DNA of 64,000 nucleotides from Octopus vulgaris (GCA_951406725.2 OX597817.1:74276001-74340000), one strand, 5' to 3'. Counted from the first letter of the stretch, positions 1 to 64,000 are shown. A program made the numbers and translations. The notes: generated from the sequence alone by a model not told the origin.

Positions 1-1170
1 CTCGAGCAATTCGCGCCCCTGTTCATCTACCAGTGACCGAATGGTGGCTTTGTTGCCCTGTTGCGCCTCTGCCACCCGGGCCTCTCTCGCGGCTCCAACA
101 CCTTCGTTCCTTAGAGCACGCATCCTAGCTCTGACAGCACATCCTTCGTGTTTGGCGTTGAAGTGTTGGTCGAGGGCCAACCTCGCCGCCAAAACGTCGG
201 ATGCGATGCCGCTTCTAATTGCCTCTTCTAGCTTCTTAACTAGCTCACCCTCTACTCTATTTCTATCTATGGCTAGTGCTTTGCTGTACCTAATCGCTTC
301 TGCTTTTACTGCTCTCTTGAGGGCAAACCACCATTTGTTGTTGATGATGGCTCCCGTCAAAGCCCTCTTTACTAGTGTGCTAATCCGGTCTCTGAAAACT
401 TGTCTCGATGGGAAAGACGCGTTTAGTTTCCAGTATCCGGGACCCTGCCTAAGTGTCTTACCTAAGTCTAGCGTACATGTCACAAGTTTGTGATCCGTGT
501 AGCTGACTATGTGGAACTGTGGACATCCTATGCTATCTCTATCTACTGTCCTACACAGTATCCTATCTAGATACGATCTCGATGACCCGATGCGGTTGCT
601 CCATGTCCACGTTGGCGCATTCGGGTGGTCTAGTCGGAACCTGTCAGACAGTTGAAAGCGTCTGAGCAGGTCTCTGAGGCATTTGCATCCCCGTCTATTC
701 CTATCTCTACCCACGTAGTCTACATGCGTGTCCAAGGTAGCATTCCAATCCCCCACTAAGAGTAAAGGACGAGACGTTCCCAAGAAAACTTCTAGACGTT
801 GAAAGAAATCCGCCCGACCTGTTAAGGGCGGTGCGTAAACTGATACGAGTCGAAAAGCGCACCCATTGCTGCCGTCGACATCCAGGACGACCAGTCTACC
901 CTCCGGGTCTACGAATATTGTCCTTACTTTGAGATCCAGACTCTTGTGAAAAAGTACCGCGGTGCCACTACCGCCCATTCTCGGCAGACAGGGGGAAAAA
1001 TAAATGTTGAACTGTCCGCCAAACATGGTCTTTAGGGCCCGCGGATTGTGGAGTCTGGTCTCGCTTATGGCTATGATTTCTAACTTATGTGACTTTATGT
1101 CATTTAAGAGGTACCCTTGTTTCCAAGGGGACCCCAAGCCACGCGCATTTACACAACCAATCTTGATCAT
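1..1170 (-). mobile_element. Non-LTR retrotransposon ORF2, N-terminal part (APE endonuclease plus linker), L1/Tx1 clade; continues beyond the left edge
   Basis: Minus frame from the ATG at 1170 is open for 390 codons to position 1: [13 protein letters not shown]...AISETRL...GTAVLF...VSVYAP...LLVGDWNATLD...WTWSN...SYLDRIL...YTDHKLV...GPGYWKLNAS. The APE motifs and the GxWKLN motif are typical of L1/Tx1. It is absent from the ORF track because there is no stop in the window. Confidence 0.93.
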
Positions 1171-1493
1171 AGTTCTAATGAATTAGAATACAGAGGGTTA
1201 CTTACTGCTTTCTCCTCCGTTTTTGCTTTCTCCTCCGTTGGTTTGTCCTCGAGAAGATCCCAGTACAGTTTCTTTGTGAGATATTTTTGGCATTTACCAA
1301 CCGCACTGGGGAAAATGCCTTTGAGTGTGTGGTGCAGACTTTTGGAGATGTGTAATATTTTGATGTGGTCTGGTGGTGTTGTGTATGGGTGATTGTTTGT
1401 TTTTATGTCATCTTCTGTTATGTTTGTTTTTGATTGGATGTATTCCATTAAATTTGTGTTTTTGGTGTCTAGTATTCCATTAAATTTGTGTTT

Positions 1494-1494
<1 letters not shown>
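1167..1494 (-). mobile_element. C-terminal remnant of ORF1 of the same LINE (5'-truncated element)
   Basis: Open frame [11 protein letters not shown]...[11 protein letters not shown] ends with TGA 1169-1167, overlapping the ORF2 ATG (ATGA). It begins abruptly at the edge of the GATA array. Confidence 0.7.
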
Positions 1495-2144
<650 letters not shown>

Positions 2145-2145
<1 letters not shown>

Positions 2146-2705
2146 AGGTCGATGCAGGGAGGATCACCACCGTAAATATAAGCCGCACACAAATATTCGC
2201 AACAACCGCACACATAAAGAGAAGAGAGAAGGGAAAAGAAATAACTCCTGGGCGACGTAAATTCAATAACAACAATTACAATAATAATAGCAATAACAGC
2301 TAAAATATGGACGTCAGTGGCACATTTCATAAAGTATGCACGTCAGCGGCACATATCATAAAGTATGGGTGTCAGCGGCACATATCATAAAGTATGGACG
2401 TCAGAAGCACAGCGGCCGGGATCTCTTTAATATCGATCCTTTCTCAGCCAGACGTAATCTGCACTTTCTGCTGCTATTGAAGTACGCTTTACATTTCTCT
2501 AGAATCCTCCACTCTATGTTATTCTTGGTGACGCTGTCTTTCAACGACCATACGTGCTTGGCCAGGGTTGTGGAATTACATCTCTCCTAGATGCTGAAGG
2601 ACTTGTGGTTGTTATAGCAGGGTCTGAAGGGGCCTTCAGTTGCTCCAATGTACTTTCGCACGTTTGGTTGTCTATTTAATCCTATTGCTGTTACCTTTAC
2701 CTCGT
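2145..2705 (-). mobile_element. Penelope-like element 3' fragment: degenerate GIY-YIG endonuclease plus 3' region containing a ~29-bp tandem repeat
   Basis: Minus translation of ~2700-2410: VKVTAIG...RKYIGATEGPFRPCYNNHKSFSI*ERCNSTTLAKHVWSLKD...IEWRILEKCKAY...CRLRLAEK, a PLE GIY-YIG signature with one stop. Tandem unit cgtcagcggcacatatcataaagtatgga at ~2310-2405. Ends at the (ATCT)n array. Confidence 0.85.
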
Positions 2706-2712
2706 ATGGGAC

Positions 2713-3096
2713 GGAAGCACTCCGTCGGTTACGACGACGAGGGTTCCGGTTGATCCGAATCAACGGAACAGCCTGCTCGTGAAATTAACGTGTAAGTGGC
2801 TGAGTACTCCACAGACACGTGTACCCTTAATGTAGTTCTCGGGGATATTCAGCGTGACACAGAGAGTGACAAGGCCGGCCCTTTGAAATACAGGTACAAC
2901 AGAAACAGGAAGTAAGAGTGAGAGAAAGTTGTGGTGAAAGAGTACAGCAGGGATCACCACCATCCCCTGCCGGAGCCTCGTGGAGCTTTAGGTGTTTTCG
3001 CTCAATAAACACTCACAACGCCCGGTCTGGGAATCGAAACCGCGATCCTATGACCGCGAGTCCGCTGCCCTAACCACTGGGCCATTGCACCTCCAC
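2713..3096 (-). mobile_element. tRNA-derived SINE, family A, full length
   Basis: Reverse complement of the copy at 6522-6909; tRNA-like head with A/B boxes (TGGCCCAGTGG, GGTTTCGATTCCC). Confidence 0.9.
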
Positions 3097-3223
3097 TCTC
3101 AGAAATGACAGCTTGCATCAATAGGCAATGAAATCTAGTTTCTATGCAACGATTAGTGATCTTGTGGTTGTTGATTAGTGTTCCTGCTGCTGCTGCTGCT
3201 GTTGTTAGTAGTAGTAGTTAGTC

Positions 3224-3383
3224 ATCATCATTGTGGGACCGTGGTCGAGACAATGGAATTTACTATGTTACGCCAGACTTCACGGTCCATCATGGTATTA
3301 CGGAGGTCCTGTCGCTGGATGCCTGTATCCCTGGAGATTACATCAGGGTAGGATAGTGTGCGCCCTCTGGTATCGCGAGCAAC
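3224..3383 (-). mobile_element. RTE-like LINE 3' end fragment
   Basis: Translation RGRTLSYPDVISRDTG...MMDREVWRNIV resembles an RTE C-terminus; followed by a short (TGA)n tail. Confidence 0.6.
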
Positions 3384-3384
3384 G

Positions 3385-3428
<44 letters not shown>

Positions 3429-3542
3429 GGTGGTGGTGGTGGTGGTGGTGGTGGTGGTGGCTGTTGTGGTGGCGGCAGTAGTAGTAGTAGTAGTAGTGGT
3501 GGTGGTGGTGGTGGTGGTGGTGGTGGTGGTGGTGGTAGTAGT

Positions 3543-3589
<47 letters not shown>

Positions 3590-3681
3590 CTGGCAGCGGC
3601 GGCGGCGGCGACAATGTTAATGTCTGGTCGTTGATGTTATGGGTGGTGATGGCGGTGGTAGCTTCAGCAGCGGTGTGGGTG

Positions 3682-3727
<46 letters not shown>

Positions 3728-3734
3728 ATCTATC

Positions 3735-3787
<53 letters not shown>
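3385..3787. repeat. (GTA)n/(GTG)n and (TATC)n microsatellites
   Basis: Directly visible. Confidence 0.97.
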
Positions 3788-3789
<2 letters not shown>

Positions 3790-3897
3790 CTTAAGACTTG
3801 AGTGACAGACAGATTAAATAACAAAGGCATTGACCCACGGTCTAGAGAAACTGACCATAGTGATTATTAGCGGGAATAGCTTAGATTGGAAATCTGT

Positions 3898-3996
3898 CCA
3901 TGGATGGAATTTACCATGGTGGAATATACCGTGATGGAAATTACCTATGGTGAAATTTACCTGGTGGAATTTTCCGTGGTAGAATTTACCTAGAAC
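3898..3996. repeat. 15-bp minisatellite (ggtggaatttaccgt-like, about 6 units), possibly a transposon subterminal repeat
   Basis: Imperfect tandem units ending in tagaac. Confidence 0.6.
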
Positions 3997-3997
3997 T

Positions 3998-4008
3998 CAT
4001 ACATACAT

Positions 4009-4075
<67 letters not shown>

Positions 4076-4088
4076 TACATACATACAT

Positions 4089-4127
<39 letters not shown>

Positions 4128-4207
4128 TACATACATACATACATACATACATACATACATACATACATACATACATACATACATACATACATACATACAT
4201 ACATACA

Positions 4208-4237
<30 letters not shown>
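3998..4237. repeat. (CATA)n/(CA)n microsatellite
   Basis: Directly visible. Confidence 0.98.
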
Positions 4238-4239
<2 letters not shown>

Positions 4240-4387
4240 AAGTAAAAAGAATAGAAGGAAAATTCTTGAAAGTATCGAAAAGAGATCTCTTGAACTTAAA
4301 TTGAGCCGCCTGAAAGAGGAGTCAATGAGAAGCTGTCGGAGTGAAACTTCGACATTAGAAGCGGGTTACTGAAAAAATAATTAACAA

Positions 4388-4757
4388 GGCGCAGGAGTGG
4401 CTGTGTGGTAAGTAGCTTGCTAACCAACCACACGGTTAGGGGTTCAGTCCCACTGCGTGGCATCTTGGGCAAGTGTCTTCTGCTATAGCCCCGGGCCAAC
4501 CAATGCCTTGTGAGTGGATTTGGTAGACGGAAACTGAAAGAAGCCTGTCGTATATATGTATATATATATGTATATGTGTGTGTGTTTGTGTGTCTGTGTT
4601 TGTCCCCCTAGCATTGCTTGACAACCGATGCTGGTGTGTTTACGTCCCCGTCACTTAGCGGTTCGGCAAAAAGAGACCGATAGAATAAGTACTAAAAGGT
4701 GGTGCTCCAGCATGGCCGCAGTCAAATGACTGAAACAAGTAAAAGAGTAAAAGAGTA
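4388..4757 (+). mobile_element. tRNA-derived SINE, family B
   Basis: Head ggcgcaggagtggctgtgtggtaag...ggttcagtccc, internal TA/TG tract, tail (aaaagagt)n. Many copies occur in the window. Confidence 0.9.
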
Positions 4758-4959
4758 AGCCATTAAGACGAAATCAATCAGTATGAAGGGATTGTGCGAT
4801 CAGGGGACAGTCAATGAAAAAGGGGACAGACGATCATTTCCAGAAAGATATGGCTTACGAGGATGGGTTGACTGGAAATGAAGGAGTGATGCTAGTGTTG
4901 GGAAACTTTGCATGCATTAATTTCAGCTCTTTTTATTGATGACTACATTGTTTCTTTGA

Positions 4960-5885
4960 CTGTGTGGTAAGTAGCTTGCTTACCAACCACATGGTTCCAG
5001 GTTCATTCCTACTGCGTGGCACTTTGGGCAAGTGTTTTTACTACAGCCTCGGGCCGATCAAAGCCTTGTGAGTGGATTTAGTAGACGGAAACTGAAAGAA
5101 GCCCGTCGTGTATATATATATAGGCGCAGGAGTGGCTGTGTGGTAAGTAGCTTGCTTACCAACCACATGGTTCCAGGTTCATTCCTACTGCGTGGCACCT
5201 TGGGCAAGTGTCTTTTACTATAGCCTCGGGCCGATCAAAGCCTTGTGAGTGGATTTAGTAGACGGAAACTGAAAGAAGCCCGTCGTGTATATATATATAG
5301 GCGCAGGAGTGGCTGTGTGGTAAGTAGCTTGCTTACCAACCACATGGTTCCAGGTTCATTCCTACTGCGTGGCACTTTGGGCAAGTGTCTTTTACTATAG
5401 CCTCGGGCCGATCAAAGCCTTGTGAGTGGATTTAGTAGACGGAAACTGAAAGAAGCCCGTCGTGTATATATATATATATAGGCGTAGGAGTGGCTGTGTG
5501 GTAAGTAGCTTGTTTACCAACCACATGGTTCCAGGTTCATTCCTACTGCGTGGCACCTTGTGCAAGTGTCTTTTGCTATAGCCTCGGGCCGATCAAAGCC
5601 TTGTGAGTGGATTTCGTAGACGGAAACTGAAAGAAGCCCGTCGTATATATGTATATATATGTATGTGTGAGTATATGTTTGTCCTCCCAACATCATTTCA
5701 CAACCGATGCTGGTGTGTTTACGTCCCCGTAACTTAGCGATTCGGCAAAAGAGACCGATAGAATAAGTACTAGGCTGACAAAGAATAAGTCCTGGGGTCG
5801 ATTTGCTTGACTAAATGCGGTGCTCCAGCATGGCCACAGTCAAATGACTGAAACAAGTTAAAGAGTAAAGGACTAAAAAGAGTAA
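4960..5885 (+). mobile_element. SINE family B with a tandemly quadruplicated ~177-bp 5' half
   Basis: Four near-identical head units separated by (TA)n, then one body and tail. Confidence 0.9.
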
Positions 5886-5966
5886 ACTGACATCTGACTG
5901 TTCAAAGAACACTTCAAAAGTTATTAGTAGCGGTGTCTCTTGAAAATAGACAAAATTTGATGTCGT

Positions 5967-6373
5967 GGAGTAAAGATTATTTGCCAACATAACATGGCAG
6001 TCCTGGTTTAGGATGAATGTTGCTGTAATTTAGCCCCAGGAGACATCGTCTGTGTCCTTATATTTTCGAACAAGGGAATCTAGCACCCCTCACTCAGCTC
6101 AAAACAATATCTGTGTATCGCGAATTTGGCAGCGCCACCTCTAGCCGAGCAATTATTCTGTGCTAATGAAGGGAAATAACCCGGAAATCGCAATACACAG
6201 ATATTGTTTTGAGCTGAGTGGCGGGGGTGGTGCTAGATTCCCTTGTTCGAAAATATAAGGACACAGATCGTGTCGTATAGCCAGCTGGAAACGATGTCTC
6301 CTGGGGCTAAATTACAGCAACATTCGTCCTAAACTAGGACTGCCATGTTATGTTGGCAAATGATTTTTATTCC
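5967..6373. repeat. ~400-bp fold-back element (arms ~160-190 bp) with a hammerhead-like motif at the apex
   Basis: Left arm ttgccaacataacatggcagtcc...ctgtgtatcgcga is the reverse complement of right arm tcgcaatacacag...ggactgccatgttatgttggcaaa. Confidence 0.92.
6157..6201 (+). ncRNA. Type I hammerhead ribozyme-like motif, core variant CUAAUGA
   Basis: tctgtg-CTAATGA-a-ggg-aaataa-ccc-g-GAAA-t-cgca-a-TA-cacaga. Stem I is 6 bp and stem II is 3 bp. The opposite arm shows the loop III palindrome CGCG. Confidence 0.65.
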
Positions 6374-6429
6374 TAAGTACTGTTGCTGAATATCTCTCGT
6401 TGTGAGATTTACAAATAGTAATTTTCTAA

Positions 6430-7108
6430 TTTGGTGTCGTGCTGTTGACAATTACCGGCAGAAAAAGAGATTAGCCTCAAACAACACTCATGCTGTCATG
6501 GTTGCTACATTAGGGGATGATAGTGGAGGCGCAATGGCCTAGTGGCTAGGGCAGCGGACTCGCGGTCGTAGGATCGCGGTTTCGATTCCCAGACCGGGCG
6601 TTGTGAGTGTTTTTATTGAGCGAAAACGCCTAAAGCTCCATGAGGCTCCGGCAGAGGATGGTGGTGATCCCTGCTGTACTCTTTCACCACAACTTTCTCT
6701 CACTCTTACTTCCTGTTTCTGTTGTGCCTGTATTTCAAAGGGCCGGCCTTGTCAGTCTCTGTGTCACGCTGAATATCCCCGAGAACTACGTTAAGGGTGC
6801 ACGTGTCTGTGGAGTGCTCAGCCACTTACACGTTAATTTCACGAGCAGGCTGTTCCGTTGATCGGATCAACCGGAACCCTCATCGTCGTCGTAACCGACG
6901 GAGTGCTTCCATTAGGGGATGATGCTCTAGTTTTATCAACAGTGTAAAAATGGGCAGCTAAATTTAGGAGGAGAAGAGAGAGTCTCGGAGATGATCCAGC
7001 TTCTGGACGTCCTGAAACTGCCTCCACTGAGGACAACACTGATCGTGTTCACTACATACTGATGGATGGCAGATGATTGACTACAAATCAAAATATCCAA
7101 TGCTATTC
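6430..7108 (+). pseudogene. Mariner-type transposase N-terminal (HTH) relic interrupted by a SINE
   Basis: Joining across the SINE gives ...HAVMVATLGDDALVLSTV*KWAAKFRRRRESLGDDPASGRPETASTEDNTDRVHYILMDGR*LTTNQ, matching the mariner DxxxSGRP motif. Confidence 0.8.
6522..6909 (+). mobile_element. tRNA-derived SINE, family A, full length with a 14-bp TSD
   Basis: TSD cattaggggatgat at 6508-6521 and 6910-6923; tRNA-like head. Confidence 0.95.
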
Positions 7109-7111
7109 GTA

Positions 7112-7142
7112 TTAGGTTGGTGCATAATTATTGCGGCTTTTT
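7112..7142 (+). mobile_element. Mariner-like terminal inverted repeat
   Basis: ta-ttaggttggtgcataattattgcggcttt resembles the Hsmar1/MADE1 TIR and follows a TA. Confidence 0.6.
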
Positions 7143-7213
7143 TTTTTTTTCAATAAATTTTAGTCAACAAAAAATTTAAACAAAACGCTAAGCAAAAATA
7201 GAAGTTGATGATG

Positions 7214-8005
7214 AAGGCAGCGAGCCGGCAGAAACGTTAGCATGCCAGGCGAAATGCTTGGCGGTATTTCGTCTGCCGTTATGTTCGGTATTTCGTCCGC
7301 CGAGGTCGACTTTGCCTTTCATCCTTTCGGGGTCGATAAATTAAGTACCAGTTACGCACTGGGGTCGATGTAATCGACTTAATCTCCTTGTCTGTCCTCT
7401 CTATGTTTAGCTCCTTGTAGGTAGTAAAGAAATAGGTATTTTGTCTGCCGTTATGTTCTGAGTTCAAATTCCGCTAAGGTCGACTTTGCCTTTCATCCTT
7501 TTGGGGGTCGATTAAATAAGTACCAGTTACGCACTGAGGTCGATATATTAGACTTAATCCGTTTGTTTATCCTTATTTGTCCTCTCTGTGTTTAGCCCCT
7601 TGTGGGTAGTAAAGAAATAGATATTTCGTCTGCTGCTACGTTCTGAGTTCATCTTCCGCCGAGGTCGACTTTGCCTTTCATCCTTTCGGAGTCGATTAAA
7701 TAAGTACCAGTTACACACTGGGATCGATGTAATCGACCTAATCCCTTTGTCTGTCCCTGTTTGTCCCCCTCTATGTTTAGTCCCATGTGGGCAATAAAGA
7801 AATCAGAAACGTTAGCACGCTGAGCGAAATGCTTAGCGGTATTTTGTCTGTCTATGGGTTCTCAGTTCAAATTCCGCCAAGGTCTATTTTGCCTTTCATC
7901 CTTTCGGGGTCGATAACTTAAGTACCAGTGGTGTACTGGGGTCGATCTAATCGACTGGCCCCCTCCCACAAAATTTCGGGCTTTGTACCTCGAGTAGAAA
8001 ATATT
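7214..8005 (+). mobile_element. SINE family C, tandem multimer of about 4 units
   Basis: Repeated unit gttctgagttcaaattccgccgaggtcgactttgcctttcatcctttcggggtcgataaattaagtaccag. Confidence 0.88.
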
Positions 8006-8153
8006 CTATGTCGTACTGAATTTCGCTAAGAACTATGTTAAGAGTACACGGGTCTGTGGAGTACTCAGCCACTTGCATGTTAATTTCACGAGCAGGCTGT
8101 TCCGTTGATCGGATCAACTGGCACCCTCTTCGTCATAACCGATGGAATGCTAG

Positions 8154-8187
<34 letters not shown>

Positions 8188-8191
<4 letters not shown>

Positions 8192-8346
8192 ATCGTAAAA
8201 ATATCTGGTCTGAAAAGAAGGCGTTTAAACCGGATGTATCCTAGGAACAAGAAACCTGATAGGAGCATCGTCTCTGCCAACAGCATCAATGGCGATATTG
8301 CTGAGGGTGTGGTAGTAAACTGAGCCCACATCATCATCTTTAACAT
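8188..8346 (-). CDS. Candidate first coding exon of an unidentified neighbouring gene (hydrophobic N-terminus)
   Basis: Unique, non-repetitive sequence encoding MLKMMMWAQFTTTPSAISPLMLLAETMLLSGFLFLGYIRFKRLLFRPDIFTIP, followed by gtgtgt (possible donor). No homologue recognised. Confidence 0.25.
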
Positions 8347-9249
8347 GTCTCACAGCTAGAACCTTTTACTAAATATTTTATCCAATCATTTATCTCCAGA
8401 ATGGCAGCTTCTACATGGAATCACATTCTCATCAGACATTAATTTACACAAGTTGAAAAAAGACATCATCTACATTCACATTAACAGTTTAGGAAAGCCT
8501 GCAGATGTTCTCTTGCTCGCACTTTATATCAATACAAATAAGAATTTCTAACAAAGGTACATAGCCAAAAATTTTATAGGAGGAAATAATGTCAACTATA
8601 TTGACCCACTCCTTATCTAGTGTTTTATTTCATTGCCCACAAAAAAAGAGAAATGTGAAGTGTGTTGACAATGCTAACTAACCATTTCATGACTTAAATT
8701 CTGATAGGTAAACTGTTTCATTAAATCTCTAGTGCCAGTTTAGCATACAGTAAACGTGGCCATTTACAATTTAGTATGCTATCTGTTGCCAATTCTAGAC
8801 CATAGCTCTAACCCTAACATAAACCATAACAACGCATAGTCTACATAGTTACAAGCAGATAGACACTCTACTGACCTTCTCACCTTTATCTCATAATTTT
8901 GTTGATCCAAACACCTGATTAATAATTAAAGAAAGTAGCTATTTTACTAAGACTGTTCAAATTGATTATGTGTATTTCATTGGGAACATGACTATAAAAG
9001 AATTTAGCATCAAATTTGATTTCAACTTACATTTTCCACAGCTATTCTAACAACAGTGTAACATTACTTCTGTAACCTCTCAGAGGAAACATGACTCCTC
9101 CTTCATTCCTCTCCACCCTTCATTTATGGTTTGAGAATAATTCTATAATTGTTGTAAACTGGAATGGAACTTACTCTCTTTCTGCTCACATCCATTCTCC
9201 ATTTAATGCTGCTTGGTTTGCATCTTTTAGAGAGATAGATTAGATATAA

Positions 9250-9644
9250 CTAGCAGTATCGCCCGGCGTTGCTCGTGTTTGTAAGGGAAATAACCATATA
9301 AGCATTTTTAGAGTTATAGCCAAAAATAGCAAAAAAATGCATTAAAACGGAAAAAAAATGATGGTAATATTTTTTTAAATCGTTGACTCATCGTAGACAT
9401 TTTTAGAGAGTTACTTCCCTTATATAATAGCCAAAAAATGCATTAAAATGGAAAAAAATGATGGTAAATTTTTTTTTAAATCGTAGACTCATCGTAGACG
9501 CGCGCTAATACCCAGAAGGGCTCGATATGAATCACGACTATAAGATACCCGCTTTTGGTTAAACTGCACCGCAAAATGTGGGAGTAGTTAGGAATCTAAA
9601 TCGTAGGAGACACACACACACAACCTCTCTTTTATATATAAAGA
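9250..9644 (-). mobile_element. Non-autonomous Helitron
   Basis: Minus strand starts TCTTTATATATAAAAG and ends in a GC-rich subterminal segment (cgagcaacgccgggcg) plus CTAG. It is inserted between A and T with no TSD and has an internal ~100-bp duplication. Confidence 0.85.
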
Positions 9645-10540
9645 TAAACTCAAAGAGCAACTAGAAAGTGAAAGTAGTATCTAACTTAGGATGTCTCATA
9701 GATAGTGGTGGCAATGGTGTTGGAGGTGGTAGATGTGGTTATCATGGCAGTGGTGGTGGTGGTGTAGTGGTGACAGTGGATGTGTATGATGGCAGCAATT
9801 ATAGTGTTGGTGTTTTTGTAGAGGTGGTGGTGGTGGCGGCGGCAGTGGATGATAATGATAATGATGATGATAGTAGTAGTAGCATTGATTATGTTAGGAT
9901 GTCTCATGGATGGTAGTGTTGAAGACATTGCAGAGTGTAGTGGCGGTGAAATTGGTGATTTTGAATATGATGCTGGTATTGGTCTTGGAGTTGTGGTTGC
10001 AGAAGATGGTTGTGGTGGTGGCATTGGAGGTTGTAGTAATGGTTGTAGTGGTGGTTGTGAAGATGATTCTGATATTGATAGTCTTTCCATTGAGGTGGTG
10101 GCAGAGTCAGAGTAAATAATAAGAGCCCAGTTAACACAAGATTCTTAAATTTCGGAGATCATAAGATAGAGAGCAAGAAGTTAAAAGTTCCAATACTGGC
10201 CCAATACCTACACCCCAGATTCTTCAACTATTTTATAAGAAAGGGGTTAATGGCAGGATAGGGATTCAGCCTTAAAATAAATTGTATAACAAAAAATACA
10301 TAAATAAATTACTGCTCCAACGATGTAATTTTAGTATGTGTGTATGTATGTATGTGTGTGTGTGTGTGTGTAAGCAATACAAACAATGGAAAATAATTTA
10401 AACACTCATTTTCTGATGTCTAAGGATGGATATTTATGCGTATGAATCTTTTTCTTTTTATATTCTTTCAAATATAATTCTAGGGAACTGAAAAAGCTGT
10501 GTACGATGCCAAGCGAATTTAGCTATTTACGATGAGCGGA

Positions 10541-10617
10541 TGTTTACGTTACAAACGAATCTGTAGGTCTGTTTACATGTTTACGTTAACTACGTCACAA
10601 AATAGCTGTTTACGTCA
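10541..10617. promoter_or_regulatory. Cluster of forkhead (TGTTTAC x4) and CRE-like (TACGTCA x2) motifs in CpG-retaining unique DNA; putative promoter or enhancer
   Basis: TGTTTAC at 10541, 10570, 10578 and 10607; TACGTCA at 10591 and 10611. Confidence 0.45.
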
Positions 10618-11093
10618 CAGTAACAATATTTTGAGAGGCAGTAAATAATATGAGGTCGAAAGAAAGAATACCATTGGTTAAAATTCGAATTATTAAACAA
10701 CGTTAAACTTAGAAATTACAATTCCGTTTTCATTTTGGTTTACAATTATGTTTTCTTTTGACACATTCTACCAGTATACGAAGTTTCAAATTGTTTAGTT
10801 AACTAGGAAAATCTGGCCTTCAAACTGAAAAGATCCCAAGTTTATACTAATGTAAGCATAAAAAGAAAGAGAACGAGTACGCGTGACGTCTTTGAAGGTG
10901 AAAGTTGGAGGGTGAAAAAAGATCGATAAAAGAAAGGGAAAAGGATAGTAGAAGGCAGTGCGAGAGAATCGTGGCACTCCGTCGGTTACGACGACGAGGG
11001 TTCCAGTTCAACCGATCAACATTTTGTATACAGAAATACAAAATGGCTGATGGTTACTAAGGAGAGACACAAATAAGTGAGAAGAAAACAAAG

Positions 11094-11137
11094 GACCACT
11101 GATGCGGTCACAGGAGTGTGACGAAAGAACTCTGGCC
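11094..11137 (+). ncRNA. Type I hammerhead-like motif (A9>C) in a pLTR-like fragment that ends at (TA)n
   Basis: gacca-CTGATGC-g-gtcac-aggagt-gtgac-GAAA-gaac-TC-tggcc. Confidence 0.65.
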
Positions 11138-11301
11138 GAAATAAGATTAAGATTAATGTAAAAAATAAATAACACTGAAGCAAATATATAGTGCGTGTGT
11201 TTTTATTGGCTAAACTGGCAAAATGACCATTCCGAAATATAACAATATCTGTTTCAACACACGACTTCACATAAAAAATCTTGCACAACAAATATTTAAA
11301 T

Positions 11302-11305
<4 letters not shown>

Positions 11306-11353
<48 letters not shown>

Positions 11354-11358
11354 CATAC

Positions 11359-11402
<44 letters not shown>

Positions 11403-11454
11403 ATACATATATACATACATACATATATATATACATATATATTTATATATATAC

Positions 11455-11540
<86 letters not shown>
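11306..11540. repeat. (TA)n microsatellite
   Basis: Directly visible. Confidence 0.98.
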
Positions 11541-11544
<4 letters not shown>

Positions 11545-11800
11545 CGTATGTGTGTGTATATGTGCGCGTGTGTGTGTGTGCGTATGTTTGTGTGCCTGTG
11601 TTTGTCTCCCACCATCGCTTGACAACCGAAGCTAATCGATTTGTTCGACTAAAGGCGGTGCTCCAGCATGGTCGCAGTCAAATGACTGAAACAAGTAAAA
11701 GAATAAAAGAATATATATGTGTGTGTGTGCGTGTGTGTGTTTATTCTGTCAGATGGTGCTATTAAGTTAGACAAATCTTTGGTCGAAACATATGTTATCT

Positions 11801-12176
11801 TGAGTGGCTGTGTGGTAAGTAGCTTGCTAACCAACCACATGGTTCCGGGTTCAGTCCCACTGCGTGGCATCTTGGGCAAGTGTCTTCTGCTATAGCCCCG
11901 GGCCGACCAATGCCTTGTGAGTGGATTTGGTAGACAGAAACTGAAAGAAGCCTGTCGTATATATGTATATATATGTGTGTGTTTGTGTTTGTCCCCCTAG
12001 CATTGCTTGACAACCGATGCTGATGTGTTTACGTCCCCGTCACTTAGCGGTTCGGCAAAGGAGACCGATAGAATAAGTTCTGGGCTTACAAAGAATAAGT
12101 CCCGGGGTCGATTTTCTCGACTAAAGGCGTGCTCCAGCATGGCCGCAGTCAAATGACTGAAACAAGTAAAAGAGTA
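11801..12176 (+). mobile_element. SINE family B
   Basis: Near-identical to 4388-4757. Confidence 0.9.
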
Positions 12177-12693
12177 ATATAAATTGGACATGGGCGATCG
12201 TTGTATTCTTTCTTGTCTTGAGGTTCACAGCCAAACGGCTGGGTAGATTCGCGTGAAATATGGCACACATGTGGAGACAGATGCATAGATTGGAATGCGG
12301 TTTGTATTTTTTTCCTAGCATCCATACTTATTGAGAAAATCGATTAAAACTTTTCTAATGGAATTCCCGTTTTGTTCCGCCATTAAAACAACCAGTTGCT
12401 CACACAGTTGTCATATACTATTTCGCTAGCAACAAGGCAAGTACAGGATGACAGTCAGCCAAAAGTTTCTCTCTCTTCTCTCACCTCTTTGTGGGGTTAA
12501 TAATCATAATCTTTAGTTAAAGTTTCTCATTCAAACTACATAATAGGCAGAATTGTCGGATTAAGACAGTAGGGTGTTTCGAGGAAGATTTGCCTGCTAT
12601 TTCTACTAGGTCTAGCTACCATGTACAGGTCTGAACTTAATTTTCATTCATATATGCCTAACCGAAAACGATCACAGCCACATCATCCAAACA

Positions 12694-12722
12694 GACCGGG
12701 TGAAACCGGGCTTAGCTGCTAG
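12694..12722 (+). mobile_element. Helitron-like 3' terminus
   Basis: Hairpin ccgg-gtgaaa-ccgg followed by ctgCTAG|T; the 5' end was not located. Confidence 0.5.
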
Positions 12723-12759
<37 letters not shown>

Positions 12760-12760
<1 letters not shown>

Positions 12761-13091
12761 AACTTTAGGTGAGTTAAGATATGTTTGTGACATATTTCAG
12801 CTTCTAAAAGGAAAAAATTATCTCCTTTAGTATAAGCTGTCCAGTGTTTCTCCCTGTTGTATTCTCAGACGCTGCCTTTCTAGATCTTTAGCCGTTATCG
12901 ATGGGAAATATAAATGGCTAAATAGCTAGAAACGCAGCGTCTGGGAATTCGACAGAGAGCAACTCTGGACAGATATAATGTTTTTACACCTTTTACCATG
13001 AGGGAGATGTTTTTCCTCCGCGATAACTACAGTGTATTTGCCTTAAGAAGTTGAACTATATCACAAAAATATTTTAACTAACAAAAAGTTC
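12760..13091. repeat. ~330-bp imperfect fold-back with a decayed hammerhead at the apex
   Basis: gaactttaggtgagttaagatatgtttgtga pairs with tcacaaaaatattttaactaacaaaaagttc; inner arms are ctgtccag...cagacgctgc and gcagcgtctg...ctggacag. Confidence 0.88.
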
Positions 13092-13142
13092 GCTTATATC
13101 AAAGACTGCTTTGCGCCGATACTGTTTCATATATATATGTGT

Positions 13143-13423
13143 GTGGAGGCGCAATGGCCCAATGGTTAGGGCAGCGGTCTCGCGGTCGTAGGATCGCGGT
13201 TTCGATTCCCAGACCGGGCGTTGTGAGTGTTTATTGAGCGAAAACACCTAAAAAGCTCCACGAGGCTCCGGCAGAGGGTGGTGATCCCTGCTGTACACTT
13301 TCTCCCAATCTTCCTTCTGTTGGCCTGCTCGCTTAGCCAGCGGGGTGGCGTCATTCGAAGGCAAAAACAATGCGAACGCATTGTGACCAGCGATGTTTAA
13401 CAACATCTGATGGTCTGGTCGGT

Positions 13424-13430
<7 letters not shown>
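13143..13430 (+). mobile_element. SINE with a family A head and a different 3' body
   Basis: Same tRNA-like head as 6522; the sequence diverges after ctgctgtac. Confidence 0.85.
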
Positions 13431-13487
<57 letters not shown>

Positions 13488-14731
13488 ATTATCAACCGCA
13501 TATACTTTATGCATATGTGAATTATCTGGTAGGCTGCGATTTGGCGTGGTGGAGAATACTCTCTCTAAGCACCGGGTGTGAAAGCACCTGAAAGTCATGG
13601 ACAGGTGAGATAACTCGCCCCAGATCCCATCTAGTAGTGATGGACATCAATATTTTGCCATTTTGTGGCTTATCAACATCACATACTCGAACAGATCGGT
13701 GATAAATCATATCGTCAGTTCATGACATATGCATATAGTGTGAAAATTATGCGCTGGTATGCCTGGACAATGAATACGTAAGAATAAATTCAAATATGAA
13801 ATAGAAGTAGCGATAGTGTAATAAACATTGCCAACCACATATATTTAACGCATATTTTTCGTGTATATGCTAGTAAGCTGCGAATTGGCGTGATGGAGAA
13901 TACTCTCTCAGAGCGCCGAGTGTTAAAACACCTAGCAATGCACATAATTTAAATTACGTTTTTGTACACACAAAGAATGGCGTTTACTATTGGATTTAGT
14001 TTCAGACAACTTCTCCTAAGAGATTTTGTGCGTTAAACACATGCTCCAAATGAGTCTGCAAACTGCCATATACTGGTTTCGGCATAATAACGCCTCCTCA
14101 GTAACCAGCAGCGAAAAAAAAATGTAACATTGAAAAAGATATAACACCCAAAAATATGTCGTTTAGCAAGTGCCAATCCACGTTTGTGTGTACACGAGTG
14201 TTCAAAATGATGTACACGTTATTTTAATATCTGCTGATTCGAGTTCACATACCGAAATGCATACATATTATTGATGTCATAAGAATTCATAAACTTTCAA
14301 AAAAACATGAAATACTTCTATTTTTTTTGGGAACAGTGGATCTCAAAGCACACAAAGCTATAACAGCAAGTAAAAATTGTGTTGAAAACCATTTTGGAAA
14401 TAAAAAATCAAAGGTTACCCGTGGAACTCTAACTCAGATCTCTAGTAGATATGACAGGTATTCTAACATTGGACCAAAGCAATCTTTCAAATTTCTTTAC
14501 CCATTTTAGAAGCTTTGATCCTATGACAGAATGCCTGTCATGACTCCAGATGTGGGTTCAAGACTCACCAAAATTGAATAAGTAGTCAATCTTTAGAAAT
14601 TCAAGATAAATCAAGAATGAATGTAGGCCCTCACTATTTCAGTGTGTGTGTGCACGCGCGCTTGAGTGTATAAAATTCAGAAAATTAAACGATAAGGATA
14701 GATATGTGTATGTCGTTTAACGTCTGCCTTC

Positions 14732-14764
<33 letters not shown>

Positions 14765-14825
14765 ACACATATATATATAGAGAGGGGGAGAGATAGATAG
14801 ATAGACAGATAAATATATATATATA

Positions 14826-14872
<47 letters not shown>

Positions 14873-15209
14873 GCATACATACATATATACATATAGATAT
14901 ATATACATATACATACATATATATATATAGAGAGAGAAAGAGAAGAGAGAGAGAGAGAGAGAGAGATGTTTAGTATATATGATATATACATATATTATAT
15001 GCAGACCGTATATGTGTGAATGCATTATATATATGAATGTATGTCTCTTCTGATTTTAATTATTCAAATTCTTCCTCTGAAGAAGGAGCTGGTTTCTAAC
15101 GAAGATACAAACCTCCATCTTTGGGATGTAGATAACGAAAACAATGTTACATTTTAAACCGAAGAAAAGCCTTGCATAGTTTTACTGTTCCACTTACAGA
15201 TTGTATTTC

Positions 15210-15715
15210 ATCATTATCATCATCATCATCATCATCATCATCGTTTAACGTCCGCTTTCCATGCTGGCATGGGTTGGATGGTTTGACTGGAAACTGGTGA
15301 GTCAGATGGATGCACCAGGCTCCAATCTGATCTGGCAGAGTTTCTACAGCTGGACGCCCTTCCTAACGCCAACCACTTCGAGAGTGTAGTGGATGCTTTT
15401 ACATGCCACAAGCATGAGGGCCAGTCAGGCGGTACTGGCAACGGCCACACTCAAATGGTGTTTTTACGTGTCACCTGCACAGGAGCCAGTCCAGTGGCAC
15501 TGGCAACGCCCTCGCTCGAATGTTGTTTTTCATGTAACACCAGCACAAGTGCCAGTAAGGCGACGCTGGTAACGATCACGTTCGAATGGTGCTTTTTATG
15601 TGCCACTGGCATGAGGGCCAGTCAGCGGCCCTGGTAACGATCACGCTCGGATGGTGCTCTTAGCGCTTCTCTAGCATGGATGCCAGTCATGCGGTGCTGT
15701 CATCGAATTTGATTT
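15210..15715 (-). mobile_element. Family D repeat (RTE 3'UTR-like, with (GAT)n tail and internal variable repeats)
   Basis: Shares ccaacccatgccagcatggaaagcggacgttaaacgatgatgat with more than 10 other copies (e.g. 26520-26840, 31710-31960, 33260-33720, 34140-34670). Confidence 0.8.
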
Positions 15716-17264
15716 GTATTTGTAATGTGCAAATCAGTTGGTTGATTTCTTTTTCTTAAGATCCAAGCTTATCCAGACTGACAGTCAAGCATTTACTTAC
15801 AGACCCAAGTGCCCCAATTATTATTGATATAAGTGTAAATTTGTAATCTGGATTTAGAAGCTGGAGGTTTTGAGGCAGTTGTCCATAGTTATCTTCAACA
15901 CATCTATTTATTTTTAATATGTTCTGGCAAATTCAAACATGAAAATCTGATCACTGTTGTTTTTTTGCCCCTGGAGAGCACCTCCTTCCTTTAGGCTATG
16001 TTTTGTAAGGGGCATAAAACAATAATGATCAGATATTCATGTTTGTTATGATATGTTAATGTTTAGATCTCTCAGTTCTGCATGCATCACATGAATTCTT
16101 ATTTGTTTGACAGACATCTGCACACATCAGCAAATAATTTGCTTGCTGATTCCTATAAATAAGAGCTAACACTCTTGTGAGATTTGTAAGTCCAGTGGGG
16201 TATCTTCAACTGAGGAGATACACAATAGGGTCGAGTAAGTTGCAATATCTCAAAGTCCCCTTACATGGGTGAACCAGTGGATCATGTGTGTTATGAATAC
16301 ACATCATATAATGAGAGGAAGTGTTTTCTAATGGCAAACAAACAATTCAGCATGGCAGATGGATGTTAAATGATGATGGTGGTGGTGGTGGTGGTGGTGG
16401 TGGTGGTTATAGTGATGATGAGGAGGAGGATATCAACTAAATATATAAAAAGCAATTACAACAAGAAAGGGATAATGAAACAGCTCAGAAAGTTTCATGT
16501 TAACTTTTTGAGATTTTTTTGATAAAATAATTAAAACCAAGAAATGAATTTCAATGAATTTAATATCTTTCACCAGAAATCTCTGGTTAGTGTTATATAG
16601 CAACAAATCTGAAGATAATGGTTTTGGCTGATTTGGTTCATTGACAAAACATTCAAAGATGATGTCAAACAATTCTTAAGTTAGTTTTGTTTAGTAACAA
16701 GATCAAAGGATATAAATATTGCTCACAAACACATTTCAACTCTTTTAAATATCATTTTCTTTGTTATTTATCAACAAATCTGTAATCTGTAATTTGTCTG
16801 TAGAAAAACCTTCAAGCAATGTCATTCAGCAGGAAGTTATTTTTCTGTCAATACTGTTCATTAACAAATCTTCAAATAATCTTGATTAATATAAAAATCT
16901 TTAAGTAATTTAATTTCCATGATAAATTTCCTTTACATTTCATTATCTTTAGTAAACAACAGGAAAATGATAATACAGTGATAGTAAACAATAAAATCCT
17001 CATCTTGTATGCGAAAAAAGTGAAAATGAATAGTTCCATAAAGAAGTTCAGAAACACTGAATTATGTCTTAGAACAGTACACAAATCACCATCAGAAGGA
17101 AGAATTTGGTAAAAATGTGCATTAATACCAGTTAAAAAAAAAAAAAAATGAATGCACTCAAATTTCATGAAAGTTAATCAGCGATATTTACACAACAATG
17201 TGAATGTAATGCAGCAGTCAAGAATATATCATACTTTGAAAATTGACAAGAATCATCTTCATTG

Positions 17265-17325
17265 TCACGAGGTCTCTCCAATTTTACGAACATGGAGTGA
17301 ATAGGTTACTTTCTTTGAAGTCAAT
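17265..17325 (-). CDS. FYCO1: FYCO1 last coding exon (end of GOLD domain)
   Basis: tttacag|A TTG...: (R)LTSKKVTYSLHVRKIGETS*; TGA at 17267-17265. Confidence 0.9.
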
Positions 17326-17464
17326 CTGTAAAGAAAAGATGAAGAATATTGATTAGCTAAATAAAATACTGATTTCAAATTTTGGCACAAGGCCAGCAAT
17401 TTCAGGGGAGGGGGTAAGAAGACTGCATTGACCTTAGTGCTCAACTGGTACTTATTTTATCAAA

Positions 17465-17700
17465 TGCGGTGAGCTGGCAGAAACATTAGCATGCCAGGCG
17501 AAATGCGTAGCCGTATTTCGTCTGCCACTACGTTCTGAGTTCAAATTCCGCAGAGGTCAAACTTGCCTTTCATCCTTTCGGGGTCAATAAATTAAGGACC
17601 AGTTACGCACTGGGGTCGATATAATCGACTTAATCCATTTGTCTGTCCTTGTTTGTCCTCTCTGTGTTTAGCCCCTTGTGGGTAGTAAAGAAATAGGTAC
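17465..17700 (+). mobile_element. SINE family C nested in an oppositely oriented related repeat
   Basis: Matches the 7214 family. Confidence 0.8.
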
Positions 17701-18519
17701 TTATTTTATCAACCCTGATAAAATGAAGGGCAAAGTCAACTTTGGCAGACTTTGAACTCAAAACATAAAGATGGACAAAATGCTTAGCAGCATTTTGGTC
17801 AGCATCTTAAAAATTCTGACAGCTCACCATCTTATCTGTATAAAATATTGAATCTTCAAAGTATGGTGATGTAGTAACATAAAATATATTTGACATTAGA
17901 TAGGATAAGAACCACTTTGAAACAGAGAAGAGAGCAATGGGCATTAACAGAATTTTAACCAGATATCTATTGCTTCTCAAATGAATGTGGTAACCAATTA
18001 TGCTACACAGGGCCTGTCTATAACAAGTAAAAGCTTTTATCAACCAGCTCAGGGTGGACTCAAAATGTTGCCCTGCTCACCTCCCAAATGCTATGCAAGA
18101 TCAAAATAGCTTGCATGATTAAGTCAGGCAAATTCAACCAGATAGTATCACCAACTTAATTTAATGATTTCCATATTTAGTATAACACTTCTTAAAATTC
18201 TCTTAACATAAAGTTTTCTTTCATATTTCCTATGACAGCTTTAAAATCTTAACGTAAATTTCTTGCTTATTGTTTTTTTTCTTTTTTCCCAAGTTTTTTT
18301 ATAACAGTTATAAAGTGCTTACTAGTAACTATTCTTTGAATCTGATATAGCAAAAATATCATCATCATCAACAACAACAACATTTGACGTCCATTTTCCA
18401 TGCTGGCATTGACAGGAATTGAGAAACCCAAGGACTACACCAGGTTCCATAGTCTATTTTGGCTTGGTTTCCATGTCTGGATACTCTTCCTATTGCCAAC
18501 CACTCCAAAGAGTGGACTG

Positions 18520-18720
18520 AGTGCCTTTTACATGGCACCATCACCAGTGCTTTTTATGTGGCACCATCATCAGTGCTTTCTATGTTGCACTATTACCAGT
18601 GCATTTTATGTGGTACCATCACCAGTGCTTTCTATGTTGCACTATTACCAGTGCTTTTTATGTGGCACCATCACCAGTGCTTTTTATGTGGCTCCATCAC
18701 CAGTGCTTTTAATGTGACAC
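18520..18720. repeat. 25-bp minisatellite inside a family D copy
   Basis: Unit gtggcaccatcaccagtgcttttta repeated about 8 times. Confidence 0.9.
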
Positions 18721-19376
18721 CAACACCCACACCGATGCTTTTTACACAGCACCTTGGTTTTTTGGATCTCAGTTCTGCTGTGATGGGTGGGTCTTCTCAA
18801 GAACAGTAATGCACCACATATCTTGTATTTTTAAATAGCTCAGGGCTGTGTAGGGCAGTGTGTTGTTGTTCTTCTTCTTTCCCAGTTCAGCTGTCATCCA
18901 ACAGATCTTTGATCAAAACAGTTTCAAACACTAATCATCCAGTTTTATTTCCAAAGATAGTGTATCTAGAACTACATTACCCACCGTCTTTAAAGGAAGC
19001 AGGATATGATTTGAAGATTTAGGTACCATTTCTAGCAGTTAAGTAATTGTACAGATGCTGTGTTGACAGAAATGGTTAGGCACAGGATGAAATATATTAC
19101 AGAATTTAGTTTTGACCATCTTTATTTTAAATTCAAATCATGTTATGGTTATCAATACTATCTTTTATCTCAATTAAATCAATGTCAATAGCATACACAA
19201 CATTTCTGACGATGCCTTTGAATTATTTATTTAAAACAATTCTATTTTTTACTACAATCTTGTGTGTATATTTATTGATTCATTCTTTCATCAATACTGC
19301 ACTAAACACATTTGAAGGCAACGCTTCACTGATCAGGTCAGAATAAACCAAAACACGTCCAAAATTGTCTCCCATA

Positions 19377-19743
19377 CTCTTTTACTCTTTTACTTGTTTC
19401 AGTCATTGACTGTGGCCATGCTGGAGCACCACCTTTAGTCAAACAAATCAACCCCAGGAATTATTCTTTGTAAGCCTAGTACTTATTCTATCAGTCTCTT
19501 TTGCCGAACCGCTAAGTTACGGGGACGTAAACACACCAGCATCGGTTGTCAAGCGATGTTGTGGGGACAAACACAGACACACAAACGTATATATACATAC
19601 ATACATATATACGACGGACTACTTTCAGTTTCCGTCTACCAAATCCACTCACAAGGCTTTGGTCAGCCCAAGGCTATAGTAGAAGACATTTGCCCAAGGT
19701 GCCACACAGTGGAACTGAACCTGGAACCATGTGGTTTGTAAGC
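19377..19743 (-). mobile_element. SINE family B (5'-truncated)
   Basis: Reverse complement of family B. Confidence 0.88.
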
Positions 19744-20324
19744 TATGAAAATCACAATCACCATTGTTTGTCTCTTTCCTCGCCATACATTTATTACTAG
19801 TTTTTTTATCTTTTTCTTTTTTGTTTTATTTTTTTTTTATTAAAACTCTAGGTATTAAAACTGGTGCACTGACAAACTGCACCCAACCATTTCAGTGTGG
19901 TTGGTAAGAGAGTGGAGAAAAAGTGAGGTTGAGAAGTCTTTTTAAACTTCTTGAGGACATGACCACCTCTCTAGTGCTGGCACCATAAAATGCACCTTGT
20001 ATACTCTGTAAAGTGGTTGATGAAAGGAAGGGCATTTAGCCATAGAAACCAAGCCAAAAATGGCATAGACCTATGACTCACTTAAATGGGCAGCAAATTC
20101 CAAGTAAGAATTGTCTAACTGTGACAACCCATCCATCATGGAAATCAGACTTCAAATGATGCAGACAAATTAACAACAGAAGCAACTGTGGCTCTAACAG
20201 TAGCAACAATGATGAAACCTAGATGGTATATTCATATAAAAAAATGTTTCTGCCACTTTAAGATTCTATTGCAATAGGTACTCTTTCTCTTTCTATCTCT
20301 CCCTCTCCATATATATATAGAAAA

Positions 20325-20643
20325 CGGTAAAAACGTCACCCTTTTCAAGCCTAGCCAGGCTCATAGGCCTAGTTTCCCAGTTTCTGTGGCATATGTGTTC
20401 CCCCCAGCTGGACGGGATGCCAGTCCATCGCAGCGTTACTCAAGAAACAGGAAGAGAGAGTGAGAGAAAGTCATGGCGAAAGAGTACAACAGGGGTCAAC
20501 CCCCGCCCACCCCGCCGGAGCCTCGTGGAGCTTTTAGGGCTTTTCGCTCAATAAACACACACAATGCCCGGTCTGGGAATTGAAACCGTGATCCTCCGAC
20601 CGCGAGTCCGCTGCCCTAACCTCTGGGCCATTGCGCCTTCACT
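20325..20643 (-). mobile_element. SINE with a family A head and a third type of 3' body
   Basis: Head matches 6522; the tail differs from both 6522 and 13143. Confidence 0.8.
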
Positions 20644-20645
20644 CC

Positions 20646-20676
<31 letters not shown>

Positions 20677-21211
20677 ATCTCACACTCTGTTGCTTTCCTT
20701 TCACACTATTTTGAAATTATTCACCCACCTCTTCCCCCTCTAATCCACTGTCTGTATTTTCTTATAATCACCTTGAGCATTCACTCTGGTACCTTGCCAC
20801 AACCATTTTCCTCTTCTTCCCAACTACTCCCACTGATCCTTACATAATGTGAGTTAGCTGTATAATCTCCTCTATAGCAAGACCTGTACATTGTCCCTCT
20901 ATTATACTTCAGCTTCTCAACACCAAACATACAGTCACCTCTTCCTTTCTCAAATACACCTTTCCACTAAGTCAAGGCCACTTTTTCCTTTATTTTACCT
21001 AGTGTTGCAAGTGACTTGGCAGACTCACTAGTGCTGGTGCCACAAAAAACTCACACCCTATACACTCCGTAAAGTGACTGACATTAGGAAGGGCATCCAA
21101 CCATTGAAACCATGCCAAAGCTGATATTGGAGTTGGATGCAGTCCCGTGGCTTGTCGGATCCTGTCAAACCATCCAACTCATGGCAACATGGAAAACAAG
21201 TGTTTGATGCT

Positions 21212-21296
21212 GATGATGATGATGGTGGTGGTGGTGGTGGTGGTGATGGTGATGATGATGATGATTATGGATGATTGATGGATGATTGATGGATGA

Positions 21297-21392
<96 letters not shown>
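21212..21392. repeat. (GAT)n/(GGT)n microsatellite
   Basis: Directly visible; tail of a family D copy. Confidence 0.97.
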
Positions 21393-21395
<3 letters not shown>

Positions 21396-21505
21396 TACAT
21401 GAGAATATGATAGTTTCTTGAAAAACTGAGTGTGCAACCCATTTCTGAAATTAATCAAAACTCAATCTAGATTTTATTGGGGTTTTTTTTCACACTTTTA
21501 CTTAC

Positions 21506-21678
21506 CTGGAATAAGCATTATCGAATATAATTTGATAAATTCCCAAATCACGAGGTGTCAATTGACCTTTAATAGTTTGATGATGAGACTGGCATTTCTG
21601 GACTGGTATCAATATTTTTTCATTGCCGTCATTGGGACAGGGATTTTGAGAATTAAATATAACACCAAATGCAATATC
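21506..21678 (-). CDS. FYCO1: FYCO1 exon (GOLD domain)
   Basis: ag|DIAFGVIFNSQNPCPNDGNEKILIPVQKCQSHHQTIKGQLTPRDLGIYQIIFDNAYS|gtaagt; 173 nt. Confidence 0.93.
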
Positions 21679-21966
21679 CTGATAAAAGGAAAGGAAAAGA
21701 GAAAAAGAGAAAAGCATTTAATATGATTTTAACCATTAAAAAAAATTGATAAATAGGCATTTGGTTTCTAGTTGTAGCAGGACAAGTAACACATTAGTTT
21801 CTATTCAAGATTCATTTGCTCTATTTCAGACAGTGTAGATACAATATAAAGCACAAACATGTAAAGGTGTATGTAATACAAACTCACACAAACAACTGCA
21901 CACAGATACACATACATACATATATACATGCATACATAAATACATTCAAACATACATACATACATG

Positions 21967-22002
<36 letters not shown>

Positions 22003-22291
22003 TACATATATATATAAATGTGTGAGAGAGAGAGAGAGAGAGAGAGATGGTAGTCACTCATAGTCCAGGAAAGATGGTTCTGCAATTTCTTGCCAGACAA
22101 CTTGCACAAAAGATTTGGTTTATAGTGAGTAAATGTATGTTCTGTACATTAGTTCACTCCCTCCATCAAATCACCATTACCTGAACAACTGCATGGTGTA
22201 CCATATATCAGGTGTCAAAGTTATCACAGAGCAACATGAGATGAAGTGTTTTGCTCAAGAACACAATGCACCATCCAGTCTAGGAATTGAA

Positions 22292-22335
<44 letters not shown>

Positions 22336-22384
22336 AAGAGATTGAGAGATGTATGTTTGTATGCATAAATATATTAATACTAAC

Positions 22385-22547
22385 CTTGGGATATGACGTG
22401 AATTCCCAACAGATATCCAGACCAAGTTTGTTTACACAGACAGACACAATATAGGAACAGCCATACCGTATCCAAATAATCCTTTCTGAATTTATTTCTC
22501 CTCGCTCAAGTTCTTCCAAAGATACTGAGATACCAGTTGGTAATTTC
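22385..22547 (-). CDS. FYCO1: FYCO1 exon (start of GOLD domain)
   Basis: ag|KLPTGISVSLEELERGEINSERIIWIRYGCSYIVSVCVNKLGLDICWEFTSYPK|gttagt; 163 nt. Confidence 0.92.
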
Positions 22548-23984
22548 CTATAATGAAAATCAAACAAATTTTAAAAAATTAGGAATTATCATTAATATTG
22601 CATTGTTCAAAGGTAGTGAGCTGGCAGAATCTCTAGAATGCCAAGCAAAATGCTTAGTGGCATTTCATCCATCTTTGTGATCTGAGTTCTAATTTTGCTG
22701 AGGGTGACTTTTCTTTTCATCCTTTCAGGGTTGATAAAATAAGTACCAATTGATCACTGGGGGGGAGGAATGTTTATAATGATATATCATGAATATATTA
22801 TTTGATACCAACCTGCCTGAAACTGCCTCTGGCTCTGTAGTACAAAGTCTTGTTTTTAAAAGTTCTGATTTAAAATCTTCCACCAAACCTTAGTCACAAT
22901 TTATGTTCCGATCACTAGCTTAATGATAACTAAGTCATTTTACTAAATTCTTTGTTATATTTAAAATTAATTGAAAGAAACACAGCATCTCAATAGAAAT
23001 ATGGTAACAAAAGGGTTAAAGAGGAATAACTGTATTCATCAAAACACTTTTCTGTATCTAGTTGTTAAGTTTACATCTGTAACTACATGGTTGATTTTGT
23101 ATTTCATCTCTGTCTGAAGTCAATTGAATCAAATCCAGTAATATCAGTCAGAGAGCATAAGGCAATGGCAATAGGGTAACAGAAAACCAGCTGAGACATT
23201 ACTGGTTCATACAGTAACACTTGTACAATGTAGTATATTTAGCCAAGGCACATAACTCTCAACTAGTCCAATTTACTCAGATGCTAATACAAAAGCACAG
23301 GATAAGTGGGAACAACCAGACATTGGAATTAGTGGCAGTATTATAAAATTGATGATGTGAAGTATTGAGTTCAATTCTGCCCACAAAAGAAGTTTCCAAT
23401 GAGAGATTATTATCATATCCAGGAATATATTAATAATTGAATACATAAAAAAAAATTACAGCAAATGTACAACAGACATACACAGTCAATATTGTTAGCT
23501 TGATACTCAAGGTAAAATGGAAAGAAGTAAAAGATATTATATTTCAGACACAGTCCTTCTACAGATACAAGAAAAAAGTCCAGGAGATATTGGGAAAGGA
23601 TGGAGAAAAAGAAACAAGATGAAAATAAAAGAGCTGGAAAAAAAATTATGTGGAATCAGTAGAAATACCAATCTAGAAGAACACCAATCCCCATCTCCCT
23701 GTAATATATATCAACAAACAATGGGTGACAAATGTAATCTTGGATAGTAAACCTAATCTATCACCTAGATTAACACTATCACAACCTGACCCTTGAATAC
23801 CTTTATTGAAGTCTACTTTGTTGTAAGCATTCATGCCAGATCTCCCTACAAAAAGTAATAATATACTGACCAGGCAACCCACCAAAAAAAAAAAATTTTT
23901 GACCCCCTTCCTTTTTATTAATGAGAAGGCTAAATAAAGTTTACATCCATATAATTCTTCTTTCTTCATGTTAGACAAGTTTAA

Positions 23985-24195
23985 CCCTTTAGCATATAAA
24001 CTGGTCATATCTACCTGATCATATTCTACCTGTTTTAACTTCAAACTGGTCAGATCTGGTCTTTCACACCTACAGCATCATTTTACAAATGAACAATCAT
24101 CAAAATCTCAAAGTTATGAAATAATGCAGGATTAATTCAAAATGATGTGAATACATAGGTATTACATTTGACAGAGTAATCTGAACATTAAAGGG
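23985..24195. mobile_element. piggyBac-like MITE
   Basis: TTAA-CCCTTTA...TAAAGGG-TTAA; about 210-220 bp; five copies in the window. Confidence 0.8.
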
Positions 24196-25186
24196 TTAAA
24201 AATCTTGAAACTAACTTAATTTTATTGAATATAGACATTTGTCTACCCCACCTCCTATCAATTTTACTCTTTATCATAGCAGGATCTTGCCCCATCTATG
24301 AGAAACACTGTATTGATTTATACATTACAACTGTATTAACCATGTATTCTTTTCTCTTCCACCAGTCTTTGAGACCAATACAAAGTTCCTGAGTACAGTT
24401 CTTTCTTCTCTGACTATATTATTATTGTTTTTCATTTTTTTTATTTACAAAACCCATGGTAATGCTTGAGTATCTTTTGGTAAAACAAAAACATATTCAG
24501 AAATATATTATACAAAAAAAAAAAAATTAGGAGGTGACCTGGTAGAAATGTTAGGGTTCAATTCTGAATTCAAATCTTGCCAAGGTCAACTTTACATCCT
24601 AACCCTTGGAATTCATAAAATAAAGTACCAGTTAAGTACTAGAGTCAATGGTATTGACTAAGCCCCTCCCCTCAAAATTGTTTGCCTTGTGCCTAAATCA
24701 GAAACCATTATACCCAAATATAATTATCTCAAATTTTGGCAAAAGGCCAGCAATTTTAGAGGAGTGGGTAAGCCAGTTATATCATCCTAGTGCTCAGCCA
24801 TTACTTATTTTATTAACCTTGACAGGATGAAAGGCAAAGTAGAATGTGATGGCATTTAAACTCAAAATATAAAGAACTGGAAGAGATGCTGCTAAATACT
24901 TTATTGACCCCACTAGTGATTCTACCAGTTCACACAAATATAATCAATAAGATAAAGTAAACAAGGGATTTCTATAACATTTTTCTAAATTTTTAATTTT
25001 GAAACAGTTTTTGTTTAAAATTTTCATGCTAAATGTGCCAGTAATTTTTAACTTTCCATTCATTCATCCCTGTTGTATCAACCCATGTCTTGTTTTGCAA
25101 TTTATTCCTTTCTTCTCAACCAGTCTTTGAAACTCATGCAAAATTCCTGAGCACAGCCCTTCCTTCTCTAGCTAAATAATCTGTCA

Positions 25187-25577
25187 TCTTTTACTTGTTT
25201 CAGTCATTGGACTGCAGCCATACTGGGGTACTACCTTGAAGGGTTTTAGTCAAATGAATCAACTCCAGTATTTACTTTTTTTTAAGTACTTATTCCATCA
25301 GTCCCTTATGCTGAACTACTAAATTACAAGGATGTAAACAAACCAATACTCATTGTCAAGCAGTGGTGGGGGACAAACACAAAGACATACATACTTAAGA
25401 TATACATATATATATAAAGCAGGCTTCTTTCAGCTTCCATCTACCAAATCCACTCACAAGGCTTTGGTTGGCTATAGTAGAAGAAAGACACTTGCCCAAG
25501 GTTCCACACAGTGGGAGTGAACCTGGAACCATGTGTCAAGAAAGTAAACTTCTTACCACACAGCCACACATGTACCT
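25187..25577 (-). mobile_element. SINE family B, diverged
   Basis: Reverse-complement similarity to family B. Confidence 0.8.
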
Positions 25578-25632
25578 ATAGTGTGTGTGTGTGTGTGTGT
25601 TAAAAGGACCAGTTTCTAAGACAGTAACTTAC

Positions 25633-25830
25633 AGATTTTCATTGTCTTCATTCTCTGTAGACTTTGATCTCATTTTGGCAATTTCATCTTCACTGATTAC
25701 AGCAAAATCAGAAGAATTCTCCCAGATGTTAGATGTGTCTGCATCAACAACTTTGTCACAAGATTCTGCAGCATCATTTTCTGCAGCAACAGGGGTCTTT
25801 TCTGCTGCATCTGTTTCATCTTCTGGTATC
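25633..25830 (-). CDS. FYCO1: FYCO1 exon containing the LIR motif
   Basis: ag|IPEDETDAAE...WENSSDFAVISEDEIAKMRSKSTENEDNEN|gtaagt; 198 nt. Confidence 0.9.
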
Positions 25831-25976
25831 CTGCACAAACAAAACAAGAATCATTTTTAGAACATATATAAATCCAGTAGAACTTACATGTTATAGAAGG
25901 TATTTCCCATATGAAAGAAAAAGAGTAAACACACATACAAACAAATATATGAACATATGAGCACACTATAATTTGC

Positions 25977-26365
25977 AGCTGATCTCTAAGAACCGTTAGC
26001 ATGCCGGGCGAAATGCGTAGCCGTATTTCGTCTGCCATTACGTTCTGAGTTCAAATTCTGCCGAGGTCAACTTTGCCTTTCATCCTTTCGGGGTCGATAA
26101 ATTAAGTACCAGTTAAGCACTGGGGTCGATATAATCGACTTAATCCGTTTGTCTGTCCTTGTTTGTCCTCTCTGTGTTTAGCCCCTTGTGGGTAGTAAAG
26201 AAATAGGTATTTCTTCTGTCTTTACATTCTGAGTTCAAATTCCGCTGAGGTCAACTTTGCCTTTCATCCTTTCGGGGTCAATAAATTAAGTACCAGTTGC
26301 GTACTGGGGTCGACTGGCTTCCTCCCCCAGAATTTAGGGCTTTGTGCCTAGAGTAGAAAAGAATT
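25977..26365 (+). mobile_element. SINE family C dimer
   Basis: Matches the 7214 family. Confidence 0.85.
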
Positions 26366-26366
26366 A

Positions 26367-26842
26367 TGGAGGGAATCTGTGGAAGGGGTCGGCCCAGGAA
26401 GACGTGGAATGAAGTGGTGAGAATGGATCTTCAAACGCTGGGCTTCACTGAAGAGATGACAAGGAACTGGGACTTGTGACAATTTGTTATATATGAGAAG
26501 ACATGTCAAGCTAAGTAAAATCATGGCCATCCATACATACAGGCATGCCCTTTATGGCCATGCCCCTATTCCTTCTCCTAGAAGAGAGGTCTTTCTCCTG
26601 CACATGCCAGTGCCATGTAAAATGCACTTGTACTGTCACCATGTAAATGCACCCATGCAGGCTACATGTAAAAAAGCACCCATCATACTCTGTAAAGTGG
26701 TTGGTGTCAGGAAAGGCATCCAACTGTAGAAACCATGCCAAAACAGACGATTGGAGCCTGGATAGCTTTCCAACTGACTATCTCCTGTCAAACCATCCAA
26801 CCCATGCCAGCATGGAAAATGGATGTTAAACGATGATGATGA
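26367..26842 (+). mobile_element. RTE-clade LINE 3' end (ORF C-terminus plus 3'UTR)
   Basis: GICGRGRPRKTWNEVVRMDLQTLGFTEEMTRNWDL*...EKTCQAK* runs directly into family D sequence and a (GAT)n tail. Confidence 0.8.
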
Positions 26843-27604
26843 ACAAGTGGACCTTCACAAGGTTGCTCAAATGGCTAAAAACTCTTTCTAATTTTGACGT
26901 TAGGCCAGCAATTTTGAAGTGAAGGGCAAGTCAACCACATCGACTCCAATACTCTGCCGGTATTTATTTTATCAACACTAAAAGGATAAAATGCAAGTTG
27001 AGTTTCACAGAATTTGAACTCAAAATGTAGTGAGCTGAAATGCCACTAAGCATTTTTGTCAGACACACTAATGATTCTGCCAGCTTGCTGCCTTGTAATT
27101 CTTCCTAATTTTGGCACAAGGCCAGTAATTTTGAAAGCTGGGAGTGGATAGTCAATTATATTGACCCTAGTGTTCCACTGGTACTTATTTTATTGACTTA
27201 GAAAAGATGAAAACCAGGGTTGACCACAACAGAATTTGAATTCAGAATGAAAAGAGCTGAAAGAAATGTTCCAAGCATTTTGATTGTCATGATTTTGCCA
27301 ACTCACCACTGCCAAATTGCTAAAAGTAGGAGTCAAACATACCTCATATCATACAAGAACACATGATATAAACTATATACGAAATAATAAAGTTAGGATG
27401 ATCACAGCAAGAATGCTGTCAGTCATAGGTCTCAAACAAAACTAATAAGGGATTAACAGCAATAACAACATAATTAAGATGTCATTGATCAAATAAAAAT
27501 CATTAATTTACAAAAAGAAAAATTCTCTATACAAGAAAAATCAAGAGGTGATTCATATAATGTTACAATAGGGAGGCTGAAGAGAAAAATCTCTTATAAC
27601 ATAC

Positions 27605-27725
27605 TTTTCTTCAACAGAATTATCACTAGAGCCATTCTTTGTTACACCACCAGAAGCAAACGATAATGAAGACTGGCCAATTTCAGAATTTTGGTCTTGC
27701 AAACTATCCATGTCATCAGTATGAT
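27605..27725 (-). CDS. FYCO1: FYCO1 exon
   Basis: ag|(D)HTDDMDSLQDQNSEIGQSSLSFASGGVTKNGSSDNSVEE|gtatgt; 121 nt; phases match the neighbouring exons. Confidence 0.85.
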
Positions 27726-27989
27726 CTGAAATCAATAAAATAATAGAGATAATAAAAGGCAGATACAAAACAAAAATTAGATCAAATTGGAAAATAAGAG
27801 ATGATATAATACTATTTTCTTCTATCCAATACTGTCAGTTCTCAGTCTTTATAGCCAATGTTGAAGGTCCACAGTGAAGGTATCAAAATGTCTTTGTGAT
27901 GTTTTTTTGTTTTGATTTCCTCAGAAGAATTTACTGTACTGGAGTCCACTGTAAAACACCTTCTTCAGGAGCTGTTACTCTGGCATACA

Positions 27990-28265
27990 ACTGGGGAAGG
28001 TCATGTGGTTTGTATGCCAGAATCATTTGGATGCTAGGCAGTTCAGCATGAGAGAATGCTACTGTGTCAGAAATTCTGTCCTGCCACTTGATTACAAGAA
28101 TTTTTTTGAGACAGGTGGTATGGAAATAGTTTAGTTTCTCCCATAGCACCTACATATCATGTTAGTAGAGAGCTTATGTTTCACAGCTATAAGGCAGAGT
28201 GGTGGAAACTGTGGCTTGGTACTCTTTGATTTTTGCCTTTAGAGTGATGCCTCTTCTATTCCAGA
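27990..28265 (-). pseudogene. Degenerate RTE-like reverse transcriptase C-terminal fragment
   Basis: WNRRGITLKAKIKEYQATVSTTLPYSCET*...LNYFHTTCLKKILVIKWQDRISDT...ELPSI. Confidence 0.8.
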
Positions 28266-28597
28266 ATTCTTTATACTATACACACAAGGCCTGAAATTTT
28301 GTAGGAGGGAAGCTAGTTGATTACATCAACTCCAGTGTTTGACTGGTACTTATTTCATCGACCACAAGAGGACAGAAAGCAAAGTCAACCTTGGTGGAAT
28401 TTTAACTTAGAATTTAAAGCCAGAAGAAATGCTATGAAGTATTTTGTCCAACATGCTAAAAATTATGTCAGCTAACCAACTACCAGAATGTGAAATACAT
28501 GGCATAAGTGGTTCAGTCATTATAGATCATAACACACATTTTCTTAATTATGAAAACCACATTAAAAACACTACTGTAGAACAAAATGAGAACTTAC

Positions 28598-28776
28598 CAA
28601 GCATATCCGAAACATCACTGGCTGATTCACTCCATTTTGTACTGCGTCGATAGGAGGAACTCTCAGACAGTTCTTTGTCTTCTTCTTCACTCTCAACATA
28701 GAGAATAGGATTGGCACTATCTTCAGACTGCTCCTTCTGGAGTTGGTAACATTTCTCACAAGCTCTCATTTTCTTA
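28598..28776 (-). CDS. FYCO1: FYCO1 exon (end of FYVE domain)
   Basis: ag|KKMRACEKCYQLQKEQ...SDVSDML|gtaagt; 179 nt. Confidence 0.93.
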
Positions 28777-29188
28777 CTGTTAATTAATTAAACAAGTAAA
28801 TTTTTCTACAGTTAAATTCATGTCATTGTTATTGTATGCTATGAATATAAAAGCTCTAAAGTGCAGAAACAACAACAACATAAGTAAACAGAGTGGTAAC
28901 AACACATATCAAGCAACAACAACAAAATACAATATATATGTAATAAAAATAAATAATTCAGTAATTATCTCTTTTCTTTTACTTATTTCAACATTAAGAA
29001 TTATGATACGTTTTATTTAGGTAATTTTGGTATTAATAATATGTATTATGATAATACAGAACATAAATATAATAATAGACTAAATAAGATGAAATTTAAT
29101 TCATTTAATGATAATAATACATTTAATAATAATATAAAAAATAAATATAATATAATAAAATATAATAAAATAAATATAATAACAAAAT

Positions 29189-30737
29189 TTGGTTAATTAT
29201 TCCTTATGGAGCTCAAGTTAAAACAAACATTATTAAAGAGATTTTAACTATAATTGAAGTATTCATTATAGATAATAAAAAATATTATAACATTCTTTAC
29301 TAGTAATAATTTTGGAGTTGGTTATTCTACTACTAATAATTTAGGTAACATTATTTCTTCTTTTAATAGATATAAGCTGAATAAGTTTTACAAAAACAAA
29401 TCAAATAATTACTCCAATAATAATAATAATATAATTAATCGTATGTGTAGAGATAAAACTAGATGTAAATTTAATAATAAATGCAATTTCGATGATGTAG
29501 TATATAAATGTGTAGTGACTTTGATTGATGATAATAATAGGAATGGTTATAATTTAAATGCAATTTACATAGGGTTGACTTCTAATAAAATTAAATTACG
29601 GGTAGCTCAACACATGAATTCTTTTAAGAATAGAAATTTAATTAATTCTACTGGCCTTAGTAAATATATATGGGAACTAAAATCTAAAAATATTAAGTAC
29701 TATTTAAATTGGGAGATAGTTTGTAAGGCAAAATCATATCGAATAGGTAATAATTTTTGTTTATTATGCACTAACAAATTCAAGGAGATATTATTAACTA
29801 ATAATAAAAATTTGATTAATTCCCTAAACGAACGAAAAATTAAATATAGACATAAATTAAATTACTTATATATGTTTAGCTAATTTGTATATATATATAT
29901 ATAAACCCTGTTTTTATCTTACTAATTGTAGTTATAATTTGTAGTAGTAAAATGTGTATAAATTAGTACGAGATTATATAGTCAATATTACATAATTAGA
30001 ATAAGTTGAAAATTAGATGTTTATAAAATAAATAAATTAATTAATGAAAATAGATTTAAGTATAGAATTTTAGCTTAATTTATGTTTATTATATTATGTA
30101 TTTTACATATTTAGTACTTAAATTATTTATACTTTACAATTTTTCCAGTTAATAGTATATTAAAGTTAATTTTTTTCTTGTTCTTACAGCTAAAATACAT
30201 TTGTAATTTTAATAGCTTAAATACATATTTCAATCTGCTTCTTCTATAAATTCTATTTACGCCATATTTTCACGCGATATATTTCTTATGAATGCTAAGT
30301 TTGACGTTTTACGTTTAAATTTTTAGTTAACAAAAATCCTTCGACAAGATGTTATATTTTTATTTTAAGTAATATTGTTAAATGCTTTTCGATTATTTAT
30401 AGTTAATACATGTATTTTTTTTTATTTATTTGATAATTAGTATAAGTTAAGATAAGTACATTTATTCTATTATTTTTTATTATCTTAGACCTAATGAGTG
30501 ACTATATTTTTAAATAAAATTAATTTTAGTTTGATCTAATTTTAAATCGAATTGATTTTTTTTATTATTATTATCTATTTGAAAATATAGCCATGAAACG
30601 TGCGTAGTCTTTTTACTACTATTTACTATTTATTGTACTTTATTGATTTTTAAAATAAGGTTTTTTATAGTATATGTTTTCTATATGGTGTGAATAACAT
30701 ATTTCTTTATTGAATTGTTTAATAGATGTTTGTCTCT

Positions 30738-30741
<4 letters not shown>
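29189..30741 (+). mobile_element. 5'-truncated, extremely AT-rich Penelope-like element (linker, GIY-YIG endonuclease, 3' pLTR with hammerhead)
   Basis: Linker WLIIPYGAQVKTNI.../...GVGYSTTNNLGNII with one frameshift. ORF 29443-29883 has CRDKTRC...C...VVYKC...YIGLT...R...H..SF...STGLSKYIWELK...CLLC. HHR at 30487; ends at (TA)n. Confidence 0.88.
30487..30610 (+). ncRNA. Type I hammerhead motif with a long stem II in the PLE 3' end (core CUAAUGA)
   Basis: agac-CTAATGA-[gtgactatatttttaaata...tatttgaaaatatagccat; 18 of 19 positions pair]-GAAA-c-gtgc-g-TA-gtct. Confidence 0.75.
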
Positions 30742-30786
<45 letters not shown>

Positions 30787-31316
30787 ATGATAATAATAAT
30801 AATCTATGGATGGAATTTATAAATATTTTAATGCCATAGATTATTATCATTATTACTATATTTATCCTACATCATATTGGCACAGCTTGGTACAAGCCCC
30901 AAAAAGCTGCTATTTCCAGTTTGTATCATTAGGCTGAAGCTAGCATAATAAAATAGGAGCTTTTATATGCATATTCAAAATATTTCCCATAAACGAACTC
31001 AAAGGATATATATATAAATATAAAAGCTTTATTTCCCTTCTCTTTCATTTTCTACACAAACATATATATAATATAACATAATATAATATATATGTTCACA
31101 TAAATACAAAAGATGTTTAAAACTGTCTATTGCAAATAGTAATGGCTGACACCTACATACCTACTCTATAGTATGAAATAGCATTGAAATAAACTTTGTT
31201 TGCACACAAGTAATCCTTTAACTGTAATTTCAATACAATAATTAAATAATTACATAGTAACTACAATAATTATACTCTAATTAGAAAGTAGGAACTGATT
31301 AAGAGGTGTTTCTTAC

Positions 31317-31390
31317 CTGCTGTGAGCTGTCATTATTTGGCGACTAGTACAGTTGTGGCAGTAAATTCCTCCACAGAGCCGACAATGGTG
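31317..31390 (-). CDS. FYCO1: FYCO1 exon (FYVE core)
   Basis: ag|HHCRLCGGIYCHNCTSRQIMTAHS|gtaaga; 74 nt. Confidence 0.95.
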
Positions 31391-31530
31391 CTAAATAGTA
31401 GAAAAGAGAGGGACTTATTATCTATTATATAAAGACATCAGTTCTAAAACAACTGCAAACTATAGCTTATATATATGTATGTATTTCATATCTTATCTAG
31501 AATAACTATTGCTTAAACATTCTCTCACAC

Positions 31531-31580
31531 CATATCTGATGAAGGGATATATAAAATATCCCAGAAACAGCTGTAAGACC
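31531..31580 (+). ncRNA. Type I hammerhead motif with intact core and degenerate stem I
   Basis: CTGATGA-a-gggatat-ataaa-atatccc-a-GAAA-c-agct-g-TA. Stem II is 7 bp and loop III is the palindrome AGCT. Confidence 0.72.
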
Positions 31581-32203
31581 TTCTATTTATAAATGTTTTT
31601 AAATCTTTCACAGCCTTGGGTTTTTATTTCATTCTGTTAATTTATATATATATATATATATATTGTGTGTGCGTGTGTGTGTGTATTTATATATATATAT
31701 ATATACCGAGCCCATGGATGCTGGTGCCACGTAAAAAGCACCCATGCCAGTGCCACATAAAAGCACCCATGCTGATGCTGCATAAATGCACTCAGTACAC
31801 TCTGTAATGTGGTTGGCATTAGGAAGGGCATCAAGCTGTAGAATCCATGCCAAAACAGACATGGAGCCCAGGCAGCTCTCCAGCTGGTCTCCTTCTATCA
31901 AACCATTCAACCCATGCCATCATGGAAAATGGATGTTAAATGATGATGATGATGATGATGGTTAGTCCACATTACTCTGTAAGGAGCAGAGGGTTGGTTT
32001 CCTGGTTTCTCTGGTGTATATATTCCTCCCAGGACAGGATACCCGTCTGTTGCAGGATTACTCGTTTTTATCAGTTGAGTGTACTGGAGCAGCATGGAAT
32101 GAAGTGTTGTGCTCAAGAACACAATGCATTGCCCAGTCCAGGAACTGAAACCACGATCTTTTAATCATGAGTCCAACAACCCAACCACTACTCCATACAA
32201 CAC

Positions 32204-32260
<57 letters not shown>

Positions 32261-32452
32261 TATATATATAGACACAACATAGGTGCAGGTGTGGTATAGG
32301 CAAAGGTGTGGCTGTGTGGTTGAGAAGCATATTTCCCAACCATATGATCTCAGGTTCAGTTTCACAACATAGCACCTTAGGCTAGTGCCCCACCCCACTC
32401 CAAATAGAAAAGAAAGGAAGAAATTAATATAGAAGAACAGTTGAAAGCTTAC

Positions 32453-32591
32453 TTTTCGTAGAGTAAATGAAAATACAGCATTACAGCCTAGACAGTTGTT
32501 AACTTCATTATTGTCCATCCACTTATTATTTGCTTCTAATCTCCGATGGTAAGCAAGTTTATCAGTCTGCTTCCACAGATGATCTTTCTCT
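32453..32591 (-). CDS. FYCO1: FYCO1 exon (start of FYVE domain)
   Basis: ag|EKDHLWKQTDKLAYHRRLEANNKWMDNNEVNNCLGCNAVFSFTLRK|gtaagc; 139 nt. Confidence 0.95.
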
Positions 32592-34139
32592 CTGTAAGAT
32601 ACAAAATGAAGATAACTTCATTCAAACATTGTAAAAATGAAAAAAAAAACATCTTTATATGTATACTTCCCAAATAATAATAGTTACCACTGTTCTGTTT
32701 ATGCCCAGTGCTCCTTAATCTTTTATTGATAGTATATATATATAATAAAAAAATTTGCCTTCTTGAGTCATACCAACTCATAAAGGTTGGTTTCCTGGTT
32801 TCCATGACATATATATATATTCCCCACCTGGACGAGACGCTGGTCTGTTGCAGGATTACTCATTTTTTTCAGTGGAGTGGACTGGAGCAACATGAAATAA
32901 AGTGTTTAGCTCAAGAACACAAGATGCCCAGTCCAGGAAATGAAACCACAATCTTACAATCATGAGACTGACTGTATATTATGAACTTTGATTACTCGTA
33001 ACATCCATAAATTTTGTGACTTGGAAGATGGTAGTCATAGTATATGTGTGCTTGTGCTATTCTTGTCTTTTATATAGTTTAGACTAGTGGTACTCAAACA
33101 TTACTTGGCAAAGATGTATCTTGGTGCACCATGGATTTTTAACAAAATTGAAGCTTTACAAAAGTCAAACTAATGCTTGAGCATCTTGATGAAAAAAAAA
33201 TAAACATTAAAAAAATTACTATTATTTATAATTTTATTGTACACAAATTGAACCAAATTCGATGACTGGCACCTGTGCCAGTGGAGTACTAACAGCTCCA
33301 TCTAATTGGGATTACTGCCAGAGCGGCTATCTGGCTTTCATGCCGGTGACACATAAAAAGCACCATTTGAGCGTGATCATTACCAGCATCTCCTTACTGG
33401 CACTTGTGCTAGTGGCACGTGAAAAAACATTCAAGCGAGGTCGTTGCCAGTGCCACTGGAATGGCTCCTGTGCAGGTGGCACGTAAAAAACACCATCTGA
33501 GTGTGGCTGTTGCCAGTACTGCCTGACTGGCCCTCATGCCAGTGGCACATAAAAGCACTCACTACACTCTCGAAGTGGTTGGCGTTAGGAAGGGCATCCA
33601 GCTGTAGAAACTCTGCCAGATCAGATTGGAGCCTAGCGCAGCCATCTGGTCGCCAGTCCTCAGTCAAATTGTCCAACCCATACTAGCATGGAAAGTGGAC
33701 GTTAAATGATAATGATGATGAGTAGGGAGTCAAACAGACACAAAGACACACGCATACACATATTTATGACAGACTTTTTGTCAGTTTCCATCTACCAAAT
33801 CCACTCACAAGGCTTTGATTTAAATGAAGCTATAGTAGAAGACACTTGCCCAAGGTGTCATGCAGTGAGACTGAACCTGGAATCATGTAGTTGGAAACCA
33901 AACTTCTTACCACACAGTCTCTTCACAAACAACAAAACAAAAAAAACTATCAATTTAATTCCTGCAAAACACATCTTTAGAATCATGGCTCCCTAAATCT
34001 AACATAGACCTACTTCTGCAATTAAATATAGCCTAGAATGAAAAACAATTTATTTATGACCAAAAAGATTTATAAATTCTTTTTTTTTTCTCAAAAAATG
34101 TATTTCAAGTTGAAATATACTGGTCAACAATTTTGTTAA

Positions 34140-34490
34140 TTGGTGACACATAGAAGGTACCTGTGCTAGTGACATGTAAAAGGCACTCATGCCAGTGATA
34201 CGTACATGACACCTGTGCCAGTGACACATAAAGGGCACCTGTGCCAGTGACATATAAAAGGTACTCTTGCTGGTGACACATACATAGCATCCATGCCAGT
34301 GACACTCAGAGGGCACCCATGCTAGTGACACATTAAAGGCACCCATGACAGTGACATGTAAAAGCACCCATGCCAGTAACACGTGAAAGCACCCATGCCA
34401 GTGACATGTTAAAGGCACCCATGTCAGTGACACATAAAAAGCACCTGTACCAGTGACACATATCAGTGATACATAAAAAAAACCCTGTAC
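34140..34490. repeat. ~23-24-bp minisatellite inside a family D copy
   Basis: Unit gcacccatgccagtgacacataaa repeated about 14 times. Confidence 0.9.
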
Positions 34491-34913
34491 ACTCTATGGA
34501 GTGGTTGGTGTTTGGAAAGGCATCAAACCATAGAAACCAAGCCGAAATAAACTAGAGCCTGGTGCAGCTCTCTGGCCTACCAGTGCCACAAACTATTTAA
34601 CCCATGCCAGCATGGAAAACAGATGCAAAATGATGATGATGACGATTACGACAATGATAATGATGATGATGATAACCATTAATTAATCGCATCAAACATC
34701 AATACTTGACTAGTATTTTATTTTATTGACTCCAGACGGATGAAAGGCAATATTGACTTTGTTGAAATTTGAACTAAGAATGTAGAGAACCAGAAGAAAT
34801 AAATATCACGGGGCATTTTGTCTGATGCCTTAACAATTCTGCATGCCTTAGTGTCGCTAATACAAAATACCTTGGTTATTGTAAAAGGAATATAAATTTT
34901 AAAATATATCTAC

Positions 34914-35020
34914 CGTGTTAACTTGATGACTCTCTTCCTTAAATCCTTCAAGTCCATCTGTAAGATAATTATCTCTTGATCTTTCTGTTTTATCAAGTTT
35001 ACATTTTGAATGTGTTCTGC
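34914..35020 (-). CDS. FYCO1: FYCO1 exon (coiled coil)
   Basis: ag|AEHIQNVNLIKQKDQEIIILQMDLKDLRKRVIKLT|gtagat; 107 nt. Confidence 0.9.
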
Positions 35021-35121
35021 CTAAAAAAGTAAAAAACAAAAAAAAAAACAATTAAAAATTGCCATTTTATATATATATATATATATTTAGTATAACATTA
35101 ATATAACACATGTGTGTGAGA

Positions 35122-35168
<47 letters not shown>

Positions 35169-36031
35169 ACATAATATGTATATATGTTTTGGCATTAGGA
35201 AGAGCATCCAGCCATAGAAAGCATGCCAAAACAGACAATTGGAGCCTGGTGCAGCTCTCTGGCTTGCTACCTCATGTCAAACCATCTAAACCATGCTAGC
35301 ATGAAAAAGAGGTGAATGGATGTTAAATGATGGCGATGATAATGATGATGCATATATAATATATATACACATACAAACATATATTATATATATATCTATA
35401 TATATAAAACTCAACTTGTGTGTCTGTGTGTGTATCTGTGTGTGTGTCTGTGTGTTTAACTTCCCGGCACACACACATATAATTGTTCCAAATATTAGCT
35501 TTAATAATGACAAAAGTTATTTTAGTAAATTCTTCATTATTTTAAAAATACTTAATTGAAACAAAGGTAGTGCATTTCAGAAGAGATATGGTAACAAAAG
35601 GATTAATAATGAAAAAGTTATTTTACTAAATGCTTAATTATTTTAAAACTTAATTGAAATAAAGGTAGTACATTTCAACAGAAATATGGTGACATAAGTG
35701 TGAAAAGAAAACAGTAGAATCCAAGGATACTAGTAGTAGTCTGCATTACCATAGATCAAATATATAAAAAAAATTATCAAAGTGGAATTAGATAATAGCC
35801 TGCAAAGGAGAAAATAATTCTGACATCTTGCATAAGATACTTTGTTAAAGAGAGGGATAGATAAAATACATGCTAGTAATGACAGATAATTTATTTAATA
35901 ACTACATTATGTAAACTATCTAAATATGATTATCTAAATTATATCTAATTAATATCACTTACACAATCTAAATATTAGATAATTAGACAGTCTAATATTT
36001 TCATTGCTCATAATTAAAACAGGTTTATTAA

Positions 36032-36250
36032 CCCTTTAGCATTTAAACAATCACATCTGGCCCAAATATTGTACCTGTTTTATGATGAAACTGACCAAAT
36101 CTGGCCTCTCACTCCTTTTCTACAATGTCAGTGTACAAATAAACAATGACATGATCAAAATCTCAAAGCTATAAAATGATGCATGATTATTTCAAAACAA
36201 TTTGAATAAATAAATATTACAGTTGACAGAGTAGTCCGAATGCTTAAGGG
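36032..36250. mobile_element. piggyBac-like MITE
   Basis: TTAA-flanked, CCCTT/AAGGG termini; same family as 23985. Confidence 0.8.
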
Positions 36251-38025
36251 TTAAATATGCAGGGTAGCAGCTATTACTGGGAATTAACTTACCTTTGATG
36301 GTCTTAAATTATTATAAAATATTATGAAAGACAGAAAATTGGAAAAGATTCACGAGCTACTATCAAAACATTAAAAACATTGCAAGAAAGAGTGAGGTAA
36401 TATCAGGAAATTTCAGGTAAAGGAGGGAACAAAAGTGGGTGACTAACACTTTAAAATTCTAAACAGGAATTAGCTTTTCTACCTTCTTGGATGATTAATA
36501 TAAGAAGACAACCAACTGTAGAATCTGTGTTGATTTACATAGTTATGAGAAAAAGTATTGATGTCTTAAAATAATTTGTAGGCTGTATTCAAACCAGCAA
36601 AACTTTAAACAACAAAGTATTTATTCATTCTTAATACATTCTAGCAAATTCAAACATGAAGTTGAAACACTACAGTATTTTAAAGGTCTTTCATCCTAAT
36701 GAACTGAGTATGTTATGAAGACACATCTTCTAAAGGGAAGAGGCATTCGCTGATAACAAAATACACTAGAAATCAGTATAGTTACATTCAAATCTGCCAG
36801 AACATATTAAGAATGGATAGATATGTTATTGTTTATATTTTCACTGTTTTGCATGCACCTAATGAATAATTATCAGTTTGGTAGATGCATCAGCAATAAT
36901 TTTTTTGTTGATTTATATAAGCAAAAGCTTGTACACTTGTTTAGATTCATTGATCTAATGTTGCCTGGACCAAAGAAACACAATAAGGCTAAAACATCCT
37001 AGTGTCTTAAAACCCCTTACATCTGTGAATTGCATATATTATGAATACACATCATCTAAAGAGAATAGTTGCTCTTCAATGACAAAATACAACAGTAATC
37101 AGCAGATTCATGTTCAAATCTGTATATTAAGAATGAAAATATGTTATTGATATCCTATTTCTTGACTTCGATTTCAATTCTATTGAAGAATACAAATTAA
37201 ATTTTGCATCCTTAACTGCTAAATGTGACGAAACTTAAAATCATTAAATACAAACTGGAACCTGAAGAAACTAGGGGTGGTCTGTGACAGAAAATTCAGC
37301 TAATAAAATCGGCACACCTGAAGAAAAGTTTATGCTGTATGGAGACATAATATTTAGTGTTGCATACAGGTCTTTTCCAAACTTATCAATCATTAGATGA
37401 AAACTAGTGGGCAAAATTTAATTTACAAATTCAGTTAAGTTTGTATGACACACTAGTAACATTTCTAGCAGAACCCTTTGGAATGAAAAGAATAAGAAGA
37501 ATAAGCAGCAAACTAAAATATATATTGTGGTCAGTACAATTAACTAAACACTTGATAGTGGCCCAGCAAAGTTGTCATTCAACAACTCAGTAAAAAAATA
37601 AAAGAATATACAGTGCCTGTCTATTTATAAGCAAGTTTATTAATTAGCAAATTGGCAACTATAAATTTACCAAAATGATATAATAATTGACTTCAGATCT
37701 AATTTTATGCAAATGTGTGTGTGTGTGTGTATTTAGAGGTTAAAAAAAACCACCTTAAGGGATAGAAAATATCCAATGAATAACTGGTCTGTTAAGATGT
37801 TTTGGAAGAATAACATGTAATAATCTAACAATATGTAATAACATAGCAATATGTCTTTTTTACTCTTCTGACAAGATTTTGCCCAATAAAATATTTTAAT
37901 TACTGGAATTTAATTCTTTTTGGCAAATTCAAAACAGTTGTAAGTGAACATGTTGAATTTTTGCAGTTAATAAATTATATCAATGCTACTTCTCCATTTT
38001 CTGGATTTTAATTTGAACATACATA

Positions 38026-38172
38026 TATTTATTATTCTTATACAAGAATGTTGTTGACAGTGACTTTGAAGTTTCAGCCAGCTAAGCTATCATCAGACTA
38101 TGCGTCAGCTGGCCGAAATTTCAAAGTCACTGTCAACAATATCCATGTATAAGAATATAAGAATAATAAATT
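38026..38172. repeat. ~150-bp fold-back with a hammerhead at the apex
   Basis: attcttataca...gttgacagtgactttgaagtttcagccagct pairs with agctggccgaaatttcaaagtcactgtcaac...tgtataagaat. Confidence 0.9.
38057..38101 (-). ncRNA. Type I hammerhead ribozyme motif with intact core and GUC site, on the FYCO1 sense strand
   Basis: Minus strand: atagt-CTGATGA-t-agct-tagct-ggct-GAAA-ctt-ca-aa-GTC-actgt. Confidence 0.75.
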
Positions 38173-39959
38173 TGTACTCTACAAGAGTATAGAGTAACCC
38201 TTCAGATAAATATAAAATATTTTTTATTATAACTGAACATAAAAACAAACAGTAATACACACACATACATACATACATCTTATACATCTATATAATTTAC
38301 ATCTTAAGAATTTAGAAACCTTAAGAGAACATGAAATAATTCATTTTTAAAGGTTCAACCTGAAGCAGATAAAGTTATAAATAAGAGTATGTGCACACTG
38401 GGTGAGCAGCCTTCAACTTTTTCTGTTCAAAGTGTTTTTTATTTACACACTACTATTTATAGCTTTACCTACTTCAAGTTTAACCATTAAAAAAACAAAT
38501 TGTGTGTGTGTGTATGTGTATGTGTGCACATGTATGCCAGTCTGTTTCAGGGTTACCCATGCACAGCTGAGTGTACTGGAGCAATGTGAAATGTGCTCAA
38601 GGGCACATTAATTCTCTACCTTGGTTTCTGAAACACTTTCCAAGTTCAAGTCCTGACACAGTTAAATTTTGCATTTTATTCAATCAGGTAGAAGCCAATA
38701 CACTATAATACTGGTATTGATGTATTAGCACAATGTAAGGTGGCAAGTAGACAGAACCATTAGTACACCAGGTGAAATGCTTAGCAGCATTTCATCAGGC
38801 TTCATATTCTGCCAAGATTAACTTAAACCTTTCATCCTTTTGAGATTGATAAAATAAGTAACAGCTGAGTACTGGGGTCGTTCCTCCCCCAAAATTTCTG
38901 GCCCTATGCCAAAATTTGAAATCAAAATATTAGCACTATGCTGGTATTAATATACCAGCACTATAATGAAATTAATTGCATTGATTAACTGTCGTATATA
39001 AAATACCTAATGTGCCCATTGTAAATGATATCAATATCCTCTTACAGATGTCAATGAGGTAAGTGATCCCAAAATGAAGTTAGCATGCTTGTTAAAATGA
39101 TCTTTCAATTTACTTCATTTATTAATTGTATTAACCACATCTTTAGAAATGGAATGAAAATTTGTTTACATTTACATTAATATTATGTACAATCATTTTC
39201 ATATGTGAGCAGCTAAATGAATAAGAATTGTTATTATATCAGTCATTTGTGTTAATCAAAGTCCTTTCATTACCATTCTTGACCATTTCAATGATATGCC
39301 CTCTCTTCACCAGATCAGCTTCAAAAGAACTTTGGCAAACACAACTGATTGACTGATTAACCGAATGATCAAGCAAATAGTTGATTAGTTACTTGGTTAA
39401 ATAGCTAACCAATTGATGAATAATAAAGAAGTGAAACTGAACCAGTGTATGTGTTTATTATCGGTGTAATGATCCTCCCAAAATACAACAAAATCTGTCT
39501 TAACACACAAATTCACATCAAGAATCTAACAGATCAAATATAAAAATGTTATAAGTTTAAAAATAAAGATTTCTAACTTGAAATCAGTCTGCAATTATGT
39601 ATGTATTAAGGAATAACACATCTAATTATTATCAGAGATTAAAAAGAATCAAAACACAGAGTAGATGTAAATGTTAAACATTTTCCTTCTTTTTCCAAAG
39701 TTTCTAAAGCTGCTTCACTCACATTGAAGAGGATGGTTAAATTAGCAATCAAAGTAATTTTTAAAAAAACATACAAGACTGTGCTATTAACACTAGAAAG
39801 AAACAAGCAGATTAAATGTTAGTTCAGAAAAATTCTTCTGTAAGAAAGAGTAGTGATGCTCAATAACTAACACTTAGTGGTGCAAGCAAGCAAGGTCACA
39901 AAACACAAAAGAACAGAATGCTAAAAAAAAAGCAAAATGAACACATTGATAAAACTTGC

Positions 39960-39989
39960 CTTGGTTTTTTCTTCATAACATTGGCTTGT
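39960..39989 (-). CDS. FYCO1: FYCO1 candidate 30-nt microexon with a GC donor
   Basis: ttgttttgtttcttttag|ACA AGC CAA TGT TAT GAA GAA AAA ACC AAG|gcaagt encodes TSQCYEEKTK; phase 0/0. Confidence 0.65.
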
Positions 39990-40358
39990 CTAAAAGAAAC
40001 AAAACAATACAAAAACAGAACTAAAAACAAAAAAAGAGGTATCTATACAGTATTTCATTTGAGATATTCCTCATTTTGAATTACTATCCCTTAATATTGT
40101 AGGTTTTTGTTGCTAATTGGTTTACAAAACTGCAATTAATTAAATTTGGGAGTACATATATATATGTACATCCATACATATATACATATATGAATAGATT
40201 TATATATATATATATATATAATTAATCAATATAGGGTGGCAAAAAATTTCGTAGAATTTATTTGCCACCAGCGGCCTAGTGTTATTTTGCGGTTGAAGCT
40301 TTGGCTGTTATTTCTAGTGGGTGAATGGCCTATTATGGCCATTCCTTGATTGTGATGT

Positions 40359-40410
<52 letters not shown>

Positions 40411-41659
40411 TTTCAAGCTTTTCTGTCAAAGACCAAAGGTTCAAAATGTAAAAGACTTTTCCACTCTTCCCAAGCATCAAACTAATACTAATGCTTGTTG
40501 TTCCCTCCCATCTTTGTCTTGTTTTCTATAAATCTGAACTATATAAACACACACACACACACACACAATATAATATCAGTCATTTGATTCAGAAGGGTAT
40601 ATGATACCACTTGCTAAATTCAGAGCCAATGTTCAAAAAACCACCATAAACTCATGATAAAGATACACATGAGCAATGCAATAAACATATGAGAAATAGG
40701 ATTACCTTTGCTTTGAATACAGTAAGTAATGTATATTTCAATATCAATTGATTTCATACTTTGCATGACAAACATACATTGCAATCTTCAGTTGAAAATA
40801 ACATTTTAACATCTATTTCTAAAATATTCATTCCATTAGCTCATGTGCATTCCTTACTTTAAACATCCTGATCCATTTAAAAGAAAACTATCATGAGCAA
40901 GAAAAAATTTTAGCAAGTGGTATTATATCCCCTACTGAATCTAAATTTACTTTATATTGTGCCTGTAATGGTGTGAACTTGCTAGCCACCTTATTATTAC
41001 CTCATTAATACAACTAATAATGGTAATAATACTTCTTTATTTAAATTTATATATATGTACATATATATTCACAAATATCATACACTTATCATGAATAGAG
41101 GTGTGGGTTCAAGTCCCATGCATACAGAAAAACCAGTTTTTCCATCAAGGGCATATATGCCCCAATATTAGACTATTTTCTTTAGTCAATTTATGGGGAT
41201 CACTTATAAGCTTTAAGCTTATAAAATATTATTATTATTTACAGAATATATATAGTTATCTGTAGCTTAATACAATAAAGTGTCCCTGATGATCTATTGC
41301 AGTTGAGCATCTAAATGCACTTGGAACACCTAGTGTAGAACTCAAACAAATATAATGTGAAACACATGTGAGAACTAAAGTATAATGTGAAACACATGTG
41401 AGAACTAAAGTATAAACTTGTGCTTATCCTTATTTCCCATATATATATATATATATACATAATCATATTGAAGGGAAATGGAAATTAATAGAAATTTTCA
41501 CTTCTAGTGGCCTAGCGTGTAAAAATTTAGTCAAAAGACTATATATTACTCAAAAAATACTGTGTGCATTTAAACATATAAGGAATCCACTCGTGGGATT
41601 CACTCGTGGGATTCACCACACGAGAAAGAACAGCTAGGTTCTATAACCACAAAATTAGG

Positions 41660-42240
41660 GATAAAATTCGAGTATATGTGTGGAGACAGCCAAAGGAAGC
41701 ATTTGACCCAGACTGCCTTCTTCCAACTGTTAAACATGGAGGAGGATCTGTGATGATCTGGGGGGCTGTATCCTGGAAATCCGCCAGCCCAATGGTTTCC
41801 TTTCATGGCAGAATTAATAGTCAAGACTATTTAAGTATTTTATCTGATCAAATTCATCCTATGCTTGCAGAATTGTTTCCAGAGGGAAACGCAATCTTTC
41901 AGGATGCTAATGCACCAATTCACACAGCTAAAGTTGTTACTGAATGGCACGAGTAACATTCTAGTGAAGTTGAACATCTTATCTGGCCACCACAGTCCCC
42001 AGAACTCAATATTATTGAACATTTATGGTGCATTTTAGAAAAACAAGTAAGGAGTCGATATCCTGGAGACTGTTTTAGCTGAAGAATCGACAAAAATTCC
42101 TTTGGAAACAATTCAAACTTCGTACAAGTCCAAACCTCATAGAATTCAAGCTGTAATTACTGCCAAAGGTGGTCCTACCTCATATTAAAATAAATTTGCT
42201 TGAAATTTTAAGTTGTTTCCATTATTTTGTCCAACCCCTG
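41660..42240 (+). mobile_element. Tc1-family transposon relic (DDE domain fragment plus right TIR)
   Basis: PTVKHGGGSVMIWGA...FQDANAPIHTA...*...WPPQSPELNIIEHLW; ends ...ttttgtccaacccctg|TA. Confidence 0.92.
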
Positions 42241-43005
42241 TATATATATATATATCATCATCATCATTTTTATTTGTGGAACTCTCAAGTAGGGAAAGCT
42301 ATATAATTAATAGGGTTAAATCTCTTCACAGAGATATACACATCAGTGGGAGACAAGCATATAATCTCTCCAATGGGTCAAGTCATAAAAATGCCAAATA
42401 CTTTTATGCCTTCTTGGGCTTTGTCAATGACATATATATGGCCATCACATTGTGTATATACATAGCCAAACATTTTGATTTAATGTATATACATTCATGT
42501 ACACAATTGAAACAGCATTAAATCCAAGTGGCCATCTGTATATATACACAATGTGATAACTGACTACACATCACTGACAAGGTCGAAGAAAACATAAAAG
42601 TTTCCATGACTCACTGTTGAGATGTTTGCTTTGCTCTGATATATATTATGTTTTAAGCACACCATGTGGTGTATATGTGTATGGTACACAGATGGAGATT
42701 GTGTGTGTGGGGTGTTTTTTGCGGGGGGGGGGGACATTTTGAAGCAATATATTACAGGTTGTGGCATATAACTGGTCAGAATGTGACTGTTGGTTTCATA
42801 CCAAATATTGCCACAAGGCAATTTTGATAACTCCTCAGATATGCTGGTTAGAAGTGTACATCCTCTTTTATGCTGGGTGTATCCCTGCTCTAGTACTTAC
42901 AATGAATGTGTGTGTTTTTCTGACTTATGGAGAACTAACTGATGATACATATATATAGACACACACACACATATAAATAAATAAATATATATATATATAT
43001 ATATA

Positions 43006-43461
43006 CCATGAGATCTCATAATGGCTTTTGGTGCAAAATGCATTCTTGTTTATATCATTAGCAGCAATATAAACAAGAATGCATTTTGTACCAAAAGCCA
43101 GTATGAGAGTTTCTCTCTTGATAACTATCGCAGAATAGTCTGTTCTAACAGTACATTCAATGTTTAAGTGGAGATAAATATTACCTCTCAGTATTTAAAC
43201 TGCTTCTGTCACTAATGAATAAATAAATATATATATATATATATACCATGAGATTCATAATGGCTTTTGGTGCAAAATGCATTCTTGTTTATATCATTAG
43301 CAGCAATATAAACAAGAATGCATTTTGTACCAAAAGCCAGTATGAGAGTTTCTCTCTTGATAACTATCGCAGAATAGTCTGTTCTAACAGTACATTCAAT
43401 GTTTAAGTGGAGATAAATATTACCTCTCAGTATTTAAACTGCTTCTGTCACTAATGAATAA

Positions 43462-43463
<2 letters not shown>
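43006..43463. repeat. Tandem duplication of a 240-bp unit, each copy with a ~90-nt near-perfect hairpin, separated by (TA)n
   Basis: Units start at 43006 and 43246. Hairpin: tggcttttggtgcaaaatgcattcttgtttatat / atataaacaagaatgcattttgtaccaaaagcca. Confidence 0.92.
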
Positions 43464-43499
<36 letters not shown>

Positions 43500-43750
43500 G
43501 TGACCTTTAGAAAAGTATTTAATTTTACTATGTTATGAGTGATATCTCAAATAAAATAAACATGTACAATAGCAAAACATGCATGAAATAAAATTTAAAT
43601 GAAAAACAAAATATCTATGTCAAATTCAACTACTCAAAAAGAAGTAAAGCAATAAACATGAATAATAAACAAATGAAGAATATATTTTGAGAACTTGAAG
43701 TATTTGCAATCATTAAAAGATGTCTAAACCCTATTAATGTAATGTTGGAC

Positions 43751-43802
<52 letters not shown>

Positions 43803-45524
43803 TAGGAAATAAATTACTTTTATTAATCTATTTAAAATATTGAAAGTAGAATTAAAAAATGACACATTAAGGAAGCTCTGTAACTAAGTGTACTGTGTTC
43901 AGAGACTATGATTTTTCTTTATTTCTTTAAATATACTTTGTTGATATGCATCGGGAAGAAATAATCTTAAATATCCCCATATCTAACCATCAGCAATTAT
44001 CTCCTCCTGATCCACTGACTGTATCATCTCTTGTTTCTTTAGGGTTTTTTCTCTGGCAGCTCATTGCTACCATCTTATCTTTTTCTCAGATACTCCTACT
44101 CACCCTTATATAAATGTAGGGTAGCCATCTATCCTCCCTGGCATAAAATCTCCTTTCCACCCTTCCAAACACTCCTTGCATCTTAGTCAATGAGGCTTTC
44201 CCTTTATCTCTCTTTCCTCTTTCGCAAGTTATTTGGCAACCCCACTAGTGACAGCAGCACAAAAAAAGCACCCAGTCACGATGTAAAACGGTTGGCATTA
44301 GAAAGGACGTGCAAATGTAGAAATTATGCCAAAGCTGATATGGAGTATAATGCTGCACTGTGGGTCACCAGATCTAATATCAAAAAACTGTGTTAAATAA
44401 TGAGGATGATGATACATGTTAGTGGCAAACAGAAAGACTGAGTACTCAATATTACATTTATGGATAAATACCTTATTTGTAGATTTTCAACACTACCTTA
44501 GGTTTATCATTTTACAGTTTGCAATTTTCAGCCTAATCCTTACAACTGCATTGTACATCCAACAGATCGTACTAATTTCATTTGTCTATTGTAATTTGAA
44601 ACAATTCTGCTTCCACTAATTATATTTCATTGCTGAGCTGGTGCAATCATTAGCTTGGAATAAATACCTTGAGGTATTTCATCTTTACATTCTGAGTTCA
44701 AATACCAGCAAGGCCAACTTTGTCTTTTGTCCCTTGGTCAATAAAACAAAGTATCAGTCAATTAATGGGATCGACTAACTTCTACCCTCAAACTGCAGCC
44801 TTGTACCTAAATTAGAAATCACTATTATAGAGAAGAAATATTTCTTTTGATTCTTTACTTTTTGAGTTCAAATCCCAACGGAGCCAACTTTATCTTTCAT
44901 TTCTCTGGGGTTGATAAAACAAAGCACCAGTCAAGTACTGTGATTGATGAGTACTGTCTTATATTTAAATTAGAAATCTCTACTATAGAGAAGAAATATT
45001 TCTTCAGGCTGTTATTTTAATCTCACCAGTCAATAAAATAAAATATGACTCAAATATTAGGATTGGTGGTATCAACTAATTCCCTTCCCTTCAAAATAAC
45101 TAGTCTTTGACCATAATTAGAAACAATTATTATAAGGAAGAAAAAATTTATTTTCAAAATATTGAAATCCTTAGCATTTCTTTTATTCCACTGAGTAACA
45201 AGGTATATCTTGAAGGACAATCTCCATGCGATATCATCTAACAATATCTTTTTAATATATTAAATATATTAAATTCTAAGAACTTTTTTTTTTTTACCTT
45301 TTTGCCTTATAAAGACTATTCTAAACATGGATTAATAATTGCATTTCTTTTATATTTGAACTCAACATGAAAGAGATGACACATTGAAAATAAAAATAAA
45401 AGAAAATTTTACAATGTAAAAATAAAATTAGCAAATTAAAACTAAAACTTAATTTTCTATTTTCTTCCTTCACTTTTACTGCAATTTTGAAGTAAAGTTC
45501 AAATTGTTAAGTATCTACACTTAC

Positions 45525-45596
45525 CATTTCATATTTGTCCTGGAGTTTGCCGTATTCTTCTTCTGAAGTTTTCAGTTCAGCTTGTGTTTTCTCCAA
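45525..45596 (-). CDS. FYCO1: FYCO1 exon (coiled coil)
   Basis: ag|LEKTQAELKTSEEEYGKLQDKYEM|gtaagt; 72 nt. Confidence 0.85.
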
Positions 45597-46391
45597 CTAG
45601 ATTTGAAGTTGTAAGTTTGGTTAGTCATTAATGATTAGAACACATTCTCACAAAAGCAATTTTTATTAACATACAATATGTATTTCTTTTCCATCTCTCA
45701 TTCACATATCTTCTTGACCTGAATAACTGTTCTTAATTCAAATCTAAAGGAAATAATTTAACACTGACATTGGCTTAATTCTCTGGACATCTTCATGGAC
45801 AGATCAACCACAAACTGAACAATTTGTGTCAGATGGTGACTGATAAATTATCTAAGTCTCTTTTAAATAAATGATTTTATTTGCAGATTCTTCAACTCAT
45901 AACCTCAGAAGAAAACAACACTGAGTAATTGCAGTGCACAGTTAGACAAATCATAGGTGTCACTCACTCACAGCTATTACACAGACATGCAATACTAGGG
46001 AACAAAGAGTATATTACATCTATTAAAGACTAGGTCAGTCTCACTTTGAGCCCCTAATCTATCCATAACAAACTATAAAAAGCACCTAACACCACACTTA
46101 TCATCACAAACCACAACTCCAGACCATCTACTACAGGGCATCTCAAGCTAATGTGGAAGTGATATCACAATCATTCAACCTGCTTGGAAAAGCTGTCACT
46201 TCACTCTCAAGTCACACCCTAGCATCTTAAAAAAAAGACATATTAGATAATTTAGTTGTAGATACCTCTAAAAAGATAGGATTATCAGAGCTAGAATGTT
46301 TTTGCTCATAAGTTTCCTTAATTAGAACTTGAGATGATCAAGGGCTAAACATCTCCAATAGCCAACTACAATAGGAAACAAGTGTATTTAA

Positions 46392-46612
46392 CCCTTTAGC
46401 ATTCAGATTACTCTGTCAAATGTAATGTTTATTTATTCACATTATTTTGAACTAATCATACATTACTTTGTGGCTTTGATATTTTGATGATGTGACTATT
46501 TATTTTTAAAATGACATTATAGGGTAAGTGTGAGAAGCCTGATCTGGCCTGTTTATACATAAAACAGGTAAAATATTAGGGCCATGATATGGCTGGTTTA
46601 AATACTAAAGGG
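46392..46612. mobile_element. piggyBac-like MITE (opposite orientation)
   Basis: Same family as 23985. Confidence 0.78.
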
Positions 46613-48147
46613 TTAGAATAAACTAATGCTTAGGAGCTCAGTTTGCTACAGCAAACTCTAGCCCACAGAGCTCTTGCCACTAAATACACTATACTTACTT
46701 ACCCTGCCCCCAACAAAAAAAAAACATTCACATCTAAATGTTCTAAAACACTACAACACTATCCTAAAATACTATATATAAACATCCCAGAAAACTACTA
46801 TATAATCTTTTAAAATAAACCATCACTTCAGATAAACATAAAAATCTCATAGATACATTAGTAACTTCATTAGCTACAAATACTGTACTGAGATGTCTAC
46901 TTCCAGTGATAAGTGCTGGAGAACAAGAACTGTTACAGATAACTGAGCTTACTTTACCTTGCTTACTTTAGGTTGTGGATGCCAGAATTTACAGTTACAT
47001 GAGGGAGTCATTATGTGGTAGCTCAACCTCAAATCATAACCTTCCATCTTAAAAATAAATAACACATTGTATACTGTTGTCCTAGATACACTTTGAAATA
47101 AAGCCAGAATGGTCATAGCTAGAATACCTTTAATCATGTGTTTGTTTAATCTAGAGATGTAGTAAGTGAAGGCATAGGAAGCTGATGTTACCCTTGGATG
47201 CAGTTGTGATGGAATACAAAATTTCTACTGACCTATTATGCCTGTTAATTAAGATGAGGGCACCAAAAGTGTCTTTGTTCCAGAACAGAACACTTATTAT
47301 GCCACTGGCTTAATCAAGGTTGATCTGCAGCTAAAAAACAGTTATACCAGACTGATTTAACAGATTGACCAGATGGAAAAAAAATACAAGATGCTTGAAC
47401 TACATGACATTCCATATTATAAACCCTGCACGTGTAGTGCTGTACTCAATTAGGAGATAGTATAGAGTACTTTTAACAATAGAACTCTTAATCAAAACTA
47501 GGACATTTGTCTGACTACATAGGTAGCACAAGCTTACTCAGAATTGACCAGGGCTAGATTACAGCAACAGCAAAAACAACCAACAAACTGTTAAAGGTAA
47601 TTCAACAGGAAGAATGTAAAGGTAAGTAACAGCTGCATGCAGAACATGTACAATGTCATAAAGGGACACAATTTAATCACAGAAAGAACAAAAGAAGCCA
47701 AGATGCAATTTCAAAAATATAGAGCTCTTCCCACTTCAAAAAAGCATGGTATAAAGTGCTGAAAACTTTGTAAAAATAGCACATTAATCATCATAGTACT
47801 CTCTCGCAAAAGATTCCTGGATGAAAAAAAAAATCATTTCACCACTGACAACCTGCAAGCCAGCAGATCCTTTTCTAAATATTTTTGGAGATTGAGCAAT
47901 AAAAGATAAGCCAGTTCAAAGACCAGCAAAGATTTACAGGTACCTGTAAACCATTGGACCTGAATAAGTAATCCAGGTTACTTTATAGATGTTGAGTATA
48001 TAATCAGCTTACACACACACACACACACATACACATATGGCTTAATCAGAAGAAAGGGGCAGTGCTCATGACCTTCATAGCCAAACACCCACCTTACACT
48101 AGACTTATGATTTTGACATGGTTGATGTTCAGTTGGATCAACTTTAA

Positions 48148-48366
48148 CCCTTTAGTATTTAAACCGGCCATATCCAGCCAAAATATTTAATCTGTTTTAT
48201 GTTCAAACTGACCAGATCCAGGCTCTCACAATTACCTTACAATGTCATTCTACATTAAGTAATTACACCATCAAGATCTTGAAGATATGAGAAAATGCAT
48301 GATTAATTCAAATTAATGTGAATCAATAAGAATTATGTTTGATAGAATAATCTGAACACTAAAGGG
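48148..48366. mobile_element. piggyBac-like MITE
   Basis: TTAA-CCCTTTAG...CTAAAGGG-TTAA. Confidence 0.82.
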
Positions 48367-48489
48367 TTAAGTCAACATTTATAAAAACAAAATAGAGGGA
48401 CAGGATGGGGATTCCAGAAGTTTCCAATTCTGTGGAGAAAAGGTGGGTATGTTAGATGGGGTTGAGTGGGGGATGGGATTCTTCTATTC

Positions 48490-48795
48490 CTTTACATGTT
48501 TCGGTCATTTGACTGCGGCCATGCTGGAGTACTGCATTTAAGGGCTTTTTAGTTGAAGAAATCAACCCAGAACTTATTCTTTTTAAACCTAGTATTTATT
48601 CTGTCTCTTTTACTGAACTGCTAGGTTATGGGGACATAAACACACTAACATCAGTTGTTAAGTGATGGTAGGGGGCACAAAGACACACACATAAATATAT
48701 ATAATATCATCATCATCATCATCATCATCGTCGTTTAACGTCCGTTCTCCATGCTAGCATGGGTTGGACATATATATATGTTGGATATATATGTT

Positions 48796-48837
<42 letters not shown>

Positions 48838-49006
48838 CATATATATATATATACGACAGGCTTCTTTCAGTCTCCATCTATGAAATCCACTCATAAGGCT
48901 TTGGTTGGCCTGAGGCTATAGTAGAAGACACTTTCCCAAGGTGCCAAGCTGAGGGACTGAACCTTGAACCATCTGGTTGGGAAGAAAGCATCTTACCACA
49001 CAGCCA
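48490..49006 (-). mobile_element. SINE family B with a family D tail fragment inserted in its TA tract
   Basis: Reverse-complement similarity to family B. Confidence 0.8.
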
Positions 49007-49874
49007 TGTATGTAGTTAAATGGTTAAAAGAAGAAGAGACTGTTTTAATAGTTGGTAGAAGAGGCAAAATATGGTGACAGCACATCTGTGAAATGGAGAT
49101 CGGAATGTATTGTCGAGTAAATGCTTGTCAGTCAACCACATGGCATTCTTTTTAATGTAATCAAAGATGGGTTAGTGTGCAGCCATAAGCCTGTCTAGAT
49201 GTGGGAGCAGTTTTCTATTGTGGTTATTATTTGTGTTTTATCAGACAATTGATCAGAAGTGATTGGTATCAGGAAGGACATCCAGCTGTAGAAACTATGC
49301 CAAAACAGATCTTGTTGAACTGTCCAACCTATGCCACCTCAGCAAGCACACATTTGATGATGATGACAGAGATAGATGCCATAGCTCTAAGTTATCTAAT
49401 AGTTGGCTATTGAGTACTTTAATGGTAGTATGCCTCATGATTAGAAAACTTAATATGTTATATTGGACATGTGCATGCCTAATATCTGTATATACATACA
49501 TATGTACATATATATACAGACATGTTATGTGCATGTATGTAGGTATGTGTCTATCTCTCTGACATGCACACACATAGGTCTCTCTCACCCTCTCTCTCAC
49601 CCTCTTCCCCTCCTTCTCTCTCTCTCAAAACTGATTATATGGCTTGTACTCTGCTCATATCAGTTTTCATAGCTGAAAACAATTTTTTTTACAGTTGAGT
49701 TGAAACTGATACAAAGAAAGAATTCCGTTAAAAAAAACCGTCAACTTCAATAACATGCAAATCTCTGTGTTTGAAAAATGAAATATCATCTTTGAAAAAC
49801 TGAATGTAAAACAGCAAAAAAAAAACAAAAAAAACTGCAAATTTTTTTTTTAATTAAATATAAATATGATTTAC

Positions 49875-50015
49875 CATTTCATGTAAACATGCCACCTGAT
49901 TCTTCATTGTGATTTCCAATTGTTCTTTTTCTTCTTGTAAGTGTCTGAGAATATCTTCTTTCTCTTTCACTGTTTTATTGCTGTCTTGTAGTTCCCGTTC
50001 TTTGTTACTCATAGT
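49875..50015 (-). CDS. FYCO1: FYCO1 exon (coiled coil)
   Basis: cag|TMSNKERELQDSNKTVKEKEDILRHLQEEKEQLEITMKNQVACLHEM|gtaaat. An alternative in-frame donor follows 49896. Confidence 0.85.
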
Positions 50016-50104
50016 CTGTGACATAAAGAGAGATATATTATGTCCATGAAATGTTAATTTTGCTAAATAAGTAACCTTATGTATAGGCTTGAAACATTTT
50101 TGCA

Positions 50105-50446
50105 AATCGACCCCCAGGACTTATTCTTTGTAAGCCTAGTACTTATTCTATCGGTCTCTTTTGCCGAACCGCTAAGTTATGGGGACGTAAACACACCAGC
50201 ATCAGTTGTCAAGTGATGTTGGTGGGGACAAACACAGACACACAAACATATACACACATACATATATATATATACATATATACGACGGGCTTCTTTCAGT
50301 TTCCGTCTTCCAAATCCACTCACAAGGCTTTGGTCAGTCCGAAGCTATAGTAGAAGACACTTGCCCAAGGTGTCACGCAGTGGGACCGAACCTGGAACCA
50401 TGTGGTTGGTAAGCAAGCTACTTACCACACAGCCACTCTTGTGCCT
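50105..50446 (-). mobile_element. SINE family B
   Basis: Reverse-complement similarity to family B. Confidence 0.88.
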
Positions 50447-51394
50447 ATGTTACATATATGTAACATATTTTTTAACATGTTTTGTTCTTAATACAAATAA
50501 ATTAATGCATTAATTTGTGAATATACAATTGTATTGAATAATACAAAACACATATAAATGTAAACAATGTACACATAAGTTCTTGCATACTGAACTTAAT
50601 GCTAAATAAAGAAGGTTGCGGAACGGCTGTAACCCATTGGAAGTCACATGATGAAATAACTATGTATTCATTTCTCATACTTCCTAACTTTATGCAATCA
50701 CTTCACCATCTGACATATGACACACCACACACCTTAACAGGCAATGTAGATTTGATGGAGGTAATGTGTTAATGTACAGCACAAACATTTGATCACTATG
50801 AAAAAAAAAAAAAATGTCTGTGCAGGTTATTCAGAAATTGCAGAGCCCCAATCTGTCATCTACAACAGGATAGTTTACCCCACCCTCACCACCACACATA
50901 CCTATCAACTCACACACACACACACACACACAACATACACACACACATATACAATAGGTAATAGTTGTTTCCATCAACCAAATCCACTAACTAAGTTTTG
51001 GTTGGCTCTGGACTATATAGAAGACACATGCTCAAGGTGCCATGCAGTGGTATTGAACCTTGGACCACATAGTTGGGAAGCAAGCTTCTTAACTATATAA
51101 CCACACCTGCACTTATTATATAAATGGAATAAAAGGCACCCTTTCCAATGATATGTAAAAGACACTCAGCATACTCTATGGAATGGTTGACATTAGGAAG
51201 GGCATCCAGCTGTAGAAACCAAGCCAAAATAGACCAATGGAGTCTGGTGTAGCTCTGCAGCTTACCAGTTCCAGCATGGAAAACAGATGCTAAATGATAA
51301 TGATGATTATGGTGATGATGATGATTATGAACAACTACATACATGCATAACATAAGAAATAAGAAATTGCTTGGAGCCATAAAACTCATAATAC

Positions 51395-52411
51395 CTCCAC
51401 AGACTTTTGATGCTGAAGTTGCTGGGCACTCAACTGGAAATGGGCTGCAGACAATTCTTCTTTCACTAAATTCAGCTCAGAAGAAATTGATTCTTGGCTT
51501 TCTGCAAATTCTTTTCTCAAATTTTCAATAGTCTCTTCTTTCTCTTGTAAACTGTCCTTGAAATCTTGCTCCGCTAACTGCAAGAGTTTCTTCTCTTCAA
51601 TCAAGTGGTCTTTGTCAACTTGTAGAGAATCTATCACAGACTGCAATGTTATTCGCATATCATTTGATTTTGTATTTTCTGACATAACTTGATCAAGTTC
51701 TTGCTGCAAGTCAATCTTTTCTGTTTCAGATTTTACTACTTTCACATGTAAATCAGCTGCTTGTTTCTTTATATTTTCCATTTCTTTTGTAAGGTTTTGG
51801 TTTTCCTCTAAAACTTCATTTAGCTTGGTTTGGAATTTTTCTTTAGAACTCAGCAGTTGTTGTTCTGTTTCTTTATGCTTGGCATTTATTACAGATATCT
51901 GCATCTCATACTGTTCCTTATATTCATCGAGTTCAGATTGAAGAGCAAAGTGTTTAGCCATCAATTCCTTATGATTATTTTCCAAAGAATGCAGTTTTTC
52001 ACTCAGCTCTTCATTTTGAAGAATCATATTTTCTCTTTCACAGCCAAAATTGCTAATCTCATCATTGGAAGCTTTATTCCTTTCTTCTAATGTATTATAT
52101 TCTTTATCTTTTATTTCTAAATCACATTCTAACTTTTGAATACATTCTTTCAAATAAGAATTCTCAGATGACATTTTTTCCATTTTCTCACTGAAATCAG
52201 ATTCTTGTTTTTGCAATTCTGCATTTTGTGATCTAGAACCTTCCAATTCTGACTTTAACAATGATATTTGTGCTAGAATTTCCTTATTAGGTTCTTGTTG
52301 ATGAAATCTTCCTTCAGAATTTAGATTTTTAGCCTCTTTCACAAACTCAAACAGTTTTTCTACAGTATCATTCAAGTCGTCATCTAGGGATTCAAAGTTA
52401 GAAATATAATC
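51395..52411 (-). CDS. FYCO1: FYCO1 large coiled-coil exon
   Basis: cag|DYISNFESLDD...QHQKSVE|gtatta; 1017 nt, E/K/Q/L-rich heptads. Confidence 0.93.
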
Positions 52412-52623
52412 CTGCAATATGAACAGAAAAAGAGACAAATTAATTACCATATTTGAACTAATTTTTATCATATTCTCCATTCCTTTCATCATTCATATTA
52501 ACATTATCTCTATTAATTTATTTAATATATGATTTATTTAATATTTAATCATTTGTTATTCTACAGACTTTTCACACCCATTTCTTAAAAACTCTAATAA
52601 ATACATTAGTGTGTGTGTGTGTG

Positions 52624-52697
52624 CAAAGGGCAAAAGCTCACTCGATCTCGATTTTCAGTACAAATACAGACCATGAAAGCGTGGCCATCGATCCTTT
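52624..52697 (+). pseudogene. 28S rRNA-derived fragment
   Basis: aagggcaaaagctcactcgatctcgattttcagtacaaatacagaccatgaaagcgtggccatcgatcctt matches the conserved eukaryotic LSU sequence AAGGGCAAAAGCTCGCTTGATCTTGATTTTCAGTACGAATACAGACCGTGAAAGC. Confidence 0.88.
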
Positions 52698-53843
52698 CCG
52701 AACAGCAGTGAGCTAACTACGGAAGTGGTGGCTTTTCATCGTTGCAAATGCGCACGACACCCCAACACCAAACCGGCTGGCAGACGACACGGCACGCCGG
52801 ACAACCGAAGCAGCAAAGAAATGCTGCGATGACCAAAGGAGCAGTTAGATATGTGTGGTAGAAGATAAATTTCTACCTGGATAGGATGCCAGGCTACCAC
52901 AGATCCCATTCTCAGAGGATTTGGTATTTATTACTGATAGATAAACTATAATAATATAGCTTCAAATTTGGAGGATTTATGTAGTTGAACAGATAGACCT
53001 CAGTATTCAGCAGACATTTATTTTACTGACACTGGAAGGATGAAAGGCAAAGTCAATCTCAGTGAGATTTGAACTCAAAACATAAAAGAATATAATGAAA
53101 TACTACATGACAATTTGTCCACTACTCTACTGATTCCAGTAGTGGCGTCCACACTCAAATCATCTTGCAAATTTAAATATTCATTGCATTCACTGCAGAG
53201 TATTGCATTTGCAAAATCTCTCACTCTCTCTTTTAATATTTTCATTTTAAGTTTTAATTCAGTATTTGGAAAACTGACAGTTTATTCTATTAATGTATAC
53301 GTAATGTAAATACATTATTTATTGAATGAAAAGTTTTTAAAATACCCATATAATTTTTGTAAAACAAATTTTAAAGTGATTTTGTTGTAATGACTGGAAC
53401 ACTATAAGCTTTAGAATAATAACTATCTGGAGTAATTTGGGCCATTTTGCCTCTTTAACTTAAAAACCATGGGAGGAGTCTTTTTGGTAACACAAAAAAA
53501 ATAATAAAACTGTAGATATTTTCAAAGGAAAAGGTGAACAATTCAAGGGAAGTTTCGCTGTTGTTTCTAGTACAACCCAAACCACCCTCCTTTTTCACTC
53601 TCACATGTATTGATGTTTTTTCAATATTTTTCTCCCATTAAACACATTTTATAGAATGATAATGCCGAAGTAACACACGCATGGTCCATTGGTAGAAGAA
53701 AAACAACAAAATAAATTGTAATCTAAATTTTTACCTCCACCTGAATCAAGTGAAGCCATGTGTGTGTCTAAGAAAAAAATCTAACTGAAAAGTATGCTAT
53801 TAAAAGGAATTATTGTTTACATAACTCTTTTTTTTAAATCAAC

Positions 53844-54139
53844 AACAATTGCAGTGTGGAAGATGTGTGTAAGCCATTCAAGAACACACAAGAAGTTAGT
53901 TTCACTCTAACATTTAAATTTCATTTGTGTGAAAATATTTTTGTTGCTTTGAAACCGTGACCTGTTCACTGACAAAACTTCGTGCTGCATCACTTCTGTG
54001 AAGTTTTGTCAGCGAACAGGTCGCGGTTTCAAAGCAACAAAAATATTTTGACACAAATGAAATTTAAATGTTGAAGTGAAACTAGCTGTTTTTGTGTGTT
54101 CTTGAATGGCTTACAAACATCTTCCATGCTGCAATTGTT
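53844..54139. repeat. ~300-bp fold-back (arms ~140 bp) with a variant hammerhead-like motif in each arm
   Basis: aacaattgcagtgtggaagatg...gacaaaacttc pairs with gaagttttgtc...catcttccatgctgcaattgtt. Confidence 0.92.
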
Positions 54140-55289
54140 TTTGTTTCAGCACATGATCTCAGATCAAGTCACTTGCTATGCAAGAACATCTCCATAATTT
54201 TTTTAAATCACTGTGGATAAATGCCAGCAATGACCTTCTCAGGCTCTCCAATATTTTAATAATTTAAACAAAAAATGGGGAAAATCCCTAAAAAAATTTT
54301 TCCCCACAAATTTCTTTATAATCGTAATCTATGTCGTTTGAAAGGGATTTGTATAAATTTTCATTAAAAGATACCCATTTTCCTGAAAGTTATGAGGGGG
54401 AAAAAAATCAGATCATGTGAATTTTCCAAAACTCCTCTCTCCATCCCCTTGGAAAAATTCTTTCCCATAAATCCCTATATACTCTGAAGCCACAACATCT
54501 AAGCGGTATTTGTAGAAAATTTTGTTAAAAAGTATCCTTTTTCTGGATGTTATGAGGCAAAAAAGTTGGGGGCATATACATCTGAAGTAATGCCCTTTTA
54601 TTTATATGATTTTTCATTTCATGTTTATTTCATTCATTGTTTGCAATGTTCTCTCTCTCTCTTTTACACACACACATACACTGCAAAGCTTACAGATGTG
54701 CTGCTGAATTGTAATCTCTATGTTGCTTTGTGGGGAAGGTAAAACTTGACAAATTGCTTCTCCCTTTGTTGTTAGACTACTAAGATGTTTGTTTAAAAGA
54801 GAGAGATTATGACTGTGATAAAATGATGAAAGTAATATTTACTAAGCAAGTAAGCACTATTAGACAAAGAAATAATTAGCAGTAAAATATAAAAATTATT
54901 GCAATTGGGAATCAAATGAGAAAATATTAGCAAGGGGCTAGCAGAAAACTGCTCGGAGGGTGATCTTTCTGCTAATATATAAAATTTAATAATCTGTAAT
55001 CTATATAATTTTCATAGTTATTTTTATATCCTATAACCGCTTTGTTACCATGTTTCTATTGAAATATACTACCTTTATTTCAAGTAATTTTGAATATAAT
55101 AAATTTGTTAAAATAACTCTGTCTTTATTAAGCTGCTGTTTGGAATATAAATTAACATGAAATTTTGATGGGAGATTTTTAAGTCAACTCATTTCGAAAC
55201 AGAATTTGTATTATAGAACCAAGGGTGGTTTCAGGCAGGTTGGCACCAAAAAGGTTAACAAATGTATCCAGAATATAAACATAACTTAC

Positions 55290-55941
55290 CTGATCAACAA
55301 TAGAATCAAAATCTAAAAGATTATTCAAGGTAGATTTTAGTTGCTGAGATTGTTGCTGGTATTTATTTAACAGCTCAGCCTTCTCTTCAACCGACTGTTG
55401 TAGCATCACAAGCTCTTCATTCTGCCTGTGCAGTTCTCGTTGCACCTCTTCAAAATCTTCACATTTCCGCTGCAGACGTCGATTTTCCCATAAGATCTTT
55501 TCATATTCATGCTTCAGATATTCTACACTGTCTTCATTATCAACGACATCATCATCATCATCATCATCATCATCAACAACAACATTATCATGAACATCAT
55601 CATCATCTTCATTAATATCATTATCATCATTTTCATTTTCTTGCGATGACGACAAAGACTGAAACTGTTCTTCTTGAACTGCTGTTGATTCAGCAAATTC
55701 AACTTCTGTTGACTTGAGACTATTTATTTGATGTTCCAGAATAGCTTTCTCCTTCTCCAGGACTTCTATTCTGGATTTGTTAGTATTAACAATCTGTTCG
55801 TGTTCATGTTCTATCTCAGTTAATTTGTCCTGGAGAGACTTGAGACCTTTCGTAAGATTTCTGCGTTCTAAATCTAATCTGTCTTTTTCATCTTGCCAGG
55901 CTTGCTGTGAACTGCTGAATTCCATACTCAGACTATCATAC
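55290..55941 (-). CDS. FYCO1: FYCO1 exon (coiled coil with an acidic tract)
   Basis: tag|(E)YDSLSMEFSSSQQAWQDEK...LLDFDSIVDQ|gtaagt; 652 nt. Confidence 0.93.
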
Positions 55942-56248
55942 CTACAAACAAAGAAATTAAACTAATTGAGGTGAAAACTAAACAGAAGGTAGTCTATTCA
56001 GGGATAATGATCACAGTTTGAAAAAAGAAATTGTCATAGATATATTTAGAAATACATTTAGCACACACACACATACGCAAACACACAAACATGCACACAC
56101 AAACACATGAATATGCAGAATACATACATATATATGCATACATGCATACATACATACGTGTATATACAGGCATGTTGATGCACACACAGGTGCACAAACA
56201 AAAAAAAAGAATATATATATATATATATGATGGGCTCCTTTTGGCGAG

Positions 56249-56478
56249 TGGTGGTGGTGGTGAGGAGGAGGAGGAGGGGGAGGAGGAGGAGGAGGAGGAG
56301 GAGGAGGAGGAGGAGGAGGAGGAGGAGAAGAAGAAGAAGAAGAAGAAGAAGAAGAAGAAGAAGAAGAAGAAGAAGAAGAAGAAGAAGAAGAAGAAGAAGA
56401 AGAAGAAGAAGAAGAAGAAGAAGAAGAAGAAGAAGAAGAAGAAGAAGAAGAAGAAGAAGAAGAAGAAGAAGAAGAAGA
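56249..56478. repeat. (GGT)n(GAG)n(GAA)n microsatellite
   Basis: Directly visible; lies about 20 nt from an exon donor. Confidence 0.98.
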
Positions 56479-56496
56479 ATTATCATCATCACTCAC

Positions 56497-56717
56497 TCTT
56501 GTTTCAGTGTTCTGTATTTTTCTTTCATCTCATTAAGTCTCTTCACCCAAAGAGCCACCTCCTGACTTGTAGTGAACTTTTCCTCTTCTAATTCTTCAAT
56601 TTTAGAGTACAGTTCTGAACAGGAGACATTAGAACTTGTTTCTCGAGGGGACATGTACTGTTCATCAATGGATTCAGTAAAGGAGGAAGCAACATCTATT
56701 TTGGAAGATGGGCTATC
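56497..56717 (-). CDS. FYCO1: FYCO1 exon
   Basis: cag|DSPSSKIDVASS...EKYRTLKQ|gtgagt; 221 nt. Confidence 0.9.
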
Positions 56718-56869
56718 CTGTAAACAGAACCAAACTACATTAAACACAGTACCACAATAACATAGAATGCAACCAAATATGAAAATTATTAATGGTTTGA
56801 TTATCAATACAATGCCAGTTATGAATTTTGTGACAAGACAAAATATGTGTGTATTAAATAAGCTGATAT

Positions 56870-57775
56870 CAATCTGTCAGAGACTTCCCCAAGTTCTATG
56901 ATACAAATTTAGATGAGGACAGCTGCATAAAGAAGTACTGATCTCTAATTGTGGAGAGGACCTGTAGAAGGAGTAGACCCAGGAAGACATAGGATGAAGT
57001 GGTGAGAAAGGATCTTCAGATGCTGGGCCTCACTAAGGAGATGGCAAGGAACCGAAACTTCTGGCTAATTGCTGTACTTGAGAAGACATAAAATAGCGGA
57101 CATCCATACATACAGGAAAGCCCTTTATGGTCATGCCCCTACTCCCTCTCCCTCTCCCAGCTGAGTTGGCTTTGTCTTGTGGGTGCCGGTGCCACATAAA
57201 ATGCACTTGTGACAGTACTATGTAAGATGTACTCTTGCCAGTGCCACATATGGTGCTCTATTGCTAGTGCCATGTAAAATGCACTCATACTTTTTTCTAC
57301 TCTAGGCACAAAGTGTGAAATTTTGGGGGAGGAGGCCAGTCGATTAGATCAACCCCAGTACGCAACTACTACTTTGTTTATCGACCCTGAAAGGATGAAA
57401 GGCAAAGTCGACCCCTCAGAACATAGAGACAGACAAAATGCCGCTAAGCATTTCGCCCACCATGCTAGCGATTCTGCCAGCTCGCCACTAGTACCACATA
57501 GAGTGTACTCATACCAATTTTACTTAAAATGCACTCGTGCTGGTGCCATGTAATAAGCAATCATGCCAATGTCACTTAATAGCACCAGTGCTGGTAGTAC
57601 ATAAAAAGAACCCAGTGCACACTGTATAGTGGATGGCATTAGGAGGGGCATCAAGCTTTAGAAACCATGCAAAAATAGACAATTGGAGCCGGGACAGCTC
57701 TCTGGCTTGCCAGCTCCTGTCAAACTGTCCAACCCATGCCAGTATGGAAAGTAGACATTAAATGAAGATGATGAA
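56870..57775 (+). mobile_element. RTE-clade LINE 3' end with family D 3'UTR, interrupted by a SINE C-related fragment
   Basis: Homologous to 26367-26842 (cccaggaagac...gatgaagtggtgagaaaggatcttcagatgctgggcctcact). Confidence 0.7.
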
Positions 57776-58430
57776 TCTAAATTAAAACCTTCCCTTAAAA
57801 TTAATGTGTGTTCCAGACATCAACTTAATAACAACTAAGTTATGTTAATAAATTCTTCATTATATTCAACGTTAATTGAAACAGAAGCAGTCTATTTCAA
57901 CAGAAATATGGTAATGAAAAGGCTAAATAAAGATAATTCATCTTTTTTTTCCCAAAATTAATTTAAACAAATGCAGTGTATTTCAATGAAAATATGGTAA
58001 CAAAAAGGTTAAACAATAACAAAGTTATTTCAATAAATTCTTCATTATTTTCAAAATTAACTGACACAAAAGACTGTATTTCAACAGAAAAACGGTAACA
58101 AAAAGGTTACACACATAGATGTGATGCTGTCATAAGCAGCAGCAGAAGCAATGCTTTTGCACTCATTTCTCCATGCTGGTATGGGTTAGACAAGGCTTCT
58201 CGAACCAATTTTCTATGGCCTGAACACCTAATCCTAATGCTAACCTGTTTGTTTTCAAGTAAAGTGCTTTATTTCACTAATCTTTGCATGTCAGCATGTT
58301 GAGGTATATGATATATTGTTTACACTGGACATATATAAACATCACTGCTCTCCAAGTAGTATCAATATGAAGAAATACATAGAAAACAGGCAGACAAATG
58401 CACATGTATAAGCATATGCCTGTTGGGTGG

Positions 58431-58612
58431 GTATGTATGTATGTATGTATGTATGTATGTATGTATGTGTATGTATGTGTATGTATATGTATGTATGTAT
58501 GTATGTATGTGCACATGTATATGTATGCATGTATGTATGAATGTATGCATGCATGTATGCATGTATGTATGCATGTATGTATGCTTGTGTGTATGCATGT
58601 ATGTATGCATGT
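58431..58612. repeat. (GTAT)n/(GCAT)n microsatellite
   Basis: Directly visible. Confidence 0.95.
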
Positions 58613-59959
58613 ATAAATGCATATGTGTGTCTGTGCATTTCTGCACATCTTCACGTCAACATCTGTTGGTTATTGTTGAAGATTGTTGATGTCCAGCAAA
58701 AATAGTACATCCTACTTTGTCACAGTTTGATGTGCAAAGATCAGGAGAATAAAGTACCTTACATGAAAATAAGTAAGGGTTTGCATCAGGAAGGGCTTTC
58801 AATCATAGAGTACTACCCCAGCAAGACCACCCAACCCATACCAGCATGGAAATAGCAGCAAGAGTTGAACAAGACATAATTTTTTCATACATATGGAACA
58901 CTGGGCCTCAGAGGCAATGACAAGTGACTGAGACCTTTGGCAATATGTTGTACTTGAGAAGACTCATCAAGCCAAGTCAAACCCTAGTTGTGGCTGATGC
59001 TGGGACCACGTAACAGGTACCCATGCTGGTGGCATGTAAAAGCACCCTTCGAATGTTGGGCCTCATAAAGGTGATAAGTGACCGAGACCTTTGGCAATAT
59101 GCCATGCTTGAGAAGACTCATTAAGCGAAGTGAAAGCATAGCTGTGGTCGATGCTGGTGTCATGTAACTGGCAGCTGCACCAGTGGCATGTAAAAAGCAC
59201 CCATTACACTCTTGGAGTGGTTGGTATTAAGAAGGGCATCCAGCTGTAGAAACTGTACCAAATCAGATTGGAACCTGGTGCAACTCTCCAGTTTACCAGT
59301 TTCAGTCAAACCATTTAACCCAGCGTGGAAAGCAAACGCTAAATGATGATGATGTGCAGATGTGCTCATGCATATATTTCTGGACTTCCATACAGCCTCC
59401 AACTACCAAATATTTCTAATATGATATTGGTTAATCCAAGGCAGTAGTAGAAGACACTTGCCCAAATTTCCATTTTTTTTTAAACCACACAGCCATGTCT
59501 GCATCCATATACAAATTTATTAAACACTCAGTGAAGGGGTGGCTGTGTGCTTTAAAAATTTGCTTCTGAACCACGATTTCAGGTTCAGTCCCACTGTGTA
59601 ACAACTTGAACAAATGCTTCCTACTACAGTCCTAGGTTGAACAAAGCCTTGTGAGTGAATTTCAAAGACAGAAGCTGAAAAAGACATGTCAAATATGAGT
59701 ATGTATCCTTATATTGACATCCTGTGATTATCATATACGAGCATTTCTGCCATACAAGCAATATTGTTCATTTCCAATCTTTCATAGAAATAAATGAATA
59801 TTGGCTACAGGAAGGGCATCCAGCTGCAGAAAATCTGTCTCAACAAATTTTATCTGACCCACACAAACATGGAAAAGAGGATGTTAAATGATGATGATGA
59901 ACACAGAGCAAGAAAACCTATAAAATTATAATATATAATGTATAACAACATTACTTAAC

Positions 59960-60044
59960 CTGTTGTATGCTTGGAATACTGAGGAGACTGCTCATACTGG
60001 ATGTTCTACTGGGTGGATTCCAGGAATAGCTGCCATTTGTCTTT
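59960..60044 (-). CDS. FYCO1: FYCO1 exon (after the RUN domain)
   Basis: cag|(R)KTNGSYSWNPPSRTSSMSSLLSIPSIQQ|gttaag; 85 nt. Confidence 0.92.
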
Positions 60045-60935
60045 CTGAAATAGGATAGCAGTTTTTAGAAATATTTTTATTCTCTATAATATAAAAACTG
60101 CTGTGTTCCATGAATTGTTACATTAGACATTACTTGGTAGTACGTAAAAAGCACAATCCGAAACCACCACCCCACCCCCACCGGCTCCTGTGCTGGTAGC
60201 ATGTAAAAAGCACCATCTGAACGTGGCCAATGCCAGCGCCACTTGATTGGTACCTATGCTTGCAGGTTAGGAAGAGCATCCAGCTGTAGAAACATTGCCA
60301 GATCAGATTGGAGCCTGGTGAGGCCTCCTGGTTTGCCAGTCCCCAGTCAAACCGTCCAACCCATGCCAGCAGGGAAAACAGATGTTAAACAATGATAATG
60401 ACAATTAGAAAATATGTTGAAGGCTCAAAAGTTAATGAATTTTTAAAAAACTAACAAGATAGATTCTGAAGTTCAAGTTTATTATAATGGTGTTTAGCAG
60501 TTTAGAACTTTGGTGATTGTATTGAGTATCATACAGTTTGAGAGCTCAGAAATATATGTTATGATGCTTGGATTCTGTTCATGATTGATTAAACCATTCA
60601 GCAGTTAAGAATTTGACAAAAATGAGCACTTATATTAAGATTTTCTAGAATGTGTGATCAAAAATTATGGTATAAATAATTCCTGCATCACCATTCAAAG
60701 TTCAGCTGATCAATTCCTTTCTCATAAATTTGTGCACTGAAAGCTGACCAAAACTACCTAATCAGATTCATGTTCAATTTGAAGGAAAGATAAATCAAGA
60801 AATTTGACAGAGAGTATAACTTCTACTGAAAGTAAATCAAAAGATTGTCATCACTTTTTAATTAGAGATACAACTTTTAGTTGAAATATACTAAATACAT
60901 GTAAACACTGAAAATAGGAAATAGTGAAAATTTAC

Positions 60936-61079
60936 CTGGCAAATGAAGGCCATGAGTTGTCTAAATCATAACCTGTAGGAATTAAATCGAAGTTTACATC
61001 ATTGATGTCATACAGTGCATTTATAATTGCCGAACTGTGTTTGTGTTGTAACCAAGGAGATGATGGATAAAACCATTCA
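60936..61079 (-). CDS. FYCO1: FYCO1 exon (RUN domain C-terminus)
   Basis: cag|EWFYPSSPWLQHKHSSAIINALYDINDVNFDLIPTGYDLDNSWPSFA|gtaaat; 144 nt. Confidence 0.95.
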
Positions 61080-61493
61080 CTGAAAGATAAAAAAATATCT
61101 CAAAATCAGCAAAAATTATTCTTATTCCTAGATTCTCTAGAAACTTTGTTTACAGAATAATCACACTTCCACTTTCAAAGTGGTTTTATAACAGACCTGC
61201 ATAATATCTAGGACTTCACACTGGCTGGCATAATATTGATATCTTTCATAAACATGTTTCTTTAGATCTGAGGATCAGAATTGAAATTCTGTGACATTCA
61301 TGCCTTTCTCAAAAATATTAGCAGAGTAACTAGCTTTAATTAGAAATTCATGTTAATTTCAGTTCACAAGTAATTTTTTCTCTTCTACTATGCCTAACTC
61401 AGTGGTTGTTAACCTAAGTGGCAGCATACCTTTGGGAGTATTTTGAGCTCACAAAGGGACAGCAAATATCAAGGGGATACATTGGGTGTTTAG

Positions 61494-61711
61494 CCCTTTA
61501 GCATTTAAACCTCCCAAATCTGACTCAAATATTCTACATGTTTTAAGTTCAAACCAGCCAAATGTGACCTCTCACATCTACCCTACAGTGTCATTCTAAA
61601 AGTAAACAACCACATCATTTGGAATCTTAAAGCTGCAAGATTATGCAAGATTAATTCAAAATAATGTGAATAAATAAACAACATTTGATAAAGTAATCTG
61701 AATGCTAAAGG
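61494..61711. mobile_element. piggyBac-like MITE, diverged
   Basis: Same family as 23985. Confidence 0.72.
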
Positions 61712-61777
61712 TTTAAAGGGATTGCGATTTTGTTTTTCTTGCAAATAAAATATTTAAATCAGGCACAATATTTGTTT

Positions 61778-62203
61778 TGTAGTGACGCCATCTTGGAAAT
61801 CTCCAGCATGCATGCACAGAGTTGGATTCTTCCGGGAGGCCTGCTGGAAGTTCCCTCATGTGCATGCGCAGAAATCTAGCAGCAGCGAAATTCCCTCGTA
61901 TCGTTCTCTCGAACGCTGGCAGTTGAACAGGACAGTCATGTTTTATCAGCTCTCTCTCTCAAGCTGCTACCTCATGGCGTATCTCTGCTATGCTTGAATG
62001 GACAGGAATTGGCTCACTCCACTTGACTACTGTGATAAGCTGCCGATTCGCTCAGAAAGAAGAATGTATATATTACGAATTAAGAATAAATATTTATACT
62101 GTTGAAGTTAATCGGAAGTCTTGACTCTTTCCTTCGATTAATATTTTAATGTAAAGGATGCGAGCAGCACCCATCCAATGCGAGGACCTCTCATCCTGTT
62201 ACA
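61778..62203 (+). mobile_element. Solo LTR (Gypsy-like, 4-bp TSD)
   Basis: TGTA...TACA termini, GTTT direct repeat on both sides (61774-77 and 62204-07), AATAAA near 62085; 426 bp and CpG-rich relative to the flanks. Confidence 0.85.
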
Positions 62204-63209
62204 GTTTTCAACACATTTAAAAAAAATTTTTGTCATGAGAAAATATGAATTGGACATAGTGTTATCAGTAAACTGAAACATGACTGATGATGTGCATGGT
62301 TCCAATATGATTTTGTTATATAAGTCCTTGCCTTTTTTTTAGTTATTTCCATAAAAATTTAACATAAGGGACATTAGCCCAGGGCGCAGAAAAAAATCCT
62401 CCCACATTTTACATGTTGACAAGTGTTTCAACAGCAAAGTGGTTCAGTTACCATGATGGTGATTAGAAAAAATAGAAAAAAACACTACCTAATATGCATA
62501 AAAAACCCTATATCTAAAAAGAGACATGTGGTGGTTGGGATGCAATAAGAAAATATAGATAATAAACAATTGAGAAAAATTAACTGTTATTGATTAAAAT
62601 AATCCACTGAAGGAGTTTGAGGGGTTCTTTTTGCTTTTTATTTATTTATTTATTGCAAAACATGGAGAGTGGGTGCTTGTAAAACACGATTGCATGAAAG
62701 AGGTACAGAACAAAAAATGGTTGAGAACTAGTTGTCTGACTAATGAAATATTGTCCAGAACCCAAAATATCATAATATGATACCACCAAAGAGGGAGTAT
62801 CCTTCACAAAGATGTATGAGGTTGATCAAAGCTGACAACTACAAAAACTATAGTTAAAATATTGTCACTGATATGACACAAACACCAAAAACATTGTGTG
62901 TATGTTTGTCATAACAAGTATAGCTTATATTGTTCTGTATATATAAACATTGGTATGATATGTTAAAACTGGATATTTTATTTGGTTTTAAGTTGTTTCC
63001 CTATCAAAAAATCAATTTCATTATGAAGTACATATGATGTATGTGTTCCAATAAAGTGATGGGTTCAATTTCTCATTTACCACTGAGATGTGCCCAAGGT
63101 AAATTATAACATTTTCATCACTCTACCAAGCTGAAAAGTTAAGCTCAATCCCCAATAACACAAGAATGGCAAATATTGGGAAGATAAAGAATATAACTAC
63201 AAAAAAAAA

Positions 63210-63339
<130 letters not shown>

Positions 63340-64000
63340 CCTTTCTATAACAAGCACAAAGCCTGAAATTTGGGAGAGAGGGTTAGTCAATTACATTGAC
63401 CCCAGTACTCAACTGGTACCTATTTTACTGAACCTGAAAGATGAAAGGCAAAGTCAACCTTGGCAGAATTTGAACTCAGAACGTAGTGATGGGCAAAATA
63501 CCAGTAAGTATTTTGCCAAAATACCACTAAGTATTTTGCCTGGCATGCTAATAATAATACTAGCCACTACTGCCACCACCATAATCATCATCATCATCAC
63601 CACTGTCATTTTAACAGTCACTTTTCTGTGCTTCCATGGCTCACATGACATTTATCGAGGCAGATTTTCTATGGCCGGATGCCTATCCTGTTATGAAGCC
63701 TCTCGTTTGTTTTCTAGCAAGCTAATCTTTCTCCATGACTAGACATGTTTTCACAGAAGATTGGAAATGAATGACACTGCTTGTATGACAACGAACATGC
63801 AATGACAATATGAGGAGACACACATACATGCACACAGACATGTACATACATAGATATGTATTTACATATTTCTTTCAGTTTTCATCTAGCAAATCCACTC
63901 ACAAGGCTTTGGTTGGTATAGGGACATAGAAGATATTAGCTCAAGGTGCAACAGAGTGAGACAGAAACCAAAACCCATTTGGTTGGGAATCAAACTTCTT

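Follow-up and report, generated by a model that had tools for sequence, protein, structure and literature searches.

Within 64,000 nucleotides of the Octopus vulgaris genome (GCA_951406725.2 OX597817.1:74276001-74340000; this whole stretch is called the window) lie several long fold-back repeats from different families, each with a sequence resembling a minimal type I hammerhead ribozyme. An earlier note had read them as mobile hairpins built around the ribozyme and moved by Penelope-like elements (PLEs). The locus raises the question of whether the hairpin is itself the unit that moves or is made anew at each insertion.

Fold-backs and hammerhead motifs in the window

All four fold-backs located previously were recovered (5967-6373, 12837-12972 for the core, 38033-38157 and 53837-54146), as were the seven hammerhead-like motifs, which represent families 1 to 7. 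The places were correct but the lengths were not, because each fold-back is longer by a one-sided tail; the motif set had also overlooked an eighth family, with a fold-back from 40564. A whole motif on one strand and only its 3' part on the other is the arrangement in the window copies of families 1-3, as described, whereas the family 4 copy has the motif on both arms. The high copy number was evident from a first look, which gave 3404, 1489, 2171 and 4429 candidates (these are not copy numbers) for the four fold-back families.

Single copies give a weak hammerhead signal. With stems I and II required to be at least 3 bp long, a strict descriptor matched the window 4 times, versus a mean of 1.1 and a maximum of 3 in 40 block shuffles; another criterion gave 4 matches (shuffle mean 1.1, maximum 4), and tighter criteria gave 1 (shuffle means 0.15-0.45). 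Single copies therefore barely exceed chance, while the family consensuses clearly exceed it: each of six contains one minimal type I hammerhead, and only 0-1 of 500 base shuffles per consensus could be fitted, using a descriptor that was loosened after the families had been seen. The expectation that consensus sequences restore the hammerhead core was thus borne out. The core, three stems, NUH and a short palindromic stem III are present in the six consensuses, with departures in families 5 and 6; the hammerheads of families 7 and 8 were judged from alignments. A scan with Rfam returned 69 matches at E<=1, none to a hammerhead family, which says little since Rfam does not catch minimal motifs. 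One further candidate, at 14101 on the minus strand, was dropped because it had four candidates genome-wide and no family. The fold-backs are genuine members of high-copy repeat families that bear ribozymes, the latter predicted from sequence.

The eight families and their coding relatives

In every family a minimal hammerhead fold is present in the unit, and downstream of it lie two fixed 3' end points, short and long, which are 35-85 nt apart; the interval is the tail. The family 1 insertion (5967-6429, plus strand) joins an antisense short-ended arm (5967-6126) head-to-head to a sense long-ended arm (6101-6429) between copies of a 14-bp target duplication (5954-5967 and 6428-6441). Its hammerhead-like motif (6157-6201, plus) has a palindromic loop III and, in the window, the change G5A; the family core is canonical, with C3-G8 in 43/48 arms. 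The family 2 insertion (12760-13124), with a short-ended arm at 12760-12910 joined head-to-head to a long-ended arm at 12913-13124, is embedded in (TA)n/(TG)n sequence, and its motif (12861-12909, minus) has the U3-A8 core variant that is found in 17/27 arms of the family and is already published (PMC4209133). Both families consist of ORF-less tandem units with one hammerhead each, 353 nt and about 335 nt long, in which the longest stop-free frames of the doubled unit are 73 and 67 codons. Most of their copies run through without a hard stop near the ribozyme, so that an initiator or cap signal was rejected for both; a candidate start in family 1, near which 7/29 arms stop, has too few such arms to be claimed.

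Family 3 is represented by a head-to-head stub (38027-38256), the arms of which (short, 38027-38097; long, 38090-38256) join at the likely transcription start. Its motif (38057-38101, minus) has a canonical core, with the 5' strand of stem I supplied by the opposite arm. Upstream, the family continues for more than 1 kb into Hydra-clade endonuclease remnants, and three loci (L367, L370 and L380) are collinear from Hydra-type endonuclease motifs to the ribozyme. Judged from these motifs, family 3 derives from a once autonomous, now decayed Hydra-clade element, of which it is a stub. The label non-autonomous thus suits the ORF-less families 1 and 2 but fails for family 3, the source of which had coding capacity, as a retrozyme would not; and the arms correspond to terminal repeats (pLTRs) of PLEs in family 3 only, through decayed copies only. 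Among 41 family 3 copies 29 stop within about 3 nt of one point, and 9 of the 12 that run on have a TATA at -31 to -34. Automated scoring flagged 17/41 as continuing, of which 5 were reassigned by eye as stopped, and L414, counted as stopped, is ambiguous. The idea that a hard 5' limit marks families 3 and 4 as short SINE-like units was dropped, as copies extending further upstream were found.

The head-to-head family 4 insertion (about 53845-54198; 12-bp target duplication at 53830-53841 and 54199-54210) rides as a passenger within a larger repeat. Its motif is decayed in the window (54007-54053, plus, with a second copy at 53928-53974, minus). The family core has G3-C8 in 50/63 arms; our search of main texts found no published report of a natural G3-C8 hammerhead, although supplements (e.g. 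those of PMC4209133, PMC3088659 and PMC8557442) may contain one, and in the texts covered the pair occurs solely as an engineered change that gives partial rescue (PMC11167929). A TATA lies at -30 relative to the likely start. Among the first 100 of 261 matches the base before the +1 A is the templated C in 35, G in 45, A in 10 and T in 10. A non-templated base there is thus G in 45/65 cases, compared with 42/185 internal truncations (P=4e-11), and this G abuts unrelated sequence in most of 35 copies inspected. The extra G suggests a copied cap, for which the main texts covered gave no published description in PLEs. In a few of the 35 copies the G could derive from the opposite arm. The start also matches an apparent splice acceptor, so that splicing could contribute. 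No extra G was seen in families 1, 2 or 3, and the family 3 template itself has a G nearby. Solo copies of family 4, which is probably non-autonomous, end long in 19 cases and short in 18.

The remaining motifs are in other settings. Family 5, a young family, is present as a 5'-truncated solo (11032-11301, plus) that reaches the long end and then (TA)n; its motif (11093-11137, plus) has C at position 9, as do 24/24 arms. Family 6 is a solo stub (31482-31638, plus) flanked by (TA)n runs, whose hammerhead (31532-31579, plus) has a palindromic loop III; the family core is often C4, which departs from the standard core. Family 7 is a 5'-truncated Hydra-clade PLE (28990-30745, plus) ending at (TA)n, with an endonuclease remnant (29272-29883) that matches an 851-aa open frame elsewhere at 67% identity, and with a hammerhead (30487-30610, plus) with a long AT-rich stem II. 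The family 8 fold-back (40564-41010 or 40564-40961, minus, the right end being approximate) has its hammerhead at 40736-40797 (minus) and its junction about 110 nt upstream. Like families 1 and 2, family 8 is built of head-to-tail units that lack an ORF and carry a single hammerhead; its subfamilies differ by a compensatory change in stem II.

Autonomous copies with open frames of 828-862 aa have inverted arms of kilobase length, and two of them have both end types. DKT, a CxCX5C linker, CxxC, CxH, a C-terminal EN and the YRDD RT motif were all found across families 3 and 7 and the intact frames. Family 7, the remnants upstream of family 3 and intact 840-aa frames are thus assigned, from motifs, to the Hydra type; DKT, CxCX5C, CxxC, CxH, the hammerhead and (TA)n targets are shared with the Hydra clade of C-terminal EN+ PLEs as described in PMC8557442, whose RWK reads KWK in the intact octopus frames. 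For families 1, 2 and 4 there is no protein that could be assigned to a clade. Protein-atlas neighbours of the Hydra-type frames carry, in some of their members, GIY-YIG, RVT_1 and HTH_animal; a Pfam scan of the PLE proteins gave no RT or GIY-YIG match and a PDB sequence search with them gave nothing. A link to an ORF with RT and GIY-YIG is present for families 3 and 7, and Hydra-type queries gave no consistent link to a mobilising ORF for families 1, 2, 4, 5 and 6. When families 1-6 were compared by blastn with terminal sequences from 18 young Hydra loci, one family 5 fragment and one 30-nt family 2 match were the only hits.

Ends, junctions and target duplications

The first searches clustered junctions at the ribozyme because fold-back queries biased them, so counts were taken from tail-only and internal-pattern searches. 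Fold-backs made up 22/28, 6/30, 13/41 and 28/67 pattern-picked loci of families 1-4. In the internal-pattern loci 47 fold-backs paired a long with a short end, 4 paired like with like and 18 had one unclassifiable end; 47/51 classifiable cases differ from even odds with P=1.2e-10. Besides the four like-with-like fold-backs, one family 5 copy with two long ends is an exception. Solo copies end at either site.

Junctions vary between copies and have small overlaps. Target duplications of 9-17 bp flank family 1 insertions in 22/26 loci (six of which are one nested insertion), compared with 7/206 mismatched pairs; in family 4 the figures are 11/19 and 14/118. For families 3 and 5 the test (9/20 versus 43/106) is uninformative since the sites lie in (TA)n. 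Arms of the same insertion have more non-consensus bases in common than arms of different insertions: 7.2 versus 3.4% in family 1, 12.6 versus 6.8% in family 3, 37.8 versus 19.2% in family 4 and 50 versus 3.3% in family 5. Gene conversion inside palindromes could alternatively produce such sharing. In unbiased sets the positions of the inner arm ends correlate with each other (rho 0.58, 0.79 and 0.89 in families 1, 3 and 4). A common stop explains this for families 3 and 4 but not for family 1, where the correlation favours coupling or a loop. Arm ends showed no pile-up at the cleavage site, and cleaved linear monomers were rejected as the main templates.

An inverted, 5'-truncated head-to-head copy, a one-sided tail and a target duplication or microsatellite target characterize these insertions, so that the earlier assignment to PLE-type insertion stood. 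They have in common with published EN+ PLE units (PMC8557442, PMC3846280) the head-to-head arms, the tail at one end, partial tandems, duplications of about 10 bp, a terminal repeat containing a hammerhead, (TA)n targets and a TATA with an initiator-like motif in the pLTR. The octopus insertions differ from the units described there in their whole length of 150-460 bp, in tails of 35-85 instead of 30-40 nt, in a tail that is more than optional, with a short end opposite it in 47/51 fold-backs, and in the extra G at the fixed start of family 4. The hammerheads share with minimal type I PLE hammerheads (PMC4209133) a short palindromic stem III, an extra base between 9 and 10.1, the U3-A8 variant and opposite-strand motif pairs 100-700 bp apart; G3-C8 in family 4, C9 in family 5 and the frequent C4 in family 6 are departures.

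Formation of the fold-backs

With a probability of roughly 75%, the fold-backs are head-to-head insertions of PLE ends, formed afresh with every insertion through two-ended target-primed reverse transcription; the hairpins are likely one-off scars and not self-copying units. In Anolis Poseidon in vitro, the tail is bounded by two RT start sites that lie 3' of the hammerhead, both target strands are nicked and extended, the RNA is uncleaved, a dimer is predicted and ribozyme mutants still insert (PMC11167929); an inverted truncated copy with a one-sided tail is known from PLEs (PMC8557442). The octopus ends suggest a capped, uncut RNA copied from two fixed starts, one for each side of the DNA cut. 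A dimer of the PLE RT/GIY-YIG protein would make one nick in each target strand, with about 10-14 bp between the two; synthesis would start from one nick at the long site, and from its counterpart at the short site, of uncleaved RNA from a single source. Both cDNAs would extend toward the RNA 5' end, and a microhomology of 0-5 nt would serve to join them. For families 3 and 4, a TATA/initiator promoter would set the first base of the RNA 3-25 nt upstream of the ribozyme core, so that both cDNAs would run off the capped end of that RNA; such run-off would explain why copies stop at the likely transcription start, why the fold is centred on the ribozyme just downstream and why the TATA is left behind. 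Since the Drosophila virilis Penelope has an internal promoter without a TATA (PMC2377424), such stubs are not necessarily silent. Families 1 and 2 would be ORF-less, tandem, retrozyme-like passengers, and family 4 probably likewise. The ribozyme is likely unnecessary for insertion and is not an obligatory fold centre: neither arm reaches it in 6/13 single-unit family 1 fold-backs of the unbiased, tail-anchored set.

The same count, together with junctions that differ among independent insertions, makes it very unlikely that a ribozyme-centred hairpin moves as one piece by transcription and reinsertion, as the earlier note proposed. Fold-backs do predominate in family 1 (18/23 independent tail-anchored loci), and copies with fixed junctions exist (six loci with the window's family 1 junction and about a dozen with the family 4 junction); however, the latter also have flanks and the original target duplication in common, they are carried inside repeats of greater size (about 6 kb at 95-96% for one block, about 1.8 kb for the other host), and the TATA box is left out of the hairpins in families 3 and 4. 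Least probable of all is an origin as DNA-transposon MITEs with chance hammerhead-like words. Elements of 150-460 bp in many copies, with long inverted repeats and near-chance motif counts in single copies, would fit MITEs, but the ends are asymmetric, the junctions vary, solos and tandems are frequent, family 3 continues into endonuclease sequence of a PLE and each consensus fits a hammerhead. The symmetric terminal repeats and fixed interior of a MITE are absent, which, short of a transposase with such termini, refutes that reading for families 1-4, and the earlier note was right to call these MITEs apparent.

Self-priming, in which one strand snaps back to form the inverted arm and an endonuclease then trims one end to leave the tail, is somewhat less improbable but still unlikely. 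Self-priming on an antisense template has been proposed for head-to-head repeats of rotifer PLEs (PMC3846280), the tail has been attributed to endonuclease resolution (PMC8557442), and correlated inner ends, variants common to both arms and strict long/short pairing would all be expected. Yet the short-ended arm extends further in than its partner in 23/30 family 1 fold-backs, which snap-back from a long-site cDNA could not produce, and it can hold up to three tandem units opposite a mere fragment. Solos ending at either site, RT starts at both sites in vitro (PMC11167929) and an extra G at the 5' end of the sense strand, which fits a sense template, also count against it. A possible, albeit doubtful, reading makes families 1 and 2 classic non-LTR retrozymes, in which dimeric hammerheads cut tandem transcripts and circles are the templates for PLE enzymes. 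Families 1, 2 and 8 share ORF-less tandem units of 150-450 bp, a type I hammerhead in each, larger target duplications and a proposed PLE origin with metazoan retrozymes (PMC7229834; bioRxiv 10.64898/2026.07.22.740005). In family 1, units of one array share variants (20%, versus 3% between arrays), and 7/28 arms end 10-20 nt inside the tail of the preceding unit, as would happen if synthesis round a circle came upon the second priming site; a palindromic loop III, a calculated gain of 3-12.5 kcal/mol on dimerisation and the stem II compensation in family 8 point the same way. Against circles stand the absence of a pile-up of arms ending where the ribozyme would cut, the low in vitro activity of minimal PLE-type motifs (PMC4209133) and the fact that tandem precursors explain the same data. 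Published retrozymes are described as tandem arrays and circles ("inverted" is absent from the main text of PMC7229834), whereas inverted forms with minimal motifs dominate family 1. Circles are compatible with two-ended priming at the insertion step and would give the ribozyme a real role. We found no published description of fold-back retrozymes in cephalopods, although supplements may list octopus families.

The architecture is already known, so this is not a new class of element; we regard the findings as mostly known biology with useful mechanistic clues. Their value lies in a large natural data set on how PLEs form inverted ends and a one-sided tail, the origin of which has been named as unresolved (PMC8557442), and later insertion steps were left unvalidated in PMC11167929. 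Three observations can be tested directly: that long and short ends almost always pair, that copies stop at a likely capped start bearing an extra G, and that no stops are seen at the ribozyme cut. Family 4 offers a natural test of the hammerhead 3-8 pair. For annotation, MITE-like repeats of the Octopus vulgaris genome would be PLE products. Poseidon has been described with no start-site difference between strands (PMC11167929), while the octopus record implies different sites at the two ends. Tentatively, an asymmetric dimer may assign the long start to one strand and the short start to the other on capped, uncut RNA (or a circle in the tandem families), with the hammerhead as a landmark or late-acting switch at the transcript start instead of a template-defining cutter. 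If so, thousands of scars would show, to the single base, where PLE promoters lie and how the missing second-strand step proceeds, and family 4 would represent a high-copy G3-C8 hammerhead of natural origin that keeps its activity by a compensatory swap.

Hammerhead families in the window

The four fold-backs and seven hammerhead-like motifs reported in the earlier note are all present in the window sequence. The single copies of the hammerhead elements found there are decayed. With a strict descriptor we obtained 4 hammerhead hits in the window, compared with a shuffle mean of 1.1; an Rfam scan of the window found no hammerhead. The window is part of a genome of 2.8 Gb in 227 contigs, in which every window element is a member of a large family. 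First-look candidates for the fold-backs at 5967-6429, 12760-13124, 38027-38256 and ~53845-54198 (families 1 to 4) and for the elements at 11032-11301 (+) and 31482-31638 (+) (families 5 and 6) numbered 3404, 1489, 2171, 4429, 1834 and 2671, respectively, with 40 scored in each case. Each of the six consensus sequences contained one fit to a type I hammerhead, compared with 0-1 in 500 shuffles, using a descriptor that was loosened once the families had been seen.

The core differs between families. The 3-8 pair is C3-G8 in 43/48 arms of family 1 and 17/27 arms of family 3, U3-A8 in 17/27 arms of family 2 and G3-C8 in 50/63 arms of family 4. Among 24 arms of family 6, 12 carry C4 and 7 are canonical. 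All 24 arms of family 5 have a C at position 9; judging from this sequence, the ribozyme may have been weak while the family spread. Family 5 is young (L106-L125, copies 98-100% identical), and its upstream sequence continues for at least 260 nt more and is AC-rich. The fold-back at 40564-41010 (minus strand; family 8), which had been overlooked, has a tandem unit of roughly 430 nt with a canonical core and a palindromic loop III. This family yielded 511 candidates, and its subfamilies differ by a compensatory change in stem II. A hammerhead-like motif at 14101 (minus strand) lies in low-copy sequence; with only 4 candidates it is probably a chance match and not a ribozyme family.

The window elements probably sit in introns. 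Around them, on the minus strand, lie exons for coiled coils and a weakly matching FYVE-like exon (32165-32617, 51386-52492 and 55179-55961). We read the host gene as FYCO1-like; its Pfam matches were below cut-off. Microsatellites are abundant in the window, and the named relatives of its Penelope-like element (PLE) protein are from a cephalopod. The 259-nt inverted pair in the window is formed by an abundant SINE-like repeat, present in opposite orientations at 2713-3096 and 6518-6912. A tandem of ~240 bp with a 95-bp hairpin after (TA)n (43005-43420) and an old 200-bp palindrome (42400-42601) showed neither a visible hammerhead nor a match in the fetched loci. The frame at 41582-41956 had no Pfam hit; by its appearance it resembles a Tc1/mariner transposase fragment.

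Arm ends, target sites and the mobile unit

Two fixed 3' ends, a short and a long one with the tail between them, lie downstream of the ribozyme in every family; their consensus positions in families 1 to 5 are 298/353, ~319/354, 74/158, 147/205 and 288/340. The fold-back arms are oriented head to head. An adjoining inverted arm was present in 69 of 166 loci chosen by a pattern inside the unit. In 47 of these fold-backs one end was long and the other short, in 4 both ends were of the same type, and in 18 one end was unclassifiable (long/short bias, P=1.2e-10). Target duplications occurred at 22/26 family 1 loci, six of them being one nested insertion, versus 7/206 mismatched pairs; the values for family 4 were 11/19 and 14/118. 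Family 3 has microsatellite targets, where this test fails. Published PLE insertions show the same combination of features (PMC8557442; PMC3846280): partial tandems, a truncated copy in inverted orientation and a one-sided tail.

The hairpin itself, which the earlier note took to be the mobile unit, does not behave as one: its junctions vary and the ribozyme is often absent. We collected 30 family 1 loci by their outer end alone; 7 were the nested subfamily of the window, and the 23 others were fold-backs in 18 cases, solos in 3 and tandems in 2. The inner ends of these 23 were spread over positions 1 to 271. Neither arm reached the ribozyme in 6/13 single-unit fold-backs of family 1. Copies with the window's junction also have their flanks in common. 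The window copy of family 1 lies inside a block of ~6 kb (~4957-10844) that holds SINE arrays along with the fold-back and recurs on other contigs with 95-96% identity in three fetched loci (L585-L587) and partially in two more (L588, L589). The window copy of family 4 is a passenger in an older repeat of ~1.8 kb (53156-54979; 81-88% identity between copies).

Relation to retrozymes and PLEs

Families 1 and 2 form head-to-tail units of 353 and ~335 nt without a long frame; this fits non-LTR retrozymes as described in PMC7229834 and bioRxiv 10.64898/2026.07.22.740005. Family 3 is not a non-LTR retrozyme, since endonuclease remnants lie upstream: three loci are collinear from Hydra-type endonuclease remnants to the ribozyme and tail (best E 5e-10). 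The truncated element at 28990-30745 (+) belongs to the same clade as these remnants; compared with an intact frame its identity is 67%. Of the 150 matches listed, 7 have an open frame, 828-862 aa in length. The three frames checked contain DKT, YRDD, CxCX5C, CxxC and CxH, in agreement with the description of Hydra PLEs in PMC8557442. Autonomous copies of the Hydra clade have inverted arms that are kilobases long, and both end types are present in L209 and L211. Seven young PLEs of this clade (L201-L207; frames 828-862 aa, 97-98% identical, with an asparagine-rich insert) are, by their sequence, candidates for an active family.

Family 4 continues upstream over a (TACA)n tract as far as a TA run, and it also occurs as tandem copies. 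Hydra-like matches on the same strand occurred in 3/189 family 4 loci, on inconsistent sides. About half of the first 100 family 4 5' matches listed are on another contig, C16, in two clusters.

Insertion and probable transcription start

For an Anolis PLE, PMC11167929 describes nicking and extension of both strands, two start sites bounding the tail, a predicted dimer, and insertion that continues with a dead ribozyme. In the octopus families two cDNAs would be primed separately and then joined by microhomology, and this scheme explains the data; junction overlaps are mostly 0-5 nt. If the inverted arm were instead formed by snap-back of the long-site cDNA, the long-ended arm should reach further in. 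The opposite was found, the short-ended arm extending further in 23/30 family 1 cases. Separate priming leaves two features of family 1 unexplained: the inner ends of the two arms are correlated (rho 0.58, n=13), and 7/28 arms end 10-20 nt into the tail of the previous unit. A circular template could be behind the latter. Variants are common to the arms of one insertion 2 to 15 times more than to arms of different insertions; this points to a single source RNA or to subsequent conversion.

That families 3 and 4 fold at the ribozyme may be due to both cDNAs running off a capped 5' end just before it, crossing the cleavage site en route. When reverse transcriptases copy a cap, the result is an extra G. 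For family 3, 42 of 44 matches to the ribozyme 5' edge were fetched and one duplicate was dropped; of the remaining 41 copies, judged by eye, 29 end within ~3 nt and 12 run on, 9 of these 12 with a TATA at -31 to -34. Family 4 has a TATA at -30 relative to an A that precedes the core by 23 nt. At the position before this A, the first 100 of 261 matches had the templated C 35 times, G 45 times, and A and T 10 times each, counted with a pattern that excluded C two places upstream. Internal truncations served as control and gave G in 42/185 (P=4e-11). In 35 inspected G copies the upstream sequence was mostly unrelated flank or the other arm. A pLTR with TATA and an initiator-like motif is described in PMC3846280. 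Two points count against run-off: the start A and the G coincide with the end of a stretch resembling a splice acceptor, and PMC2377424 reports an internal promoter in Drosophila virilis Penelope. The promoter-intron overlap described for Penelope resembles the stretch upstream of the family 4 start. In L292-L321 this stretch contains a branch-point-like motif, a pyrimidine tract and an AG whose end falls precisely on the inferred start.

PMC4209133 and PMC3088659 already describe the fold-back architecture, minimal hammerheads, the U3-A8 variant and pairs of motifs on opposite strands. A natural G3-C8 core, the cap G and strict long/short pairing were not found in the literature searched, which comprised main-text passages. 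The window elements are real and represent a fresh set of members within the known PLE architecture, and they offer mechanistic clues that are open to testing.
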